Of a DNA stretch of 64,000 nucleotides, positions 1 through 64,000 are shown in pieces. The DNA is from a virus. Its lineage: Duplodnaviria; Caudoviricetes. The position numbers and the translations under genes were made by a program. Below the pieces are notes generated by a model. That model made no database searches, had not been told where the DNA came from, and saw only the letters and a program-made list of their open reading frames with translations. Where the stretch lies: positions 96,001 to 160,000 of IMG/VR virus record IMGVR_UViG_3300037249_001405; one strand, 5' to 3'. Numbering within the stretch: the first letter of the stretch is position 1; each line of letters begins with the position of its first letter.

Positions 1-121
1 AGCAATTAAATCTGTCTTTGAAGAAGGAGGACTGAATGCTTGGTTATTACTGATATTCTTTGGATTAGTAATAGGCCTTGCTGTTTGGTTTTTAATTTGG
101 CTCTTCTTTAAGAAAGATTAA
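1..121 (+). CDS. 3' end of a membrane protein (partial, runs off window)
   Basis: Frame 2 reads AIKSVFEEGGLNAWLLLIFFGLVIGLAVWFLIWLFFKKD*, a hydrophobic helix with a basic tail; TAA at 119-121. Confidence 0.6.
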   Translation, partial: AIKSVFEEGGLNAWLLLIFFGLVIGLAVWFLIWLFFKKD

Positions 122-130
122 AGATAAACA

Positions 131-283
131 AATACTTGATAGCCCGAGGAAGTCTGGGAATTCGGGGTAATAGAGCAGTCAAGTGGAATGACATAGTGAC
201 TAAATTGAAGTGCCAGTTTTTAGAATTGGATATACCAGATGATAGCGAAGGTCACTCGATTCTTGAATAAATTATCAAGTATT
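131..283 (+). ncRNA. Candidate structured ncRNA (~150 nt), family unknown
   Basis: Perfect 11-bp closing stem 131-141/273-283; internal stems CCCGA/TCGGG, AGTGACT/GGTCACT, CCAGTT/AATTGG; possible pseudoknot TCTGG(153-157)/CCAGA(235-239); T-run after the stem. Confidence 0.45.
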
Positions 284-322
284 AGTTTTTTAAATAAAAC
301 ACACTATAAAATTAAAATAATT

Positions 323-502
323 ATGGTATATACATCGGTATATCAAGCCTCTCAAAATCTAAACAATGTAATAAAAGATATTTTGAGCAGCGGTTACCCT
401 ATCTATCTCACTGTAAATGGGAATGAGGTAACTTTAAACAATAAAAATACAAAAATAGAGGTCGGAAGTGAAGAAGACCTTGAAATTAACATAAAAGAGT
501 AA
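323..502 (+). CDS. Small hypothetical protein (59 aa; start moved to MVYTSVY)
   Basis: ORF 239..502 overlaps the RNA candidate; ATG at 323 has the A-rich context typical of this genome. Confidence 0.55.
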   Translation: MVYTSVYQASQNLNNVIKDILSSGYPIYLTVNGNEVTLNNKNTKIEVGSEEDLEINIKE

Positions 503-515
503 AAAAAAATACAAT

Positions 516-1226
516 GACGTGCTGGTAAGGGAAAGATCTAAAAAATCCAACCCCAAATACGGCATCTTGAATTAACGGAATGTGGGTACGGCCTGGCGTA
601 GGCTCCTTTATAAAAGCTGTACACTAAGACCTGACGGGGTAACTAATAAATCAAATATATGTAGACTTATCTCTCACACCTAGTGCAGGGTAGCGTGAGA
701 ACTTATCTAGTCTCCGTGAGAATGTAAGTCCCAGCCCTACACTGGAGTGGAGCTGTTCTATAACCCGGGTTATAGGTGATATTACTAATCACGTAAGTTG
801 ATTTTTTATTATTTCGGAGATCTCAATAAATTTATGACTAAATATAATCTCGAAAGGGTTTCCAACAATCTCAAAAAAGATTGTAAGTGAATAAAAGGCG
901 ATGTCGGTTGTAATTAATCATGCCGAGATACCCCATTTTGAATCCAGGAGAATAAGAGATTGTATTGTATTGATCATAATAAGTTCAGTAGAGTCTATAA
1001 AGCTCGAGATTACTTGCTGATTATTGAGATTCGTGTCTATTTCGCTTACTCGTGTAGTTAGTGAAAGTCACTTATTCAGTAAAAGTGTCGGGTGGCTATC
1101 ACGGTAAATAACAGGTCCTAAATGGAATGTCTGATACCGATAAAAAATAAAGGAAAGTTATTTGCGCGATTACCCCTTTATTTGGTAGTCCCTGTATTTG
1201 GTGCTAATAACACATATCAGCATGTC
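516..1226 (+). ncRNA. Large ornate ncRNA candidate (711 nt, ROOL/GOLLD size class) upstream of tRNA-Arg
   Basis: No ORF >=60 aa; 12-bp 5'/3' closing helix 516-527/1215-1226; nested long-range helices 553-562/1192-1201, 636-642/1170-1176, 820-829/1021-1030, 845-853/1004-1012. Confidence 0.7.
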
Positions 1227-1244
1227 TGCGTATTTATTATAAAA

Positions 1245-1318
1245 GGTCCCTTAGCTCAGCTGGATAGAGCAACAGCCTTCTAAGCTGTGGGTCGAAGGTT
1301 CGAATCCTTCAGGGATCA
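1245..1318 (+). tRNA. tRNA-Arg(TCT)
   Basis: Acceptor GGTCCCT/AGGGATC, anticodon arm ACAGC-CTTCTAA-GCTGT, T-loop GGTTCGAATCC; CCA not encoded. Confidence 0.97.
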
Positions 1319-1337
1319 CTAGGATTGTCATTTTTTG

Positions 1338-1382
1338 CTAGAAGCATGAATCATTTTTGTCATGCTTCTAGTTTTTATTTTT
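1338..1382 (+). terminator. Intrinsic terminator after tRNA-Arg
   Basis: CTAGAAGCATGA/TCATGCTTCTAG 12-bp stem followed by T-tract. Confidence 0.75.
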
Positions 1383-1398
1383 ACACACAATTAATATT

Positions 1399-3225
1399 AT
1401 GGAAAATAATCAAAATCAATTAAATCTATTTCAAAAGTTATTCGGTATTTTTATGTCTGGTGTTAATAGCCGTATACCAATTAGAAGTAATATTTATAAT
1501 AGAAAAGGTTATTCAGCTATTGGCTCTACCGGTAATAAATTATTTGAGGTAGATAGAAAGTCACCGTTATTAGGTAATGCTAATGCATCTAATTTAATTT
1601 CGGGTTATTATGAAAGGGTACTTGAATTGAAGGGTTATCAATTGCTTGATATAACGAAGTTAGCTACAAACTTCTTTTCTGATTATATCGTGAACTTTTT
1701 ATCTGATGAAGGTGGTGGTAGTCAGATTGTTTCTATTATGAACGAAGATGGTACTAATAACCAGCAAGTAACTGATCGTATCAATCAAATTTTAACAAAA
1801 GATATTAAAATATTTGATTATATTAGAAATCATATACAGGATTTTGTATTCTATGGCCAATACTATTCTATGCTTGTTTCAAGTAGAGATGAGACCGGAC
1901 ACACAAAGTTTAGAATAGAAGAGTTGGTTGACCCTGTATCTGTTATTCAGAAGAAAAAAAGAAAAACGGATGGAAGTGGTGAGATGGAAGAGTTATATTT
2001 AGCTAAGGGTGAAGGTGGTATTATTGTAGAAATACCTAAGAAAGAAATCATATATTTAGCTAACCATGATCTTCGACTCTTGAATGACCTCGCAGACAAA
2101 GTGGAGTATAATAGTGGTCTTAGAGCGAGAAAAGATAAGAATGATCCACTGACTAGCTTCTTGAAACCGGAGTCTAGTAACGGTAAACCTAAACACTATA
2201 CTCCTAATTTTCAAGACAATAAGAAGATTATTTTAAAGGATGGAGTATCAGTAATAGATCCAAAAGAAGGTAAAGCCAATAGAGACAGAGTACTCATCAA
2301 AGAATCCTATACTACATCAGAGCCACTATTCTACTCTTTACTATTGAAGGTAAAGGAGTTAGTTATTAAGGAGTTGCTAGTATCGTTGATTTCTTTACGT
2401 GATTTGTCTAGTGTTCAGATATTCTTGTTACAATTTGATAAGAATATTCCTCTAGAAGCTGCAACTGAACTCTGTAAAAGGGCAGCTAAATTGACTAATA
2501 ATACAAATGATTTAGCTAGTTTCTTGACATCTCAGTTTGATGTTATATCATTTATTGAGAATACTTTAACTCAAGGTACTAAATTTGTACCTGATTACGG
2601 CGGATCTTTATCTGCAAAAAACCCTATGCTTCCGCTTGATAAGTTAAGTGACAAGTATATAGAAATTATGCAAACATTGGATCAATGTAGGGCAGCTATA
2701 TTAGGTCCACTAGGTTTGCCTGTTACGTTAACAGATTCTACATCTGGCTCAAAATGGCAAGTATTGCAGCAATCTGAACGTGCTAATTCAAGAGTTGCTA
2801 GTTTCTTAGATGGTATAAAGAGTTCTGTTACTGATTTAATATGTAATCTTTATGAAATCATTTACTCAGATAAATTAGATCCTAGTTTAGTTAAGTTACA
2901 TATTAGTGAAAAGACTTCAGTTGAATATAACAACCAGATTAACCAATCAGAATCTATTAACGGTCTTCTTCAGAGCATTAATAATATCCTTCAGGGAGCA
3001 TTACAAATGCTTGATATGGGAGCTCCTTATCTTGATCCAAAGAATTATCTGACTTACATTCAGAATTTGATTAGAGATATTGACCCGAATACGGAGAGTA
3101 TAATTAATGAAAAATCTATTGAACTATACTTGCAAGTGGTTAATGCTAAACTTGCTCAACAGTTTGAACAGTATGGACTAGATCCTTCAATACTTCAACA
3201 AGACGATAATCAACAACAGCAATAA
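1399..3225 (+). CDS. Putative portal protein, divergent T4 gp20-like
   Basis: 608 aa. Motifs in portal order: QDFVFYGQYY (cf. WYVDG), IFLLQFDKNIPLEAATELCK (cf. IFYIDVGNLPK.KAE.Y), RAAILGPLGLP (cf. LY.AL.VP), then helical C-terminus. Confidence 0.55.
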   Translation: MENNQNQLNLFQKLFGIFMSGVNSRIPIRSNIYNRKGYSAIGSTGNKLFEVDRKSPLLGNANASNLISGYYERVLELKGYQLLDITKLATNFFSDYIVNFLSDEGGGSQIVSIMNEDGTNNQQVTDRINQILTKDIKIFDYIRNHIQDFVFYGQYYSMLVSSRDETGHTKFRIEELVDPVSVIQKKKRKTDGSGEMEELYLAKGEGGIIVEIPKKEIIYLANHDLRLLNDLADKVEYNSGLRARKDKNDPLTSFLKPESSNGKPKHYTPNFQDNKKIILKDGVSVIDPKEGKANRDRVLIKESYTTSEPLFYSLLLKVKELVIKELLVSLISLRDLSSVQIFLLQFDKNIPLEAATELCKRAAKLTNNTNDLASFLTSQFDVISFIENTLTQGTKFVPDYGGSLSAKNPMLPLDKLSDKYIEIMQTLDQCRAAILGPLGLPVTLTDSTSGSKWQVLQQSERANSRVASFLDGIKSSVTDLICNLYEIIYSDKLDPSLVKLHISEKTSVEYNNQINQSESINGLLQSINNILQGALQMLDMGAPYLDPKNYLTYIQNLIRDIDPNTESIINEKSIELYLQVVNAKLAQQFEQYGLDPSILQQDDNQQQQ

Positions 3226-3226
3226 A

Positions 3227-3266
3227 AAAAGAATTAGATAAGATTTAAATCTTATCTAATTCTTTT
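3227..3266. terminator. Bidirectional terminator / perfect 40-bp palindrome between convergent genes
   Basis: AAAAGAATTAGATAAGATTT|AAATCTTATCTAATTCTTTT. Confidence 0.75.
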
Positions 3267-3271
3267 AATTT

Positions 3272-5596
3272 TTATTTCTCAAAATCAAATCCGTATAATT
3301 CGTTTTCTTTTATATCGAATTTGTCAATCCAATCTAACTCTGTTTCTTTAAATACGCCATTAGTTTTGTATCCTTTATAAAGAACGGATGCTGTCCAATT
3401 GAAGATTACGTCATAAACTTCATTAACATCATCTTGATTCTTAAAGAATTCTTCTGCGAAAGCGGTAGGTAATGTGTTTATAACAATACCCCTTAATTCG
3501 TATTTATCGGCTATCTTTTCTAGTGTCTGATTTAATTTGCTTATTACGTTGAAGAAGCTTTGTGTATCAGATTGAACCATATCCGTTAATACTTTTGCAT
3601 AATCTGAATTAAAGCAACCAGATGTGTAGTTCAGACTTTCGTAACACATATTCACGATGTAATCAAACGATATGTTAGACAAATCACCAAAGATTAAATT
3701 TAGAAACTGTAGTGTTTGTGTAGTGTAATTATAAAAATCCGTGCTTTGACTTATTTTTGATTGTTTAAACTTAGTTGTGGGTGAAGGCGGATTTTTTGTT
3801 AGATTATCTAATATAGCTTTTAGGTCTTTTATATTAGATATTCCTGAAATCTGATATTGAGAAGTTGCTGAATTAAGCCTCTCCGTTACAGCGAGAGTTC
3901 TGAAGAATATCATACTTGTTGCTATGTGAATAGTATTCTTTAAAGAATTTAAAATAGCTTTCTTTATATCTGGGTTTTTATTATAAACCTCAGGTGTAAC
4001 CCAAGCTAATAATGGTAAACCATAGCTACAAAATGGCTTTAATCTTCTATTTATATTAATAGTGCTATCTTCAGATATTTTAAATTCTTGTCCGTTATTG
4101 CGAAATTCTTCAATAGTTTTTTCAGTAATTTTATTAAAGAAATCATCGATTACAAAATCACTTCCATCAAATAATTCACCTAAATCAATCAATGGAAGTT
4201 GAGGTTCCATTTCTGAATTGAGAATAGTTATAAGTGATGATGAATGTATTGAGTAATGACCGCTCTCATCCAAATCTTTTTGATAGAAATAATTAGGATG
4301 AAGGGTGTTTTGACATTTCTTATTAATTACATCAATTAATTCTGGTATAAACGTATCGGTTACGTAATTAACAAACTTGTCTTTTGTATTTAACTTATCT
4401 TCTTCTATTGCGTAAATTCCAGAATTATTATTGTCAAATTTAGCTAATTGACCTAAATTATAAAATATATGAACGGCTGTTTTTTTAGATAAACCACAAC
4501 CAGATCCTCCAGAAGCAATCGTTCTAGATTTTCTATTAGTCATTGATTCTGGTAATCTATAAAGAATAGAAGTACCTAATGCACAACTATTTTTATCCCC
4601 GTATTTGTAGCCACTCTTTTCATCAAAAACAAAATCAGGTTTATCCTTAACAATTACTTTTCCTAGATAAACAGCTTGAGCTTCAGCATTAAAGCCTTTT
4701 GGATCTTTAACGTAAGAACCGGTTATTTTTGATGGTATGGTATATATATGACCTATAACTAAATCATCTAGGTTTGTTATAAAATTACTTCTATCTAATA
4801 TTCTTTCACTCTTTTTTAGTATTCTACTAAAGTCAGAAATTTTAGACAATCTTTTAAATTCAGATTCACTAATGACACTATAGTAATAATCTTTCAGATT
4901 AAAAAGAGTTAATTGAGTTTCTCTATATCTATCATGAACGTATACAGCAGATGCTGAGACGTTAGACTTTTTATAGAATCTAAAACTTTCTGTGCATTTT
5001 CCACCTGAAATTAACGACGTATTATAAATTACATCATTAATATTACAAGAGCTAAATATTACAGCGGATTTTCTCTTTATTCCATTAGATATTGTTGTAT
5101 CTAAATCTTTTAGATCATTACAATCAATTTCTAGTAATAAAGCCTCTTCCATCCACGTCTCATATAAATATTCTTTATTAAAATTCGGAATATTTAATTT
5201 AATATTTTCATTTTTAATTTCTTTTACTGTTAGCAAATCTGGTAAATTAGAATTCTTTTTAAGAAATTCTTTTCCATTAATACTAACGTAAGTCACACCA
5301 CAGCCTCTAAGAAGAATTGAAATAATTTTTTCTATATTCTTACTTAAGTTAGAGTACTGTACTTCATCCATTATTAATCCGGGAGTATAATAAATATTAT
5401 CTCTATCATTAGATGGATGAGTCAGGGAAAAACCTGAAAAAATATTCTTTTTATTGGAAACCCCGTTTTTGTTATCACACATGATTTCTATAACTTTATC
5501 AAACCAAAGATCTGATATAGTTACGTAATATAATTTACTGGGGAACATGTCAAATTCCCCAGTAATCGTATTTGTTAACTTAGAAATTCTGCGCAT
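3272..5596 (-). CDS. Large hypothetical protein (774 aa)
   Basis: Long ORF; shares a GHIY...YLG motif with its neighbour. Confidence 0.85.
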   Translation of the reverse strand: MRRISKLTNTITGEFDMFPSKLYYVTISDLWFDKVIEIMCDNKNGVSNKKNIFSGFSLTHPSNDRDNIYYTPGLIMDEVQYSNLSKNIEKIISILLRGCGVTYVSINGKEFLKKNSNLPDLLTVKEIKNENIKLNIPNFNKEYLYETWMEEALLLEIDCNDLKDLDTTISNGIKRKSAVIFSSCNINDVIYNTSLISGGKCTESFRFYKKSNVSASAVYVHDRYRETQLTLFNLKDYYYSVISESEFKRLSKISDFSRILKKSERILDRSNFITNLDDLVIGHIYTIPSKITGSYVKDPKGFNAEAQAVYLGKVIVKDKPDFVFDEKSGYKYGDKNSCALGTSILYRLPESMTNRKSRTIASGGSGCGLSKKTAVHIFYNLGQLAKFDNNNSGIYAIEEDKLNTKDKFVNYVTDTFIPELIDVINKKCQNTLHPNYFYQKDLDESGHYSIHSSSLITILNSEMEPQLPLIDLGELFDGSDFVIDDFFNKITEKTIEEFRNNGQEFKISEDSTININRRLKPFCSYGLPLLAWVTPEVYNKNPDIKKAILNSLKNTIHIATSMIFFRTLAVTERLNSATSQYQISGISNIKDLKAILDNLTKNPPSPTTKFKQSKISQSTDFYNYTTQTLQFLNLIFGDLSNISFDYIVNMCYESLNYTSGCFNSDYAKVLTDMVQSDTQSFFNVISKLNQTLEKIADKYELRGIVINTLPTAFAEEFFKNQDDVNEVYDVIFNWTASVLYKGYKTNGVFKETELDWIDKFDIKENELYGFDFEK

Positions 5597-7551
5597 TTTT
5601 TAAAATCAGATTCAGTTATTTTATATTTTTTAATGGTATCAAAAATACCATTATTTCTATATACTATATCGTCTTTCTGTGCTCCCTTACTTAGTTCATC
5701 GATGATGAGTCCTTTAAGGGTTTTCTTGCATGAGTAAATGTCTGAATTACCAGGCATTGTTGCCCAGAATATTTGAAGAGAGTCATTTAACCTTTTAAGT
5801 AATCCATCTTTAATTGATGTATACTCAGGTGCAAATACATTCTTATTAAATCTAGTTGTGTATTTACTGTTAACGATATAGTTAGAACAATCTATACAGT
5901 AAAGATATAGAACTTTTAATATTAAATCCGTTAAATTAGATTTGAGGTTATCAAAAGTAATTGGATCTAATTGATTTAATTCTTCTTCGCTGAAAAGATT
6001 ATAAGAATCAAGATTAACTACTCCAGATCCGCAATATCCGTAAATTGGACTTCCATCAGGTGCTGCTACGTATTGATTAAGTCTCTTAAAAGTAATTTCT
6101 CTATCCTTACCCTCAACTTTGAGCATAATATTTTTCATAAATTTCTTTACAGGAGACTCTATTTTAACATATTCACCTAAATCAGTTATTTCAGTATAAA
6201 TGTGATATCCAGTAGGTTTAGCTTTATCAGTTACAGTTTTCTTGAATCTTTCACTCTGATCCAATTGTAAATCGAATGAATGATTCTTCTTATCACTAGT
6301 TAATTCAGTTGCTGGTAGAACTATATACCTTGCATATGCATTACTATTACCTTTAATAGTTGAAAAAACTTCCGCTAAATGATCTGCGTATTCTTCTTCA
6401 GTCACTGAGCCACCAGACTCAACAATTGATTTTAATAGTAAATTATCATCTGGAATATAACTTCTGTTTACCAGTGAGAAAACATCTACTGGACAATTAA
6501 CACACATGCATGCCGACATACCGGGTCTGTATGTTGAAACCCCACCCAATCTTGCTGATAAAGTTTTATCTTTAGTCCATTCGTTTATTTCAGGCATATC
6601 GTAAATATCAGTAAATAAACCGCTTCTCATTAAACTATAATGTGTTGTTAGAGTATATCTTCCTAAGTCTATTCTACCAAGATATAATAGATCATTAAAA
6701 CCCATTCCATAGTAATAACTAGTACCTCTGAGCAATGAATAAGAAGACTTTTCCTGAAATCTATATATGTGTCCAGGTTTGTACTCTTCACCAGCTAAGA
6801 CCTTATTAGAACTATTTTTCCCAAGCTTTACAGCTAGTCTAAGCGTTGTATCCTTCTCTGATTGGAAATAGCTTTCAGGAATAAATTCTACTCTAGAACT
6901 AATATACAGCGAGGGACTACCAACATTACTCACCGTAGGAGATATTATTCTCACTGATTCTGAACTTTGTCCATATATTAATGGCTTTTTGAATGTACTC
7001 AAAAAACAGTTAAGAAAATTCATCTTTACAAGAGTCACTATATAAACGTTAGGATAATCTTGTAAATCATATTCACATTTCGCAAATATTTTATCCCTAA
7101 GTTCAGGGTGCGATAGCTGAACAATGTAATAATCTTCACTAGAACATGAAGACCCACCAGAGTCTGGAGAATCACAGCCAGTACTATAAACATCCTGTCT
7201 AGTTAGTATTTCTTCTATACGCCAACCCTCATTTTTTAGGTCAATAGTTTGTAGATTATTACAGCTAGACCTAACTAATTGCACTATTAAATTATTACTA
7301 CTTGTAGTCTTTTTCTTTACTAGTTCAAAAAATGATTTATCAACAGGATTAATATAAATACAAATCATATCATCCTTTTTAATAAATACATTATCGCTAT
7401 TTCTTAACGACAAACTAGTTTTTTCCAAGAAAGCACTCATCTCTCTCTTCCTATCAGATATGTAATCTTCTAGGACTTTTTTAGTCGCTGGAACAGAAAC
7501 TGTTACAGTTTCTGGTATAAATGATGTTCCACTTGTAAGTTCTGATATCAT
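5575..7551 (-). CDS. Large hypothetical protein (start likely MISELTSG)
   Basis: Long ORF; the track's TTG start lies inside the promoter motif at 7587-7605, so ATG 7551 is preferred. Confidence 0.8.
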   Translation of the reverse strand: MISELTSGTSFIPETVTVSVPATKKVLEDYISDRKREMSAFLEKTSLSLRNSDNVFIKKDDMICIYINPVDKSFFELVKKKTTSSNNLIVQLVRSSCNNLQTIDLKNEGWRIEEILTRQDVYSTGCDSPDSGGSSCSSEDYYIVQLSHPELRDKIFAKCEYDLQDYPNVYIVTLVKMNFLNCFLSTFKKPLIYGQSSESVRIISPTVSNVGSPSLYISSRVEFIPESYFQSEKDTTLRLAVKLGKNSSNKVLAGEEYKPGHIYRFQEKSSYSLLRGTSYYYGMGFNDLLYLGRIDLGRYTLTTHYSLMRSGLFTDIYDMPEINEWTKDKTLSARLGGVSTYRPGMSACMCVNCPVDVFSLVNRSYIPDDNLLLKSIVESGGSVTEEEYADHLAEVFSTIKGNSNAYARYIVLPATELTSDKKNHSFDLQLDQSERFKKTVTDKAKPTGYHIYTEITDLGEYVKIESPVKKFMKNIMLKVEGKDREITFKRLNQYVAAPDGSPIYGYCGSGVVNLDSYNLFSEEELNQLDPITFDNLKSNLTDLILKVLYLYCIDCSNYIVNSKYTTRFNKNVFAPEYTSIKDGLLKRLNDSLQIFWATMPGNSDIYSCKKTLKGLIIDELSKGAQKDDIVYRNNGIFDTIKKYKITESDFKKCAEFLS

Positions 7552-7586
7552 ACTTATATAATTTATCTTTGCTAAAACGTTATTTA

Positions 7587-7605
7587 TCAACTGTAAGAAT
7601 TTCAA
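7587..7605 (-). promoter_or_regulatory. Putative phage promoter (CTWR-N5-G)
   Basis: TTGAAATT-CTTA-CAGTT-G. Confidence 0.5.
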
Positions 7606-7647
7606 GCTCTAATTAATAACAAACTAAATATTTAAATACTTGATAAT

Positions 7648-7968
7648 ATGGCTGTTATGACAAAAAAAGAATTAAGAGAGGATATTAAAACCTTTCTTAA
7701 ATTATTAGGGAAGAGAATAGCGGTAATTTTTAATACAGCATTCTTGTTTTACATTATGACGGATATATTTAATATTATATCCACAAGAGGTAATCTTAGT
7801 TTCCAGGATTTCTTTACAAATCCGGAGAAAGGAAAGTATTGGCTATTAACGATTATTTTTAGTGTACTTTCCGGTTATTTTCATCCAGAGAGATTCAAAT
7901 CAATTGATTGGTTTTGGATTATTATATTCTGGATTTTAACATTAACCGGATTCTGCATTGTTTATTAA
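7648..7968 (+). CDS. Small membrane protein (3 predicted TM helices)
   Basis: 106 aa with three hydrophobic stretches. Confidence 0.75.
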   Translation: MAVMTKKELREDIKTFLKLLGKRIAVIFNTAFLFYIMTDIFNIISTRGNLSFQDFFTNPEKGKYWLLTIIFSVLSGYFHPERFKSIDWFWIIIFWILTLTGFCIVY

Positions 7969-7984
7969 AGAGTATAAAAAGCCG

Positions 7985-8056
7985 TTAAATCCTTAATTAA
8001 GAGAAGATATAAACAGAATAAGTTTATATCTTCTTTTTATTTTTCAAAATATTAAT
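7985..8056 (+). promoter_or_regulatory. Promoter-hairpin-U-box leader cassette, copy 1
   Basis: CTTA-ATTAA-G; stem GAGAAGATATAAAC/GTTTATATCTTCTT; TTTATTTTTCAAAATATTAAT. Confidence 0.75.
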
Positions 8057-8082
8057 AACTTTTAATTTAATCTATATTTATT

Positions 8083-9066
8083 ATGGCATATCTCAACCAT
8101 ATGCTTGCCGTATTCCCGGAGGAAATAGCCAAGCAAAATAAGTCAAGGAACTTTAGTAAGCTTCCCAGACAAATTAGTCTATTCAAAATGGTCAAAGTTA
8201 TGACCAATGGACAGACTGGTAGTTACTCAAAAATGAGTAAATACCAAAGGAACGCTTTTAAATCGTTCCTCACGAGAATGAGAGAAGCATTTGGATCAGA
8301 CGTTAAGTTTGATGGTAAACGCTATTTTCTCTTTTCAAGAGAAATCACAGCTGATGAATGGATTAAAGCCACAAAGGCTGATGTACCATTCTATGGTCGT
8401 GGTTCAAGGAATTATGGAGAGCCAGCTCTTCGTGATTCTATTAATAGAATTCTCGACTATGTAATCGAGAATGACGAGAGTGTAATAACTATTGATCAAC
8501 TCAATCTTATTACACTTGGAACAAACTGTGCTTCACTCATAAATGATCATGGAATGAAGTATGGTAAAGAAAGCTTTCAAACTTTCCAAGTTTTGTTTGA
8601 CAAACTCGGTTTGAAAGCTACTGTAAAAGAAACAAAACCCATTTTTGCAGAATCTCTGGTAGAAGAAATGCCGGAGTATTACAAAAGGGATTGGTCTTCC
8701 TTTACATCGACTCAGTTGATCCTTGAGTACAAGGACATTGAGCAAGTAAAGAAAGCGAAGGAAAACCTCAAAGGAATGAAAATTCTCGGAGGTTATTTTC
8801 GCAAGAAAATTGTAATGTCAGCCGAAGACGGCAAGAACATTACAATTGACGTAACTGCTAAAATGGTAAGGGAGGCTACAGATAAAGCTGAACTTATCTG
8901 TCACGATGTGGATGCAGTTAAGCAGGTTTTGATAGAGAATATGATCTACCAAAATACATTCAAACTTGCTGAACAAGTAAAAGATAAGCTTGAGAAGAAA
9001 ATCAAGCAGTTCGAAAAGCAGCAAGAAGAACTCGAAAAATATATTACAGCCGTTACTAATTCATAA
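8083..9066 (+). CDS. Hypothetical protein with C-terminal coiled coil
   Basis: 327-aa ORF behind leader cassette. Confidence 0.85.
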   Translation: MAYLNHMLAVFPEEIAKQNKSRNFSKLPRQISLFKMVKVMTNGQTGSYSKMSKYQRNAFKSFLTRMREAFGSDVKFDGKRYFLFSREITADEWIKATKADVPFYGRGSRNYGEPALRDSINRILDYVIENDESVITIDQLNLITLGTNCASLINDHGMKYGKESFQTFQVLFDKLGLKATVKETKPIFAESLVEEMPEYYKRDWSSFTSTQLILEYKDIEQVKKAKENLKGMKILGGYFRKKIVMSAEDGKNITIDVTAKMVREATDKAELICHDVDAVKQVLIENMIYQNTFKLAEQVKDKLEKKIKQFEKQQEELEKYITAVTNS

Positions 9067-9083
9067 CGGCTGTAATTCAAAAT

Positions 9084-9130
9084 AAAAAAAAAAAGAAAGA
9101 CGAAATTTTATAATCGTCTTTCTTTTTTTT
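9084..9130. terminator. Bidirectional terminator
   Basis: A-tract, AAGAAAGACGA/TCGTCTTTCTT stem, T-tract; between convergent genes. Confidence 0.75.
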
Positions 9131-9142
9131 ATTCATTATAAA

Positions 9143-9403
9143 CTACTTCTTTTTCTTTTTTGGAATAGGAGTAGTTCTTTTTTGTGTTGTATTAATTCTA
9201 CGAACAATACGTCCTTGTGATAAATCATATGCGGAGATTGATACTTCAACTTTATCACCTACCGTTACATTTATCTTGGCATTAGTCATTCTACCAGATA
9301 CTGTACAGGTGCATTCATGTCCGTTTGCTAATTGAACCTGAAATTTACCGTAACCATGTGTAGCAACAACCTCACCCTCTTTTATTATCTCGGTATTTTT
9401 CAT
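9143..9403 (-). CDS. infA: Translation initiation factor IF-1 homolog
   Basis: EGEV...F.V.L.NGH...SGRM...I.V.GDKV.V.IS.YDLSQGRI matches the IF-1 OB fold; extra Lys-rich C-tail. Confidence 0.9.
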   Translation of the reverse strand: MKNTEIIKEGEVVATHGYGKFQVQLANGHECTCTVSGRMTNAKINVTVGDKVEVSISAYDLSQGRIVRRINTTQKRTTPIPKKKKK

Positions 9404-11217
9404 TTCTGTTCGGATTTTTTCTCCTCAGTTGGTTGATTGTTATCAACATCAATTGAGATTTGTGTCTTATAGAATTTTCTACTGAGAATATTTGCTTTTA
9501 ATGTATCTGAAATATTCTCCTTTCCAAGATAATTCTTAATGTCGTTATAAGTAATTACCATATTTGCTCTAATTATCTTACCAGATGTAGCCTTATCATA
9601 CGGATTCTTAACTATATTGTAGTTTTGAACTCCTATACCATTAAATATAATAGCATTATTTACCATTTCACCAATTACTTTTGCGAGTTCGTCACCGTAA
9701 GTAATATTAGTGTCACTAGGTAATTCAACGCCGTTTTTGAATACATCTTCATCTACTTTTATATTGCAAGTGATAGGTGTATTTGAAATATAAGGTATAT
9801 TAGAGTAATTAACATAACGATCGTAATTCTCCCAGTTAGCAAATATAAAGGATGTTTGATCCTTTACTTCACTCTTAACTTTTGTAAACAAATCATTAAA
9901 GTTAACAATATGTGAATTTAGATAACTTAATGCTGTTTCATAAGAGTTACTATGCTTTAGAAGTCTGCTAATAAATAGAGCAGATTTCTTAATCACAGAA
10001 ATAGACTCTATCGGGAGATCATATGAAATTGATGGATTTAGTAGATCAGGATCGAATAGTATAAATTCCTTCAACCTTTCTTCAAGAACCCTCTTAAGTA
10101 ATTCAGTAATTTCTGGAACTACGTCTTCAGTTGTGGGATTCTTCAGTGAAGATAGGTATAACAAATTCTCAACTACATCTCCATACTGACCGGATTCGCA
10201 GTTTAGAATTGAAGGAACGGATTCCCTATGCTTAAATTCACCAAATCCAAACGCTTTGACTGTATTCTCAGCTAATTTATTTAGGTCAAGGGGATTATTG
10301 TTAATCTCATCTTCACTAAATACTTTATCTACTTCAAAAGCAGGATATACTTCAGTTGTAGGAATCATCTGAATTGAATAATCATTGAGATCATCATATA
10401 CATCGATGAACCTATCATTCAGTGACTTAAAGTCTGGACAGTTATCCTTTATTGTGAAATAAACACTACAAAAATCCGAAGTAATAGAATCGAAAGTTAC
10501 ATAAGGGTTATTGGTATTGTTTAAAATATCAACAACTGATTTTACGAAACTACATTCATTATTTGGTTTCTTTGTAGCCTTTTCTGCATCTAAACCTTCT
10601 TTAAGAAGTTTATCAGCATCCTCACCTATATCATATTTACCTATAATAGTAAACTGATTACCAAGTGAATCAACGTATTTATGACCCAGCTTCCAACTCT
10701 TTGTTCTCTTGGAACCAAAAGCTGCGGCTGTAGAAAATATCATATACTTACTTCCGTTTTTTAGAGCGGATTTGTATACATCGCCAAGATCTCTATTCAA
10801 GAAAAATGGGACTCCTATGCATTTTTGATTAAATGCTATACAAACCCCACTATAACTATCATCGGATTGTCTCGTAGATAATCTAGACAATTCCGATAAA
10901 CAATTATAAAAATATGTAGATGATCTTGTATCAATAAAATCAAATATACACTCTAACCAAGCTCCTTTACCAATATTGCTTGATGAAATTAAGTATTTAT
11001 CGCCATCAATTTTAAACTTAATGTTAAAATTTGCTATTGTCTTTGTACTCGTCGAGGAAAGACAATTTTTTACACCATTACCTTTCAGATTATCACAATA
11101 GGCTTTAGTTACCTTTGGAATATCCCAATCTGGCGTAATTACAACTTTATTATCAGGTCCTATATATACTACAAGACTCTGTGGTACAAACAAATCGTTC
11201 TTTAATTCGTTAATCAT
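9400..11217 (-). CDS. Hypothetical protein (605 aa)
   Basis: Long ORF with 4-bp overlaps to both neighbours; WKLGHKY motif. Confidence 0.85.
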   Translation of the reverse strand: MINELKNDLFVPQSLVVYIGPDNKVVITPDWDIPKVTKAYCDNLKGNGVKNCLSSTSTKTIANFNIKFKIDGDKYLISSSNIGKGAWLECIFDFIDTRSSTYFYNCLSELSRLSTRQSDDSYSGVCIAFNQKCIGVPFFLNRDLGDVYKSALKNGSKYMIFSTAAAFGSKRTKSWKLGHKYVDSLGNQFTIIGKYDIGEDADKLLKEGLDAEKATKKPNNECSFVKSVVDILNNTNNPYVTFDSITSDFCSVYFTIKDNCPDFKSLNDRFIDVYDDLNDYSIQMIPTTEVYPAFEVDKVFSEDEINNNPLDLNKLAENTVKAFGFGEFKHRESVPSILNCESGQYGDVVENLLYLSSLKNPTTEDVVPEITELLKRVLEERLKEFILFDPDLLNPSISYDLPIESISVIKKSALFISRLLKHSNSYETALSYLNSHIVNFNDLFTKVKSEVKDQTSFIFANWENYDRYVNYSNIPYISNTPITCNIKVDEDVFKNGVELPSDTNITYGDELAKVIGEMVNNAIIFNGIGVQNYNIVKNPYDKATSGKIIRANMVITYNDIKNYLGKENISDTLKANILSRKFYKTQISIDVDNNQPTEEKKSEQK

Positions 11218-11768
11218 AACTTTTTATTTAGTTCGTTTGTTATTTTTATTTTGCTTTTTACTGAGTTAAATTTAAATTTGGTACATCCCTTTAATACCTC
11301 TATAGCCAAAGTTCGTCCTCTTTCTAAGGATACTTTTAAATCATTTACTACTTCTGGAAATCGATTTTTTATTTCATCAACCCCAAGATTCATTGTATTG
11401 TCCTTTTGGAGAATCTTATCTACCTCAGAATCAATATCTTCCTCCTCTATGAGAGTTACGAGGGCTTGGTCATACTTTCTTTGTTTTACGTTAGGATTTA
11501 ATAATCCCCTACAAATAAACAAATGACCATTACTTATTTTAACCGCCTCACTCAATTGGGGAATTTCCAGACATTCCCTATTAAATCGAATTTCTACAAA
11601 TTCTTCTAAAGAATTACATACTTCTTTATCTACTATATTAGAAGTGCGGGTAGCCGAGACAAAACCCTGTTCATAATCAGGTAGTGTTGTATTTACTCGG
11701 CTAGCCGCAGCTTTCAATGCCGCAACTAATTCGCTGCTTAGCTTACTTGGATCCTTTCGTCTTCCCAT
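11214..11768 (-). CDS. Hypothetical protein
   Basis: 184-aa ORF in a tightly packed operon. Confidence 0.8.
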   Translation of the reverse strand: MGRRKDPSKLSSELVAALKAAASRVNTTLPDYEQGFVSATRTSNIVDKEVCNSLEEFVEIRFNRECLEIPQLSEAVKISNGHLFICRGLLNPNVKQRKYDQALVTLIEEEDIDSEVDKILQKDNTMNLGVDEIKNRFPEVVNDLKVSLERGRTLAIEVLKGCTKFKFNSVKSKIKITNELNKKL

Positions 11769-11770
11769 AT

Positions 11771-12448
11771 TTACAAAGTTTCTATTACAGGGTTTAGTCC
11801 TAATATGTTTTTAATAAACACTACTTTATTTACAATAACATTCATGTCGTATGGTGTTATTGTAAATTCTTTCAACAGAATTCTGTTATTATCTTTAACA
11901 GTGAAGTCAATCTTTTGGTCAGAGTATAGACTATTTTCTATTACATAATCACCGTCTCCTATTGAAGGATTATTTATATATAACATATTATAGGAATAGT
12001 CTAATTTGCCTGAAATAAGAACTCTAGATTTATGAGAAACATTATGAATGAATTTGGTTGCAGTAGGTTTCTTAAATACCCTCCAATTACCAAGATATAG
12101 TTGTTTATCACTATTCTCTACTAATTGTTGCCTAATATCATTCTCCTGGTCTTTAAATCTATTTTCAAGATAAAATCCATTAATTAAATCGATTTTATCC
12201 GTTGATCGAGAACCATACCTACTGTATTCTCTTGTATTTTTAAAAAGAGATACTGGGATATTCTCATTATTTATTTCTAGCATTAAATAATTAATGCCAT
12301 TTGAAAGATCTCGTATAGATACTGAACCGGTTGGAACAGTTGATTTAATCACTGCAAATTCAGTGTTTAGTAAAACCACACTACGATCCTTCAAAGAATC
12401 TTTAATCTCTTTACGATATATATCGAATGTTATTGGAAATATTTTCAT
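11771..12448 (-). CDS. Hypothetical protein
   Basis: 225-aa ORF in operon. Confidence 0.8.
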   Translation of the reverse strand: MKIFPITFDIYRKEIKDSLKDRSVVLLNTEFAVIKSTVPTGSVSIRDLSNGINYLMLEINNENIPVSLFKNTREYSRYGSRSTDKIDLINGFYLENRFKDQENDIRQQLVENSDKQLYLGNWRVFKKPTATKFIHNVSHKSRVLISGKLDYSYNMLYINNPSIGDGDYVIENSLYSDQKIDFTVKDNNRILLKEFTITPYDMNVIVNKVVFIKNILGLNPVIETL

Positions 12449-12451
12449 TTG

Positions 12452-14176
12452 TTATTCACAAGTGCAATAGTTAATATAAACAGGATTAGAATAAATTAGT
12501 CTATCAATCCAATCATTACCCATAGCTTTTTGACAGCAATCAAGTACTGTACAAATAAAGTTATGTTCATCATCCTCTAATGAATTTTTATATTTGTTCA
12601 TTAGTGGAAGTAATTCGGAGAATTTGAACCAGTAATACTGAATACCATTTACTTCAACTTTTTCAAAGTACTTAGTATTAGTTACATCAGCTAATTTGGC
12701 TAATTCTGGAAATTTTCCACCAAAAACAGTACCCAAATCAGTTAAATAAGTATCTAATGCTCCTTGAATTCCGGATGAAATTTCTGGATCATCTACTTTA
12801 CCTGAATCAATATCCTCTAAAGTTATATTTCTCATACTATAAGCGCGAGCTTCATCTTTTAGGGAAAGAATGATACTCTTCATTAAATCCTTTCTCTTCT
12901 GTTCGTCGTCACTTACAGCCGTAATTCTATTAACAAGAATATATCTTCCGTCAAAACTGTTGATAGAACTTGTCTTTACAGAACAAGAGAAGTATACTTT
13001 ACTGCCGTCGAATCTAACACCGAAATTATAAGATCTATCTTTACAATCAATGTTTTTGTATCGAGTCTCTATTACAGGACAGTTCAATGTATAATCGAAT
13101 ACTGTTACTGGACTATTAACCCAACCTTCTACATCTAACTGATAATCAAATATTGTTAATCCAGTATCTTTATCTATAGTTTTTATAAATTCTGAATCAA
13201 CTGATCTTGTCATATTAAATGAGTTTTCAGCTACGTCAGAGAATAAAGAAACCTCAGAAGAGAGTTGAGCCCTAATCAATTTAGCATCACTAGGAGATGT
13301 TTTACCCATATAATCTTTTATTAACATGTCACAGGTTAGTGTTACATTCTCATCAGCAACTTTATCTAACACTATACCATGTTTAACAAGACTATCGTAA
13401 ACCTCACGATTACTACCTTCTGATACTGGGTAAATTTCTGAATACTGTCCTAAAATGAAATCTGCTAACGTTTCATCATTTTCTAGTACATTCTTTTCCA
13501 TGTAATCAGAATTACTTGCAGATACTGAATCAACTACAATAAAATCATCCGTATCTAATCTACGTTCCTTTATCATAGTTTCATAATAACTATCACCATC
13601 TCCTGGATCTATTAAACCTGCATTAACTAGCGTTTTAAATATTACATCAGGGTCAATTGTATTAATAGATAGAAAAGTATCAACTACTCTATCAAAAGTA
13701 AATACAACATCATCAAGACGAAAATATCTCAATAACAATAATCTAAGAGGCTTAACAGATTCTACATAATACTTAATCAATAATCTCTTGGATTCCTCTA
13801 ATTCCTTTTTGTTATGAAATTTGAAGATTCTTGCAAGATATATTGAATTACTGTATGGATTTACGTCGTAAATCAAAAGAGATAATGCATAATTAATTTT
13901 CTCAATGATTGTATAATGATCACTGGAAAAGTAAAATCCTCTCTTACTATCATAATCATCCTCATTAGCATTATTAACATAGAGTACATTATTTATTACT
14001 CTACATTCAAGCTGTGGATAATCATGGATATCTAATTTATCCGGTAGTTTCCTTTGAGAAAGAATGCATACGTGGTCAGAAGAAGAATTACCATGTCTGG
14101 TTCTCCATCTAACCTTCATACCCGGTATATACTCAATACCAAGCTCCTTTAAGTAATTTTTAATAATATTTATCAT
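12452..14176 (-). CDS. Hypothetical protein (574 aa)
   Basis: Long ORF; promoter-like CTTA-CAAAT-G upstream (~14204-14224). Confidence 0.85.
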   Translation of the reverse strand: MINIIKNYLKELGIEYIPGMKVRWRTRHGNSSSDHVCILSQRKLPDKLDIHDYPQLECRVINNVLYVNNANEDDYDSKRGFYFSSDHYTIIEKINYALSLLIYDVNPYSNSIYLARIFKFHNKKELEESKRLLIKYYVESVKPLRLLLLRYFRLDDVVFTFDRVVDTFLSINTIDPDVIFKTLVNAGLIDPGDGDSYYETMIKERRLDTDDFIVVDSVSASNSDYMEKNVLENDETLADFILGQYSEIYPVSEGSNREVYDSLVKHGIVLDKVADENVTLTCDMLIKDYMGKTSPSDAKLIRAQLSSEVSLFSDVAENSFNMTRSVDSEFIKTIDKDTGLTIFDYQLDVEGWVNSPVTVFDYTLNCPVIETRYKNIDCKDRSYNFGVRFDGSKVYFSCSVKTSSINSFDGRYILVNRITAVSDDEQKRKDLMKSIILSLKDEARAYSMRNITLEDIDSGKVDDPEISSGIQGALDTYLTDLGTVFGGKFPELAKLADVTNTKYFEKVEVNGIQYYWFKFSELLPLMNKYKNSLEDDEHNFICTVLDCCQKAMGNDWIDRLIYSNPVYINYCTCE

Positions 14177-14431
14177 AATTTTGGAATTTTTTACTGGTTT
14201 ATACCATTTGTAAGAAAATCAAGGTTTCCTGTTATCAATAACTGAAAGCCTTATTAATGAAAGCTAAATTTTTAATAAAAAACTAAAGAACATTAAGATA
14301 AACAACATCTTTTTGTTCTTTTAATTTTTCTACTAAAAATTTACCGCATTTTCCTCTAGTATACGTTAGAGATTGTTAAACGATACTTGGTGACTATACC
14401 ATCAATTATCATCAAAAAACTACTTCTTATT

Positions 14432-16276
14432 ATGGCAAAAAAAAGCCAGAAAACGGAGTTAAAGTTCTCCGAACAATTAAAAACTATTAGAAGGGTTTTT
14501 GGACCATATTTCTTCGGCTTAGGCTGGAAGATCTGGGGTCCAGTACTCCTTCTGTTCGGACTGTCTTTTTATGGGCAGTTCTGGACAATAGTCCGTGGTT
14601 ACCTCCTGGACTTTGTGACGGGAGGTAAAGGACCATTTGCAACGGTGGCTGCGATAGTCATCGGGATAATGGTTCTCACAATGGCAAAAGAGATCACTGA
14701 AATCTCTACTGAGGTAAAACTCAGTAAAGAAATGAGGTGGTCAATTGAGCTATTCAAAAACAAGACCACGGACAAGATCCTAAAAGCTCTTCCTGAGATC
14801 TTCCAAAAATTCAGCTACGCTGATATTTGGGAGCGCTTGAAGAGCGTGTCTGAGATAAATAACTTTGTGGGTGAAGTTCCACGAGTTATTTGTCGAATAA
14901 TCAGAGGAATTATCGCAATAGCATTCATATGCATTGTCGCAAGCCCCTGGTTTGTATTGATATTCGTCATAGAGGCAGTATTCATCTACTACCGTTTCTC
15001 TTGGTACACACCAAGGGAGATTGTCTATGACAATAGACACAAGGACTGGAGCAACACCAAGCACCAGGCCTTGAAGGACACAATTGAACGGTACAAAGAG
15101 ATCCACTTGAATGGGTCTTATAAAGAGACCGTAGACTTTAATCTCAGAAATGCTCTATGGAGTTGGAAAGCCTCCAACGTAGAGAGCATAGCAGAGGCAA
15201 AGTTTTGGTTTCTTACAGGAGCCGTTCTTGTGCTACTAAAGTACTCATTTTACCTGTTCACGTTTTATCTTCTTTCAGAAGGAGCTATTACGGCAGGTAA
15301 TGTTTACGAGATCTTCACATTCCGCAAGGATGCAGAGGACCTCGTATGGGCACTAAAATATGTTTTCACTAAAGTGGTGCCCAAGTACGCTAATACTGCA
15401 ACCCGAGTAGAACAACTTACAGGACTCGGTGAGCAGTATTACGGCTCAGAGAACAAAGATCCTAACTTTGTAGGTCTCAGTCTTAGGAACGTCTACAGTT
15501 CCTATAAAGATCCTAATGACAAAGATAAAAGGGTTGAAGTTCTAAAAGGCGTGAACCTTGAATTTAGAACCGGTCACGTCTATGCAATAGTCGGCAGGTC
15601 TGGCTGTGGTAAATCAACCACTTCAGAGATTATTTGTCGACTGCAGGAGCCTGACCAAGGAGAGATCATCCTTATTAAGAAGGATGGTACAGAGGTCCCT
15701 ATTAAGGAGATCTCAAGAGACCAGATTCCTTCTCATGTAGGAATGGTTCTCCAGACCACACAGCCCCTAAGTGGGTCTTTTGCAGACCAATTTAAATGGA
15801 TCAAAGGCTACTCAAAAGTCAAAATGATCCAGTGCTGCAAAAAGGCCCAACTCCACGACTTTATCATGAGTCTGGAGGACGGGTACGACACCCAGATCGG
15901 TGATCGTGGTCTGAAACTCTCAGGTGGCCAGCGTCAGCGGCTTGCTATTGCTTTGGCTTTGATGCAGAATCCCTGGATTCTCATCCTAGACGAGGCCACA
16001 AGCGCACAGGACGCAAGGACTCAGAAGGAGATCTTCCAATCTCTTACAGAGAACGGAGTATTTGATGGCAAGATTGTCATATTGATAGCTCATAGGCTGT
16101 CAACTGTGACAAACGCTGATAAAATATTCGTACTCGGAGAGGGAGGAACGATTCTTGAAGAGGGTACCTCAACAGAACTCTTCCGTCGTGGTGGTTATTA
16201 CCACGATATGGTGGAAGACGAGGTAGGAGCCCTCAAGGACCTCTTCATTGAAGAGTATAATAAGAAAATGCGGTAG
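14432..16276 (+). CDS. ABC transporter, fused permease + ATPase (exporter type)
   Basis: N-terminal TM helices; Walker A GRSGCGKS, signature LSGGQ, Walker B ILILDE, H-loop AHR; start MAKKSQ preferred. Confidence 0.92.
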   Translation: MAKKSQKTELKFSEQLKTIRRVFGPYFFGLGWKIWGPVLLLFGLSFYGQFWTIVRGYLLDFVTGGKGPFATVAAIVIGIMVLTMAKEITEISTEVKLSKEMRWSIELFKNKTTDKILKALPEIFQKFSYADIWERLKSVSEINNFVGEVPRVICRIIRGIIAIAFICIVASPWFVLIFVIEAVFIYYRFSWYTPREIVYDNRHKDWSNTKHQALKDTIERYKEIHLNGSYKETVDFNLRNALWSWKASNVESIAEAKFWFLTGAVLVLLKYSFYLFTFYLLSEGAITAGNVYEIFTFRKDAEDLVWALKYVFTKVVPKYANTATRVEQLTGLGEQYYGSENKDPNFVGLSLRNVYSSYKDPNDKDKRVEVLKGVNLEFRTGHVYAIVGRSGCGKSTTSEIICRLQEPDQGEIILIKKDGTEVPIKEISRDQIPSHVGMVLQTTQPLSGSFADQFKWIKGYSKVKMIQCCKKAQLHDFIMSLEDGYDTQIGDRGLKLSGGQRQRLAIALALMQNPWILILDEATSAQDARTQKEIFQSLTENGVFDGKIVILIAHRLSTVTNADKIFVLGEGGTILEEGTSTELFRRGGYYHDMVEDEVGALKDLFIEEYNKKMR

Positions 16277-16280
16277 AATT

Positions 16281-16327
16281 CACCCCCGGCAAGCTTTTAT
16301 GCTGCCGGGGGTGTTTTTTTTTTTTTG
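16281..16327 (+). terminator. Intrinsic terminator
   Basis: CACCCCCGGCA/TGCCGGGGGTG stem + long T-run. Confidence 0.85.
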
Positions 16328-16444
16328 TTCTTGAAATAATACTTTTGCTCATATTTTCCTATTCAATCCTTATGATTGAGCTTAAGGGATTAGAGCTATT
16401 TAAAGTTAATCCTATTATTGTTTAATTTTCCTAAAAAATAAAGA

Positions 16445-17176
16445 ATGGAAAATACAAATCAAAAGATGGATAGTTTGTACGGTAAAATCTATCCTTTCTA
16501 TCTTGAAAATAACCGTCTATCTAATTACCTCGTATACCAGGTTTATTCACCCGGTATCGATAATTCTACTAATCCTTATTTATCACTTAAGTTGATTAGT
16601 GAAAATCTTCCCTTTAACAGCAAGAAGGATAAGATGCCGACAAGAGAAGAACTTATGGCTTATAAGTTCAACGACTTGAAGATCTTCAATTACAGCGTTA
16701 AAGATAACGAATCATCAACAGGAGTCGAACTAGATAACGCAGCGATGGACTCTGTTAGTGAAATGCTAAAGAAATTTAAAGCGGAGTCTGCATCCGACTT
16801 TAAAATTTATCAAGATAAACCGGGAGAATTTCCGAGGTTTACCTTTAATAAATATACTAACGATCCTCAAAAGAGCGTTATTATATATCTCAGAAATTCA
16901 ATTAGATGGACTAAATACAAATTTGCGCCGGGTAGTTTAATAGATGTACTTTGGACTCCTGAGACATTTGTAGTATTTAAGATAGAGGGTACGGATACGG
17001 AGATGTGGCTAACTCCGCAATCAATGTACAAACTCAGTGATTTTGATCTAAAAAATCCTATGTCCGTCAAGAATATTAACTTCACGTCAGAGATTTTCTC
17101 TAGAGAGAAATCTAAAATTAGTGACTTTAATAATGCTATAAAGTTGCTTGAATGGAAATCTTTTGATAGGAAGTAA
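16445..17176 (+). CDS. Hypothetical protein
   Basis: 243-aa ORF; CTTA-TGATT-G motif at ~16369-16378. Confidence 0.8.
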   Translation: MENTNQKMDSLYGKIYPFYLENNRLSNYLVYQVYSPGIDNSTNPYLSLKLISENLPFNSKKDKMPTREELMAYKFNDLKIFNYSVKDNESSTGVELDNAAMDSVSEMLKKFKAESASDFKIYQDKPGEFPRFTFNKYTNDPQKSVIIYLRNSIRWTKYKFAPGSLIDVLWTPETFVVFKIEGTDTEMWLTPQSMYKLSDFDLKNPMSVKNINFTSEIFSREKSKISDFNNAIKLLEWKSFDRK

Positions 17177-17189
17177 ATTACAAGCTAAA

Positions 17190-17231
17190 AAAAAATAGAA
17201 GAACTTATTTAAATAAGTTCTTCTATTTTTT
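17190..17231. terminator. Bidirectional terminator / perfect 42-bp palindrome
   Basis: AAAAAATAGAAGAACTTATTT|AAATAAGTTCTTCTATTTTTT. Confidence 0.75.
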
Positions 17232-17242
17232 ATTCTTCTTTC

Positions 17243-19540
17243 TTAATCTAAATTATTTTCAAATTTAGAAAGAAGTCTCATAAACCAATTCTTTTCCTGT
17301 TTCTCAGGTTCAGATTTAGCTTTCTTCTTGAGAATATCCAAGTAAGTGTCGTCAGACTTGTTTCTACTTTCAAGCTTCTCACGTACTTCCTTTATAAACT
17401 CATCCCCTAATTTCGAATTTTCACTGGTAAAGTCCAATATACATCGTTCCAATTCCTTTTCAGTATAAGAACCTTTTTCAGCAAGATGACTAGCAATCCA
17501 AGCAATCATAGAAGAGTATTTATCTATTTTCTCTTCTACATATTTCTTGATTTCTACTACATTCTCCTGAATCTTGTTCATTATCTCAGGATCATCGAAT
17601 CCAAGTGGAACACCATCAGGTCTTTCCCCTCTACCAAATGCTATAGGAGTTAAATAACCTTCTTTAAAATACGCATAGGAAATTTCATTCCAAATCGTTT
17701 TTATATCACTACTACTTCCAAGAGAACATAATTCTTTTGGAAGTACTTTTCTTTCTGCTATCCAACCACCCATAGCGATTTTAATATCAGAAATAGTTGA
17801 GTCAATATTAGACAAACATCTTCTTTTAATGTCATCAATATTTCTCATACAGAAACCTCCACCATCTGCAGATGAGGTAGTTATAATGCTAGATGGGAGT
17901 TTACCTGTTTCAAGAGCAGTCATTACAGCATGACCTAACTCATGAACAGCTTTTAGATATCTGTTAGGGTCATTCTTAGGGTTTCTTAATTTACCTAAAC
18001 AGAGTGGATAAGTAATATCTTTCTCTCTAAAATTACCCTGATCATCCGTAATCTTAATGTGAATAGTTGCACTATCACATTTAAACTCTGGATCATCTGA
18101 ATTAAGCTCTATATCAGCCTTATTAAACTTCCAATTAAGATTGCTTTCTCTTAGACCGTTTATTTCTCCGAAAACAAACCCGAAGGCTGAGACGGTAGAA
18201 AGAACTGGTCTAATTCCTTGTGTTGGAAATACTCCTTCATAATAAAGAAGATCAAGGATATTAGGTGAATAATTAATCACCATATTGGAGCTAACAGAGA
18301 AACAAGCTACATCATTTTCCCAGTATCTCTTAATGATCTGTTTAAAAGTATCTTTAGAGAATGCTGGATATATGATATAGTTATTACCAAACCTAGCTAA
18401 TTGTTCTGACCTGAATCTTGTCAAAAGAGCATGCTTAACATCATTTACATTAACGTCCTTTGTAAGTCTGTGAAATACATCAGCATCTACATCAGGATCC
18501 AAATCCTTTGACATACTAAAAGCTTCATCAAGGTTACCAATCAAGAAAATGACTGATTTTCTGAAGCTGATATGATGTGGAGAATTTATAAACTCAATTA
18601 TTTTGCTAAGAGTTTCGCAATACTCCTTTAATGTCTGCTTTCTAGTTATTGATGTTAAAAACTGTTCAACTTTGTTAGGAGTTGATAACTCATTAAGGGC
18701 GGATCTCATATCTTCCCTAACTCTAAATGGAGCCATTGAAAGAGTTATAGTATCTTCATCATCTGGATCTGCGTTTGGGACGATTTCAAATGTAAGATCT
18801 ATTATTCTTTCAAATGATTTTTCAGAATCTTGATAAAAAGAGTTTAACTCACCAATAGGTTTAAATTCTTTTTCCTCATTGCTGTCTGGTTTAGATAAAA
18901 TAGATAAACTTTTTCTTTGATCTGAAACAAATTTTAACTTTATTAATGTATCAACAACACCTTTGTCTGTTGTTAATGCATTCTCAACAATTGCATCAGG
19001 ATGATAAGGAAGTACATACTTCGTTAATACTTGAAGACATTTTTCGTAACGTGCCTTATCACTAGCTCCTGTAGGAATATAGTCCACATAACCGTTATCA
19101 ATAATCTTATAAAGTTCATTGAATTCCGAGTCTTGTTCGTTACCATCCTCATTCTTTGTTCTAAGTTGCTGAATTTCATCAATTATCAGAATTGAATCCT
19201 CAGGGACATCGGTTATTGATTTAAAATTATCCCAATCAGCAAAACCTAAGCTTTGAAGAAGTACCTTAGCTGGCCTTGTATCATGACTTGATTTTGTACT
19301 AACTCCAATAGGTACGTTTGTAGTACGATCCTGTAGGTTTAGTAATTCAATCATTCTTGTAATGACGGAAGTCTTACCTACACCTGTCATACCAAAAATA
19401 GGTACAACAATAGGTCTGACAATATTATCATTCCAAGAAGCCATTATATTGATGAGTTTATCAATTATTTCATCAATACCAATAAATTCTGATTTTAATT
19501 GAGCACTTACTTGCTCTAATTTGGCTTTTGGTATATTCAT
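17243..19540 (-). CDS. AAA+ ATPase fused to peptidase M41 (FtsH-type) domain
   Basis: Walker A GMTGVGKT, Walker B LIIDE, Clp-D2-like FRSEQLARF and GIRPV; HELGH, GGWIAE, GSSSD M41 motifs; no TM helix. Confidence 0.8.
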   Translation of the reverse strand: MNIPKAKLEQVSAQLKSEFIGIDEIIDKLINIMASWNDNIVRPIVVPIFGMTGVGKTSVITRMIELLNLQDRTTNVPIGVSTKSSHDTRPAKVLLQSLGFADWDNFKSITDVPEDSILIIDEIQQLRTKNEDGNEQDSEFNELYKIIDNGYVDYIPTGASDKARYEKCLQVLTKYVLPYHPDAIVENALTTDKGVVDTLIKLKFVSDQRKSLSILSKPDSNEEKEFKPIGELNSFYQDSEKSFERIIDLTFEIVPNADPDDEDTITLSMAPFRVREDMRSALNELSTPNKVEQFLTSITRKQTLKEYCETLSKIIEFINSPHHISFRKSVIFLIGNLDEAFSMSKDLDPDVDADVFHRLTKDVNVNDVKHALLTRFRSEQLARFGNNYIIYPAFSKDTFKQIIKRYWENDVACFSVSSNMVINYSPNILDLLYYEGVFPTQGIRPVLSTVSAFGFVFGEINGLRESNLNWKFNKADIELNSDDPEFKCDSATIHIKITDDQGNFREKDITYPLCLGKLRNPKNDPNRYLKAVHELGHAVMTALETGKLPSSIITTSSADGGGFCMRNIDDIKRRCLSNIDSTISDIKIAMGGWIAERKVLPKELCSLGSSSDIKTIWNEISYAYFKEGYLTPIAFGRGERPDGVPLGFDDPEIMNKIQENVVEIKKYVEEKIDKYSSMIAWIASHLAEKGSYTEKELERCILDFTSENSKLGDEFIKEVREKLESRNKSDDTYLDILKKKAKSEPEKQEKNWFMRLLSKFENNLD

Positions 19541-19555
19541 AATATTTATGTAATA

Positions 19556-19972
19556 TTAAACTAAGTTCCTGAAAAGATCCATAACATCGTTTCTTAATTC
19601 TGCTCCTGTTATGAATGTTATTGTGTATTGTCCTGGAAATAGTTCGTTATTTGTAGGTAGCTGACAAAGATCTGTACCACCCACATTGATAGATCTACTT
19701 TCCGTGACAATATAAGGATTGTCTTCTTTATTCGTTTTTACCATAGTAAACTTATAAGAAGGTCCTTTTATTACTATTCCTGTTTTATCTTCATTTGTTT
19801 TATTTTGTTCAGATATATAATGATACTCTACCTGAACCTGATCTTTTGCTTCTGTAATAAATCTTTGAAGATAAAATGCCTCTATATTCAAATCATCTCT
19901 TTTAGAATATTCTACGATTTTTTCGTAGAGAGGCTCCCCTGAACTTAAAAATAGATTAAATTTTTCTGACAT
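19556..19972 (-). CDS. Hypothetical protein
   Basis: 138-aa ORF upstream of the protease. Confidence 0.75.
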   Translation of the reverse strand: MSEKFNLFLSSGEPLYEKIVEYSKRDDLNIEAFYLQRFITEAKDQVQVEYHYISEQNKTNEDKTGIVIKGPSYKFTMVKTNKEDNPYIVTESRSINVGGTDLCQLPTNNELFPGQYTITFITGAELRNDVMDLFRNLV

Positions 19973-20085
19973 TTTTTATACTTTTTATTCTTTTATTAGA
20001 TTTTTAAGGGTTATTCTTCTAATTTATTAAATTTCGATAAAACCGTTAAATACTTATTATTGAAAATTTAATTAATAAAAATAAA

Positions 20086-20460
20086 ATGTATAAATTAAAA
20101 ATACCAAAAATAGAAGAGGACAAGGTTGAACTTTATTATGAGGACAAACTTGTTGGATACGTTAATTTAGTACAAGCATTAACTATCAGGAATGATATAA
20201 AAAAATATATCAGAAAAACTGGAGATAGATCTGTATTAGATAAAATCTATCTAGTAGGTCACGAATATTCAATTCACAATAATATGGGTAAAAATAAAAT
20301 AAAAATTACTCTAAATGATAATTGTGACTTTAGCACTACCTGCTGGGAATTTGGTCAAGCAGGTAGACTATCATATGAATTTATTCAATTAGAAAAAGAG
20401 GATAGAAAATGCGCAACCTCAAAGCCATCATCGAAGCCAACGACAACGGCGAAACCTTGA
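20086..20460 (+). CDS. Hypothetical protein
   Basis: ORF behind CTTA-TTATT-G motif (~20053-20062). Confidence 0.75.
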   Translation: MYKLKIPKIEEDKVELYYEDKLVGYVNLVQALTIRNDIKKYIRKTGDRSVLDKIYLVGHEYSIHNNMGKNKIKITLNDNCDFSTTCWEFGQAGRLSYEFIQLEKEDRKCATSKPSSKPTTTAKP

Positions 20461-20645
20461 CAGATGATGAATTACTAGTTCTTATGGATTATCTCTGTAA
20501 GACTAATGAACTAGCTCTTAAAAAATCTCTTCTACTTCCTCAACTTTTTAACGAAGAGGATTTAGATAGACAACGAAAATCACTAGAACTTCTTTTAGAT
20601 TTGAAAAACAATTTAATAAGAAAAAGAAATGAAACTAAGAACTAA
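20409..20645 (+). CDS. Small hypothetical protein
   Basis: 78-aa helical ORF in an overlapping series. Confidence 0.65.
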   Translation: MRNLKAIIEANDNGETLTDDELLVLMDYLCKTNELALKKSLLLPQLFNEEDLDRQRKSLELLLDLKNNLIRKRNETKN

Positions 20646-20865
20646 ATTTATGAGGATGTCCGGTTTTGGTCATCTTTGTTTATTGCCCCATATAGATATT
20701 TCGATGAGCTATTCAATGCCTACTATAATATTTGAGTGGTGGGTATTTAGATTTGATCTCGAAATCTGGGCTAAATTACCAAACTGGATGATGAAAATTT
20801 GGGATGTAATAACTCTTAATATACTCGATTATAAGTCAAAGAATGAAGATGAAGAAGATGATTAG
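20629..20865 (+). CDS. Small hypothetical protein
   Basis: 78-aa ORF in an overlapping series. Confidence 0.6.
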   Translation: MKLRTKFMRMSGFGHLCLLPHIDISMSYSMPTIIFEWWVFRFDLEIWAKLPNWMMKIWDVITLNILDYKSKNEDEEDD

Positions 20866-21355
20866 TATTGATTCTGCTCGAGTAATTAGGCGTGGTAAAG
20901 AGATGCTTGATCTATATAGGTGCGTATTTAAAGAGCCAATTATTGATAGAGTTCGTTTGCTTAATTTCTCTGGGTTCTATACATGGGCTGTAATAACTAA
21001 TAAACTCAAAAATTTTAGCGAAAAGCTAGAAAATGATGAAGATTGCATAGACTTTATCAGAGATATAGAAATAGGAATGCGTATTTATTACGAGACTGAT
21101 ATAACACCTCAGTTCTTAGAGGATACTTATGATCTTCTCTTATGTTTCCCCTATACTCCGTGGTCAATGTTGGGAATGTTGACTAGGGATTATAACCAAA
21201 GCCAGACATATGGGTCTTCTACTATAGAAGCCGTTAGAAATAGGTGGATGGAATTTGATATTCATGATGAAACTGATTCAGATAGTTATACTAAAGCTGT
21301 TGTAAAAATAAAACTTTATTACGCTGAGACATTTAAAGACTATCTGAAGAAGTAA
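20843..21355 (+). CDS. Hypothetical protein
   Basis: 170-aa ORF followed by terminator. Confidence 0.75.
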   Translation: MKMKKMISIDSARVIRRGKEMLDLYRCVFKEPIIDRVRLLNFSGFYTWAVITNKLKNFSEKLENDEDCIDFIRDIEIGMRIYYETDITPQFLEDTYDLLLCFPYTPWSMLGMLTRDYNQSQTYGSSTIEAVRNRWMEFDIHDETDSDSYTKAVVKIKLYYAETFKDYLKK

Positions 21356-21401
21356 AAAAAAAATAGATAATGATACGTAAAAAATATCATTATCTATTTT
21401 T
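21354..21401. terminator. Bidirectional terminator
   Basis: AAATAGATAATGAT/ATCATTATCTATTT stem with A and T tracts. Confidence 0.75.
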
Positions 21402-21522
21402 CATTTTGCACTAAATATAATCAGTTAGCATAAAATGAAATTTATCATTTTCGAAGTAGATTTGACCACAATCAGTGTAGTTGGTAAATCCAGCTTCTCG
21501 ATATAGATCGATTGTAATAGGA

Positions 21523-22590
21523 CTAATACTTAACATCAACTGATTCATTAAAGTTAAATAATTCCTTCTCTCCCCAGATATGCTCTGGTTCAAGTTCATC
21601 ATCATATCCTAAGTCATTTACAAAGGATGTGTTGTATGAATATTTGTTGAAGTAAGCATTTCTCTTAATAAGTTTACAAGACTCATTAAGCTTAGTAATT
21701 ACCTCAGCAGGTATGTGCTTCGGTATAACAGTAGTCTTAGCCGAGAGTTCCTCAAGCTTATTTTTCTTTTCAATAAGCATTTCGAGAAGCTCGTTGGCTG
21801 AGTATTTGTTGTTATACTTTATTTCTTTAAGCCAATTAGCATCAATACCTTCTCGATTGATTCTTAAAGGTATGATTGATCCGGCTTTTTCAGATTCCTC
21901 AATACACTGGATGCAGGTATTATAGACCCTAAATGCATGTTGAACATGCTTCGGATTTTTTACCTCTCCAGTTTTGAGATCCATGTCACTTTTTACAACC
22001 TCACCAACCCATTGTTTAGTTTTTGAGTTGTAAGAAATGAATCCCTTCGTGTTATTGAAGGTATCTTTTGAAATGAATTTCTCCGGATGAACAAAGATCC
22101 ACCAAAGATAAATACTCGGAGTCCTTTTCATCTCATTAACAAAGTAGGGTAAGTGAGCGACTTGACCTCTTTTTCGGTTATTGTCGTAGTACTCTACTTT
22201 ATTAAGGATAGCTGACCTGTCAGTTGGATTATCAAGCTTAACAATGTCGTCGAACTTGATAATATCAGTAGGATCAGTTATTGGATTACGATAAACGCCT
22301 CCTGCAAGTAGTACGTGTATCATCTCAACTGCATCCCAGTTTCCCTTGGAGAGCAGTTCACGGAAACGATCAAGACCATAAGATACGTGATCATTTCCAG
22401 CTAAGGATGCCTTATCCTGGGTTAGTTCAGGATAATCCATCCATTCTGGATTAAAATGGATACTTTTAGTATCAGTATCCGAATCTTCTCTGCTAGTTCC
22501 TTGTGTCCTGGAACCAGCTTCCAAAATTGCTACCGCATTACCCCACACATTTTTGTGGAATTCTGCAGTAGTTTTGTATTCTACAGTCAT
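21523..22590 (-). CDS. Pol-beta superfamily nucleotidyltransferase (RlaP/YcgL-like)
   Basis: GSRTQGTSREDSDTD (GS..G....SD.D), L.KGN...E.., KHVQHAFR. Confidence 0.8.
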   Translation of the reverse strand: MTVEYKTTAEFHKNVWGNAVAILEAGSRTQGTSREDSDTDTKSIHFNPEWMDYPELTQDKASLAGNDHVSYGLDRFRELLSKGNWDAVEMIHVLLAGGVYRNPITDPTDIIKFDDIVKLDNPTDRSAILNKVEYYDNNRKRGQVAHLPYFVNEMKRTPSIYLWWIFVHPEKFISKDTFNNTKGFISYNSKTKQWVGEVVKSDMDLKTGEVKNPKHVQHAFRVYNTCIQCIEESEKAGSIIPLRINREGIDANWLKEIKYNNKYSANELLEMLIEKKNKLEELSAKTTVIPKHIPAEVITKLNESCKLIKRNAYFNKYSYNTSFVNDLGYDDELEPEHIWGEKELFNFNESVDVKY

Positions 22591-22609
22591 AATGTATAGT
22601 TTTTTAAGT

Positions 22610-22690
22610 GTTAATAAATTGTGAAAAATAAAAAGAAGGGAATATAAACAGTTAAGTTTATATTCCCTTCAGTATTAAGGGTTTAAAGGG
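22610..22690 (-). promoter_or_regulatory. Leader cassette, copy 2
   Basis: CTTA-ATACT-G; GAAGGGAATATAAAC/GTTTATATTCCCTTC; TTTTTATTTTTCACAATTTATTAAC. Confidence 0.75.
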
Positions 22691-23157
22691 TCAGTTACAG
22701 GTAATTCACTACGTAACCAACAAACAACACCCTCAATATTCCAGCCACCAGGACCAAAAACTTCTGCATCTGATCTTGGATCGGGTCTATGAGCTATTAC
22801 GGGTTTAGCTAAACCATTAGGATATACCAGCATAGCTACAACTTCAACATCATAGTCAGGTAATTCCTCATCACCTAAAGCACTAATCCACCGAATGGAT
22901 TTTGCTTTTTTAATTTTTCTTTTATGGATTTCATACATAATCCAAATTACTAAAAGAATAATTGGTGATAATATTAATGTAATAGAACTTATTACAAAGA
23001 ATACTATACTACCTATAAATACTGTATAAGTAGTATTAATAAACGATTTCGGTTTAAACGAATAATCATCACTTATCTGTATTTCGTCATCTTCGAAATC
23101 TTTTAATTGGAAATTAAATAAGTCAAGTAATGTTTCTGTTCCCATTTTACTACTCAT
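22675..23157 (-). CDS. Membrane protein with small C-terminal Trp-containing domain (DUF551-like)
   Basis: Long hydrophobic segment, then WIS....LP...V.V...W....V.CW. Confidence 0.65.
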   Translation of the reverse strand: MSSKMGTETLLDLFNFQLKDFEDDEIQISDDYSFKPKSFINTTYTVFIGSIVFFVISSITLILSPIILLVIWIMYEIHKRKIKKAKSIRWISALGDEELPDYDVEVVAMLVYPNGLAKPVIAHRPDPRSDAEVFGPGGWNIEGVVCWLRSELPVTDPLNP

Positions 23158-23752
23158 TTAATAATTCAATAAAATGATTTTCCATGTTAAAAAGAATTCT
23201 AATATCTTCATTTCTTTCTCCATTTTTGAGAAAGTTTATAGTAGACCTTAGACAATCTTCATTATATCCCTCGGTTGGAATATAAACTAGCTTTGCTTGA
23301 ATAACTCCATCATATAATAAAAAGAGTATATAAACGCCAGGAATAAGCTTATCTGCTCTATTGGATAAATATACCCTCTTAAAACAGAACTTATCTCCAT
23401 TTTCTTTCCTCATATCCTGACGAAGGATCCAAGCAAAATTACAATAAGCTTGAGCTAATTCGGCAGGAGACCGGAATAATCTAAAGCTATCACTTCTTCG
23501 CGTAATTTTCATGCGGTGAGTATGTCTCTGTTCTCCGCCCTCAGCAATAAAAATATTATCACCAAGAGAAATATTTGACCATGAGAACAGCAAACAAGCT
23601 GCGAATTGATTAACCTCATCACTCGTAATAAATGTATTGGAGTATGAACTTCCATTCAATTCTAGCGTAAATACCTCAGATACAGTATGAGATAACCCTG
23701 GTATTTTCTGAAATATCTCAGAGTCGATAGTATAAATGTATCTACCTGTCAT
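23150..23752 (-). CDS. Hypothetical protein
   Basis: 200-aa ORF behind leader cassette. Confidence 0.75.
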   Translation of the reverse strand: MTGRYIYTIDSEIFQKIPGLSHTVSEVFTLELNGSSYSNTFITSDEVNQFAACLLFSWSNISLGDNIFIAEGGEQRHTHRMKITRRSDSFRLFRSPAELAQAYCNFAWILRQDMRKENGDKFCFKRVYLSNRADKLIPGVYILFLLYDGVIQAKLVYIPTEGYNEDCLRSTINFLKNGERNEDIRILFNMENHFIELLNE

Positions 23753-23771
23753 TTTTTGTAGTTTTATAATT

Positions 23772-23849
23772 AATTAATATCTAGAAAAATAAAATGAAGA
23801 GAATATAATAAATTATTTATATTCTCTCCTATATTTAGGATTTTAAGGG
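23772..23849 (-). promoter_or_regulatory. Leader cassette, copy 3
   Basis: CTAA-ATATA-G; GGAGAGAATATAA/TTATATTCTCTTC; TTTTATTTTTCTAGATATTAAT. Confidence 0.75.
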
Positions 23850-23852
23850 AGC

Positions 23853-24660
23853 AAAAAAAAACAACCCTGAGACTGTCGGGTTGTAATGAGTTCATTCACC
23901 AAGGTTGGCCTCGGTACGTCACACGCATATTTCTACACGTAGAGCTCAATGGCAGTTTGATAAGGTTCAAACCTAAACCTTTACTTTCATGCTAATAATT
24001 TCACCTTTCGCACCTAGTCGCCCTGGAAAGGCGTGCAGGAGATCCCTCCCCTTACCATGATGTTAATCCGCTACTCTTCAGCTACTTTCCTTGCGGTACT
24101 CGTAACTGCCCCCATTTTGCAGAGGGATAAGCCATTTTTCGCATAAAAGTGTGGTCACACTTTTGCTTTTTAAAGGAAATTCATTAATTTTCTTTTTTGT
24201 GTTTCCGGAAATAGCCATCCGGTAGCGGCAGTGAGAGTGTGGTGACCACTTTTTGTAGTTCTCTCCCTTTTGAGGAAAGCCCACTACGACACTCTCTAAG
24301 ACGACCTTTTGCATCAGTCATCTCTTTAACAGCATCTTATCAAGTTTGGTTAGTTTACTTGATCTCAACTGTTAATGATACACGCACTTGGTTGCTTATG
24401 CCTCGTACATAGTATCTCCGTGATTGTAAGAGCTATTTCTAACTCTTGCTCCCATTTCAGGAAGCTACACCCATCTTTTCGAACTCTTTGGGGATTCGAA
24501 CCTTCCCCAGATGAATGCAGTCATCATCGTTCCCTTCAATAGCTAGCTATTTTCATAACTAGTGGTGATCCTTGCCGGGGCCACCATTTATGCCCATTGC
24601 TGGGTTTATCCTTTGATTCAGTCGCTGAGGGCACGGCTGCCAGAATGTTTCCACTCTGGT
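23853..24660 (-). ncRNA. GOLLD-like giant structured RNA (~800 nt)
   Basis: GC-richer, ORF-poor tract right after two tRNAs. Many GNRA-capped stems on the minus strand (CCAGAGTG-GAAA-CATTCTGG, AAGAGTTA-GAAA-TAGCTCTT, TACGTGTA-GAAA-TATGCGTG). Loop-E-like CAGTTAC-GAGTA-CC-GCAA-GG-AAA-GTAGCTG. Terminal ACAACCC-GACAGTCTCA-GGGTTGT + T-run. Confidence 0.7.
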
Positions 24661-24740
24661 AAATTTTTTGTAGTTTTATTTTTTTATTCTCTTTTAAGAA
24701 ATATAGGCCTTTTGAACCGACCTTTTTTCTTTTCAAGAAA

Positions 24741-24782
24741 AAGAAAACCCACTCGTCTCTGCGCTAACAGACTACGAGTGGG
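24741..24782 (-). terminator. Hairpin/terminator after tRNA-fMet
   Basis: CCCACTCGT/ACGAGTGGG stem followed by TTTTCTTTT on the minus strand. Confidence 0.65.
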
Positions 24783-24797
24783 AAAAACTACTTCGTG

Positions 24798-24870
<73 letters not shown>

Positions 24871-24898
24871 ATATTTATTTTTTTTTTTATTTCTTTAG

Positions 24899-24971
24899 TC
24901 GGGGTGGCCAGGCTCGAACTGACGACCTCAGCGTCCCAAACGCCGCGCGCTACCAACTGCGCTACACCCCG
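24899..24971 (-). tRNA. tRNA-Pro(TGG)
   Basis: CGGGGTG/CACCCCG acceptor; anticodon arm CGGCG-TTTGGGA-CGCTG; T-arm GTTCGAG. Confidence 0.96.
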
Positions 24972-25006
24972 AAATAAATATTTATTAAATAGTTTTCTTT
25001 ATTGTG

Positions 25007-25028
25007 TCGTATATAAGGATTTTGGTCC
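25007..25028 (-). promoter_or_regulatory. Putative phage promoter for the tRNA pair
   Basis: CCAAAATC-CTTA-TATAC-G about 35 nt upstream of tRNA-Pro. Confidence 0.55.
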
Positions 25029-25079
25029 TTTTTAACCTCCCTATTTTTATTTTTGATAAAATAAAAAAAGAAGAAGATT

Positions 25080-26105
25080 TTACTCTCCTTCTTTATAATT
25101 CAAAAATTTATTTCTTTCTTCTCTTCTTCTTTCGTTTTCTTCCTTTATTCTATCGCCCTTTCTCTTAGCTCTTAATCCACTAGCTAAATATCCGAAACCG
25201 CTAGCTGCTGTATTAGCTGCTATATCCAGATTTCTATTGCTAGCATAAGTATTATAAGCAGCCTTTAAAGATTCCTTGCCTTGTTTCAAATATTTATCAC
25301 TAGCTCCAAGACCTTTCAACAATTTCATAGCTTCTTTTGAAGCTACTTTTTCATGATGAGTTCTTACAAAAGGTAATGCTATACCGAGAGCAGGTGCTAT
25401 TAAACTAGCCTTTCTTAATTTAACATCACCAGTATCTTCATCTACTTTAAATCCAGTAGCACCTGTAGCAACGCCAGGTATCATATGCATTCCAACTCTA
25501 GCTGCTATTTTTCCTGTTGAATCTTTCCCATCTCTACCTACCCTAAAAATATCTTTATGACCTGCCCTTTGAGTAATTTTAGGAAGTAATCCTGCTCTAT
25601 CTTTTTCTATGTTATAATGACCGAATTCATGGGCAACAACAGCGGCTGATGCATTTCTGCCTTCAGCAATCTTATATGGTTTTCCTCCAAATTTTTCCTG
25701 TTTGTAATCATCTATTGCTTTCTTTATATAATTTTCTGGAGGATTATCTATACCTGATTTTTTACATTCATTAATCAGGTGCTCTCTTAACTCCTTTTCA
25801 TTAAACCTACTAAAAACGGATTGATCACTATTTAGTCTACGAGTATGATGGAGTTCATCTATGGAATTTATTTTATCATTTAATTTCTCCCATAATTTTC
25901 TATCCTCTGGGGATTTTCTTAGATCAGTGTCTAATTTTGTAATCTTTTCTACTAACTTTTTATTTCTTGATCTATCAAATGTATCGGCTGCAAGGGCAGC
26001 ACTACCAGCTCCAAGTCCAGATAGACCATAAGTTAGTGTATTAGAACCTAAATCACTCTTCTTTTTATCCTCATCAGAATAATATCTTGTTAATCTAAAT
26101 ATCAT
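25080..26105 (-). CDS. Putative zincin metallopeptidase-like, basic, possible virion protein
   Basis: VVAHEFGH (HExxH), later HE..AS..A and A..TY; N-terminal MIFRLTRYYS motif. Confidence 0.6.
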   Translation of the reverse strand: MIFRLTRYYSDEDKKKSDLGSNTLTYGLSGLGAGSAALAADTFDRSRNKKLVEKITKLDTDLRKSPEDRKLWEKLNDKINSIDELHHTRRLNSDQSVFSRFNEKELREHLINECKKSGIDNPPENYIKKAIDDYKQEKFGGKPYKIAEGRNASAAVVAHEFGHYNIEKDRAGLLPKITQRAGHKDIFRVGRDGKDSTGKIAARVGMHMIPGVATGATGFKVDEDTGDVKLRKASLIAPALGIALPFVRTHHEKVASKEAMKLLKGLGASDKYLKQGKESLKAAYNTYASNRNLDIAANTAASGFGYLASGLRAKRKGDRIKEENERRREERNKFLNYKEGE

Positions 26106-26149
26106 AATCTATATAATTTTATTATATACAAAAATAAGAAAAATGAAGA

Positions 26150-26498
26150 AAAAAAAATAGACCCCACCATTGCGTTGGAGTCTATTTCCGGGTAAATTGT
26201 GTTCTGTTTTATGGTATTTATCGGTTTCTTACTCACCTGATATAAAACAGCAACCTAAGCGGGATTCCCATTGCTAGCATCCGATATAGCCTGCTACAGA
26301 ACCTATTACTACACATCAGAATCAGCAAATACCAGCCAGTCCTTTCTGTGATTTTACTTAGGCATGCAGAACTACCTATAGACTACTCACCTTTCGGCTT
26401 CTTTGTATGTTTTACAATTCTGTCCCTATAGCGACCTCTTAAACCAATAACGTTAGCCTAGACTCCCTACCATTTTTCTAGGCAATATTACTGGAAAC
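26150..26498 (-). ncRNA. Candidate structured ncRNA (~340 nt) between the HTH and HExxH genes
   Basis: ORF-free; stems GCCTAGA/TCTAGGC, CCTAAG/CTTAGG, CTGTTTTAT/ATAAAACAG; 5'/3' TTTCC/GGAAA; ends in ATAGACTCCA/TGGGGTCTAT + T-run. Confidence 0.5.
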
Positions 26499-26515
26499 AT
26501 TAAAATTTTTAGTGA

Positions 26516-26734
26516 TTAAAATTCTTTATCTCCGATCTTAATTACGTAGCCCAATGAGTGAATAAGCTTGAAATACGTGTTTACTGTTGGGCATATTTTC
26601 TGGTTTTCAATCCTAGAAATGTAAGATTTATTACCTACTCCAGCCCTTTTAGCTAATTCCTCCTGAGTTACGTTTTTGTCCTCTCTTGCTTTTTTGAGAA
26701 CAGATCCATAATTTTGATCTGTAATAGTTGTCAT
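26516..26734 (-). CDS. XRE-family helix-turn-helix protein
   Basis: LKKARE...TQEELAKRAGV..SYISRIEN....P. Confidence 0.9.
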   Translation of the reverse strand: MTTITDQNYGSVLKKAREDKNVTQEELAKRAGVGNKSYISRIENQKICPTVNTYFKLIHSLGYVIKIGDKEF

Positions 26735-26752
26735 TTTTTTTTTATTAATTTA

Positions 26753-27112
26753 TTAGTTAATAAATTTTATGCCGTAAGCACAGCCTTTTTTAACAAGTTC
26801 AAACTGACCTTGAATAACACCAAAGCTCATATTCTTCACAACATTATCAAAGTCTGAGAATAATACGTCATAACTGAATTCGTTTTTATCTTTAAAAACG
26901 AATTGAATCCCTGATGTTGATCTCTTATTTACATAATCAAATTTTAAAGTGAGATTTAAGATACTACCAACGGGTAAGTAAGTAGTATCTTTCTCTCGTT
27001 CTGCATCAGTTTTCTTGTCATAGTATCCAAGATTGAGTAGTTTGTCCATGCTCGATCTGAATTCTACTATTTGACCTTTATAAACTCTAACTGTGTACGG
27101 ACTGTACGACAT
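26753..27112 (-). CDS. Hypothetical protein
   Basis: 119-aa ORF in operon. Confidence 0.7.
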   Translation of the reverse strand: MSYSPYTVRVYKGQIVEFRSSMDKLLNLGYYDKKTDAEREKDTTYLPVGSILNLTLKFDYVNKRSTSGIQFVFKDKNEFSYDVLFSDFDNVVKNMSFGVIQGQFELVKKGCAYGIKFIN

Positions 27113-27716
27113 CTATGTTAAGTTTTAAAAGTTCATCAGCATCAATATAGTCAATCATAAAGTTTTCAGCCGTTTTAAGGTCTGAGTCTGAAAATTGACC
27201 GGGAAAACCAGAAGCATCACCAATCATAATCATATTTTGATTAGGAATTAGATGCTTACCAGTTTTTTCAACATACATAGCAAGACATTTCTGAAGCATG
27301 CCTGTGTTAGGTTTTCTACAGGGATCTTCCTTATCTTCTGTTGCTGAGTATTCACCATAAACATGAATCTTCAACCTGATTGAAATCATATTACAAATGG
27401 TTTCAAGTTTCTTTTTAAATTCCTCTTCCTTTACGAATCCTCGCGGAATACCGCCTTGATTGGATACGATAAAAAGGTAAATAGGATCAAAAATTTCTGC
27501 GATCTTATCAACAACGTCTTCTCTTAAAACCCAATCATCTACATTCTTTGGAAATACGTTACCTGATTTGGTTTTGATGAGTGTACCATCGAGATCAGCA
27601 AAAACTATTGTTCTCCTCAAATAGTCAAGAGGATTGTTGTACTTAATCAATCTACCACCATCATCAAATACTAAGCCATCGAAGGGGTGGATCATATCAT
27701 GCTTTATGTGTATCAT
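27087..27716 (-). CDS. HAD-IIIA phosphatase, polynucleotide 3'-phosphatase (PNKP) family
   Basis: DLDGTLI.TKSG..F....DW, IVSNQGG, RKPNTGM, IGDA.G....SDSD. Confidence 0.9.
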   Translation of the reverse strand: MIHIKHDMIHPFDGLVFDDGGRLIKYNNPLDYLRRTIVFADLDGTLIKTKSGNVFPKNVDDWVLREDVVDKIAEIFDPIYLFIVSNQGGIPRGFVKEEEFKKKLETICNMISIRLKIHVYGEYSATEDKEDPCRKPNTGMLQKCLAMYVEKTGKHLIPNQNMIMIGDASGFPGQFSDSDLKTAENFMIDYIDADELLKLNIDVVQSVHS

Positions 27717-27719
27717 AAT

Positions 27720-28469
27720 TTATAATTTAACTACTTTAGTATTATTAGTATCTTTTTTGACTATGAATCTTTGAAGAATCATATCCTTTGTAATATCTGG
27801 ATCGGTTATTGGAAGTATGTTTAGCTTAACATCTTTTCCATAACTTGCATCCAAGAAACTCTCCTCACCTGTTTTGTTAGTGAATTTAGGTTGAGGGCTA
27901 GTGTAAATACAGCTGTCATCTGGTGCTATGATTGTAGGATCTTTTAAGATAACTGTTGTATTGTTGTTATTATCTTTATCAGTTCTTACAAACTCACCAA
28001 CAGCAAATGTCCTTCCTATAAAAACATTACTAGCTGTATTCATTAGAATGAGTGTTCCTGGTTTTATGTTTGAGAAGAAGTGATTATTAAATTCATTTAA
28101 ATCAGACTGTTCTTGTAATTCCTCTGTTTCTTCTTGCTCCTTTTCTTCTTCACCGTGAGTATCCCAAGAAGAATCTGTCATAGTTACACCTATTTCAGCA
28201 TAGAAATCCGCTTCAGCCTTCAGTGCATCTATTTCTGAATCTGGAATCCAAAAATCAGATTCACAATCTTCATCGTTATTTGGACAACAGGAATCGATTA
28301 TTTTATATAACCAATTAGGTGTCCAATCCATAACACAACTTACCTTACCATTGTAATAGCTCCATTCAGCAGCTACCCAATAGTTAGATCCGCTTTGGCC
28401 ATTACGAACATCTGGATCTTCTTGTTTAATCACACAGAATTTCCTTGGATACTTTCTGTTAATTGCCAT
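27720..28469 (-). CDS. Hypothetical protein (two domains, acidic linker)
   Basis: 249-aa ORF. Confidence 0.75.
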   Translation of the reverse strand: MAINRKYPRKFCVIKQEDPDVRNGQSGSNYWVAAEWSYYNGKVSCVMDWTPNWLYKIIDSCCPNNDEDCESDFWIPDSEIDALKAEADFYAEIGVTMTDSSWDTHGEEEKEQEETEELQEQSDLNEFNNHFFSNIKPGTLILMNTASNVFIGRTFAVGEFVRTDKDNNNNTTVILKDPTIIAPDDSCIYTSPQPKFTNKTGEESFLDASYGKDVKLNILPITDPDITKDMILQRFIVKKDTNNTKVVKL

Positions 28470-28608
28470 TTTCTATTTTGGTATTATTATTAGTGTTATT
28501 TTCCTTTTGACTATCACCTGGACAGGCATAAGGGAGAATCATTATTGCCAACAAGAATAAAATTCCTGGTATGCAATATGTCCAATTGTTTCTAAGCCAG
28601 CTTCTCAT
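28459..28608 (-). CDS. Small membrane/lipoprotein-like peptide (49 aa), not in ORF track
   Basis: MRSWLRNNWTYCIPGILFLLAIMILPYACPGDSQ...; fills the gap between adjacent genes. Confidence 0.55.
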   Translation of the reverse strand: MRSWLRNNWTYCIPGILFLLAIMILPYACPGDSQKENNTNNNTKIENGN

Positions 28609-28610
28609 AA

Positions 28611-29144
28611 TTATTCCTTAAAGAAATCAATACATTTAAGGTTAATTTGTTTAAGAATCTCTTTGTATTCAAGATTTTTCCAGCTATTTCTTATTGAATC
28701 TAAATTAACCCTATGTAGCTTTTCATCGCTGTCTAAATAGAATAATTTTAATTCTACAACGGAATGAGGATAGCCATCATCTGAACAATCAGCCATTAAT
28801 CCTTTTTCACTCAAATATAGTACAATAAGTCCTGTAGATGATTCAAGATATTCTTCAGTAGCTTCTATTCCCCACTCTACTATTTCGGAGGATTCTTCAT
28901 CCGGACCATCATGTTCAGTTAAGTAATTACCGAACACTTCAGCTTTACCATCGAATCCTTTGAATGAAGGTGGAGTTGTTACAAAAGCTAATACGTTAAG
29001 TAACGTATCATCATTAAAGAATTCCTCTTCTGTCATAATAATTGGCTTAGAAGAGAAATCAGCGTCATTCATATCCCACATTATATGTCCGAAAACATGA
29101 CAACATAGTCTATGTGCGCTTTTTAAAAATTTTTCTTTTTCCAT
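28611..29144 (-). CDS. Hypothetical protein, paralog family with 58709 and 61242
   Basis: WD.NDAD...EEFF.DD.L..VLA.V.TP...SVV..K..Y.D; start MEKEK preferred. Confidence 0.8.
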   Translation of the reverse strand: MEKEKFLKSAHRLCCHVFGHIMWDMNDADFSSKPIIMTEEEFFNDDTLLNVLAFVTTPPSFKGFDGKAEVFGNYLTEHDGPDEESSEIVEWGIEATEEYLESSTGLIVLYLSEKGLMADCSDDGYPHSVVELKLFYLDSDEKLHRVNLDSIRNSWKNLEYKEILKQINLKCIDFFKE

Positions 29145-29167
29145 TTTATTTTTTTTTCTTATTGTTA

Positions 29168-29938
29168 TTAACAAGTATAGAAGTAATAGAAACTGTCGCA
29201 GGGAAATGAGAATAGGTCATCAACCTCTGAAGGCTCTAAATTTCGTATCTTATCAAATTTCGAATCTGAATAGTCAGTTCCGGAATCACCCCACAAACAT
29301 TCATCACGCATTGTGAATACGGCATACTTAAATGATCTTAATGTTATCATTTGAATTTTCGATAAGTTCGATATATTTACCTTATCCTCTACTCCATATC
29401 CATCTGTTTTCTTCTTAAAAGTATCTTTTAAGTTATACAGTAACTTAAGAAAACTATTAAGTAACTTAAAATATTTGAGAGATTGATTTGTTATTGAATT
29501 CTCATCAATTAATTCTTTTGAAGCCCATTCCTCAATTGAATTAAGATTTTTCCAAATATCAAAACTTAAAAATCCACGTAAACAACCGAAGATTTTTACT
29601 TCTCTTGCACAACTACCAAGTATAGAATTGATAGAAGTAATTATCTCTCCTTCACCTTTTCCGTTAAAGCAAGAAGGGTATGAGCCATAATTAAAGAAAT
29701 TCTCGTCTATTTTTGATAATTTTCCACAATCAATTACAGCTTCGTTAACTAAGAAATCATTATATCTCATTAATGTATCTGGATCAATTACTAAATTATT
29801 CTCTGTTAGTAATTCATCTGTAACTCTCTGAAGAGATTCAAATGTTTTATTAATCTCCTCTGGAGTTTTTATCTTATCACTGTTATTGATAGTTTCATCA
29901 AATACTGTGATGAAATTTTTTACTTTATCTTCTGCCAT
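29168..29938 (-). CDS. Hypothetical protein (start MAEDKV)
   Basis: The track's 5' extension runs through the leader cassette, so ATG 29938 is preferred. Confidence 0.8.
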   Translation of the reverse strand: MAEDKVKNFITVFDETINNSDKIKTPEEINKTFESLQRVTDELLTENNLVIDPDTLMRYNDFLVNEAVIDCGKLSKIDENFFNYGSYPSCFNGKGEGEIITSINSILGSCAREVKIFGCLRGFLSFDIWKNLNSIEEWASKELIDENSITNQSLKYFKLLNSFLKLLYNLKDTFKKKTDGYGVEDKVNISNLSKIQMITLRSFKYAVFTMRDECLWGDSGTDYSDSKFDKIRNLEPSEVDDLFSFPCDSFYYFYTC

Positions 29939-29957
29939 AATAATTTTTCTTGTTATT

Positions 29958-30036
29958 ATTAATATCATGAAAAATAAAAAATGAGTAATAATGCTTTTAT
30001 ACATTATTACTCATCTCAATTTCTAGGTTTTTAGAC
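29958..30036 (-). promoter_or_regulatory. Leader cassette, copy 4
   Basis: CTAG-AAATT-G; ATGAGTAATAATG/CATTATTACTCAT; TTTTTATTTTTCATGATATTAAT. Confidence 0.75.
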
Positions 30037-30040
30037 TTTA

Positions 30041-30553
30041 TTATAGTTTTGTTATTGTTGCATTTTTCCAAAGATTACCCCTTTTTCTTACACCGGTTAA
30101 GATATCAATAGATCTCTTATAACGTTTATTCATACAATCATGAATTACGTATTTTCCAGTAAAAGAAGGGTTATTCGGTATATTAATAAAAACTGAATCC
30201 CCATATCTAAATGGACCTCCATTACTTTTAAGCATATCTTGTGATATCGCTATAAACTTAATAGAATCTCTATTTAGTGCTACAGTATCAATATGAGTTC
30301 CATCTGCTGTTATTAAAGGATTTCCCCAACACTGTTTGGGGTCTACTCTATAAATCGTAGCATACATTAATTTTATTGTGTTTTCATTGATGTAATGTTC
30401 TGCTAGAATTTCCTTTGGCTTTTCTTTTACCTTTCTTGATGTTATTACTGTCACTGATTCTGTTACTGACTGAATTTCTACTAAGAGATTTTTCTCATCC
30501 ACAATTGATCCTTGAAAAAATAACAAGAACAAAATTAATAAAAGTTTTCTCAT
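30041..30553 (-). CDS. 3D-domain (MltA-like) cell-wall hydrolase with signal peptide
   Basis: MRKLLLILFLL signal; ATIY, TADG, IAISQD, YGD.V, HDCM, IDIL motifs. Confidence 0.75.
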   Translation of the reverse strand: MRKLLLILFLLFFQGSIVDEKNLLVEIQSVTESVTVITSRKVKEKPKEILAEHYINENTIKLMYATIYRVDPKQCWGNPLITADGTHIDTVALNRDSIKFIAISQDMLKSNGGPFRYGDSVFINIPNNPSFTGKYVIHDCMNKRYKRSIDILTGVRKRGNLWKNATITKL

Positions 30554-30670
30554 ATTTTTAAAATTATAGGAGTAATTTTTTAAAGAGGACCCCATGCAAC
30601 CTCTAAAAATAAAGAAACACCTATAGTCTCTTTATAACGTACTATAGGTGTTTGTAACTTTTTTTAATAT

Positions 30671-31741
30671 CTAATAATTAAGCAGAACGTTTGTATCCAA
30701 AAAATCAATACTACAAGCATCCGCAATTGACTTATCTGTTGAACCATATCCATTAGCTCCACCATTTGCACCAAGAAATACAACATCACTCAGTGAATAA
30801 CGATTATTCGTAGCTGTAAATATTCTATTTATTTCTTGATGTATTAGGTTTGAGGTATAACGATGATCATTATTTGGGGTTAAAAGGAACTGGCAATATC
30901 GACTATCTGATATTGTATGTTTCATAAATGTCATAACACACATTCTCAAATAATCTATTACACAAGCCATATCTCTAGATTGGTCCGATGGTCTTTTCTC
31001 ATTCAAAGATGTACTACATACCCAACCTCTAACTATTTCATTAGGTACTAATACATAAATAACATCTGCAGTTATCTTACTCATCTTAAACAAAACTTCT
31101 TTTCTTACATAAACGTCTGTTAGATCAGAAGGGGTTCTATTAATATATGTTAATCTTCCGTTATTAAACGAGCTAAAACTACATATAATTGTATCAATGA
31201 GACTACAAAAGACTATTTTCTTTGGAATAGTCTGGATATTATTATTGGGTTTGGAATTATTTGCACCCCAACTGCCCCAACCACTACCTGTTGTTCCTGG
31301 ACTATTATTAAATGCATTAAAGGAGTTGTTATTTCCTCCCCAAGACCAACCAGCTGAATTGTTGTTATTGTTATTACCCCAACTACTATAATTATTGTTA
31401 TTGTTACTATTCCAAATTGAACTTGACGGTGGAATGTAACTATTATTCTGGTTGCTTGTAAATCCAAAACTTCCAGGATTCCAATTATTAGTTTGCTGTT
31501 GTTGTGCTGATGGTGGACCAAAAATAGATCCAGTAGAACCACTACCTGTTGCAGATGTAGGGTTACCAAACGGTAATGTTGCAGTGGGCATTTGTTGTTG
31601 CTTATTTAATTCATTTTCCTCCTCTAATTTATCATCCATTCCAGGTGATATATCTTCGAAATCAATAATATCGTCATCAGAATCATCTGTAGTATCAACT
31701 ACTGTTGTTGAGACTCCGAATTCGTCTTCGCTTCCGAGCAT
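30671..31741 (-). CDS. Inactive HAD/PNKP-phosphatase paralog with N-terminal acidic and N/G/S/W/F low-complexity region
   Basis: C-terminal half aligns by eye with the 27087 protein, but DLDGT becomes SLIDT and GD becomes GA. Confidence 0.65.
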   Translation of the reverse strand: MLGSEDEFGVSTTVVDTTDDSDDDIIDFEDISPGMDDKLEEENELNKQQQMPTATLPFGNPTSATGSGSTGSIFGPPSAQQQQTNNWNPGSFGFTSNQNNSYIPPSSSIWNSNNNNNYSSWGNNNNNNSAGWSWGGNNNSFNAFNNSPGTTGSGWGSWGANNSKPNNNIQTIPKKIVFCSLIDTIICSFSSFNNGRLTYINRTPSDLTDVYVRKEVLFKMSKITADVIYVLVPNEIVRGWVCSTSLNEKRPSDQSRDMACVIDYLRMCVMTFMKHTISDSRYCQFLLTPNNDHRYTSNLIHQEINRIFTATNNRYSLSDVVFLGANGGANGYGSTDKSIADACSIDFLDTNVLLNY

Positions 31742-32457
31742 TTTTTCCTCTTGTAATAATCGTTAATATTTCCCAATCTATACTTTGTTTTAGATTTTCC
31801 AAAAATCTTCTGACAATCACTTAAAGTTTGTGAAAAATCCTCGTTATCCAGAGATTTAAGTACTATTTCTTTTAAGAAAGTATATTGTGTAAGTCCTTTA
31901 TCTAACCAGATGTTAATTCCATCTGAAAAAACAAAGTCAACCAAATCAGAATTAACTATATCATATATAGCAACACTGATTCCCTTCTTATTATCATAAG
32001 AACTAGGTACAATATCTACTACTACTTTAAAATAAAAATAGGATGTAATTAACCTAATTCTCTCATCTGGCAAAAGACTGCTAAATTTGTCCTCCAAAGA
32101 TCCACGAATAGGTTCATCTACTTCAGGATCCCATGAAAATCCATTTCCATATTCATATTGATATCTACTTCTAATAAAATCATATGAACATTTTTGGTTA
32201 ACCAATCGTACTTCTTTGTTGAAGTCATGAGATTCCTTTATAACAAATTCATTAAAATATTTTTTAATAGATTCATGATTGAAGGGCATCTCCCCTAACT
32301 GATTAACTAATTGCTTAGCCTTTTTTATAGCATAATTTAATTCTCTCTTATATTCCTCTTCATCTAAAATAGCTTTCGGACGATTACGTCGAGTAACATA
32401 CTCATTTTCAGCACTCTGAACAGGAATAGGAACTACTGTTGTTTTGAGTTTTGGCAT
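31699..32457 (-). CDS. Hypothetical protein
   Basis: 252-aa ORF; CTAA-GTTAT-G motif upstream (~32490-32499). Confidence 0.8.
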   Translation of the reverse strand: MPKLKTTVVPIPVQSAENEYVTRRNRPKAILDEEEYKRELNYAIKKAKQLVNQLGEMPFNHESIKKYFNEFVIKESHDFNKEVRLVNQKCSYDFIRSRYQYEYGNGFSWDPEVDEPIRGSLEDKFSSLLPDERIRLITSYFYFKVVVDIVPSSYDNKKGISVAIYDIVNSDLVDFVFSDGINIWLDKGLTQYTFLKEIVLKSLDNEDFSQTLSDCQKIFGKSKTKYRLGNINDYYKRKKCSEAKTNSESQQQ

Positions 32458-32571
32458 ATAAATCTGTTTTAATTATTATTTATATTCTTCATAACTTAGA
32501 ATTTGAAGGTGTAAAATAAAAAGAGTATTGAATATATTTTTAATTTATTTCTATATTCAATACTCATCTAA

Positions 32572-33003
32572 TTAGTTAACTAAATAACATCTACCTAACT
32601 CTTCAATTGAAGTATAATAATTCTTCTTATCTGCTTCGTTAAGATCAACTTTATCCTCTGGAATTCGAGCATTTTTTGAATGTATATACTTCAAAAATGA
32701 TGCTTCAACAAAATCAATTCCTGGTGTATTTGTTAATACGTAAATACACTTTCCATAACCTCCCATAGTAATTTTAAAGAGCATGTATGGAATAATGCTT
32801 GCTGCAGAAACATTATTCTTAGTAGTTAAATCCAACACTTCAACTGGTCCAATACAGTCCTTCTTCTTAATTGTACCATGAGTTGGTGAAATGTTATAAT
32901 TAATGTTCAAAGATGAATCACTTAACGCATACACCTTTGATACAATAGGCTTCTCGTCAGCTGAGTTATTAGCCCTTTCGCAAGTTAATTTAAATAGTTT
33001 CAT
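32572..33003 (-). CDS. Hypothetical protein
   Basis: 143-aa ORF with promoter motif upstream and hairpin downstream. Confidence 0.75.
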   Translation of the reverse strand: MKLFKLTCERANNSADEKPIVSKVYALSDSSLNINYNISPTHGTIKKKDCIGPVEVLDLTTKNNVSAASIIPYMLFKITMGGYGKCIYVLTNTPGIDFVEASFLKYIHSKNARIPEDKVDLNEADKKNYYTSIEELGRCYLVN

Positions 33004-33103
33004 TTTATTGTGTTTTTAATTAATATTTAACGTAGATAAGATTTTTAGTGCGTATAAAATCCTAAACTCTTATTACTGATTAACTAAAATATATAAAAAT
33101 ATC

Positions 33104-33316
33104 ATGAATAAACTAATTCAATTCTTGTTTGCAATAGTAAAAACAATACAACTTTTATTTGTATTGTTACTTACCTCCATATTGTATCTCATTTGCTTAA
33201 ATAATGCAGATTTTAATCAACGATGGCAATTTGAGTCTTGTAATTTTTCGGATTTATATCCAGAAGGTGATAAAAACATCCTTGAAACTATAAAAAAATT
33301 TTGGAGGTTTCAATAA
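33104..33316 (+). CDS. Small membrane protein
   Basis: Hydrophobic N-terminus; CTTA-TTACT-G motif at ~33068-33078. Confidence 0.6.
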   Translation: MNKLIQFLFAIVKTIQLLFVLLLTSILYLICLNNADFNQRWQFESCNFSDLYPEGDKNILETIKKFWRFQ

Positions 33317-33317
33317 G

Positions 33318-33382
33318 CTCAAATCCTTGATATTGAGAGAGTAATAATGTATAAAAGCATTGTTACTCTCTATATTTTCTTT
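33318..33382 (+). promoter_or_regulatory. Leader cassette, copy 5 (U-box degenerate)
   Basis: CTTG-ATATT-G; GAGAGTAATAATG-TATAAAAG-CATTGTTACTCTC, nearly identical to copy 4. Confidence 0.65.
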
Positions 33383-33437
33383 GCTAACAAAACACAATTA
33401 ATTAACAATTTTTAATTTTTTAAAAAACTATAAAAAA

Positions 33438-33866
33438 ATGGCAACACCAAAAAACACAGCTGCTGAAGAAGCAGCAAAGAAGGCAGCAGTAGAGGCAGCT
33501 GCCGCAGCAGCAGCAACAACACAAGCACAAAACGCAGCAGCTTCCACAGCAGCTCCAGTAGCAGTAGCAACAACCACACCCGCTACCCCTGCAGCTCCTG
33601 CAGAACCAGCTAAGAAGGCCCCGTTCTACAAACGACCTGGCTTTTGGCTCGGAGTCACTGGCGTAGTAGCCATCGCAACCGCTTTTGGTGCTGGTTACAA
33701 GCGCGGCGTAAAAGCTGGCCGCGAGGCAGCCAACGCAGAGGAGGAGGAAGACAAGATCGCCAGCGCAATTGGCGCAGGCATCGCCTGCGCCAATGACCAC
33801 AACAGTGGTAATGGTGGCAACTCCAACTCTGGCATCAACAGCCGTGACAACAACCGTCGCGGTTAA
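33438..33866 (+). CDS. Ala/Pro-rich single-pass membrane protein
   Basis: Ala-rich N-terminus, TM FWLGVTGVVAIATAFGAGY; strongly biased C-rich codons. Confidence 0.75.
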   Translation: MATPKNTAAEEAAKKAAVEAAAAAAATTQAQNAAASTAAPVAVATTTPATPAAPAEPAKKAPFYKRPGFWLGVTGVVAIATAFGAGYKRGVKAGREAANAEEEEDKIASAIGAGIACANDHNSGNGGNSNSGINSRDNNRRG

Positions 33867-33892
33867 CACAACAACAACATTTAACCTCTAAG

Positions 33893-33934
33893 AAAAAAAA
33901 TCAGATACTATTAAAAAGTATCTGATTTTTTTTA
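33893..33934. terminator. Bidirectional terminator
   Basis: AAAAAAAATCAGATACT/AGTATCTGATTTTTTTT. Confidence 0.8.
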
Positions 33935-33944
33935 TTTCCTAAAA

Positions 33945-34565
33945 TTAGCTCAATTTAGTCCAATCATCTTCAACAAGCTGATCGGAATATTTCTTAATTA
34001 GCTCCTTTTGAGCATCTTTAGGATTCTTTTGTAATATGCAGTAAACGGCTGCATATTCATCCTTATTTTCAACTGGATCTATGATCTTAATATCAAATTT
34101 ACATGTACCAGTTTGAGGGTTGATGCTCAAATACTGATCATAATTCTTTATTAAGATAAATCTGCGATTGGCTTGTAACGCTGCTGTAGATTCCTTTTTC
34201 AAATTCTCAAAGGAATAACCTTCAAGTGGAATAAATTCTGAATGAGCCATCATGTACCCAACCGCTGTAGATTGAAAATCCTGCAAGAAAGTTAGTAACA
34301 CGTTCGCAACTTCTTGGCACATAGCCTGAAGATTTTCCTCAGAATATCTATCACCATAGGATAATTTAACCTCGATAAAATCATTACTACCGAGCATTGG
34401 TGAAGATGCTATAGGAAAATCCTCTACAGTTAATGTCGGATTATCAATTTTAGATAAAACTTTCGTCTTAGCTAAATTAATGAAATTCTTTTTAAATTTT
34501 TCAAATATTGAATTTCTCTTAAGATACATGGATATTACTCCATTTTTTACCGCAATTGTTATCAT
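33945..34565 (-). CDS. Hypothetical protein
   Basis: 206-aa ORF; CTTA-AACTT-G upstream. Confidence 0.8.
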   Translation of the reverse strand: MITIAVKNGVISMYLKRNSIFEKFKKNFINLAKTKVLSKIDNPTLTVEDFPIASSPMLGSNDFIEVKLSYGDRYSEENLQAMCQEVANVLLTFLQDFQSTAVGYMMAHSEFIPLEGYSFENLKKESTAALQANRRFILIKNYDQYLSINPQTGTCKFDIKIIDPVENKDEYAAVYCILQKNPKDAQKELIKKYSDQLVEDDWTKLS

Positions 34566-34689
34566 AGTTTATAAGTAATTATTGATTCTTTTTATATAAA
34601 AATATAATCCTTTATTTTTCAAGTTTAAGATTTTTGGGGGTATTTAATTCCTTAAATGTGCACTGAAAATAATTAAATAACAGAAAATT

Positions 34690-35190
34690 ATGTCTTTATA
34701 TCTAATTAGAACATTTGGAAGAAGCGCTAAGAAAACAGCATTAAAAGTTGGCTATACTAGCGATTTAAAAAATAGAATTGATTCTTATAAATACCACAAC
34801 CCATTCTCAGAATTGATTTCTACAAGAGAGGGTAGTAATTTAGATGAAGTAAGGGTTCATTCATACCTTAATTCATTAGGCTATAAGTTAGATGTACTTA
34901 ATGAATGGTTTAAAGATGTTGATGATGTCATTCAACTATTTCACAAGCCTTTTGAAACAATGAATGGTGTAATTTGGAGAAATAGAGATAACTTATTCAC
35001 TATAAACGATTTTAAAAGTGAGAATATAATGAATAAGTTATATGAAGAGTTGAAATTAATACAGAATCCGGTTGAGGGTTGGAAAGATATTTTTCATTTT
35101 CCAAAATCAAAAGTGGATAAAGATTGGAGTTTAATTCAATTCAATCGTTGTGTTAGAAATTTTAAACTAACAGACGAAATTGATTTATAA
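34690..35190 (+). CDS. T5orf172/GIY-YIG-like nuclease domain protein
   Basis: LYLI...LKVGYT.DL.NR...Y...NP...E..VH......NEWF. Confidence 0.75.
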   Translation: MSLYLIRTFGRSAKKTALKVGYTSDLKNRIDSYKYHNPFSELISTREGSNLDEVRVHSYLNSLGYKLDVLNEWFKDVDDVIQLFHKPFETMNGVIWRNRDNLFTINDFKSENIMNKLYEELKLIQNPVEGWKDIFHFPKSKVDKDWSLIQFNRCVRNFKLTDEIDL

Positions 35191-35191
35191 G

Positions 35192-35238
35192 AAAAAAAAA
35201 AAATACACATTGACGTAAAAAATCAATGTGTATTTTTT
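35192..35238. terminator. Bidirectional terminator
   Basis: AAAAAATACACATTGA/TCAATGTGTATTTTTT. Confidence 0.75.
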
Positions 35239-35244
35239 GTTGCA

Positions 35245-35961
35245 TTAAAAACCTGCATTTTTCAATGCAACAAACAGAGGATTACTTTCATGTTTAATTC
35301 TCTGTTCTTCTTTTTGCTTCTTCTTTTCTGATTCTTTAAAGCAAAAAGACCAAACATCTTTCTTCTTTTTAAGAAAGAATAATATTACTTCTTCAGTAAT
35401 ATTCCCTTTATGACCATAACAGTCATCCCAGATTTCTCTATGCTGTTTTTGCAGCCATAGTAAATCTGAGCAAACTTTCAGTATGTTCTGAAAGGGACTC
35501 CATACCCTCGAAAGCTCTCTCAAGGATATTTCTGATTGGCAATATCTCCAACCTTTTGAATCAGGTTCAGATGGAGATAATGCTTTACACATGGTCGGTC
35601 TATCCTCCCAAGAGAGAAGACAACCTGTGTCTGTCCAATGACAACAACTCTTATCGCCAGGTGCTGGTAATATTACTTTATTACAACACCAGTCATGGTC
35701 GGCTAACTCTTCTTCTGAGAGTGGATCATACTCTCCAAAGAAGTTGTAACTGCTCGGTTTTCCAATACCTTCAAGTATTCGGTATTTAGTTTCCATGCAG
35801 TTTGGAAATAACGCAGCCAAAATTTTTGCGTTATTTTCATCTTGGCCCTCTTTCAAGCCAAGCTGCTCAGGGAAATAAGCCCCGGGCATACGGAGGCAAC
35901 ATTCACCCCCACAACGAGCACAAATACTCTTGCACTCATTGTTTTTAATTTCTTTTGCCAT
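35245..35961 (-). CDS. YkgJ-family Cys-cluster (CxxCxxxCC) protein
   Basis: CARCGGECC ... C.HW...GC.L....RP.MC. Confidence 0.8.
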   Translation of the reverse strand: MAKEIKNNECKSICARCGGECCLRMPGAYFPEQLGLKEGQDENNAKILAALFPNCMETKYRILEGIGKPSSYNFFGEYDPLSEEELADHDWCCNKVILPAPGDKSCCHWTDTGCLLSWEDRPTMCKALSPSEPDSKGWRYCQSEISLRELSRVWSPFQNILKVCSDLLWLQKQHREIWDDCYGHKGNITEEVILFFLKKKKDVWSFCFKESEKKKQKEEQRIKHESNPLFVALKNAGF

Positions 35962-35981
35962 AATATATTTTTTATATTATT

Positions 35982-36054
35982 GTTAATGATTTGAAAAATA
36001 AAAAAGAAGATAGCAAAGCACGCTTATCTTCTTCAATAATAAGGGTTTAAAGGA
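35982..36054 (-). promoter_or_regulatory. Leader cassette, copy 6
   Basis: CTTA-TTATT-G; AAGAAGATA(A)GC/GCTATCTTCTT; TTTTATTTTTCAAATCATTAAC. Confidence 0.7.
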
Positions 36055-36072
36055 AAAAGGAATGGGAGGAAG

Positions 36073-36109
36073 AAAAAAAAATCGTAACCTTTTGGGTTAC
36101 GATTTTTTT
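36073..36109. terminator. Terminator
   Basis: AAAAAAATCGTAACC/GGTTACGATTTTTTT. Confidence 0.8.
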
Positions 36110-36138
36110 AATTAGAGTTGTGTGTGTGTCGTTGCGAA

Positions 36139-36549
36139 TTAGAAGCGCTTTACGTAGCGCCTTACCGACTTCTTTTGCAACTTAAGACCCGAGATCTCTG
36201 ACTTGAGATCTTCGATCTTAGAGTCGATGTCTGCGTTTTCAGCTTCTGCGGCAGCAGCCTCAGCCTTGGCTTCTGCCTCTGCCTTGGCTTCGCTCTCCTC
36301 CTTGTCGGCCTCGTAGAGGTCAACAAGAGATTTGCCGAAGTCAGCGAAGTTGTTGAGAATTGGCCTCAGAGGGATCTGGGCTACCAACTTACCCTCGGAA
36401 GAGTAAGTCTTGATGTTGCCCTTTCCGTCTGCAGTTACGCTGCCGTCGAAGATTACGTACTCGTTCTCGTCTGCACATACATCGTTGCCGCATGCTGCGA
36501 CAACGTTCTTGAACGCGTCAATCGCGTTCTTAATCAATTCAGTATTCAT
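36139..36549 (-). CDS. Hypothetical protein with Ala/Glu-rich coiled coil, probably highly expressed
   Basis: 136 aa; C-ending codon bias; two tandem promoter repeats upstream. Confidence 0.8.
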   Translation of the reverse strand: MNTELIKNAIDAFKNVVAACGNDVCADENEYVIFDGSVTADGKGNIKTYSSEGKLVAQIPLRPILNNFADFGKSLVDLYEADKEESEAKAEAEAKAEAAAAEAENADIDSKIEDLKSEISGLKLQKKSVRRYVKRF

Positions 36550-36587
36550 AATTGTAGTTTTTTATGGTTTGTATTTATTTTATTTGT

Positions 36588-36735
36588 GTTCATATATAAG
36601 GGTATCAGGCATTTATGGACGTATTTTTCATATATCCAAAATATGGCCATTTTTACCCTTATTTTTGTTTTTTTTTATATATATTTTCGTTCATATATAA
36701 GGCTATTAAGCATCTATAGGTGTAATTTTCATATA
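36588..36735 (-). repeat. Two imperfect 47-bp direct repeats (36588-36634, 36689-36735), each containing the promoter motif
   Basis: TATATGAAAA-N-CC(T/A)TA.ATGC.T.ATA.C-CTTA-TATAT-GAAC twice, 101 bp apart. Confidence 0.7.
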
Positions 36736-36754
36736 CTTATAGATGCTTAATATT

Positions 36755-37150
36755 TTAACCCATTTTTATGATTAATTTATCTAAATCAGCAATAGGTAAA
36801 ATTACTACCGTATCTGAATTTTTATCTATTCTAATAGATTCAGAAAAGTTAGATCTGTAAATAAACAATTGATCTGTGGATTCTTTTACATAAAATCTAA
36901 CTAGATAAGGAACACATTCGGGACTATTATCGTCATCTCGAATAATATAATCGTCTATAAAAACATTGGGAGTATTATAAATATTCTTATCATAAGAAAC
37001 TATAATACGACCCTCATCATCTGAATCTAAATTTATTCCAAATTTATCAGATAAATAATGTAAATCTACAATATTACTATGACAATTAGCAAATTTACAC
37101 GGGCCGAGGAATTCCATTTTAGGCCCCTCTACCCAGTCTCTTTTTATCAT
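36755..37150 (-). CDS. Hypothetical protein
   Basis: 131-aa ORF. Confidence 0.75.
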   Translation of the reverse strand: MIKRDWVEGPKMEFLGPCKFANCHSNIVDLHYLSDKFGINLDSDDEGRIIVSYDKNIYNTPNVFIDDYIIRDDDNSPECVPYLVRFYVKESTDQLFIYRSNFSESIRIDKNSDTVVILPIADLDKLIIKMG

Positions 37151-37224
37151 TTCTTTTCTTTATTACAGCCGATTATTAGAATAGTAATCGCTATTATAGC
37201 GGCAATAAATAGTACTACAATCAT
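37147..37224 (-). CDS. 25-aa hydrophobic peptide, not in ORF track
   Basis: MIVVLFIAAIIAITILIIGCNKEKK; ATGA overlaps with both neighbours. Confidence 0.6.
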   Translation of the reverse strand: MIVVLFIAAIIAITILIIGCNKEKK

Positions 37225-37946
37225 TTTAACGATACTTTGAATTCACCATTAGAATAATCAATAGTTACTTCATTCACTCTAGAACTATCGAAAGGATTTT
37301 CGTATCCTAGAATCTTTTCTACGAATTTATATATATCAGTGGAATATACTATAGATGTGCTTAGAAGCTTTTCCAAGTGAGAACTTATATTCTTTATACG
37401 TTCTTCCTTGGTTACGTTAGGCTCTGGGCATAAATAATTATCACTGTAATAAACCGATTTATTTAAGTCAGTTAAATAATTTCGTCTCTCAAATAATTTA
37501 TGATTATCTAACAGTTCCACGGGATGTTTATTATCCCCATCACAAATTAATACCTCAACCTTAGAACAGTTGGTTTTTACTTTTGTAATAGAGATACTCA
37601 TAGTAACATTACCTCTTGTTGAGTCGAATGTTATTATTTCAGTACGATCAGTTGATTTTGCCCCTAGTTTACTTTTTTTGAACTTAACCTTGTGATCTAT
37701 AGATCTGGTAAGCAACTCATCTGTATTTAACCCGCCTAATTTATTTATTGTATTCAATAAACGTTTAGCGTTAAATCTAGCTCCATCAGCTTCTGTATAC
37801 CAGGAAACATTTATAAGAAAATAATCTAATATATCCTTACAAATGTCAAAATCATCTTTATCCTGTTTATGCTCGGATCTTAATGATTCAATGTCTTGTC
37901 GTGCTTTGTAAACACTATCAGTTGCTATTATTGTTATTTTGCTCAT
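37221..37946 (-). CDS. Hypothetical protein
   Basis: 241-aa ORF in operon. Confidence 0.8.
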   Translation of the reverse strand: MSKITIIATDSVYKARQDIESLRSEHKQDKDDFDICKDILDYFLINVSWYTEADGARFNAKRLLNTINKLGGLNTDELLTRSIDHKVKFKKSKLGAKSTDRTEIITFDSTRGNVTMSISITKVKTNCSKVEVLICDGDNKHPVELLDNHKLFERRNYLTDLNKSVYYSDNYLCPEPNVTKEERIKNISSHLEKLLSTSIVYSTDIYKFVEKILGYENPFDSSRVNEVTIDYSNGEFKVSLK

Positions 37947-37952
37947 GATTAT

Positions 37953-38798
37953 TTATATTTTTATCATTTTAGGATTATTATTCTCAATTATAAACGCATA
38001 TTTTGTATTTATTATGCTAAGCACCCTAGCTACCATTCCGAATGCATCTATAAAGAATCCTGAATCAATATTCAAAAGAGTCCAATGTTCAAAAAGATCA
38101 TTAATCTGTTTTAACTCTCTTTCTTTTAACTCATAGGATACAGGCTCTCTCTTAATTCTCTCCAAATCAATACTAGTTTCTAGAGTTCTCATGGATGAAG
38201 TTATAGATCTAAAGTAATCATGAATTGGTGAAACAACATTATCTACCTTCTCAATCCAATCATCTTTAGAACTTATCTGTATTGAATTAGAAAAATTCGA
38301 TAAATCCTGTATTTCTATAATCGGAAAGTATTCAGAATCTAACTTAATTCTTAATACCAATGAACCGATAGAACCAACTATACCGAGTGAACCCTTACCT
38401 GATATAGAATCAAACTCATCACATTCTATGAATTCATCGAATAATGGTTCATTTACGTATGGGGTGTAATATTTATCACCTTCCTGGAAAAGATTCTTGC
38501 TATTTATTTTATTGATATTTAGCATTTCTAGGTGATAACTACATATCCCAAAATATTGATCCTCTTTTTCTCTTTCAGAAAATGAATCATAACTTGGATA
38601 GAGTGAGCTGAACGATTGTCCCTCACTTCCAAATTCCTCTGAAAGAGTTTTAATTACTTGATCCCTTACAAATTTATTTCTATTCTCCTCTTTTAATTTG
38701 AGCAGAATAGGCAATAAGCTATTCATAAATTGTCCGAAATTCGTACTATCGTACTTTCTATCGTAATTAGGCGTAATAATTATAGGTACTACTTCCAT
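37953..38798 (-). CDS. Hypothetical protein (possible paralog of 38789)
   Basis: 281-aa ORF; I.I.D.S...SI....KDDW. Confidence 0.8.
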   Translation of the reverse strand: MEVVPIIITPNYDRKYDSTNFGQFMNSLLPILLKLKEENRNKFVRDQVIKTLSEEFGSEGQSFSSLYPSYDSFSEREKEDQYFGICSYHLEMLNINKINSKNLFQEGDKYYTPYVNEPLFDEFIECDEFDSISGKGSLGIVGSIGSLVLRIKLDSEYFPIIEIQDLSNFSNSIQISSKDDWIEKVDNVVSPIHDYFRSITSSMRTLETSIDLERIKREPVSYELKERELKQINDLFEHWTLLNIDSGFFIDAFGMVARVLSIINTKYAFIIENNNPKMIKI

Positions 38799-39682
38799 TC
38801 GAATATTATATTATCGTTATTATCAATACCAAACGTTAGAGTTGGTAAAGAGTTAGTTACACTCTTTATTGTATTTATCGCTAAGTAAATCAAATCATTT
38901 AATCTATTTAATAGATAAATATACTCCTCTGAATAAAAAATTCTAGTTTGATAATTTTTCATTAAATCATTTATACTATTTTCAATAACTTGAAGATACT
39001 TCTGATAATCTTTTGTAGCGTCTACAGCACCACCCCAATCCAAACTATAACCGAAAGTAAATCCAAGTTGTTCTAACTCACTTTTCCAGTTATCTTTTGT
39101 AAGACAGATGGATTTGTTCTTCCCTGAATTATCCACTAATAGAATGTCAAAACTTGGGTATTTAATGCCATTAACTTTACACATGTCAATAGATAAATTA
39201 ACATTTCCTATCTTCCACATACCATTAATTATATTTTTATTCCAGAAAGTGTGAGGATCACGAAAATAATTCTTAAGATTATCTTCATTCTTTCTATAAC
39301 TAATTAACGATACTTTTGCTTCTTTAAAGAATGTGTCAGAAACCGTATCTAATTTCCTTGCTGTAAATGGGTCTCTTTTTGTATACGTTGGTATGTGATA
39401 ATTAAATTTATTAAATTCAGTTTTAAAGTACGTATAAATTTCAGGATTATAAATAACCTGTTCATTCGCATAAAAACCAAATTTAATAAAAAATCTATCT
39501 ATAAAAGCTAATGCTTTATAGAAATCGTTTTTGAAATATTTAGTTTTCTTAAATAGTTCATTAAATACTCTCCAAATTTCTCCAATTCTTGCATTTTGTA
39601 ATGCTTTATCAGGATTCTTTGTAGGGTATTTTAGAGATGACTCATTCTCGTAAACTTTTAAGTTTATTTGATCTCTAATCAT
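38789..39682 (-). CDS. Hypothetical protein (possible paralog of 37953)
   Basis: 297-aa ORF; I.L.D.S...SI....KDNW. Confidence 0.8.
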   Translation of the reverse strand: MIRDQINLKVYENESSLKYPTKNPDKALQNARIGEIWRVFNELFKKTKYFKNDFYKALAFIDRFFIKFGFYANEQVIYNPEIYTYFKTEFNKFNYHIPTYTKRDPFTARKLDTVSDTFFKEAKVSLISYRKNEDNLKNYFRDPHTFWNKNIINGMWKIGNVNLSIDMCKVNGIKYPSFDILLVDNSGKNKSICLTKDNWKSELEQLGFTFGYSLDWGGAVDATKDYQKYLQVIENSINDLMKNYQTRIFYSEEYIYLLNRLNDLIYLAINTIKSVTNSLPTLTFGIDNNDNIIFEWK

Positions 39683-39809
39683 ATTTAGTTAATTTTATTT
39701 AATTAATATTCAGTAATAAAGAAATCACCGGTCCTTGAAATTACAAAAATGGAGTTGAATAATGACAAAAGTCTTAAAGATAGAATCGTAAAATATAAAT
39801 ATAAATATT

Positions 39810-40385
39810 ATGCAAAATTTAAATGATAGAATAATGGTTCTTTATCCTGGGGATCAATTACCTCAGATGACAACAGATGCAATTAAAATATATTTAGCTG
39901 GTACGATGGATTTTGGATCACAAGAAAACGATTGGCAGACAAAATTTGCCAATGGTGTAGTTCAGCTAACTGACCCAATTAAGGGTATATTAATGTACAA
40001 AACTACAAGATTTGTAATTTTTAATCCCCACGTACCACCACAGAACCAAGAAGCACCAGATTTGAATAATCCAGAATTTGTTCAAACAATGCAATGGAGA
40101 ATGCAAATGCAGGATATGGCTGATATTGTTTTTGTCAATATCATGAATAAATCAAAATCTCCTGTTCCTATTCTTGAATTTGGATCTAATTTGAGATCCG
40201 GTAAAATGATTGTTAGATGTGGAGAACAGCATATAATGTATTCTCAAATTCGTCTGTATTGTGAGAAATATAATGTTCCCCTCTTAAACGGAACAGCAAA
40301 TGTTAAGGATATTTTGTTGATGATGGGTAGTTTCGTATCTAAATTCCAACAAGATAATCCACAAAATCCAGGATTACCAAGTTAA
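39810..40385 (+). CDS. Nucleoside 2-deoxyribosyltransferase-like protein
   Basis: KIYLAG...WQ...IFNP...W......AD......SP...LEFG....GK..V. Confidence 0.7.
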   Translation: MQNLNDRIMVLYPGDQLPQMTTDAIKIYLAGTMDFGSQENDWQTKFANGVVQLTDPIKGILMYKTTRFVIFNPHVPPQNQEAPDLNNPEFVQTMQWRMQMQDMADIVFVNIMNKSKSPVPILEFGSNLRSGKMIVRCGEQHIMYSQIRLYCEKYNVPLLNGTANVKDILLMMGSFVSKFQQDNPQNPGLPS

Positions 40386-40409
40386 TAATAATTAAAAACA
40401 TAAAATAAA

Positions 40410-40994
40410 ATGGAATTAATAAAATACATATTTAGGTTGCTTTGGAGAAAAATAAAGTCTATATTTGAAATTGAACCGGAAAGTAAATCACCTGAGATAG
40501 TCAATGGAGCTATAGATCCTGTTTCCCCAGAAGCGATAAATTCATCACTATCCTTTGTAGATCCAGAAAATCCTGTTTTCGTGAATTTAAAAAAGATAGT
40601 TACAGAGTCCGGTATTAACAATTTAACGGATTTGGTTAATTTCTTCACAATTTGTTACGAAAATAGACTAAAACCTAACTGGTGTGAAGAAACGATTTTA
40701 GAATTAAAAGATAATAATAGAAAATTAAACACAGCTGGAAAAATGAATTTTATATTGTTTAATCAAGCATTAGAAGCATTTTTCTTAAATATGGGCTGTA
40801 AAATCGACCAAACAGAGAAGGGTAAAAGTGATTTAGAGAAGGCTGTTATTTGGACTATATCAGAAATGACAGCTAAGTGGATTAATTTTATCTCACGTGA
40901 AACACTAGCTGATGCTGTTAGTTTAATTTTCAAAGAAAGAGATAAAAGAGAATGGGAAGTTTTCGACTTAAAAGAAAAACATTTGGGTTTTTAA
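40410..40994 (+). CDS. Hypothetical protein, paralog of 41464
   Basis: SGINNLTDLVNFF..Y.NR ... DLEKA...KW..F......DA.SLIF. Confidence 0.8.
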   Translation: MELIKYIFRLLWRKIKSIFEIEPESKSPEIVNGAIDPVSPEAINSSLSFVDPENPVFVNLKKIVTESGINNLTDLVNFFTICYENRLKPNWCEETILELKDNNRKLNTAGKMNFILFNQALEAFFLNMGCKIDQTEKGKSDLEKAVIWTISEMTAKWINFISRETLADAVSLIFKERDKREWEVFDLKEKHLGF

Positions 40995-41323
40995 ATGAGG
41001 CTGCGAATGCCAAAAGCGATAATTGGGAGATAACCAAAGATATCTTTAAGAACGAAGGCGTAGGGGCTGGTATAAAATCTATGTTCTGGAAAAATAAGGA
41101 TGATCTACAAAGATCTGCGAACCGATTAGCAGCTAATGGTAAAAGTGATGTAGCAGAAAGACTAGTATCCAGACAAAATAGACTTGGTATAGGAGGAAAG
41201 ATAAGCTTAAATCAGCCTCAACCAACTCGTACCGGAGTACCCTCTACAAACGCATCTATAGCTATGGGTGCACCTGCAGGTCCTAGCATTGGTGGAACTG
41301 GAGCAGGTGTCGGTGGCTACTAA
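40952..41323 (+). CDS. Basic Gly-rich protein with N-terminal FRLKRKTFG motif, possible virion protein
   Basis: 123-aa ORF followed by terminator. Confidence 0.65.
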   Translation: MGSFRLKRKTFGFLNEAANAKSDNWEITKDIFKNEGVGAGIKSMFWKNKDDLQRSANRLAANGKSDVAERLVSRQNRLGIGGKISLNQPQPTRTGVPSTNASIAMGAPAGPSIGGTGAGVGGY

Positions 41324-41377
41324 ATAATATTGAATCCTTACCGGTTTTTTATGTGTTTTTTACCGGACGGATTCCTT

Positions 41378-41414
41378 TGATGGACAGGATGCGCACCTGT
41401 CCATCTATTTTTTT
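41378..41414 (+). terminator. Intrinsic terminator
   Basis: GATGGACAGG/CCTGTCCATC + T-run. Confidence 0.8.
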
Positions 41415-41463
41415 ACTCCTTCAAACCCTAATTAACGATATTAACTAAAAAACTATTTATATC

Positions 41464-41859
41464 ATGAAATTATACAACATATTCAAGTCATGCGGGGTTA
41501 CTAACCTTACAGACTTGATCGATTTATTTAATCTGATATACCTGAATAGAAAAGGTACGTCAGAAAGCATCATTATAGATCGATATAATGATGACAGAAA
41601 GGTTGAAGATATGATATCTCAACCTGAGGAGGAACACTCAATTAAGCCAAGACTCCTCTACAAAATACTGAGAACTTTCTTCCAAGGAAAAGGATTGAAA
41701 GTTCACAGTACAGATTACGGCACAAAGACTCCGGAAATGGATGACCAAGATTTGGATTCTGCCATAAACTACCTATTTACCACTCTTAGTGATAAATGGG
41801 AAGAGTTTTCTAACACAGAAAATCACAGAGATGCTTGTTCATTGATTTTCCCAATGTAA
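41464..41859 (+). CDS. Hypothetical protein, paralog of 40410
   Basis: CGVTNLTDLIDLF..Y.NR ... DLDSA...KW..F......DA.SLIF. Confidence 0.8.
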   Translation: MKLYNIFKSCGVTNLTDLIDLFNLIYLNRKGTSESIIIDRYNDDRKVEDMISQPEEEHSIKPRLLYKILRTFFQGKGLKVHSTDYGTKTPEMDDQDLDSAINYLFTTLSDKWEEFSNTENHRDACSLIFPM

Positions 41860-41863
41860 CAAG

Positions 41864-41944
41864 CTAAAAACCTTAATATTGAAGAAAATATAGATGCTAA
41901 AAAATCTATATTTTCTTCATTTATTTTTCTAGATATTAATTAAC
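41864..41944 (+). promoter_or_regulatory. Leader cassette, copy 7
   Basis: CTTA-ATATT-G; GAAGAAAATATAGA/TCTATATTTTCTTC; TTTATTTTTCTAGATATTAAT. Confidence 0.8.
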
Positions 41945-41964
41945 TTTAACTAAAATTGATTATT

Positions 41965-43155
41965 ATGGCAACAAAATTCCAAGCCAAGAACATCACGTTC
42001 AAGGCTAAAAGTATCAACAGCCACGTCAACAAAGACTACGTGGCTGAGATGGCATTAGCGGCAGCTAATGACTACGTTTCTGATCCCAACAACATTGTTG
42101 ATGTCAGAAAGCATAATTTCTTCGTCATTCAAAACGAAGAAATTCCCGTTCAACGTTACATGCTGAACGAACTCAAAGATCCTGAAGCTATTGAGCTCAG
42201 AATCCGTCAGGGACATAATGGCAAGGTTTCTCTTCTTACAAGGAAGAGCAACGTTAAAACCGTTATGACTACAAAGAGGGTTAGAATAACCTGGATGTTT
42301 GACAAAAACAGCCAGTTTAAGTCTATCCTTGTCATTAACGCTCAGCCTGAGCGTGAAGACAACCCTCAACTTTATTATTCGGAATTCTGTCCGAATAAAG
42401 AAGTAGAGGATGAGAATGGCTATAAAACAATGCCATATTTGACCTGGGAAAAGGATCAGATAATGGCATGGTTTATGGATACCACCAAGAACCGCGGATG
42501 TGTACTTGCGGTATCGGACGAGGAGTTCGATAAGTCAGCACCGTGGATTCGCGGAGATGAATTTTTCTATCCTGAAGCGAAAAAGGAGGAGAAGAACGAG
42601 TGGAAGGAGCATAGTATAGCCCAGTTCATGGCTTATAGGGATATTACTGATGATATTAGTAATCTCATTCAATATCTTTATGAATACGAAATAGACAAAA
42701 ACGAACAAGCGCCATTCTTACTTAACAGAAGTAAGCGCGAAATTGAATCAGTTTTGTCTATCAAAGCGGATCCTGATAACCTTGATGACATTCTTAAGAT
42801 GTACCCGTACATTGGGGAAGGTTGTTCGCAAAGATCAATTGAAGTTATTAAATTAAACAAGGAAGCTTTCCTTGATTTGGTTAATAATGTCGATCACATT
42901 GTCACGAAGGCCGTAGAGGCGGCTTATAACAATCCTCACTGCTGGGGAGAGCCGTTCGATGACGAGGACGAAGAGGAAGCATTCCAAGAATGCGGCCCTG
43001 AACTCGACTTTGAGACTGAATTTGATAATTGGAAATCCTCTGACGAGGGTGAAAAGTACTCCCCAAAGTACAAAACTCTCGTCAAATTGATCATAGAGGG
43101 ATTTTCTGAGAACGAACTCTTCTCTGAGAGTTGGATGGACTGGATCGAAGAGTAA
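41965..43155 (+). CDS. Hypothetical protein, acidic C-terminus (start MATKFQ)
   Basis: Long ORF behind leader cassette. Confidence 0.85.
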   Translation: MATKFQAKNITFKAKSINSHVNKDYVAEMALAAANDYVSDPNNIVDVRKHNFFVIQNEEIPVQRYMLNELKDPEAIELRIRQGHNGKVSLLTRKSNVKTVMTTKRVRITWMFDKNSQFKSILVINAQPEREDNPQLYYSEFCPNKEVEDENGYKTMPYLTWEKDQIMAWFMDTTKNRGCVLAVSDEEFDKSAPWIRGDEFFYPEAKKEEKNEWKEHSIAQFMAYRDITDDISNLIQYLYEYEIDKNEQAPFLLNRSKREIESVLSIKADPDNLDDILKMYPYIGEGCSQRSIEVIKLNKEAFLDLVNNVDHIVTKAVEAAYNNPHCWGEPFDDEDEEEAFQECGPELDFETEFDNWKSSDEGEKYSPKYKTLVKLIIEGFSENELFSESWMDWIEE

Positions 43156-43159
43156 ATTT

Positions 43160-43522
43160 ATGGAAGAACTTCTTAAATTTTACGAAGCGATGATGAAACA
43201 TCGCTTCGGAACTGGCTTTTCAGCCTGGGTTATTACAATCGCTTGTAATAACTGTGGTTATAATGTCATTGAGACAAATGATCTCAAAGAGGACATTAAC
43301 CAAGCAACAGCGTTTATCAAAACTCCCTCCGGACATATCGGAGTGCGAGTTCATAACGCACAGTCATTTACAGCAAGGTTCATTCCGAGTAAATGCTGCT
43401 ACCCTGGCAAACATGATGAATATGAAGTATCATATTCACTCAAACCGGGACAGATAGTAGAAGCCGCTGACAGAAATAGCGGAATCGTAATAAATACTAA
43501 TACTACACCCTTTCTCAACTAA
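43160..43522 (+). CDS. Hypothetical protein
   Basis: 120-aa ORF. Confidence 0.7.
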   Translation: MEELLKFYEAMMKHRFGTGFSAWVITIACNNCGYNVIETNDLKEDINQATAFIKTPSGHIGVRVHNAQSFTARFIPSKCCYPGKHDEYEVSYSLKPGQIVEAADRNSGIVINTNTTPFLN

Positions 43523-43542
43523 TAGAAGGGAGTAGTATTACC

Positions 43543-43581
43543 AAAATATAGAAAGCTTTTTGAGCTTTCTATATTTTTTTT
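43543..43581 (+). terminator. Intrinsic terminator
   Basis: AAAATATAGAAAGCT/AGCTTTCTATATTTT + T-run. Confidence 0.8.
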
Positions 43582-43704
43582 GCTCCCTCTAAATTAATGA
43601 AAGAGAATAAGGTAAGGTTGAATTTCTTATAACTGAACTTGACAGATCAGCTTTATAGCTGATTAATAATATAGAATTTTCATTAATAACTACATAATTT
43701 AAAT

Positions 43705-45057
43705 ATGGCTAAAAAGAAAAAAGTTGATTTAACACCAACACAAGTTGTTGATAACCCTCCTATTGATGTTGCAGTAGGAGAGTTAATGGCTAGGAACTTT
43801 AATGAGTTTAGTAGATATGCTATTAATCACAGGGCGGTTCCTGTTTTGTATGATGGCTGTAAAGATTCTTATAGAAGATTGTTATGGGCAGCTATATTAA
43901 TGTATAAAGCTGGAACACTTTCACCAGCAGAAACTCTTGTAAAATCTGTAGCAAGATGGCATCCTCACTCAGTAGATGGTTTGGATGGTACTATGGCATT
44001 ATTTGTTCATTCAGGAGTTTTTGTTGGAGAAGGAGCTTTTGGTGGTGTAAATATAGCAGACGGTGAAATGGATCCTTGTGCTGCTCTTAGGTACCTCCAT
44101 ATTGGGTTATCCCCAACCTATCATAAGTTGTTGGCAGATTTAATGAAGGAAGTACCAATGGTTGAGTCACCTGTTGGTGAACCAGAACCTCTATTTATAC
44201 CTTTCCCTCTACCTTTATCCTGTTGTTTGAAGTCTGATGTTATGGGTCTATCTTCTGTAAGAACGGTTATTCCATCGTTTGAACCTTGGTCTTTGTATCA
44301 GGCTTATGTTAATGATGATCCTAACTTACTGAAGGTTAACTCGAATATTAATATTGATTATGCTAACAGTAATCTAAATGATATTTGGGAAAAAGGTAAA
44401 GGAAAGATTACGTATTATTATAACGTAACTCCAGTGAATAATGGAGTATTATTCGAGGGAGATACTTGGAAGTTCGTTCCGAACTGGAACAATGAAAAAT
44501 ATCAGAGATTATTAGAGGATGGTAAAATCTATCAACAGGATTTAACTGATATTAATGGACCTAAAGCTTTTATTGGAGTTGTTCCTGGAGCTAGAGGTAT
44601 AACTCAAAACGATGTAATAGATTTGGCTAAGGAAATGTACTTTACTACAATCAATTACCAAATTATGATTACATCCGATGAGTCAGCTAAGCCCATTCCA
44701 CTGAAGAAATGGGTTGATATAGTTTTCAGGAACTATGTTGATTTGTTAATAAAAGCAAACAACAGAAAGATTGAAGAGTGTAAGTTTGACATTAGTGTTC
44801 AAGAGGCTATTCCAGATTTCAGTAATTATGTTCTTAATGTTAACCCAAAAGCAACCGATCAAGAAATTGCTAAAGCAATGGGTTATACTCCTGAAATGAT
44901 AAAAGCTCTAAATGGCAAAACATTAGCTACATTAAGGAAGAACTCAGAGAACAAGGAAATGATGAAATCAATCATGGATAGTTTGCAAAAGAGATTAAAT
45001 AATTTAATGTCATTTGATCCAATAAAAACAGCGGAAGAAATTATAAAACAGATGTAA
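43705..45057 (+). CDS. Type II topoisomerase subunit A (GyrA/ParC/T4 gp52-like), no CTD
   Basis: RAVP...DGCK...RRLL, WHPHS, G.G.FG, catalytic AALRY, EP.F.P. Confidence 0.85.
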   Translation: MAKKKKVDLTPTQVVDNPPIDVAVGELMARNFNEFSRYAINHRAVPVLYDGCKDSYRRLLWAAILMYKAGTLSPAETLVKSVARWHPHSVDGLDGTMALFVHSGVFVGEGAFGGVNIADGEMDPCAALRYLHIGLSPTYHKLLADLMKEVPMVESPVGEPEPLFIPFPLPLSCCLKSDVMGLSSVRTVIPSFEPWSLYQAYVNDDPNLLKVNSNINIDYANSNLNDIWEKGKGKITYYYNVTPVNNGVLFEGDTWKFVPNWNNEKYQRLLEDGKIYQQDLTDINGPKAFIGVVPGARGITQNDVIDLAKEMYFTTINYQIMITSDESAKPIPLKKWVDIVFRNYVDLLIKANNRKIEECKFDISVQEAIPDFSNYVLNVNPKATDQEIAKAMGYTPEMIKALNGKTLATLRKNSENKEMMKSIMDSLQKRLNNLMSFDPIKTAEEIIKQM

Positions 45058-45059
45058 TT

Positions 45060-45596
45060 ATGATTTATTTAAGTGGATTAGACTCAATCATAGAATCAAT
45101 ATATCTCAGTGATTTGATAAGTACTCAAATTGGTAAGGCACAGATTTTTGTTAATCCCAACCAGAGATTAAAGTACTTAACCAACAAAACTATTATAATA
45201 ACAAATAATGATTATTCGGTTGATTACATTAATCAATTAGTGGATGGTGGTAATAAAGTTATATCTAGAGTTTATTTTAATACGGATAAGGTTGAAATTC
45301 AGCCATATATTATCCGTATTAATGATAAAATTAGGTTTAATGGTAGAGAAATTACTGAAGATAGTATAGAAAAGATAGATGATATCCTTCTAAAAGGATA
45401 CGGAGAGTATGACGAGAAAGAAAAGAGATTATACTTTCCAAAAATAAAAATAATGGATAAAGAGACTGATCCATATATGGATCAGTATAATAATCTAACG
45501 GGTCTAGGTTGGGCACTTCATCAAGTTGGCGTTAATATGAAAGATGGACCGCTTGTTAATTTAGACCTTCTGAAATTAAAAAAGGTTATCATTTAA
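45060..45596 (+). CDS. Hypothetical protein
   Basis: 178-aa ORF coupled to the topoisomerase gene. Confidence 0.8.
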   Translation: MIYLSGLDSIIESIYLSDLISTQIGKAQIFVNPNQRLKYLTNKTIIITNNDYSVDYINQLVDGGNKVISRVYFNTDKVEIQPYIIRINDKIRFNGREITEDSIEKIDDILLKGYGEYDEKEKRLYFPKIKIMDKETDPYMDQYNNLTGLGWALHQVGVNMKDGPLVNLDLLKLKKVII

Positions 45597-45691
45597 GGTA
45601 GTCAAATTCTCAATACAGAATATAAAGAGAGGAATTACCTCTCATACAGTTAATTTTTATTATTTAATTATTTTTAATACTTATCAACTAA

Positions 45692-46978
45692 ATGGAAAAT
45701 TTAACAGATGTAATGAGTAGGCTAAGCCAGCTCGAGGTACAAGCTCAGAAGAAAGGAGCAACAACTCAAAAGGATGCATCTCGCGGTAAAGTCGAGTATG
45801 TTCACTTTGGTGATTCAAATCAGCAAGGTAGTTATTTGATTGTTCCTTTGCCAAATCCTGTAACTGGAGCGCTTCCTTATGTGCTCTTGAAGGATGTAAA
45901 GCAGTTTAAGGTAAATAAACAATTCGGTGATAAAACTTATCAATATACGAGAAAGATATTGCCTGCTACTGCTTTCGATATTTACGATCCTAATACAGGA
46001 AGAGTTATCTCGCCGTTGACTAATGATGACTTAAATCTGATTCAGGAGGCTACTAAACTGTGGAGTGATCTCTACAGAAAGCTTGGTGGTTATAAGAAAC
46101 AAGCTGATAGAACTCCGGATGAGCAAAGAATTCTTATGGACAGCAATAGTCCTAAGAATAAAAACTACACAATCTTTAATGGTTATGTAATTAATCGTTA
46201 TGAAGGTAATAACTTGAGGAAAGTTATTAAGTCTAATTATGGTGCGCTTATTGTAGTACCGTCAGCTGCTATGATTGACTCAGTAAATGAGAATATTTCT
46301 CAGACTTCTACAATCACTTATGGTGGTAAGAATGATTGGGTTAATGATATCTATAACTTTGACCTTGAGCATCGAAAAGGTAGCATTATGCTAACTGTAA
46401 ATCGTCAGCTAGGTTATAAGATTACCGTAGCTCATAATGTATCAGCCACAGTAATTGATATTAATATGTCAGATGAAGAGAAAGCTCTCATGTCTAACAA
46501 TCCTGTAGAGAACTTTATTGGTTTGAGCAATATTCCTCAGGAGGAACTTAGTAAAGCTCCTGGTCAGAGAAAGTTGTTCAATCCTGATTACTACTTAGAT
46601 ATGATTAGTGAGCTTAGGACATTGAACGCTGAGTTCGATGGTGGTATGCAAAGCGCTGGACCTGCAGCTGAACCTCAGAGAGGTCCAATTCAAGGTAGCA
46701 TTGATCCATTCTTAGCTGCTAATCCGAAAGCAGAAGTACAGCAGCAACCAGTTCCTGGTGCTACAGCAGTACAGAACGCATTCTCTCAGGCACAGCAACA
46801 GGCAACTCACATAGATCCAATGGCTAATAACGGCGGAAATATGTTTGGTGGTTTCGGACAGCAACCTCAAGCACAACCACAACCAGCTTCAACACCTTTC
46901 CCTAATCCGTTCGCTAATGTACAGCAACAAGTGAACAACGTACAGCAAGGTGGAAATGGTAATAACCTTCCCTTCTAA
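45692..46978 (+). CDS. Putative single-stranded DNA-binding protein with Q/P-rich tail
   Basis: Replication-cluster position; long disordered tail ending in LPF, as in SSB tips. Confidence 0.55.
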   Translation: MENLTDVMSRLSQLEVQAQKKGATTQKDASRGKVEYVHFGDSNQQGSYLIVPLPNPVTGALPYVLLKDVKQFKVNKQFGDKTYQYTRKILPATAFDIYDPNTGRVISPLTNDDLNLIQEATKLWSDLYRKLGGYKKQADRTPDEQRILMDSNSPKNKNYTIFNGYVINRYEGNNLRKVIKSNYGALIVVPSAAMIDSVNENISQTSTITYGGKNDWVNDIYNFDLEHRKGSIMLTVNRQLGYKITVAHNVSATVIDINMSDEEKALMSNNPVENFIGLSNIPQEELSKAPGQRKLFNPDYYLDMISELRTLNAEFDGGMQSAGPAAEPQRGPIQGSIDPFLAANPKAEVQQQPVPGATAVQNAFSQAQQQATHIDPMANNGGNMFGGFGQQPQAQPQPASTPFPNPFANVQQQVNNVQQGGNGNNLPF

Positions 46979-47057
46979 ACGAAGTTGATTAGTTGAATTT
47001 ATTGATAGGTAAGACAATGCGCTCTTACCTATCTTTTATTTTTAATAAAATTAATAA

Positions 47058-48101
47058 ATGAATAGATATAAATATGCTCTGGTTGATATGTCTTACATTC
47101 TTGTAAGAAATCTAAAAGCAATATCAGCTGGTAAGCAAGTTGGAGAGTATAATGAGGGTGAAGTATTAAGAATAACAATACAAACCATAAAAAAGATAGT
47201 AAGAGAATATGGAATAACCGCGGATAAATATATATTCATTTATGATAAATGGGATAAAGAAATAAACGGTTATTATAGAACATACTGTCTAAAGGATTTT
47301 GTAGCATATAAAGGTTCAAGAGTTTATGTAAATGAAGCTTACGTAAGAAGACTAGAACAAGAATTAGCTAACATAGATCCGGCAAATACAGAAGAGATAG
47401 AAAAGAAAAAGAAAGAAATAGAAACAGCGAAAAAGGAAGCTTATGAAAATCAGGTAAAATATAACGCTAAAGTGGCTATGATTAATGATTTTCCAAAAAT
47501 AGGTCTCCCTTGTCTGGGTCTAGAAGGTTGGGAATTTGATGATTTAGCTTGGTTATCAACATGTTTGTTGTTTAGTGAGACTGATAATAGGACTAGTATA
47601 ATTATAACAAAAGATACGGATCTCCAGTACTCATTATCTCCAAAGATGGATTATTTCAAAATTCCAACAGGAAAAAGTACACCAAAAATTATTACATACG
47701 AAGAGATGATTAAAACCATCCCACAATCAATTTCAAGTAGAGGAGTAACTTTATATAATTATAAAGCATACTTAGATTCACTTGGTACAGGTCACAATGA
47801 TATGAAACCTACTGTTATTTCAAAGAATTCTATAGAAGATATCATACTTCACATACTTGATGGTGATTACAGCGATGTAAATAAAGAACAGTTCTTAGCA
47901 CAATTTAACTCATTTGATCTTCATAATTTTCCAAGATTAGATCAAGCATTCAATATAATAAATAACGACTACAAGTCTTACGGCCATTTGGGTGATATTA
48001 ATCAATTCCATGAATTCTGTAATAAATATAACATCAATTCAATCAGAGATCAATATTACCTCGAATTAATTCAAGGTTTTAATCCCTTACTTTTCTCATA
48101 G
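47058..48101 (+). CDS. 5'-3' exonuclease / RNase H (FEN/T4 Rnh family)
   Basis: LVD.SY, IYD, YR....YKGSR, EFDD, TKDTDL.., G.GHND. Confidence 0.85.
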   Translation: MNRYKYALVDMSYILVRNLKAISAGKQVGEYNEGEVLRITIQTIKKIVREYGITADKYIFIYDKWDKEINGYYRTYCLKDFVAYKGSRVYVNEAYVRRLEQELANIDPANTEEIEKKKKEIETAKKEAYENQVKYNAKVAMINDFPKIGLPCLGLEGWEFDDLAWLSTCLLFSETDNRTSIIITKDTDLQYSLSPKMDYFKIPTGKSTPKIITYEEMIKTIPQSISSRGVTLYNYKAYLDSLGTGHNDMKPTVISKNSIEDIILHILDGDYSDVNKEQFLAQFNSFDLHNFPRLDQAFNIINNDYKSYGHLGDINQFHEFCNKYNINSIRDQYYLELIQGFNPLLFS

Positions 48102-48133
48102 ATAGTAAGAAACATTAATTAAAATTAACAAAT

Positions 48134-48376
48134 ATGGCAGCAGACGTAATTCAAATCTCCAGTGACAAGGGTCTATTTGCATATGACCCTTCCACTGAGA
48201 GAATTTTTAGGGACAATCAATTAATGCCAACCGATGAGGCTACACCAGTTTATGCCTATTTTGGTAAAAAACATTTACCTCAATTTGCTGGTATTTATTT
48301 GAGAAGTCTTAATGTAGTATTAACCCTCTCTGGTAATGCACAAACAATAACCGGAGATGAAAATCTAATCCAATAA
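48134..48376 (+). CDS. Small hypothetical protein
   Basis: 80-aa ORF with TAATG overlap to the next gene. Confidence 0.7.
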   Translation: MAADVIQISSDKGLFAYDPSTERIFRDNQLMPTDEATPVYAYFGKKHLPQFAGIYLRSLNVVLTLSGNAQTITGDENLIQ

Positions 48377-48867
48377 TGTTAACGTTATCTGATATTCAAG
48401 GAATGTCTGAACAAGCAAGACAAGAAAAAGCTCAAGCTTGTTCAGTGAACTTAGTTCAGACTTATCACACGCTTGTTGATAAGCCGATTGATGATAGATT
48501 CAAGTCAATGTTTTCTGGAAAGAATACACTTCTAACTTATTTATTAACATTTAAGTTTGAAGTAAAGTCGGCTGAATCTAAGAAGATCCACAAGGTATTT
48601 ATTCAAGTAAACCCAGATTTTGATATAAAATATTGGGAAGGTAATAAGTGTAAAATAGCTTGTGATTGTGAAGACTTTAAGTATCACGCAGTATTCTATC
48701 TAAAGCAATATGATAGTTTATTTACTACTGATAAGTTGAAGGTAACTTATGCACAATCACTAAACAAAGCTCCTGCAAGTACGGCGTCTACAATTTCTTG
48801 TAAGCATTGTATTGCGGCATTGAATTACTTGATTAATAATTATCAACAATTAATGAGAACCCTTTAA
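48376..48867 (+). CDS. SWIM zinc-finger protein
   Basis: CDCEDF ... CKH. Confidence 0.75.
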   Translation: MLTLSDIQGMSEQARQEKAQACSVNLVQTYHTLVDKPIDDRFKSMFSGKNTLLTYLLTFKFEVKSAESKKIHKVFIQVNPDFDIKYWEGNKCKIACDCEDFKYHAVFYLKQYDSLFTTDKLKVTYAQSLNKAPASTASTISCKHCIAALNYLINNYQQLMRTL

Positions 48868-48883
48868 AAAAGTATACATAAAT

Positions 48884-51718
48884 ATGATCATTGGAATAGT
48901 TTCAGACATTCATATTCATGCATACCCAAACAGGAACCCTGAGAACAATCTTTATAGGTTGCTCCAGGGTTCTCGTCTTGTGTCTCAGAATATTATAGAA
49001 GTCTTTAAACAAAATGGATGTGAGGCAGTTATATTTGCCGGTGATATAGTTGAGAAATCAATTATACGTCCTTATGTTCAAGCGGAAATAAAATATTTTC
49101 TAGATACAATTATGTCCAATTTCAGAGGAGGTTGGATTATTTGGGGAAATCATGATTTGGATAGTAAGAGTGCAGTACAAACCGTAACGGATTCGGTTTT
49201 AGGTGTTATATTACCACCTAATTTGATATATGCACACCAACAGATTGTTAATATAAATGGAACAACCTTAGCATTTTCTAACTGGCAACCTGAGTTTGAT
49301 CTAAGTTGGATTCAAAACCCAGTAGATTTTCTTATAACCCATGCCAGAATAAATTATTCGAATGCTAGTAATTTCCAGCCACAACAGTTAGACGAAAGTA
49401 AATTTAATTTAGCTATATGTGGTGATATACATTATCCCGGTACAAAGGGGAAGTTTGTTTCTATAGGTGTTCCTCAAATGTGTAAATTATCAGATAGTCC
49501 TGACTCAACTGGAGTTATCTTGAACACAGATACAAAGGAATGGAAATGGGTTGATTTAAATCCTCACAAAAATCTTCTTAAATTTGTTAGCACAGATAAG
49601 CTAGATTGGGATAACAAATGGGATAAATCAACACTTACATACTACATTTATAGTAAACCTACTGTCATAGATCCTAATACAGGTATTAATGTTTCTGTGC
49701 CTGTATGGTCTGATATACAAGTCTTAATAGACTCTTCTATTGTTTCTAATAGTTTAGAAAACGTTCATAACGAAGTACTAAAATATATAGACAGGTTTGA
49801 TTATCAGGATGTGGATTTTAATTTTACATTAACTAAATTCTCCTGTAAAAATTGGAGAAGTATAGATGACTGTACTTTATATTTTGATGAAGGGGATAAA
49901 ATATTAATTCAAGGGGCTAACGGTAGCGGAAAAAGTAGTTTATTATCCGCTATTAAATACGCTTTTGTTGATGTTTCTGATACAAAGGGATTATCTTCTC
50001 TAAAGCCATTTATTCAATTTGGTACGAAAGATTGTTGGACAGAAGTAGAGTTTATTTACCAGAATAACATTTGTCGAATAAGGAGAGGTACAAAAGAATT
50101 TGGACTATGGATAAATAACGAACAAATGAAATATAATGATAAAAAATCATTTGAAGCAGATGTTCGTATGAGATTTCCGTTTATTAAATTTATGGATATA
50201 TTTTTCTTAGATGCTGACCATAATCAGCTTATAGGCAGTATGTCTGTAGAGAAAAAATCCCAAGTTATTTCTGGAGTATTAAAATTATCCAAAATTGACG
50301 TATATAATAATATAGCTGCTAATTTGCTTGATGGTGTGAAGAAAAATGGAACAGAATTAAATAACCAAATAAAGCAAATTAATAAAGTTCTTGAATTTAT
50401 TAATGATAAATTAGCTAGTCCAATGTATACTCAGTTACCCAGCATTAGTTATAATCAATTAGTAAATCTTAGAAATGAAGGATTGAAAATTGAACAAGAT
50501 AATAATGCGTGGGTGGAGTATCAAAAACTAGTACAGCCTCTTCAAGAAAAGGTTAATGTACTAAAGGCTGAATTAAAAAAGCTAAATGCTGAAAAGAAAA
50601 AATTCAGACCAGAAGTAGATATTAATAATGAAATTGCTAATTACCAGAATCAAATTAGTAATTTACAAAATCAAATTATTGAGTTAAGCAATTTAAAAAC
50701 CCAAATTGAGTACAAAGAGGCTGAACTTAATAAATTGAAAAACGAGGGAAACCAAGCATATATCGATGCTAATAATATAACAATGAATAGCAGATGTAAG
50801 ACTTGTGGTCAACCTATAACTACCTCTGATACTTTAATGGCTCATAAGAATGAGTTATTGAGAAAAGTAGAAGAAATTAGGCAGATTGTAGTACCTCTCT
50901 CTGAAGAAATCAATAATTTAAAAGCTAGTTGGGCACAATCAGAAAACATTTATAACCAGCTAACGAATAATATTAATGATTTCAATACTAAAATATCTGA
51001 ATTAAGAGCAGAACTTTTAAATCAAGGTAAGGTTGAAAAATCCCTTGAAAAGAATGATAAAGATTTAAAGAAGTGTCAGCAACAAATTCAGCAAATACCA
51101 GTAGTTAAACAGGTAGATCTTCCTGATGATTTCCGTGCTAAAATGGAAAAAATTAAGGATGATATTATAATCTGGGAAAACTATGAGGGTCTTGTTCAAG
51201 ATAAAACAAGAAATACTAATGATATTAACAATATCAAACAAGATCTTGATAAATTATCTGTTATAGCAAACGAATTAGAACGCTATATAAAATTAACAGG
51301 TCCTGCTGGTGATATTTATAGTGCTATTTTGAACAAATTAGCAAATGAATTTTCAGATAATCAGGTCAAGTATGAAGTTAGAAAGTACAACAATAGAGGA
51401 GAACATTTAAATCTAGAATCTATGTACTATAATAACGGAAACTGGGTTGATTATGAGGCATGTAGTAGTGGTCAAAAGACTGTTCTTGATGTTCACTTCC
51501 TCCAGAAAATTATACCACGAATTGGTGTATTAATTATGGATGAATTCTTTAAACATCTTGATCCAGAAAACCACGATGCTTGTATAGAAGCTTTAAGTAA
51601 TATGAATATTGGATGTACTATGATAAGTTCTCACATGGAATCTATAGCTGCTTTCAATAATAAATCATGTAAATTATCACTTAATGCGAGTGGTTTAACC
51701 CAAATAGAGTACAAGTAA
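48884..51718 (+). CDS. Fused Mre11/SbcD nuclease + Rad50/SbcC ATPase (gp47-gp46-like)
   Basis: SDIH, GD, GNHD, TH, GDIH phosphoesterase motifs; Walker A GANGSGKS; coiled coil with CKTC hook; SSGQ, MDE, HLD, SH. Confidence 0.9.
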   Translation: MIIGIVSDIHIHAYPNRNPENNLYRLLQGSRLVSQNIIEVFKQNGCEAVIFAGDIVEKSIIRPYVQAEIKYFLDTIMSNFRGGWIIWGNHDLDSKSAVQTVTDSVLGVILPPNLIYAHQQIVNINGTTLAFSNWQPEFDLSWIQNPVDFLITHARINYSNASNFQPQQLDESKFNLAICGDIHYPGTKGKFVSIGVPQMCKLSDSPDSTGVILNTDTKEWKWVDLNPHKNLLKFVSTDKLDWDNKWDKSTLTYYIYSKPTVIDPNTGINVSVPVWSDIQVLIDSSIVSNSLENVHNEVLKYIDRFDYQDVDFNFTLTKFSCKNWRSIDDCTLYFDEGDKILIQGANGSGKSSLLSAIKYAFVDVSDTKGLSSLKPFIQFGTKDCWTEVEFIYQNNICRIRRGTKEFGLWINNEQMKYNDKKSFEADVRMRFPFIKFMDIFFLDADHNQLIGSMSVEKKSQVISGVLKLSKIDVYNNIAANLLDGVKKNGTELNNQIKQINKVLEFINDKLASPMYTQLPSISYNQLVNLRNEGLKIEQDNNAWVEYQKLVQPLQEKVNVLKAELKKLNAEKKKFRPEVDINNEIANYQNQISNLQNQIIELSNLKTQIEYKEAELNKLKNEGNQAYIDANNITMNSRCKTCGQPITTSDTLMAHKNELLRKVEEIRQIVVPLSEEINNLKASWAQSENIYNQLTNNINDFNTKISELRAELLNQGKVEKSLEKNDKDLKKCQQQIQQIPVVKQVDLPDDFRAKMEKIKDDIIIWENYEGLVQDKTRNTNDINNIKQDLDKLSVIANELERYIKLTGPAGDIYSAILNKLANEFSDNQVKYEVRKYNNRGEHLNLESMYYNNGNWVDYEACSSGQKTVLDVHFLQKIIPRIGVLIMDEFFKHLDPENHDACIEALSNMNIGCTMISSHMESIAAFNNKSCKLSLNASGLTQIEYK

Positions 51719-51801
51719 AAAATATGATAACCAAGTAACTAAAATTACTTGGTTATCTTTTTATACCCATTAAATCCTAATAACTGAAATAAATTAACTA
51801 A

Positions 51802-53814
<2,013 letters not shown>

Positions 53815-53835
53815 TCGCTTGAGACTCTTATATAT

Positions 53836-53900
53836 GAAGAAATATTCAGAGCCAATTTTGGCCGCCCATGAACCGCAGTGATGCGCCGGGCGGCTTTTAT
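53836..53900 (+). terminator. GC-rich hairpin + T-run (ligA terminator and/or small RNA)
   Basis: GCCGCCC/GGGCGGC enclosing CGCA-GTGA-TGCG; preceded by CTTA-TATAT-G. Confidence 0.55.
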
Positions 53901-53914
53901 TTTTTTTTTTCTTT

Positions 53915-53990
53915 CCTTCAAACCCTTATTTATGAAGAAAGTATAAATGTAATTATATTTTCTTCAATTTATTTTTCAAGATATTAATTA
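53915..53990 (+). promoter_or_regulatory. Leader cassette, copy 8
   Basis: CTTA-TTTAT-G; GAAGAAAGTATAA/TTATATTTTCTTC; TTTATTTTTCAAGATATTAAT. Confidence 0.8.
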
Positions 53991-54008
53991 AGTAAAAAAC
54001 TATTTATT

Positions 54009-54611
54009 ATGGCAGAAAAAATATTAAATGAGGAAGAACTTCCCTTCCCCAAATTCATGAAGAATGCTGTTTTCGGTGAACAGTTTCTCATGAAAGAACC
54101 TTACTACGGGGTAGCCACATACCTTGAGTCTGTAGTAAGGCACGGGTATTACACATTTAGGTTTGCACCTGTCTATGTAGACCCTTTTAGAGAACGGATT
54201 AGTAGAGGATTTATAACCGATTTCGTAACGAAATCAGAAAAAGAAATCCTTATTAATCCGGATCACGGACAAGAAATAATTGGAAAATTGAATGGTACGT
54301 TCAATTTTCAGAAAATGTATGAGCTTCACGCCATTAGTGTCATTCTGAGCAACCATACGGATTGCCTAGACAGGACCGAAACTGACGTGGAAATACATGG
54401 CTTCTTTTCTCACATCCGACCCGAAATTCTCGGAGTTCTTGAGAAAAAGAGCAAACTGGCTAAAGAATTTATAGCCAGACTTTCTGAAAGAGAAAGAAAT
54501 TGCTGCTTCAGCAGACAAGACGCTGAATGGAAAGCCTTTAGCAGTGTAGACTGGAAGAAGGAACTCCAGAACTGTGGCTTAGATCTTTCAGAATATTTAA
54601 CTATCTTTTAA
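54009..54611 (+). CDS. Hypothetical protein
   Basis: 200-aa ORF behind leader cassette. Confidence 0.8.
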   Translation: MAEKILNEEELPFPKFMKNAVFGEQFLMKEPYYGVATYLESVVRHGYYTFRFAPVYVDPFRERISRGFITDFVTKSEKEILINPDHGQEIIGKLNGTFNFQKMYELHAISVILSNHTDCLDRTETDVEIHGFFSHIRPEILGVLEKKSKLAKEFIARLSERERNCCFSRQDAEWKAFSSVDWKKELQNCGLDLSEYLTIF

Positions 54612-54623
54612 ACTGACATAAGA

Positions 54624-55016
54624 ATGAAAAGTTTAAAAAAGTACAACCGAAAAAACCCTTGGCTTGAGGTAGGTCAGGGTGAATACACGGTATTCAGAAA
54701 TTACGTAAAATTTGCGGAAAATGATGCCGATGATTTTTATGGATATTCAGTAAATCCATTTTACTGTTATATTCTGCCTTTAACAAAATTTAAGACTCCT
54801 TACTGGAATACAACACATTTTTGTATTTCTAGTGTAGATGATTGGGGTATTCATGCCACATTCAATTACGCTATGACCAGAGAGGAAGCTACGAAACTTT
54901 GTAGGGAGTTCATTAGAAGTTTCAAAAGAACCTCTAGAAGTTTCGGTGGTCTTACACAAGACCACTTTGAAGAATTCTTCAGAGAAAAAGGAGCTGATGA
55001 GATATCCCGAGGGTAG
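54624..55016 (+). CDS. Hypothetical protein
   Basis: 130-aa ORF. Confidence 0.75.
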   Translation: MKSLKKYNRKNPWLEVGQGEYTVFRNYVKFAENDADDFYGYSVNPFYCYILPLTKFKTPYWNTTHFCISSVDDWGIHATFNYAMTREEATKLCREFIRSFKRTSRSFGGLTQDHFEEFFREKGADEISRG

Positions 55017-55035
55017 TCTCATCAGTCATTAAGAT

Positions 55036-55250
55036 AAAACCTCACGTAATCGGTTGAAAGTCCTATATGGATACCCCGGTTCGAACCCGATGAAAACTTG
55101 CACGTAACCCCAGGCGTGTATTGTAAGTAGTTCCGAGTCCCTGAAAAAAGGAGGGCTGCGTCGTGTGAAAAGGACAGTCAGTGAGAAACTCTCACTGGTG
55201 CGGCGTGGCTAGAGATAGTTGGTAAATTCGGGCTGATCTATGTGAGTTTT
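55036..55250 (+). ncRNA. raiA-motif-like structured RNA (~215 nt)
   Basis: Closing helices CTCACGTA/TATGTGAG and ATCGGTT/GGCTGAT; GGTTGAAAGTC, AAAAC, CACGTAA, AGTCC, GAAAC occur in the order recalled for the raiA motif. Confidence 0.6.
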
Positions 55251-55338
55251 TTAAGAAAAAAAAAATAAAGACATTTAATCTAAAATTAATTAGGTTATTT
55301 GTCTTTATTTTTTTTTTTATTTTTCTGGTCTATTTTTA

Positions 55339-57057
55339 TTAGAGAAAACTTCTGTCTTTAGACCAGAATATATTTATTGATGGGGTGGTGTTAATATCCA
55401 CCTTATCACAATCCAAATTATAAATCCAGAAGTCTCCGTTAACTAAGTTGATTAATGGAGAATTCTCAGATTTATCGAGAACCACCCGAGAAAGCGGAAT
55501 AGAAAGTTGAGGTTCTCTATCTACGCTGATTTTTTCAGCGGGGTAGATATAGAAAGCTCCGGTAGGAATGGTAAGATCTTTTACATCATCCTTATGAAGG
55601 ATGGTCGGTACAATCCGATCCATCAGAGCTTTTTTCTGCTCTTCGGCTTCTTTATGATTGTAAAAAGCCTCCTCACGGCAATAATCAGCGCTACCAATTC
55701 TTTGGGAGACTCTTGAGATTACATCACTTACAAGAAGGTTATAAACTACCTCGTAAGTGATATAAACTTTATCAGTAAACATTGTTTCCAAGGTTTTTCT
55801 GATATTTACGTCAGAAGATTTCTCAACGTAACTATCCTTCAAAGCAAGGATAGGTTTATCTACATGGAGCTTCTTACCAATAATAGACTTCATGTAGGTA
55901 GTGAGATAGTATGGCTTAAGGTAGCTGTAGCCACCGTCATCACACAACTCATTTAAATCACTGACGGTGATCTTATCTTGTCCGCCAAGTAATTTAATTA
56001 ATCTTTTAGCTTTTTCAGGCATGTTGTAGTCTTCAAAAGCTTTCTCAATGATTTCATAGTATTTTTCCAGATAGTTTATTTCAGTACCGTCCGGCATTGT
56101 TGTTACCATAGAATCATCAATAAACTTAGGTTTATCCTCGTATTCACCAGTGTCCTTGTAAACGGAAGAACTGATAAACCAGAAATAAACTGTAATATTC
56201 TTGAGCGTAGTGTTATTTTTTACCACGAAATAGTGGTAATCAACATCGCTACTATTCTCATCTTCGTCTTCGTTAATGACACCTGCTCTTATAACAAGCA
56301 TATTGCCATTAGCAAATTTGATATTATACACCTCTCTCGAGAGGTTATCGTACTTTGTTATAAAAGAAGGTATTCCCATCATCTCAGGAGAACCATTCTC
56401 GTCTTTGCCAGTTGAAAGAACTAACTCATCAACGAATTTAACAAGTTCACCAGTTTTCATGTTAATACCTACTTTTATATCATAAGAATCATCCTCGTAA
56501 CAATGATCATCATAGTCGCAGAGATAACATTCAGGTTCTTCTATACCGAAGAAATTGTAACGAAGCGTTTTGCTGCTTGTTTCAAAATTATCCTCCGTTA
56601 CAGATTTTATGATATAGTAATCATCTGTCTTAAAGTTACAGATAAGCTTAGGACACCCATTTTCAGTGTTGCTAAGGTCTATAACTGTAAGACTGTTATC
56701 ATCCCTGAGGATATAAAATTCGTTCCACCTGAATGGATCAAAGTTAATATCCTGTATAGTTCTGAAAAATTCGGTTACCGAATTCTCGCTTACTTTGTAA
56801 TTTACATCACAAAGATAATTTATCGATTCAAATAAGAGATGCTCTTTCAAATATCCCTCATTTGTTTGGGAATCGAATCCTTTTTCGATTCTTTTGATAA
56901 TACATTTCAAAATTTTCTGAAACGTATTAACAAAGCTTTTATTGTTCCTCTTTGAAGGAAATTCAACGGAACAATAAAATTCAATGAGATCTGCTTTCTG
57001 CAAATCAACATTAAGACCCTCCTCAACAGGCTTGGGTCTTTTCAAAAGAAATTCCAT
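55339..57057 (-). CDS. Hypothetical protein (572 aa)
   Basis: Long ORF behind leader cassette. Confidence 0.85.
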   Translation of the reverse strand: MEFLLKRPKPVEEGLNVDLQKADLIEFYCSVEFPSKRNNKSFVNTFQKILKCIIKRIEKGFDSQTNEGYLKEHLLFESINYLCDVNYKVSENSVTEFFRTIQDINFDPFRWNEFYILRDDNSLTVIDLSNTENGCPKLICNFKTDDYYIIKSVTEDNFETSSKTLRYNFFGIEEPECYLCDYDDHCYEDDSYDIKVGINMKTGELVKFVDELVLSTGKDENGSPEMMGIPSFITKYDNLSREVYNIKFANGNMLVIRAGVINEDEDENSSDVDYHYFVVKNNTTLKNITVYFWFISSSVYKDTGEYEDKPKFIDDSMVTTMPDGTEINYLEKYYEIIEKAFEDYNMPEKAKRLIKLLGGQDKITVSDLNELCDDGGYSYLKPYYLTTYMKSIIGKKLHVDKPILALKDSYVEKSSDVNIRKTLETMFTDKVYITYEVVYNLLVSDVISRVSQRIGSADYCREEAFYNHKEAEEQKKALMDRIVPTILHKDDVKDLTIPTGAFYIYPAEKISVDREPQLSIPLSRVVLDKSENSPLINLVNGDFWIYNLDCDKVDINTTPSINIFWSKDRSFL

Positions 57058-57076
57058 AATAAAGTAGTTTTTATGT

Positions 57077-57158
57077 GTTAATAAATCGTGAAAAATAAAA
57101 AGAAGAAAATATAGACTCTTTACATCTATATTTTCTTCATATATAAGAGTTTAAAGGA
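57077..57158 (-). promoter_or_regulatory. Leader cassette, copy 9
   Basis: CTTA-TATAT-G; same stem as copy 7 with a different loop; TTTTTATTTTTCACGATTTATTAAC. Confidence 0.8.
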
Positions 57159-57167
57159 ATTAGAATA

Positions 57168-58706
57168 TTAATTGTTTTTCTCCATTCCCTCTTTATCCTT
57201 CCAATTAATGGCAGGATAATATCTTTCTATTTCATTTACTGTATTACCAAAGATCACATCTTCTATCTCGAGTGTATCTTTGTATGCCATAGGTGACTCA
57301 TCGATGGTCTTTTTTGTTACTGATGTAGTCACAATACCCTCCATCTCTTTCTCGAATGAAGACATGGAGAACTTAAGAATTTCATTAATCTCGTCATCTG
57401 AGAGATTACCAAAATCCTTTTCATACTTAGCCAATATGGTTAAGTTCTCATCGGAGAAGTCCAAATCAGATTCGTACTCCTCCTTTAATTTGAGGTATTC
57501 TTGGAGTTGTTCTGCCAACTCCAACCTCCTGTCGGCTTCCTTTCTGGACATGATACGTCCGGCACCATGTGGCGCCGAATTACCCCATTCAGGATTACCT
57601 AGACCTTCAGCTATTACAACACCATCCTTCATTGAGAACGGGATAATAACTATTTCGCCCTGTCTTGCTCTGATAGAAGACTTCCTCAATGTTCTATCCT
57701 CAAGATCAACGAAATTATGTGTAGTAAATATAGTATCAACAACGCGGACACTATACTTACTTAAAATATCCGTTATGATCTTTTGAACAGTTATGTGATT
57801 GTACCTTGCATAAAGCTGTGCAAAGCACATATCCTGGAGATAACCTTTCATATTATCTCCCTTCAGATAACCATTCATGAATCCTTCTTCAAGCTTCTCG
57901 AACTCTGCCGAGAGATACTTGTTTAATTCATCCTTAAAGAACTTCATGTCCTTTCCTTCGGCCTTATATTTAGCCTTGAAAGAATCAGTAAGTTCCTTTT
58001 CTTTCTCTTTCCTTTCTTTCTTAGAAAGAGGGTTATTTGAAATGTTCTTCCAGTAAGTAGCTACAGCAAGACCAAATCTTCTTGATCCAAAGTGAAGGAA
58101 GAAAGCAGCTTTCTTCTTATCCTTTGTCAAATCATACTCCAGAAAGTGGTTTCCGCCACCTACTGTTCCGAGTGATTTCCAAAAGACACCTGGATCAAAG
58201 TTATTAATACGTTTAAGAAACGCATTAATCCAGTCTTCCGATACACGTACAGGAAGATCACCTAACATTTCAGGCCAAAGTTGCCTGTATTTGTTAAATT
58301 CCTTTGTTATGAATTTACAAAATTCATCAGTTTTCACCTTTGAATTTTCATGAAGGTGAAATCCCATAGGTACCTGTTGAGATACCTTATGTTCAAACTC
58401 GATAAGCTTGTCTTCAGAGACAGGTTTATCGAGAATCATACCAGATACAGTACAACCTATATCTACTCCGATGTGGAGTGGGTTAATATAGTTGCCAATA
58501 GTTGCAGAAAGGCCACAAGGACCTGCTGCACCTACGTGAGCATCTGCCATAAGATAAACCGATTGGCCCTCAAAGGCTTTCGAGTTTATGATGTCGTCAA
58601 CCTGTTCCAGCACACCTGGGTCATAGGTCCTTATATACGCTTTACAAGTAGCGTATTTTCCCTTTTTTACGAGAGGGAGGGGACCATCGTAATATAAATT
58701 TGCCAT
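57168..58706 (-). CDS. rtcB: RtcB RNA ligase
   Basis: DAHVG, GVDIGC, LGTVGGGNHF, HFGSR, HNF, SAPHGAGR, DESPMAYK. Confidence 0.93.
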   Translation of the reverse strand: MANLYYDGPLPLVKKGKYATCKAYIRTYDPGVLEQVDDIINSKAFEGQSVYLMADAHVGAAGPCGLSATIGNYINPLHIGVDIGCTVSGMILDKPVSEDKLIEFEHKVSQQVPMGFHLHENSKVKTDEFCKFITKEFNKYRQLWPEMLGDLPVRVSEDWINAFLKRINNFDPGVFWKSLGTVGGGNHFLEYDLTKDKKKAAFFLHFGSRRFGLAVATYWKNISNNPLSKKERKEKEKELTDSFKAKYKAEGKDMKFFKDELNKYLSAEFEKLEEGFMNGYLKGDNMKGYLQDMCFAQLYARYNHITVQKIITDILSKYSVRVVDTIFTTHNFVDLEDRTLRKSSIRARQGEIVIIPFSMKDGVVIAEGLGNPEWGNSAPHGAGRIMSRKEADRRLELAEQLQEYLKLKEEYESDLDFSDENLTILAKYEKDFGNLSDDEINEILKFSMSSFEKEMEGIVTTSVTKKTIDESPMAYKDTLEIEDVIFGNTVNEIERYYPAINWKDKEGMEKNN

Positions 58707-58708
58707 TA

Positions 58709-59152
58709 TTATATGGATGAATTAATAAACTCAACAATTTCGTCATAAGAATTGTTTTGCCAAAACTTCCTGACGTTCTCAAACGAAATATTCATCTTAT
58801 TACCATATTCATCGTAATAAGTCATTTCAATTTTGACAACCGAAGGACATGGTTCATAATCAGTCTGATAAGTACGAATTATGAAACCAGCTTCATCAAG
58901 GATATCGATAATATCATCAATATCTTCGTTTTCGTCCACATGACAGCCGAACTTAGGCTCGTCACCGTTATATGGGGTTGTAATATAAGCTAATACGTAA
59001 ATTAGCTTATCATTACCAAAGAATTCCTCAGGATTGATTTCGAATTCTTTTGTGATATAATCTGCATCACCCTGATCCCAAGTGTTTTTGACCAAGATGA
59101 CATTTTTGCGTTCCTTGTTAGCTGAAGGAACCAGTAGAATGTGTTTATCCAT
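58709..59152 (-). CDS. Hypothetical protein, paralog family with 28611 and 61242
   Basis: WDQGDAD...EEFF.NDKLIYVLAYITTP...SVV. Confidence 0.8.
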   Translation of the reverse strand: MDKHILLVPSANKERKNVILVKNTWDQGDADYITKEFEINPEEFFGNDKLIYVLAYITTPYNGDEPKFGCHVDENEDIDDIIDILDEAGFIIRTYQTDYEPCPSVVKIEMTYYDEYGNKMNISFENVRKFWQNNSYDEIVEFINSSI

Positions 59153-59173
59153 AATAAATATTTTATTTAAAAA

Positions 59174-59227
59174 ATTAATATCTAGAAAAATAAAAAGAGA
59201 GTATAAAGCGGGATGCTTTATACTCTC
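59174..59227 (-). promoter_or_regulatory. Leader cassette, copy 10 (hairpin + U-box, no promoter of its own)
   Basis: GAGAGTATAAAGC/GCTTTATACTCTC; TTTTTATTTTTCTAGATATTAAT. Confidence 0.7.
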
Positions 59228-59275
59228 GAGAAACAGAAAACAAAAATCAACCCAATAAATAAATTATGTCTTGAG

Positions 59276-59352
59276 TAATAATGGTTTAGAAAAATAAAAG
59301 ATAATATAAACTTTTTATCGTTTATATTATCTTCATGTATTAGGTTTTAATT
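59276..59352 (-). promoter_or_regulatory. Leader cassette, copy 11
   Basis: CTAA-TACAT-G; AAGATAATATAAAC/GTTTATATTATCTT; TTATTTTTCTAAACCATTATT. Confidence 0.7.
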
Positions 59353-60174
59353 GCTTTTCTTCCGTAAATTTTCTTGAATCTTTTTCCACACTTCAGGGCT
59401 ACATCCGGTATTTAAATTCGGAGGATCATAATCAATAAAAGAGTTATAAGTATCCTGTCCGAGTTTTGCCTCATCATGATAATGTTCAAGCATAGATGCT
59501 TTCTTACCATTAACTGTATATTTTTTCTTAGTAAGCTCTTCTGTCGGTATTCCTGATTTTAACCAAGCATTCATAACTTGACTCCTATTACCAGATTTTT
59601 CATATTGAAGTAAGTAATTAGAATAATCTAAAATCTCATTAGGGTTTCTTAAATTAACAGCATCACCTTGTTTTAATTGATCTTCAAACTTCTTTCCATT
59701 AAAGTGCTTTCTAAAATCAACTAAATCTTTTTCATTTCGAGCTTCTAGGTGATCATATGCATGACCGGCTTCATGAGCAGCATCTGATCCAGAAACTTTA
59801 GGTAAGAGTATACCCTTAACTTTTCGTTTTGCTCCATCTAGGTATGACAATGTGATAGGAGCTGATACTTTTGGTGATGCAACCGTAGTTATTCCATCCT
59901 TACGAAGAGACTTTATAACTCCATGCCCAATATCTCTATCTTCTAGTATAGCATCTAAATCACCGTTCTCCTTACCAATTAAATAATCATTATATCTATT
60001 AACGGAGCTCAATGATCTGTTGTCTTGCTTTCTCCTAAGATCTCTATAAAAATCAGCCTTCTCATTCTTTATAAGTTTTCTGAAAATAAGATTTAATTCC
60101 TGATTTTTTTTCAATTTCCTTACACGATCGGCATGAGAAGCTATTCCATATAAATTTGTTCTATATATAATCAT
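59347..60174 (-). CDS. HExxH-containing basic protein (start MIIYRTNLYG), possible virion protein
   Basis: AAHEAGHAYDH; ATG 60174 preferred to the track's upstream start. Confidence 0.65.
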   Translation of the reverse strand: MIIYRTNLYGIASHADRVRKLKKNQELNLIFRKLIKNEKADFYRDLRRKQDNRSLSSVNRYNDYLIGKENGDLDAILEDRDIGHGVIKSLRKDGITTVASPKVSAPITLSYLDGAKRKVKGILLPKVSGSDAAHEAGHAYDHLEARNEKDLVDFRKHFNGKKFEDQLKQGDAVNLRNPNEILDYSNYLLQYEKSGNRSQVMNAWLKSGIPTEELTKKKYTVNGKKASMLEHYHDEAKLGQDTYNSFIDYDPPNLNTGCSPEVWKKIQENLRKKSN

Positions 60175-60275
60175 AATAAATAATCTTCTTTTACATATAA
60201 GATAAAAGGAGAAAAAAGAAAGAAACACATATATCTAATTTTTTGTATTTTAGATATATGTGTTTTATATTTTGA

Positions 60276-61235
60276 CTACTCTTCCTCTTCGTCATCCTCA
60301 GAACGAGGATCTACGTCAAGGGGATTGAAGTAGTATTGGTTACAGTAAGGGCAATAAATGCTCTCTCCGTTTTTCATAAGGTAAGTCTGGCTACCACACT
60401 GTGGACACTTACACTTATCCTCTGTAGTAAGAGTGGTTAAATCCTCCGGCATAGGGGCCAAAGGTTCATTGTACTCTTCCTCACCAAATCGGTTATTAGG
60501 ATCAAAAGCCTTGAACCGACTGATTGTAATAGCATCTCTACAATCCTCCTTTTTCTCTTCAACGAGGGTTCGAAGTTCTTCATCTTCAGGAAGAAGATCC
60601 ATCGGGATTGTTATAAATGCTTCTTTAATATTTTGATATGCACCCATACCAATAGTGAATGACTTCATAAAGCCCGATTCACGATCGAGGTAAGTTACAT
60701 TCAAATTTTTCCTTGGCAAATCATTAGAAGATATCTGATTTGAGATAGTTGCAATAAGGATCAACTTATCCAAATCACCTACTTCAATAATTTTGCCAGT
60801 CCTCCAATCCTCTACCTTAGCCTTAGTAAATACCTTAATAGGTACATCTGCTCCAGTAAGATAAAGAGCTCCTGTGTGAATTTCGTTCCTTTCTTCCTCT
60901 TCTTCCGTATCAGGATGGAAAATATGAGAAAGATAGGTTACATTATGGAACTTATCTCCATAGACTTGTTTAATCTCTTCGATCAACTCCTCTATTTCTT
61001 TAAGTTCATCGGGATTGGTTTTAGCGTAACCTAAAACCAAAGCATCACCGTCCTTAAAAGCTTCCGGAAGCTCGTCTTTGAGAGTGATGTTTTTCTTCTT
61101 AAACTCATCTACTTTGTTTAAGATTGCGGCGACTTCTTCGTCGTACTCAAGACTCTGATTGAATCTTGGGTCTTTTTCACAAATGAGGTCAATGTACTTA
61201 ACCCCATCTCGAGTGTTTACCTCTGTCCTGTACAT
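60276..61235 (-). CDS. Acidic protein with C-terminal Zn ribbon
   Basis: CPQCG-x10-YCPYC. Confidence 0.8.
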   Translation of the reverse strand: MYRTEVNTRDGVKYIDLICEKDPRFNQSLEYDEEVAAILNKVDEFKKKNITLKDELPEAFKDGDALVLGYAKTNPDELKEIEELIEEIKQVYGDKFHNVTYLSHIFHPDTEEEEERNEIHTGALYLTGADVPIKVFTKAKVEDWRTGKIIEVGDLDKLILIATISNQISSNDLPRKNLNVTYLDRESGFMKSFTIGMGAYQNIKEAFITIPMDLLPEDEELRTLVEEKKEDCRDAITISRFKAFDPNNRFGEEEYNEPLAPMPEDLTTLTTEDKCKCPQCGSQTYLMKNGESIYCPYCNQYYFNPLDVDPRSEDDEEEE

Positions 61236-61241
61236 AAAAAA

Positions 61242-61757
61242 CTAGTTTTTTGTAAATTTATTATATTTTTCCAGAAACTCCGGAAAATTTTCTTCAAATT
61301 CAATTTGATTAATGAAATCTGTGATTTCATCACGGGTTTTATCTTTCCAAATAATTTCAATTATCTGGTCAAATGAAACCAACCACTTCTTGCCTTTTTC
61401 GTCAAAATAAACTATTTTTAATTCATTGACAGAATGGCAAATGGAGGAACAATTGCCTTTATAGCTGTATGTATGAAGGTTATGGTAACATAGAAAAGGA
61501 GTAATATATTTAATATCCTCTTTTTCTATAATATCCCTATTGAGATATTTTTGGATATAAGCTAATACGTAAATTAGCTTATCATCCTCAAAGAATGTTC
61601 TTGCATCCTTCTTAATTGGGTAAGAATTGTAACATTTGGCATAATTATCGAACATGTCATTCCAAATGATTGTAATTTCAACAAGGTTCTTTGGCTTGTC
61701 GTCTTGAGGGATTTCTTTGATAAGAAGACCCCTGTTATATTCATATTTTGTAATCAT
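61242..61757 (-). CDS. Hypothetical protein, paralog family with 28611 and 58709
   Basis: FFEDDKLIYVLAYI...HSVNELKIVYFDE.G. Confidence 0.8.
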   Translation of the reverse strand: MITKYEYNRGLLIKEIPQDDKPKNLVEITIIWNDMFDNYAKCYNSYPIKKDARTFFEDDKLIYVLAYIQKYLNRDIIEKEDIKYITPFLCYHNLHTYSYKGNCSSICHSVNELKIVYFDEKGKKWLVSFDQIIEIIWKDKTRDEITDFINQIEFEENFPEFLEKYNKFTKN

Positions 61758-61777
61758 AAATATAATAAGTAGTTTTT

Positions 61778-61855
61778 ATTAATTAATATCTAGAAAAATA
61801 AAAAGAAGAAGATATAAACTAATTTATATCTTCTTCTTCATTAAGAGTTACAGGG
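61778..61855 (-). promoter_or_regulatory. Leader cassette, copy 12
   Basis: CTTA-ATGAA-G; GAAGAAGATATAAA/TTTATATCTTCTTC; TTTTTATTTTTCTAGATATTAAT. Confidence 0.8.
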
Positions 61856-61859
61856 ATTG

Positions 61860-62522
61860 TTACATGTACTCTGATTCAGTTCTACGATACCTTCTTAGAC
61901 GGTAGTTTGATGCAACGAGCTCTTCAAATGAAGATTCCTTGTACTCAATGTACACAGAATTAGGACCATGTTGCTCTTTCCATTCCAAGATTCTAAGTTG
62001 TTGTTCATCCCACTTCTTTTTTCTCTCCAACCATTCTGGAGTGAAATTACCGTCTTCTGGGAATTCAGGCATTTCAAGAAGAGGTTCACCATTAGGTGCA
62101 TACTCAATCTTCTTTTCTGGCTCTTCATTTACAGGTTCCGGCTCTACTACCTTCTGTGAACGTTGCTTAGCTTCCTGCTTCTGAATTCTTTTCTCCTGTT
62201 CAATTCGTTTCTGATAAGAGGCCTCTGTTGAATCAACGGTTACCTCATTAGCAATCTGTGGTGCACTCTTATCTCCTCTAAGGAGGAGGTAGACTAGAAG
62301 ACCACCGAGAGCCACTATCAAGAAGATAAGAACCCAAAGTCCTTTCATCTTCTTTGTCTTCCTATGTCCTTCTCCTGTAGCTCCACCAATTGGACCATAG
62401 GTATCAGAATAGCTCCTTTCTTTCGAGACAGATTTGTCACTTACTCTGTGGCTACCTGTGCCGTTGTAATCAATCACCGCCTTCTTATTGGCGGCATTTG
62501 CTCTTGATCTTGCTCCTGCCAT
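61860..62522 (-). CDS. Single-pass membrane protein
   Basis: TM GLWVLIFLIVALGGLLVYLLL; charged C-terminal domain. Confidence 0.8.
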   Translation of the reverse strand: MAGARSRANAANKKAVIDYNGTGSHRVSDKSVSKERSYSDTYGPIGGATGEGHRKTKKMKGLWVLIFLIVALGGLLVYLLLRGDKSAPQIANEVTVDSTEASYQKRIEQEKRIQKQEAKQRSQKVVEPEPVNEEPEKKIEYAPNGEPLLEMPEFPEDGNFTPEWLERKKKWDEQQLRILEWKEQHGPNSVYIEYKESSFEELVASNYRLRRYRRTESEYM

Positions 62523-62566
62523 TTTTCTTTGTTTTTTTTTAATTAATAGTTATTATGTTTATTTAT

Positions 62567-63403
62567 TTATTCAGCAACGACAACACCAGAATCACTTCCA
62601 ATGAAATCATCACCAATTGGTTTATTTTCTATTGTAAAACCAGCTCTTATATCCAAATCTTTCAAATCAGACTCAGACATACCAAGGAGATTCATAATGA
62701 ATGAATTTAGAGTTTTCTTATCTAACTCAATATGATCACGATTATGAATACCACTTTCAAACTTAATAATAAGGGTTATTTCATATTTCCCCTCTTTTCG
62801 AGATCCATTATTACCACGAAGCAATACACCAATCTCATCTTTTGAATCTAAGATTAGACCGTTGTTATCACTGTTAACGTTAATATCGTACCTCAAAATA
62901 CTTGACTGTAAAATTTTTTCTCTTACACAAGTATTCAATAGCGTATTAAAGTATTTCGGGATAATATACTTTAACATAGCCTCCACTTCTCTTTCATCAT
63001 CAACCCATTTATCTGTTTCAATAAAATTTGGAGTTGACTCAGAATAGTTGTAGCGTAAAGCTTTAACCTTAATAGCTTCTGTCATTATTTTAATGACATC
63101 TGGGTCATTCATATATGTATTAGTGAAATAAATTGGATTACTCAACAAATACATAAGAAAATCTATATTCGAAGAATCAGCTAACTCGACATAAGAGGTA
63201 ATTTGAGGATATATTCTTCTATAATCTTCCTCATTTTCTCCTTTTGTTGTAGATTTAAATGAGTAAGATTCAACAAATATTGATTGATAATTATCGGAGT
63301 TGACTTTACTCAAAACAGATTTCATAATAGACTCAGAAACATTTTCTAATTCTATTTCCACGGATCTTGTAATCCGTAATGTAGGAATTGTTCCTTCTTC
63401 CAT
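62567..63403 (-). CDS. Hypothetical protein
   Basis: 278-aa ORF behind leader cassette. Confidence 0.8.
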   Translation of the reverse strand: MEEGTIPTLRITRSVEIELENVSESIMKSVLSKVNSDNYQSIFVESYSFKSTTKGENEEDYRRIYPQITSYVELADSSNIDFLMYLLSNPIYFTNTYMNDPDVIKIMTEAIKVKALRYNYSESTPNFIETDKWVDDEREVEAMLKYIIPKYFNTLLNTCVREKILQSSILRYDINVNSDNNGLILDSKDEIGVLLRGNNGSRKEGKYEITLIIKFESGIHNRDHIELDKKTLNSFIMNLLGMSESDLKDLDIRAGFTIENKPIGDDFIGSDSGVVVAE

Positions 63404-63418
63404 TTTTTTTCATATTTA

Positions 63419-63504
63419 GTTAATATCGTGAAAAATAAAAAGAGAAAGTGAGTGTATGAATATAGAAACGTACACTCACTTTCTCAGTGATTAGATTTTG
63501 AGAC
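63419..63504 (-). promoter_or_regulatory. Leader cassette, copy 13
   Basis: CTAA-TCACT-G; GAGAAAGTGAGTGTA/TACACTCACTTTCTC; TTTTTATTTTTCACGATATTAAC. Confidence 0.8.
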
Positions 63505-64000
63505 TATTTCAAATTCTCAGCAAATTCTCTAATTACGCTGGCATCCTCATCAGAGAAGTCAGCATAATCTACTATTTTTTCTTTTATCAATTTTAGAATA
63601 ATAGTAAGAGATTCATCGTCAAACTGAGGCTCATCATAATCTTCCTCATCCTCTGGATCTACATAAGAGAGAACCCATTCAATATGGTCTGTGTCTCTTG
63701 TTTCAAACCATACATCTCTTGCGAGACATTTAGTTTTGGTAAGTTTAATTACCTCACGATACATAAACTTACCATTTCTCAAGTCCTCCGGAGTAACGTT
63801 TGGAAGATTTGAAATTAAATTAAGATCAATCAATACTCCATTAGAAGGCATTTGATAATCAACTTCAATCTTAGAAAGACTAGAATTTAACCAACCTTTC
63901 TTATTCTTCAATGAATCAAGAACCTTTTCATCACGGAAAATAATCCTCTCTAATTCACTGTAATCAAGATTCATATATTTACCGTACAAAGAATACAAAG
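63504..64000 (-). CDS. Hypothetical protein (probably partial, 5' end beyond window)
   Basis: Reading frame open to the window edge. Confidence 0.7.
   Translation of the reverse strand, partial: LYSLYGKYMNLDYSELERIIFRDEKVLDSLKNKKGWLNSSLSKIEVDYQMPSNGVLIDLNLISNLPNVTPEDLRNGKFMYREVIKLTKTKCLARDVWFETRDTDHIEWVLSYVDPEDEEDYDEPQFDDESLTIILKLIKEKIVDYADFSDEDASVIREFAENLK

Follow-up and report, generated by a model that had tools for sequence, protein, structure and literature searches.

A large non-coding RNA in a rumen phage tRNA cluster, probably a remodelled relative of RNAs framed by the 23S GTPase-associated centre

A closed RNA at the end of a phage tRNA cluster

What kind of molecule is encoded by a long stretch of phage DNA that lies among tRNA genes and has no convincing gene of its own, and what might it do for the phage? 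The stretch (positions 516-1226, + strand) belongs to a window of 64,000 nt, the whole of the DNA analysed here, which is part of a 210-kb virus record that is 56% complete. An earlier note on this DNA had described it as a large, closed, multi-domain plus-strand RNA, either of the ROOL class or of a new class. The tRNA cluster comprises ~19 genes on the same strand, with the RNA tract at its 3' end, and tRNA-Arg(UCU) (1245-1319, +) starts at 1245, 18 nt after the tract ends at 1226, as the earlier note had reported. The only ORFs overlapping the tract are short and probably spurious (1122-1283, +; 434-565, -).

Downstream of tRNA-Arg lies the gene for a 608-aa protein (1399-3225, +); jumbo phage contigs encode at least 373 relatives of it, and Pfam and PHROG gave no match. 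Because these relatives sit on contigs of up to ~400 kb, we place the virus in a rumen jumbo phage clade; near-identical DNA is present in gut sequencing runs from cattle, sheep and goat. At two related loci (denoted by L numbers here), an IS605-type TnpB gene, whole or fragmentary, is found between tRNA-Arg and the 608-aa gene (L063:5182-6381 and L109:2666-2905). The RNA is preceded by an A-run (497-510, +), which in relatives directly follows the upstream tRNA-Pro or tRNA-His. We considered and rejected a sigma-70-like promoter at 486-515, since such sites occur at chance frequency and relatives have a tRNA at that place; its -35 element is also weakened by a 490 C>G change in three variants.

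Compared with shuffled sequences, folding of the tract gave z scores of -2.8 on the plus strand and -2.4 on the minus strand, and of -4.1 for the interval 505-1240. An outer helix (508-512/1230-1234) lengthens the element slightly past 516 and 1226, and we define the whole RNA as 508-1234 (+) with a core at 516-1226. Folding and the syntenic homologues described below bear out the large closed RNA that had been proposed. The six long-range pairings named in the earlier note are all present as complementarity, exactly as written, and the minimum-energy fold contains only two of them, the terminal helix 516-527/1215-1226 and 820-829/1021-1030. Two of the six are supported by the full analysis, one in part, and three, including a candidate pseudoknot, are unsupported. 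The terminal helix proved to be a stem resembling helix 42 (H42) of 23S rRNA that covaries across a family of phage RNAs, and 12-base in-register pairing with 1215-1226 occurs at only 2 of 210,256 genome positions.

The Rfam scan returned tRNA only, at both gathering and E<=10 thresholds, in agreement with the second of the earlier suggestions, a class outside the known families. Membership of the ROOL class was not upheld: the ROOL model (RF03087), which scored a true ROOL at 130.4 bits, had no match at E<=10 in the genome or the tract. Neither the conserved 3' domain of GOLLD (RF02032) nor the group I intron model (RF00028) matched the tract. Both models work here, as they match elsewhere in the genome: the former at 88 bits at another site in the window, the latter at 62.5 bits in the intron of a tRNA-Leu gene. 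None of the three models matched the RNAs of the relatives either, and neither Rfam nor ARAGORN reported RNase P, tmRNA, OLE or a group II intron in the tract. A group I core assembled by eye (714-719/1099-1104 and 1092-1098/1186-1191) was dropped as it is not kept by relatives; the P7-like helix of L063 has no bulge and no G-C site, the conserved G-binding pair of group I P7. When 50,697 phage records were searched with the tract by BLAST, nothing matched, and exact window-sequence patterns matched viral and metagenome contigs at chance level only. Nineteen IMG/VR relatives with a 54-61% identical downstream protein had neither an adjacent tRNA-Arg nor a DNA match, and are too distant or incomplete for the RNA to be called absent.

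The GOLLD-like RNA (23864-24296, -) is a full-length RF02032 match (88.2 bits, E 4.5e-23, under the 150-bit cut-off) that follows tRNA-Pro and tRNA-Met (24971-24797) at a distance of ~500 nt, with space for a 5' domain; its presence implies two different large RNAs in one phage. The tRNA-Leu(UAA) gene of this genome (L028:7193-8033; G000 87192-88032) is split by ~753 nt that include a group I intron core (L028 7736-7977, 62.5 bits).

A phage RNA family framed by the GTPase-associated centre

The identity of the tract was approached through its relatives, whose contigs were obtained via two flanking proteins. Every contig spanning the slot carries a 720-810-nt non-coding stretch between tRNA-Pro or tRNA-His and tRNA-Arg(UCU), the latter being the constant downstream neighbour in every giant-subclass locus that reaches that far. 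The relatives' RNAs fall into five sequence types besides that of the window. Set against real Salmonella 23S rRNA, their 5' ends contain helix 43 (H43) followed by the 1082-1090 strand, and helix 44 (H44) is found at their 3' ends with the partner strand of H42. On sequence grounds, both ends together recreate the GTPase-associated centre (GAC) of 23S rRNA, comprising the top of H42, H43 and H44 and forming the uL11 site. The earlier alternative of a new large RNA class holds in that the RNA is large and lies outside Rfam, and it missed the rRNA-derived ends, which are obvious only in the relatives. An H43-half model from which the giant clade had been left out scored L058 at 61, L063 at 56, L110 at 52, L113 at 46 and L061 at 39 bits, and real Salmonella 23S rRNA at 48.5 bits.

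Two patterns derived from the ends retrieved about two dozen more viral loci, mostly amid tRNA genes, and BLAST identified unannotated copies in five cultured phages (Pseudomonas phages pf16, UNO-G1W1 and Milchi, Xanthomonas phage XacN1 and Aeromonas phage 4_4572). The insert between the two halves is ~50-445 nt long in the wider family and 618-699 nt in the rumen giant clade, whose RNAs are the largest family members found. Across 24 non-giant members, 96% of the cells of the frame are paired and 16 of its 21 pairs show compensatory change, a result reached by 0 of 500 shuffles, with slid controls 33-56% paired. The family has no entry in Rfam 15 and no description in the searchable literature, in which subscription journals are thinly covered. 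Paenibacillus phage Pd_22F (L106, MZ092003.1, near 84 kb) contains an unannotated, apparently genuine 23S stretch, probably host contamination, and was excluded from the family set as a true 23S fragment.

Invariant in 28 members are U1060, G1071, C1072, A1077, A1084, A1085, G1087-C1102, A1088, A1095 and A1098 (E. coli numbering), together with both H44 pairs, G1091-C1100 and C1092-G1099. In 23S rRNA, U1060 and A1088 are partners in a tertiary contact of the uL11-binding domain. Positions 1071 and 1072 tie H43 to H44 in the ribosome through the tertiary contacts G1071/G1091-C1100 and C1072/C1092-G1099, and G1087-C1102 is a further contact there (PMC2952862).

Within the giant subclass the insert has a steady length and a similar domain layout. 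Its hallmark is the helix 586-592/616-622 (586-622, +), which heads a small junction and, with its flanking motifs, occurs once per type at the same offset in five types, with 5 of 7 pairs compensatory. It was found in 0 of 300 shuffles, an optimistic count because the motif was defined from the same sequences, the sole independent check being its recurrence in a sixth type, L113, fetched later. The helix is absent from small family members. A multi-branch domain is predicted at 635-816 (+), and within it a perfect 18-nt palindromic hairpin (758-775) is invariant in three variants, confined to the window lineage and absent from relatives. The central domain (820-1030, +) is closed by 820-829/1021-1030, which has a pairing probability >0.5; L111 has U-G in place of one of its U-A pairs, and L058 and L112 form helices at comparable relative positions. 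This domain includes a variable hairpin (865-884), with compensatory changes at 865/884 and 867/882, and the helix 841-851/956-966. The latter, with a probability >0.5 and positional equivalents in all folded relatives, competes with 845-853/1004-1012 from the earlier note, whose G852-C1005 pair is disrupted in L111. The 3' domain (1094-1190, +), closed by 1094-1101/1183-1190 and made up of two sub-hairpins, recurs in L058, L063 and L112 at an equal relative position, 0.84/0.99 of the insert; here the proposed 636-642/1170-1176 competes with a local hairpin (1145-1183), which gains a pair from a 1156 A>G change in two variants. The crossing pairing 628-633/1112-1117, the candidate pseudoknot, is present as complementarity alone, and a non-exhaustive comparison gave no significant equivalent in any relative; its invariance is uninformative because the three copies compared are near-identical. 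The best match to the sarcin-ricin loop core in the insert was 9/13, equalled by 34 of 100 shuffles, and an 11/13 stretch in L110 (1/100 shuffles) was discounted as it is predicted within a 9-bp helix.

The remodelled ends of the window copy

In the window, the two strands of the H42-like stem (516-527 and 1215-1226, both +; 527 corresponds to E. coli 1055 and 1215 to 1104) form 12 pairs in the family register, that of the top of H42, and stand together with H43- and H44-like hairpins. The H43-like hairpin (529-553, +) retains the frame of three pairs, a 2x2 internal loop, two to three pairs and a 9-nt loop, a frame that is completed by a 548 C>U change in L057. Its sequence is remodelled, with A at 1060, U at 1067, and A at both 1071 and 1072. 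The 1082-1090 strand is reduced to a remnant (554-557, +) of 4 of the 9 nt, placed by an inferred register, in which G1087 and A1088 are absent and which could pair with 1197-1200. The insert, which follows position 1090, is closed by 558-562 (+) and 1192-1196 (+), identified by complementarity and by the family position, with the UUUG linker next. A longer helix, 553-562/1192-1201, had been proposed here; its inner segment stands, and by homology C553 belongs instead to H43 and G1201 to H44. The linker and H44-like hairpin (1197-1214, +; G1201-C1211, U1202-A1210, 7-nt loop) differ from the consensus by one compensatory pair and a loop that is 1 nt longer. Neither the closing helix nor H44 appears in the single-sequence minimum-energy fold.

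The two halves differ in how far they can be recognised. A 3'-half model whose training set excluded the giant clade had its best window match at 1197-1216 (E 0.38 for 128 kb), and in a matrix search the 3' half ranked 2 of 420,594 genome positions. The 5' half ranked 505 of 420,558 and scored 1.4 bits for H43 and the 1082-1090 consensus, against 39-61 in relatives. As the 5' half is unrecognisable by sequence, the assignment of H43 relies on frame and position, and a H43-like frame with five H42 pairs is expected by chance ~0.09 times per 800 nt. A H43-like score at window position 33710 was discounted, being inside a coding frame; separately, 33438-33866 (+) encodes an Ala/Pro-rich 142-aa protein with one predicted hydrophobic stretch and a G+C content above its surroundings.

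It could be argued that the window RNA shares no ancestry with the GAC-framed RNAs and has replaced them in the slot, its matches being due to chance, and the failure of the 5' half in the family model, like the failure of a profile of the other inserts to detect the window insert, fits that view. Such a replacement would leave unexplained the 3'-half match, the H42 register, the insert helix at the same offset and the equal insert length (639 nt, with predicted domains at relative positions similar to those of relatives), as well as the shared A-run and outer helix and an insert alignment to L063 with z 5.2, and we consider it the least probable of the readings weighed here. We regard homology of the window RNA to the GAC-framed family as very likely, and because it departs from the H43 and 1082-1090 consensus we describe it as a remodelled homologue rather than a canonical member.

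The remodelling removes the bases that matter most in the ribosomal domain. U1060, G1071, C1072, G1087, A1088 and most of 1082-1090 have been lost; the uL11-domain tertiary contacts are replaced by A, A and A at 1071, 1072 and 1060, and 1087-1088 are missing. The uL11-binding fold has therefore probably gone from the window copy. The loss is most simply read as derived, since the closest relatives by downstream gene (90-91%) and by insert alignment (L063, z 5.2) are near-intact at the ends. L061 (3148-3181 and about 3800-3820) is an intermediate, partly eroded copy, with an H43 loop lacking 1071-1072 and an H44 loop 2 nt short. Its erosion, although its insert is close to that of the intact L113 (z 11.8), suggests repeated loss of the mimic.

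The remodelled ends might instead still take up the shape of the GAC through new tertiary contacts, serving as a decoy with altered specificity for a divergent host uL11, a toxin or a factor. This would account for the exact frame lengths (9-nt H43 loop, 2x2 internal loop), the change of C1092-G1099 to U-A with G1091-C1100 retained, the near invariance of the remodelled ends within the lineage and the joint loss of U1060 and its partner A1088. With both 1071 and 1072 changed to A, G1087 and A1088 absent, and the window's set of changes seen in no other of the 32 family sequences, we judge this unlikely. That the window RNA no longer binds uL11 in the manner of rRNA is, from the bases it has lost, the likely outcome.

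Conservation, expression and possible function

Comparison with the goat variant and another rumen variant showed that 516-851 and 1045-1226 diverge by 0-1%, against 6-7% for the flanking ORFs and 8-9% for the tRNA, the changes in the RNA being concentrated in 852-1044. The low divergence of the core could partly stem from recent recombination. The pattern bears on whether the RNA is a decaying relic, kept merely as a paired spacer that aids processing of tRNA-Arg. The loss of functional residues in the window, and in part in L061, and the divergence of inserts beyond recognition between types would suit a relic. A core better conserved than the neighbouring genes and tRNA, changes that are grouped in 852-1044 and some of them compensatory, and an insert of steady length in six types would not, and make decay very improbable.

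RNA-library contigs from two studies (sheep and cattle) map to the tract; one, from a single study, begins at 513 and another extends into the tRNA. The flanks 200-403 and 1526-1700 are without such contigs, a contrast to which we give no weight. These contigs show neither strand, ends nor level, may hold DNA and cannot rank expression, and we take them as a weak indication that the tract is expressed.

Sequence and covariation indicate that the phage encodes a free-standing non-coding RNA whose frame is a divided copy of the 23S GAC. Given the tRNA-flanked layout and known tRNA processing, we infer that it would be co-transcribed with the tRNA cluster and released from the precursor by tRNA processing, RNase P cleavage at 1245 giving rise to its 3' end. 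In most relatives the ends could fold as a uL11-binding structure, and their mimicry suggests an off-ribosome decoy that titrates uL11 or captures factors or toxins. In the window lineage the frame appears to persist as a closing clamp from which the nucleotides of the tertiary fold are gone. As the GAC bases are lost yet the core is conserved, selection may now maintain a closed scaffold together with the folded insert. The insert, in the weakest step of this scheme, might be a protein-binding or self-assembling body that acts on host translation during infection. A remodelled giant homologue with its function in scaffold and insert is, as a whole, the explanation that we favour, with modest confidence.

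Comparison with known systems sharpens this proposal. Relatives are identical to the 23S GAC (H42-H44, E. coli 1051-1108; the uL11/thiostrepton site) at conserved positions, and the window RNA keeps the three-helix frame with its tertiary-contact bases replaced or deleted. Unlike the ribosomal domain, the phage RNA is free-standing and has a 640-nt insert interrupting it after 1090, and no Kt-42/uL10 site was recognised. Ribosomal-protein leader RNAs such as the L10 leader also mimic rRNA, and act in cis at the head of mRNAs from ribosomal protein genes. The phage RNA shares with them the off-ribosome imitation of a protein-binding site on rRNA, whereas its next gene is a tRNA, and the genome, 56% complete, yielded no uL11, bL12 or Ro60/TROVE gene.

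The resemblance to ROOL (RF03087) is broader, covering rumen phage, tRNA cluster, paired ends, a length of 600-700 nt, a multi-junction layout and few conserved bases, and GOLLD (RF02032) is likewise a large phage RNA adjoining tRNAs. The window RNA might accordingly be an RNA-only homo-oligomer or cage of the ROOL/GOLLD kind with incidental rRNA-like ends. Its size and context agree with this, as does the retention of structure with scant sequence conservation, which also holds for ROOL (PMC5737381; Kretsch et al.), and the palindrome at 758-775 could dimerise. The hallmarks of ROOL are three conserved pseudoknots and an octameric RNA cage; neither the ROOL nor the GOLLD model matches the tract, conserved pseudoknots or kissing pairs were not found in a non-exhaustive comparison of the folded relatives, and the palindrome is missing from them. 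rRNA-like ends are not reported for ROOL (PMC5737381; Kretsch et al.), and the genome already has a separate GOLLD-like RNA. We find a cage with incidental ends distinctly unlikely, and retain the remodelled homologue as our working model.

If true, a phage copy of the uL11 and translation-factor site would be a new route to handle host translation or to absorb defences, and the compact members in cultured phages make the family testable. In the rumen clade, ends that are intact (L058, L063, L110 and L113), partly eroded (L061) or remodelled (window) occur naturally around an insert whose size stays steady, so that what the ribosomal mimic does can be told apart from what the insert does; selection on the body only in the window lineage, if true, implies an undiscovered activity of the insert. 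Through the clade, the origin of a large ornate RNA can also be traced, which is not so in the published descriptions of ROOL and GOLLD (PMC5737381; Kretsch et al.). As a tentative and still doubtful extension, ornate RNAs may be built by opening a ribosomal factor-binding domain and growing a 640-nt body inside it, the window lineage having dropped the ribosomal face to leave, under strong selection, a body that would rank with ROOL, GOLLD and OLE in having an activity of its own, whether in catalysis, assembly or protein binding.

Elsewhere in the window, an RtcB RNA ligase gene (57168-58706, -; E 3e-44) fits an investment by the phage in tRNA and RNA repair.

Follow-up and report, generated by a model that had tools for sequence, protein, structure and literature searches.

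Promoters closely followed by an intrinsic terminator are known from the lambdoid phages, in which the pR'-tR'-Q arrangement yields a short RNA until a phage function allows read-through. Phage antitermination in general, as in N/nut, put of HK022 and p7 of Xp10, involves one or few sites per genome, with loading sites upstream of the terminator. In the T7 group, promoters are accompanied by structured 5' leaders, such as the gene 10 leader and promoter-adjacent RNase III sites. The promoter-early stem-loop (PeSL) cassettes of T4-type phages (Arbiol 2010, PMC2839356; Comeau 2014, PMC4122927) are short, repeated intergenic modules composed of a strong phage promoter, a terminator-type stem-loop, a conserved leader and a start codon; they are concentrated ahead of small variable genes of unknown function and located at insertion, deletion or replacement boundaries between related phages, with a lineage-specific consensus, and recombination between their copies yields mini-circles. 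In the jumbo phages 201phi2-1 and phiKZ, promoter-proximal termination was detected by ONT-cappable-seq; in 201phi2-1, termination sites are situated immediately past start sites, giving short RNAs derived from 5'UTRs, and terminators lie right behind capsid-gene promoters; the authors suspect antitermination (PMC11512511).

A giant (jumbo) phage of the rumen carries a module of about 95 bases that is repeated about 27 times, ahead of fast-changing genes. The order of the cassette is its own promoter (P1), then at once a hairpin and U-run, then a fixed AU-rich leader. The hairpin/terminator element is located between P1 and the ATG in all copies, and every copy is co-oriented with the downstream gene. 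The 13 elements listed in the preliminary description of the window (the whole stretch of DNA analysed, 64,000 nt) were all found at their sites and strands, the minus-strand positions given there being the lower coordinate of each copy. The alignment, covariance model and scan of genome and relatives that it had called for were carried out with a model trained on 42 copies. In the 210-kb contig, an estimated 56% of the genome, 26 full copies (E 1e-10 to 0.03) and one partial, promoter-less copy were obtained; the window accounted for 12 full copies and the promoter-less one, and 16 further copies were present in related metagenome phages. In the window, TTTATTTTTCNNGAT with at most one mismatch occurred 11 times against 0.97 expected, a number reached in none of 100 shuffles.

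The copies in the window and two related features are the following (CM, covariance model; PWM, position weight matrix; fold energies in kcal/mol):

7983..8074, plus strand: cassette with P1, 16-bp hairpin, TTTTTATTTTTC and leader (CM 59.2 bits, E 5e-7; fold -15.7, z -5.6), driving ORF 8083-9066 (327 aa, no family match); orthologous cassettes in the relatives L096 and L162.
22592..22688, minus strand: cassette before ORF 21523-22590, nucleotidyltransferase-like by PHROG match (CM 76.2 bits, E 5e-10; fold -22, z -7.3).
23755..23847, minus strand: cassette before ORF 23150-23752 (CM 60 bits; z -3.8), with a separate terminator (-9.3) and T-run upstream of it.
29940..30035, minus strand: cassette whose stem differs (GAGTAATAATG type), ahead of the ORF starting at 29938 (CM 55.8 bits; fold -19.4, z -6.5).
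33317..33424, plus strand: variant with P1 and a 15-bp hairpin, no box, before ORF 33438-33866 (CM 41.6 bits, E 7e-4; fold -20.2, z -6.4); tail degenerate (TATATTTTCTTTGC), two G·U pairs in the stem.
35964..36052, minus strand: cassette before ORF 35245-35961 (CM 64.6 bits), with its own upstream terminator (-14.2) and a hairpin identical to one in the relative L146.
41863..41958, plus strand: cassette before ORF 41965-43155 (396 aa; CM 74.2 bits; fold -19.1, z -6.2), heading a unit just upstream of a topoisomerase-IV-A-like gene (43705-45057, Pfam match).
51768..51790, plus strand: bare P1 lacking a hairpin, 26 nt ahead of the gene for NAD-dependent DNA ligase (PWM 13.7 bits; ligase Pfam matches), with a terminator upstream.
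53818..53915, plus strand: P1, about 70 nt and a GC-rich terminator, no ORF (PWM 20.3 bits; fold -21.2, then a T-run); candidate small RNA unit.
53916..54006, plus strand: cassette before ORFs 54009-54611 and 54624-55016 (CM 67.5 bits), with a GC-rich terminator (-19.5) upstream; block inverted in the relative L105.
57059..57156, minus strand: cassette before ORF 55339-57057 (572 aa; CM 73.6 bits); cassette and gene both missing from L105 and L113 by synteny.
59161..59228, minus strand: promoter-less copy with hairpin, TTTTTATTTTTC and box (E 0.0014; fold -19.4, z -7.0), preceding ORF 58709-59152 and RtcB (57168-58706, identified via PF01139 homologs).
59259..59352, minus strand: cassette with degenerate box and no ORF behind (CM 48.8 bits); ortholog of the cassette directly driving RtcB in L105 and L113, with the stem sequence of L105:3714.
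61764..61854, minus strand: cassette before ORFs 61242-61757 and 60276-61235 (CM 69 bits; fold -18.6, z -4.7).
63401..63503, minus strand: cassette with a unique, GC-richer 16-bp stem before ORF 62567-63403 (CM 60.1 bits; fold -22.5, z -6.8).

The architecture previously described as uniform is repeated and real, but the copies at 33317 (degenerate tail, no box) and 59352 (degenerate box, no ORF) depart from it. The copy reported at 59174 lacks a promoter, as had been claimed: its match spans model positions 19-89 only.

P1 is a 23-nt motif, CTTnAAAcyCTTAnnnnTGAAGA; the promoter motif first proposed, CTWR-N5-G, was too narrow. About 50 good PWM matches to P1 are found in intergenic DNA, pointing to the next gene. 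P1 behaves as a promoter, because it also occurs bare, without hairpin, about 25 times at 13-41 nt ahead of start codons and ahead of one tRNA unit; the bare promoters reported for the ligase and tRNA units were found at both. Sigma70-like sites were not enriched (80 found, 88.8 expected). In shape, the contiguous conserved motif of about 23 nt with a purine-rich end would fit a single-subunit, T7-like promoter. Transcription from P1 would most likely start at the G of TGAAGA. In its spacing, however, the TA-N4-TG core of P1 agrees with the -7 box of Bacteroidota, TAnnTTTG (PMC7366714), a fit that would place the start 3-7 nt inside the 5' arm of the hairpin and spare P1's own transcripts. Neither RNA polymerase or sigma factor genes nor a phiKZ-type polymerase were found in the 210-kb contig (about 56% of the genome). 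A search of G000 and G001 with PF00940 (T7-like polymerase) gave no match and is uninformative, the control search being equally without match and the contig 56% complete.

Hairpin and P1 keep a constant register: most stems open with the G of TGAAGA, and none begins more than 4 nt away from that G. Among the 42 copies, stems are AU-rich, 10-19 bp long and of -6 to -23 kcal/mol, and all 13 window hairpins fold with z of -3.3 to -7.4 against dinucleotide shuffles. The earlier observation that stem sequences differ while pairing is kept was borne out by covariation: in an unfitted MAFFT alignment 87.5% of the cells were paired, against 78.2% in shuffles (0/500), with 68 double-change cells against 24.6 (0/500), and controls with slid alignments gave 40-57% pairing. 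G·U pairs in stems numbered 45 and A·C mismatches 5; selection therefore acts on the sense RNA. Gene conversion among copies could, on the other hand, preserve stems without local function. In the 30035, 33317 and L045 copies, the Watson-Crick core begins at P1 positions 20-23, and folds of the window copies showed no alternative (antiterminator) pairing.

The likeness of hairpin and U-run to an intrinsic terminator, previously noted, extends to the plain gene-end terminators of the same phage, 54 in number (tail TTTT-A-TTT, energies from -8 to -29 kcal/mol), which the cassette tail TTTTATTTTTC and hairpin energies match. The tail begins 0-2 nt past the stem in 38 of the 42 copies, three window copies were flagged in a terminator scan, and one convergent-gene terminator also scores with the cassette covariance model. 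The AU-rich stems count against the terminator reading, and termination alone would not demand so strict a conservation of the cassette tail.

That the hairpin might be only the terminator of the upstream gene, the case named beforehand as refuting, is not so when judged by gene context. Although 18 of the 26 cassettes have a co-directional upstream gene and no other terminator, five are preceded by a divergent gene, and at least five by a terminator of their own; in at least five copies terminators flank P1 on both sides. In nine copies needing no upstream termination, pairing is intact at 41 of the 42 cells of the five outermost stem pairs. Since the hairpin is kept where nothing upstream needs stopping, it concerns P1's own transcript. 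Upstream of at least ten other genes, a plain hairpin with T-tract lies 16-36 nt from the ATG and no promoter intervenes; read-through of such elements is therefore routine in this phage.

Leaders are AU-rich throughout, and no Shine-Dalgarno sequences were found in them. The conserved box described earlier holds in part: only TTTATTTTTC-nnG-AT is specific to the cassette, whereas its ATTAAy part is a general feature of the gene starts of the phage, and bare-P1 leaders also contain T-runs followed by ATTAAy. Box variants are lineage-specific and common to many copies. The proposal that the box is the site of an antitermination factor is not supported, because the box lies 3' of the U-tract and is transcribed too late to serve as an RNA site for overriding the same terminator. 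No factor site upstream of or overlapping the terminator was found in the cassette, the only extra conserved box being the downstream one, and no antiterminator, NusG-like or CAT_RBD genes were found in the 210-kb contig (about 56% of the genome).

Most genes that follow cassettes are ORFans, and those in first position are less conserved in relatives (p = 0.006), in agreement with one side of the suggested division between accessory and core genes. The division is nevertheless not cleanly separable, because most bare-promoter genes are ORFans as well; moreover, the 41863 unit adjoins the topoisomerase gene. An inversion, the insertion of a cassette with its gene, and swaps of small ORFs were all located at cassettes, at few loci. 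Relative to L105, the ligase and RtcB blocks have the inversion between them; relatives differ in the small ORF that follows the cassette at contig position 7088, and the promoter-less copy travels with a 147-aa gene. Orthologous cassettes are closer to paralogs of their own genome than to each other.

The reading favoured here, tentatively and with somewhat less than even confidence, is that the cassette is a promoter-proximal terminator, an attenuator and insulator that needs read-through, and also a portable recombination module, similar to the T4 PeSL with the order reversed. P1 would be a phage-specific promoter, with the 5' arm of the hairpin beginning at or next to the likely start. The hairpin and U-tract would stop transcription arriving from upstream (insulation) as well as a large share of P1-started transcripts at about +45 to +50 (attenuation), and the gene behind would be expressed by read-through only. 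Read-through may be a fixed leak, lowering the expression level, or may be induced later in infection by a phage factor making the polymerase terminator-resistant, in which case the cassette genes, of all those driven by P1, would be a delayed class. With about 95 bp almost the same at about 27 sites, the cassettes probably also offer recombination the homology for inserting, deleting and inverting the genes that follow. A bolder version, rather unlikely although quite conceivable, is that a built-in +1 terminator divides promoters of one class into two kinetic groups: about 27 promoters would fire from the start of infection, making only triphosphorylated hairpin RNAs of 45-50 nt, until a phage factor makes the polymerase terminator-resistant and releases fast-evolving accessory genes genome-wide. 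The short hairpin RNAs might also be functional in themselves, e.g., as decoys.

Stem-loops at the 5' terminus stabilise bacterial mRNAs and the T7 gene 10 mRNA, and the cassette may likewise be a 5'-terminal stabiliser and translation leader, an unlikely explanation but one to be taken seriously. Transcription would start at the G, the hairpin would shield the mRNA from 5'-end-dependent decay, the U-tract would offer the ribosome (protein S1) single-stranded RNA to land on in a non-Shine-Dalgarno host, and termination would be minor. The register of the stem fits, although it is at the 5' end only if transcription starts there, and so do the AU-rich leaders without Shine-Dalgarno sequence and a stem base kept whatever the upstream context; the T-runs and ATTAAy of bare-P1 leaders suggest that the U-rich leader may predate the hairpin. 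However, intrinsic terminators are canonically signalled by just this arrangement, a 13-17-bp stem with 9-11 U-rich bases directly behind it, and an abutting U-tract with the TTTT-A-TTT tail of the phage's terminators is not needed for stabilising.

It is less probable still, and on balance improbable, that terminator and promoter overlap so as to spare P1's own transcripts. A sigma70-family holoenzyme would recognise TA at -12/-11 and start 3-7 nt inside the 5' arm; incoming RNAs would form the full stem and terminate, while P1 RNAs, without the GAAGA base, would have a weak stem with unpaired bases before the U-tract and run on. Such an overlap would explain the strict register and the conserved GAAGA, and it agrees with the Bacteroidota-like spacing of the TA-N4-TG core (PMC7366714) and with the 18 of 26 cassettes that alone could stop a co-directional upstream gene. 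Against it weigh the outer pairs kept in the nine copies without need for upstream termination and the at least five copies with terminators on both sides of P1; in the 30035, 33317 and L045 copies, an almost complete terminator would be formed even from a start at about P1 position 24. Most doubtful is that the cassette is chiefly a mobile or recombinogenic module, spreading with gene cassettes and kept uniform by gene conversion, an idea put forward for T4-type PeSLs (PMC2839356, PMC4122927), with the hairpin possibly a DNA-level target of a recombination protein. The resemblance of cassettes to own-genome paralogs, the lineage-wide box variants and the rearrangements listed above (the ligase/RtcB inversion, the 572-aa gene absent with its cassette, the variable ORF at 7088, the 147-aa gene) all speak for mobility. 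Yet the excess of G·U over A·C, 9 to 1, is expected for sense RNA and not for a cruciform in duplex DNA, divergent stems keep pairing via compensatory changes, all copies are oriented with the downstream gene, and mobility explains the spread but not the order of promoter and hairpin.

The lambdoid phages and other antitermination systems share with this phage a promoter closely followed by an intrinsic terminator; here, in contrast, there are about 27 sites and the sole extra conserved box is downstream of the terminator. As in the T7 group, a hairpin comes directly after a contiguous conserved promoter of about 23 nt with a purine-rich start. If the G is +1, AACyCT of P1 would lie at -13 to -8, which we take to be its position in the T3 promoter; we know of no T7 leader hairpins with a terminator U-tract behind them. 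Phages 201phi2-1 and phiKZ are likewise giant phages with a terminator directly behind a start or promoter, but they belong to a lineage unrelated to the phage studied here, and their cases are individual, dissimilar and established by experiment, whereas here one stereotyped module of about 95 nt, known from sequence alone, recurs about 27 times. The comparison with PeSLs made in the preliminary description is sustained for parts and genomic behaviour, and not for order: the PeSL stem-loop is upstream of the promoter and stops incoming transcription only (PMC4122927), while here the promoter precedes the stem, which starts at the final bases (3' edge) of P1. In addition, PeSLs have a sigma70-like -35/-10 promoter and a Shine-Dalgarno sequence; P1 is not sigma70-like, there is no Shine-Dalgarno sequence, and the stems are long and AU-rich instead of pairing a G-run with a C-run.

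If the cassette is only a stabiliser or insulator, it would be an ordinary leader, though unusually stereotyped. If the hairpin terminates P1's own RNAs, distributed premature termination would be the main means by which this phage times or doses its accessory genes, and it would constitute a simple regulon, readable from sequence, in an uncultured jumbo phage of Bacteroidota type. The cassette could provide compact promoter and terminator parts for hosts without sigma70-type promoters. In metagenome contigs it is a direct marker of transcription units and of joints at which genes are probably shuffled, and it carries the notion of mobile regulatory cassettes, known from PeSLs, over to a phage group that is unrelated and in which the internal order differs.

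The cassette is a module of about 95 bp, made up of the promoter motif P1, a hairpin, a U-rich tail, a conserved box and an AU-rich leader before an ATG. All 13 copies counted in the window by the preliminary description were recovered in place. Each of them has the conserved upstream motif, the hairpin, the near-invariant tail TTTATTTTTC and an AU-rich leader running to an ATG on the same strand. The sequence TTTATTTTTCNNGAT, with one mismatch at most, was found at 11 places in the window, where 0.97 would be expected, a count reached in none of 100 shuffles, and the 13 window hairpins had folding energies from -12.9 to -22.5 kcal/mol (z -3.3 to -7.4 against dinucleotide shuffles). Stems are 10–19 bp long and start at the G of TGAAGA in most copies and within 4 nt of it in all.

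The whole IMG/VR virus contig (210,316 bp, with the window at bases 96001–160000; 56% of the genome according to CheckV, G+C content about 33%) was searched with a covariance model built from the alignment A1 and a hand-written structure. A1 was made with plain MAFFT, fitted to no structure, from 26 contig copies and 16 copies from relatives, the latter being short metagenome contigs; RNAalifold on this raw alignment gave a weak consensus with the arms out of register. The model retrieved 26 full copies (E 1e-10 to 0.03), one ordinary convergent-gene terminator with the same tail TTTTATTTTTC, and a partial copy:

Window 59161–59228: promoter-less copy, matching model positions 19–89 only, E 0.0014.

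The cassette hairpin is a selected RNA structure on the sense strand. The 15 specified pairs were formed in 87.5% of the cells of A1 (78.2% in shuffles), 68 cells were changed on both sides (24.6 in shuffles) and 35 extra pair types were present (24.7 in shuffles), with none of 500 shuffles reaching the observed value on any of the three measures, although these are paralogs that may exchange sequence and thus weaker evidence than independent orthologs. When the 3' partner was slid by 1–3 columns, pairing fell to 40–57%. The earlier remark that stem sequences differ while pairing is kept is therefore borne out. Orthologous cassettes have perfect stems although the flanking coding DNA is only 66–73% identical. 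Folded singly, the copies yielded 576 Watson-Crick and 45 G·U pairs, with A·C single mismatches numbering only 5; since a G·U pair in the sense RNA corresponds to A·C on the other strand, this imbalance argues for selection on the sense RNA. The same counts make a DNA cruciform or antisense RNA unlikely, as does the lack of a T-run on the reverse strand.

The P1 consensus is 23 nt long, CTTnAAAcyCTTAnnnnTGAAGA. A weight matrix derived from the upstream motif and scanned across the entire contig gave about 50 good matches, nearly all intergenic and directed toward the next gene. About half of them belong to cassettes and the other half are bare, with an ATG after 13–41 nt and no hairpin. Bare P1 sites include the following:

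Before the NAD-dependent ligase gene: bare P1.
Before the gene of a ClpB-like ATPase: bare P1.
Window 20008 (-) and 20044 (+): pair of bare P1 sites, back to back within 36 nt, before divergent small genes.
37 nt 5' of the tRNA-Pro/tRNA-Met unit: bare P1.

The pair at 20008/20044 makes up a compact promoter region serving both directions. Few P1 sites lie in the half of the contig that holds the structural genes. Because it is intergenic, gene-directed, also present bare before ATGs and rare in the structural half, P1 behaves like a promoter that serves one class of genes. It is not sigma70-like in appearance, and sigma70-type promoters were not enriched (80 found, 88.8 expected). P1 and the ATTAAy of the box were ruled out as two halves of one promoter, their spacing at bare sites being 2–23 nt; ATTAAy moreover precedes most genes, operon-internal ones included. 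Homologs of RNA polymerase, sigma factor, NusG and CAT_RBD, and the DFDGD motif, were not found in the 210 kb, with about half of the genome missing and the T7-polymerase search run without a working control. In shape P1 also resembles the promoters of the T7 group, and with the G taken as +1 its AACyCT would fall at -13 to -8, the position it has in T3; this serves as a lead only. A candidate small RNA driven by P1 lies at window 53818–53915 (+), in the interval that separates the ligase gene from the following cassette: downstream of a strong P1 there are about 70 nt without an ORF, closing with a GC-rich hairpin and then a long T-run. The related metagenome contig L105 lacks it at the corresponding place.

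Cassette hairpins were compared with 54 non-cassette elements across the contig, each a hairpin and T-run behind a stop codon. These ordinary terminators (-8 to -29 kcal/mol) have a tail of TTTT, then A (29 of 54), then TTT; the cassette hairpins (-6 to -23 kcal/mol, tail TTTT(T)ATTTTTC) share their energy range and tail consensus, and a simple terminator scan flagged three of them. The TTTT-A-TTT tail of the ordinary terminators is unusual. In many of these elements the stem is also flanked 5' by an A-run, so that they read as bidirectional.

At five cassettes (contig 7088, 56532, 184420, 188716 and 200070) the upstream neighbour is divergently transcribed, and at least five (window 23847, 36052 and 53916; contig 174478 and, again, 56532) have a separate hairpin and T-run immediately 5' of P1. 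In the nine copies that belong to either set or to both the outer five stem pairs were kept in 41 of 42 cells, against 68 of 80 in the remaining copies. The hairpin as nothing but the terminator of the upstream gene was thus rejected, as stems stay intact where nothing upstream needs stopping, and this fits a role on the transcript of P1 itself; gene conversion among copies could likewise preserve them. Elsewhere, at least ten genes are preceded by an ordinary hairpin with a T-tract whose start lies 16–36 nt from the ATG, a distance that holds no P1 and is too short for a promoter, among them:

Window 1399–3225: gene behind the element at 1335–1413 (+).
Window 47058–48101: gene behind the element at 46992–47073 (+).

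These genes must therefore be transcribed through the element, and such signals are accordingly leaky or overridden in this phage.

The reading that we tentatively favour, at somewhat less than even confidence, is that of a promoter-proximal intrinsic terminator which both insulates and attenuates. The hairpin and U-tract would insulate the unit against upstream transcription and would also cut short, at about +45 to +50, many of the transcripts that P1 itself initiates, so that expression of cassette genes would depend on read-through, either as a fixed leak or induced by a phage factor; the 95-bp repeats would meanwhile serve as recombination joints. If attenuation holds, 3' ends are expected 7–10 nt into TTTTTATTTTTC and 5' ends at the G of TGAAGA. 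A 5'-terminal stabiliser combined with a U-rich ribosome landing site is a less probable explanation of the same parts. It is rather improbable that the hairpin is a terminator overlapped by a promoter whose transcripts begin within the 5' arm and escape it, incoming ones alone being halted. This arrangement rests on TA-N4-TG resembling the Bacteroidota -7 box (PMC7366714), and it is weakened by the intact stem bases of copies without upstream need and by copies whose stem core begins later. A mainly recombinational element is improbable to a slightly greater degree.

The downstream box, proposed in the preliminary description as the site of an antitermination factor, is unlikely to act so at the RNA level because it is transcribed after the terminator. 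In this genome it reads C-w-n-G-A-T-(w)TTAA, the bases just after TTTATTTTTC being nnGAT, and in one set of relatives C-(G/A)-A-G-T-A-(w)TTAAC. Since the variants are lineage-specific and each is common to many copies, they indicate that the boxes have evolved in concert or else together with a binding factor. The ATTAAy of the box and the A-rich run 5' of the ATG precede most phage genes and are general features of start regions.

Deposited phages gave no nucleotide match to the contig. Two pattern scans of IMG/VR for the cassette returned chance matches only, in AT-rich contigs, and protein-based searches of IMG/VR returned distant relatives only, of which L043 and L044 were without P1. In the distant relative G001/L045, where the 944-aa SbcCD-like protein is matched at 45% identity, P1 occurs at a few sites and the cassette once. 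The 944-aa protein is encoded at window 48884–51718 (+), with a calcineurin-like phosphoesterase domain (residues 1–215) and an SMC/Rad50-type ATPase head (from residue 316), and resembles a single-chain fusion of SbcD and SbcC. A metagenome scan detected complete cassettes in at least 14 contigs (L080, L096, L104, L105, L107, L113, L116, L144, L146, L162, L164, L167, L182 and L187). RtcB contigs 87–95% identical were found separately. Five large ORFs at window 1399–14176 (608, 774, 676, 605 and 574 aa), conserved in the relatives L096 and L162 at 36–90% identity, are without a match in Pfam or PHROG.

By protein-level synteny, the gene order in L105 is ligase, cassette, homologs of window 61860 and 60276, cassette and RtcB, followed by homologs of 54624, 54009 and 58709 on the other strand. 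Compared with L105, window 51700–63500 has two blocks (RtcB to 61860, and 54009–55016) inverted as a whole relative to the ligase gene; the left joint carries a cassette in both genomes, and the right joint lies beyond L105. The cassette with the 572-aa gene (55339–57156) is absent from L105 and from the related contig L113. In these two contigs the ortholog of the 59352 cassette directly drives RtcB, and at this site the window has an inserted promoter-less unit of hairpin, tail, leader and 147-aa gene. The first small ORF 3' of the contig 7088 cassette has 74 aa here, is replaced by an unrelated one of 82 aa in L167 and is missing from L080 and L116. For the first genes behind cassettes the median best identity was 32%, against 59% for other genes of the same loci (one-sided Mann-Whitney p = 0.006, small numbers). 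As to the claim that cassettes precede accessory units, Pfam and PHROG matches are missing for nearly all cassette-driven genes and likewise for most bare-P1 genes.

The comparison with the promoter/stem-loop cassettes (PeSLs) of T4-type phages, made earlier, stands for the parts and the genomic behaviour, which are the same, and fails for order, promoter type and Shine-Dalgarno sequence. PeSLs have the stem-loop upstream of a sigma70-like promoter, and a Shine-Dalgarno sequence (PMC2839356, PMC4122927), whereas the hairpin here lies 3' of P1. In evolution the cassette thus works like a PeSL, but because of these differences it is not a member of that family. In the jumbo phage 201phi2-1, termination sites immediately 3' of start sites, short RNAs derived from 5'UTRs and suspected antitermination have been described (PMC11512511). 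Those cases are single and dissimilar, whereas the cassette of this phage, known from sequence alone, is one stereotyped module, and it is chiefly this stereotypy that gives it its interest.
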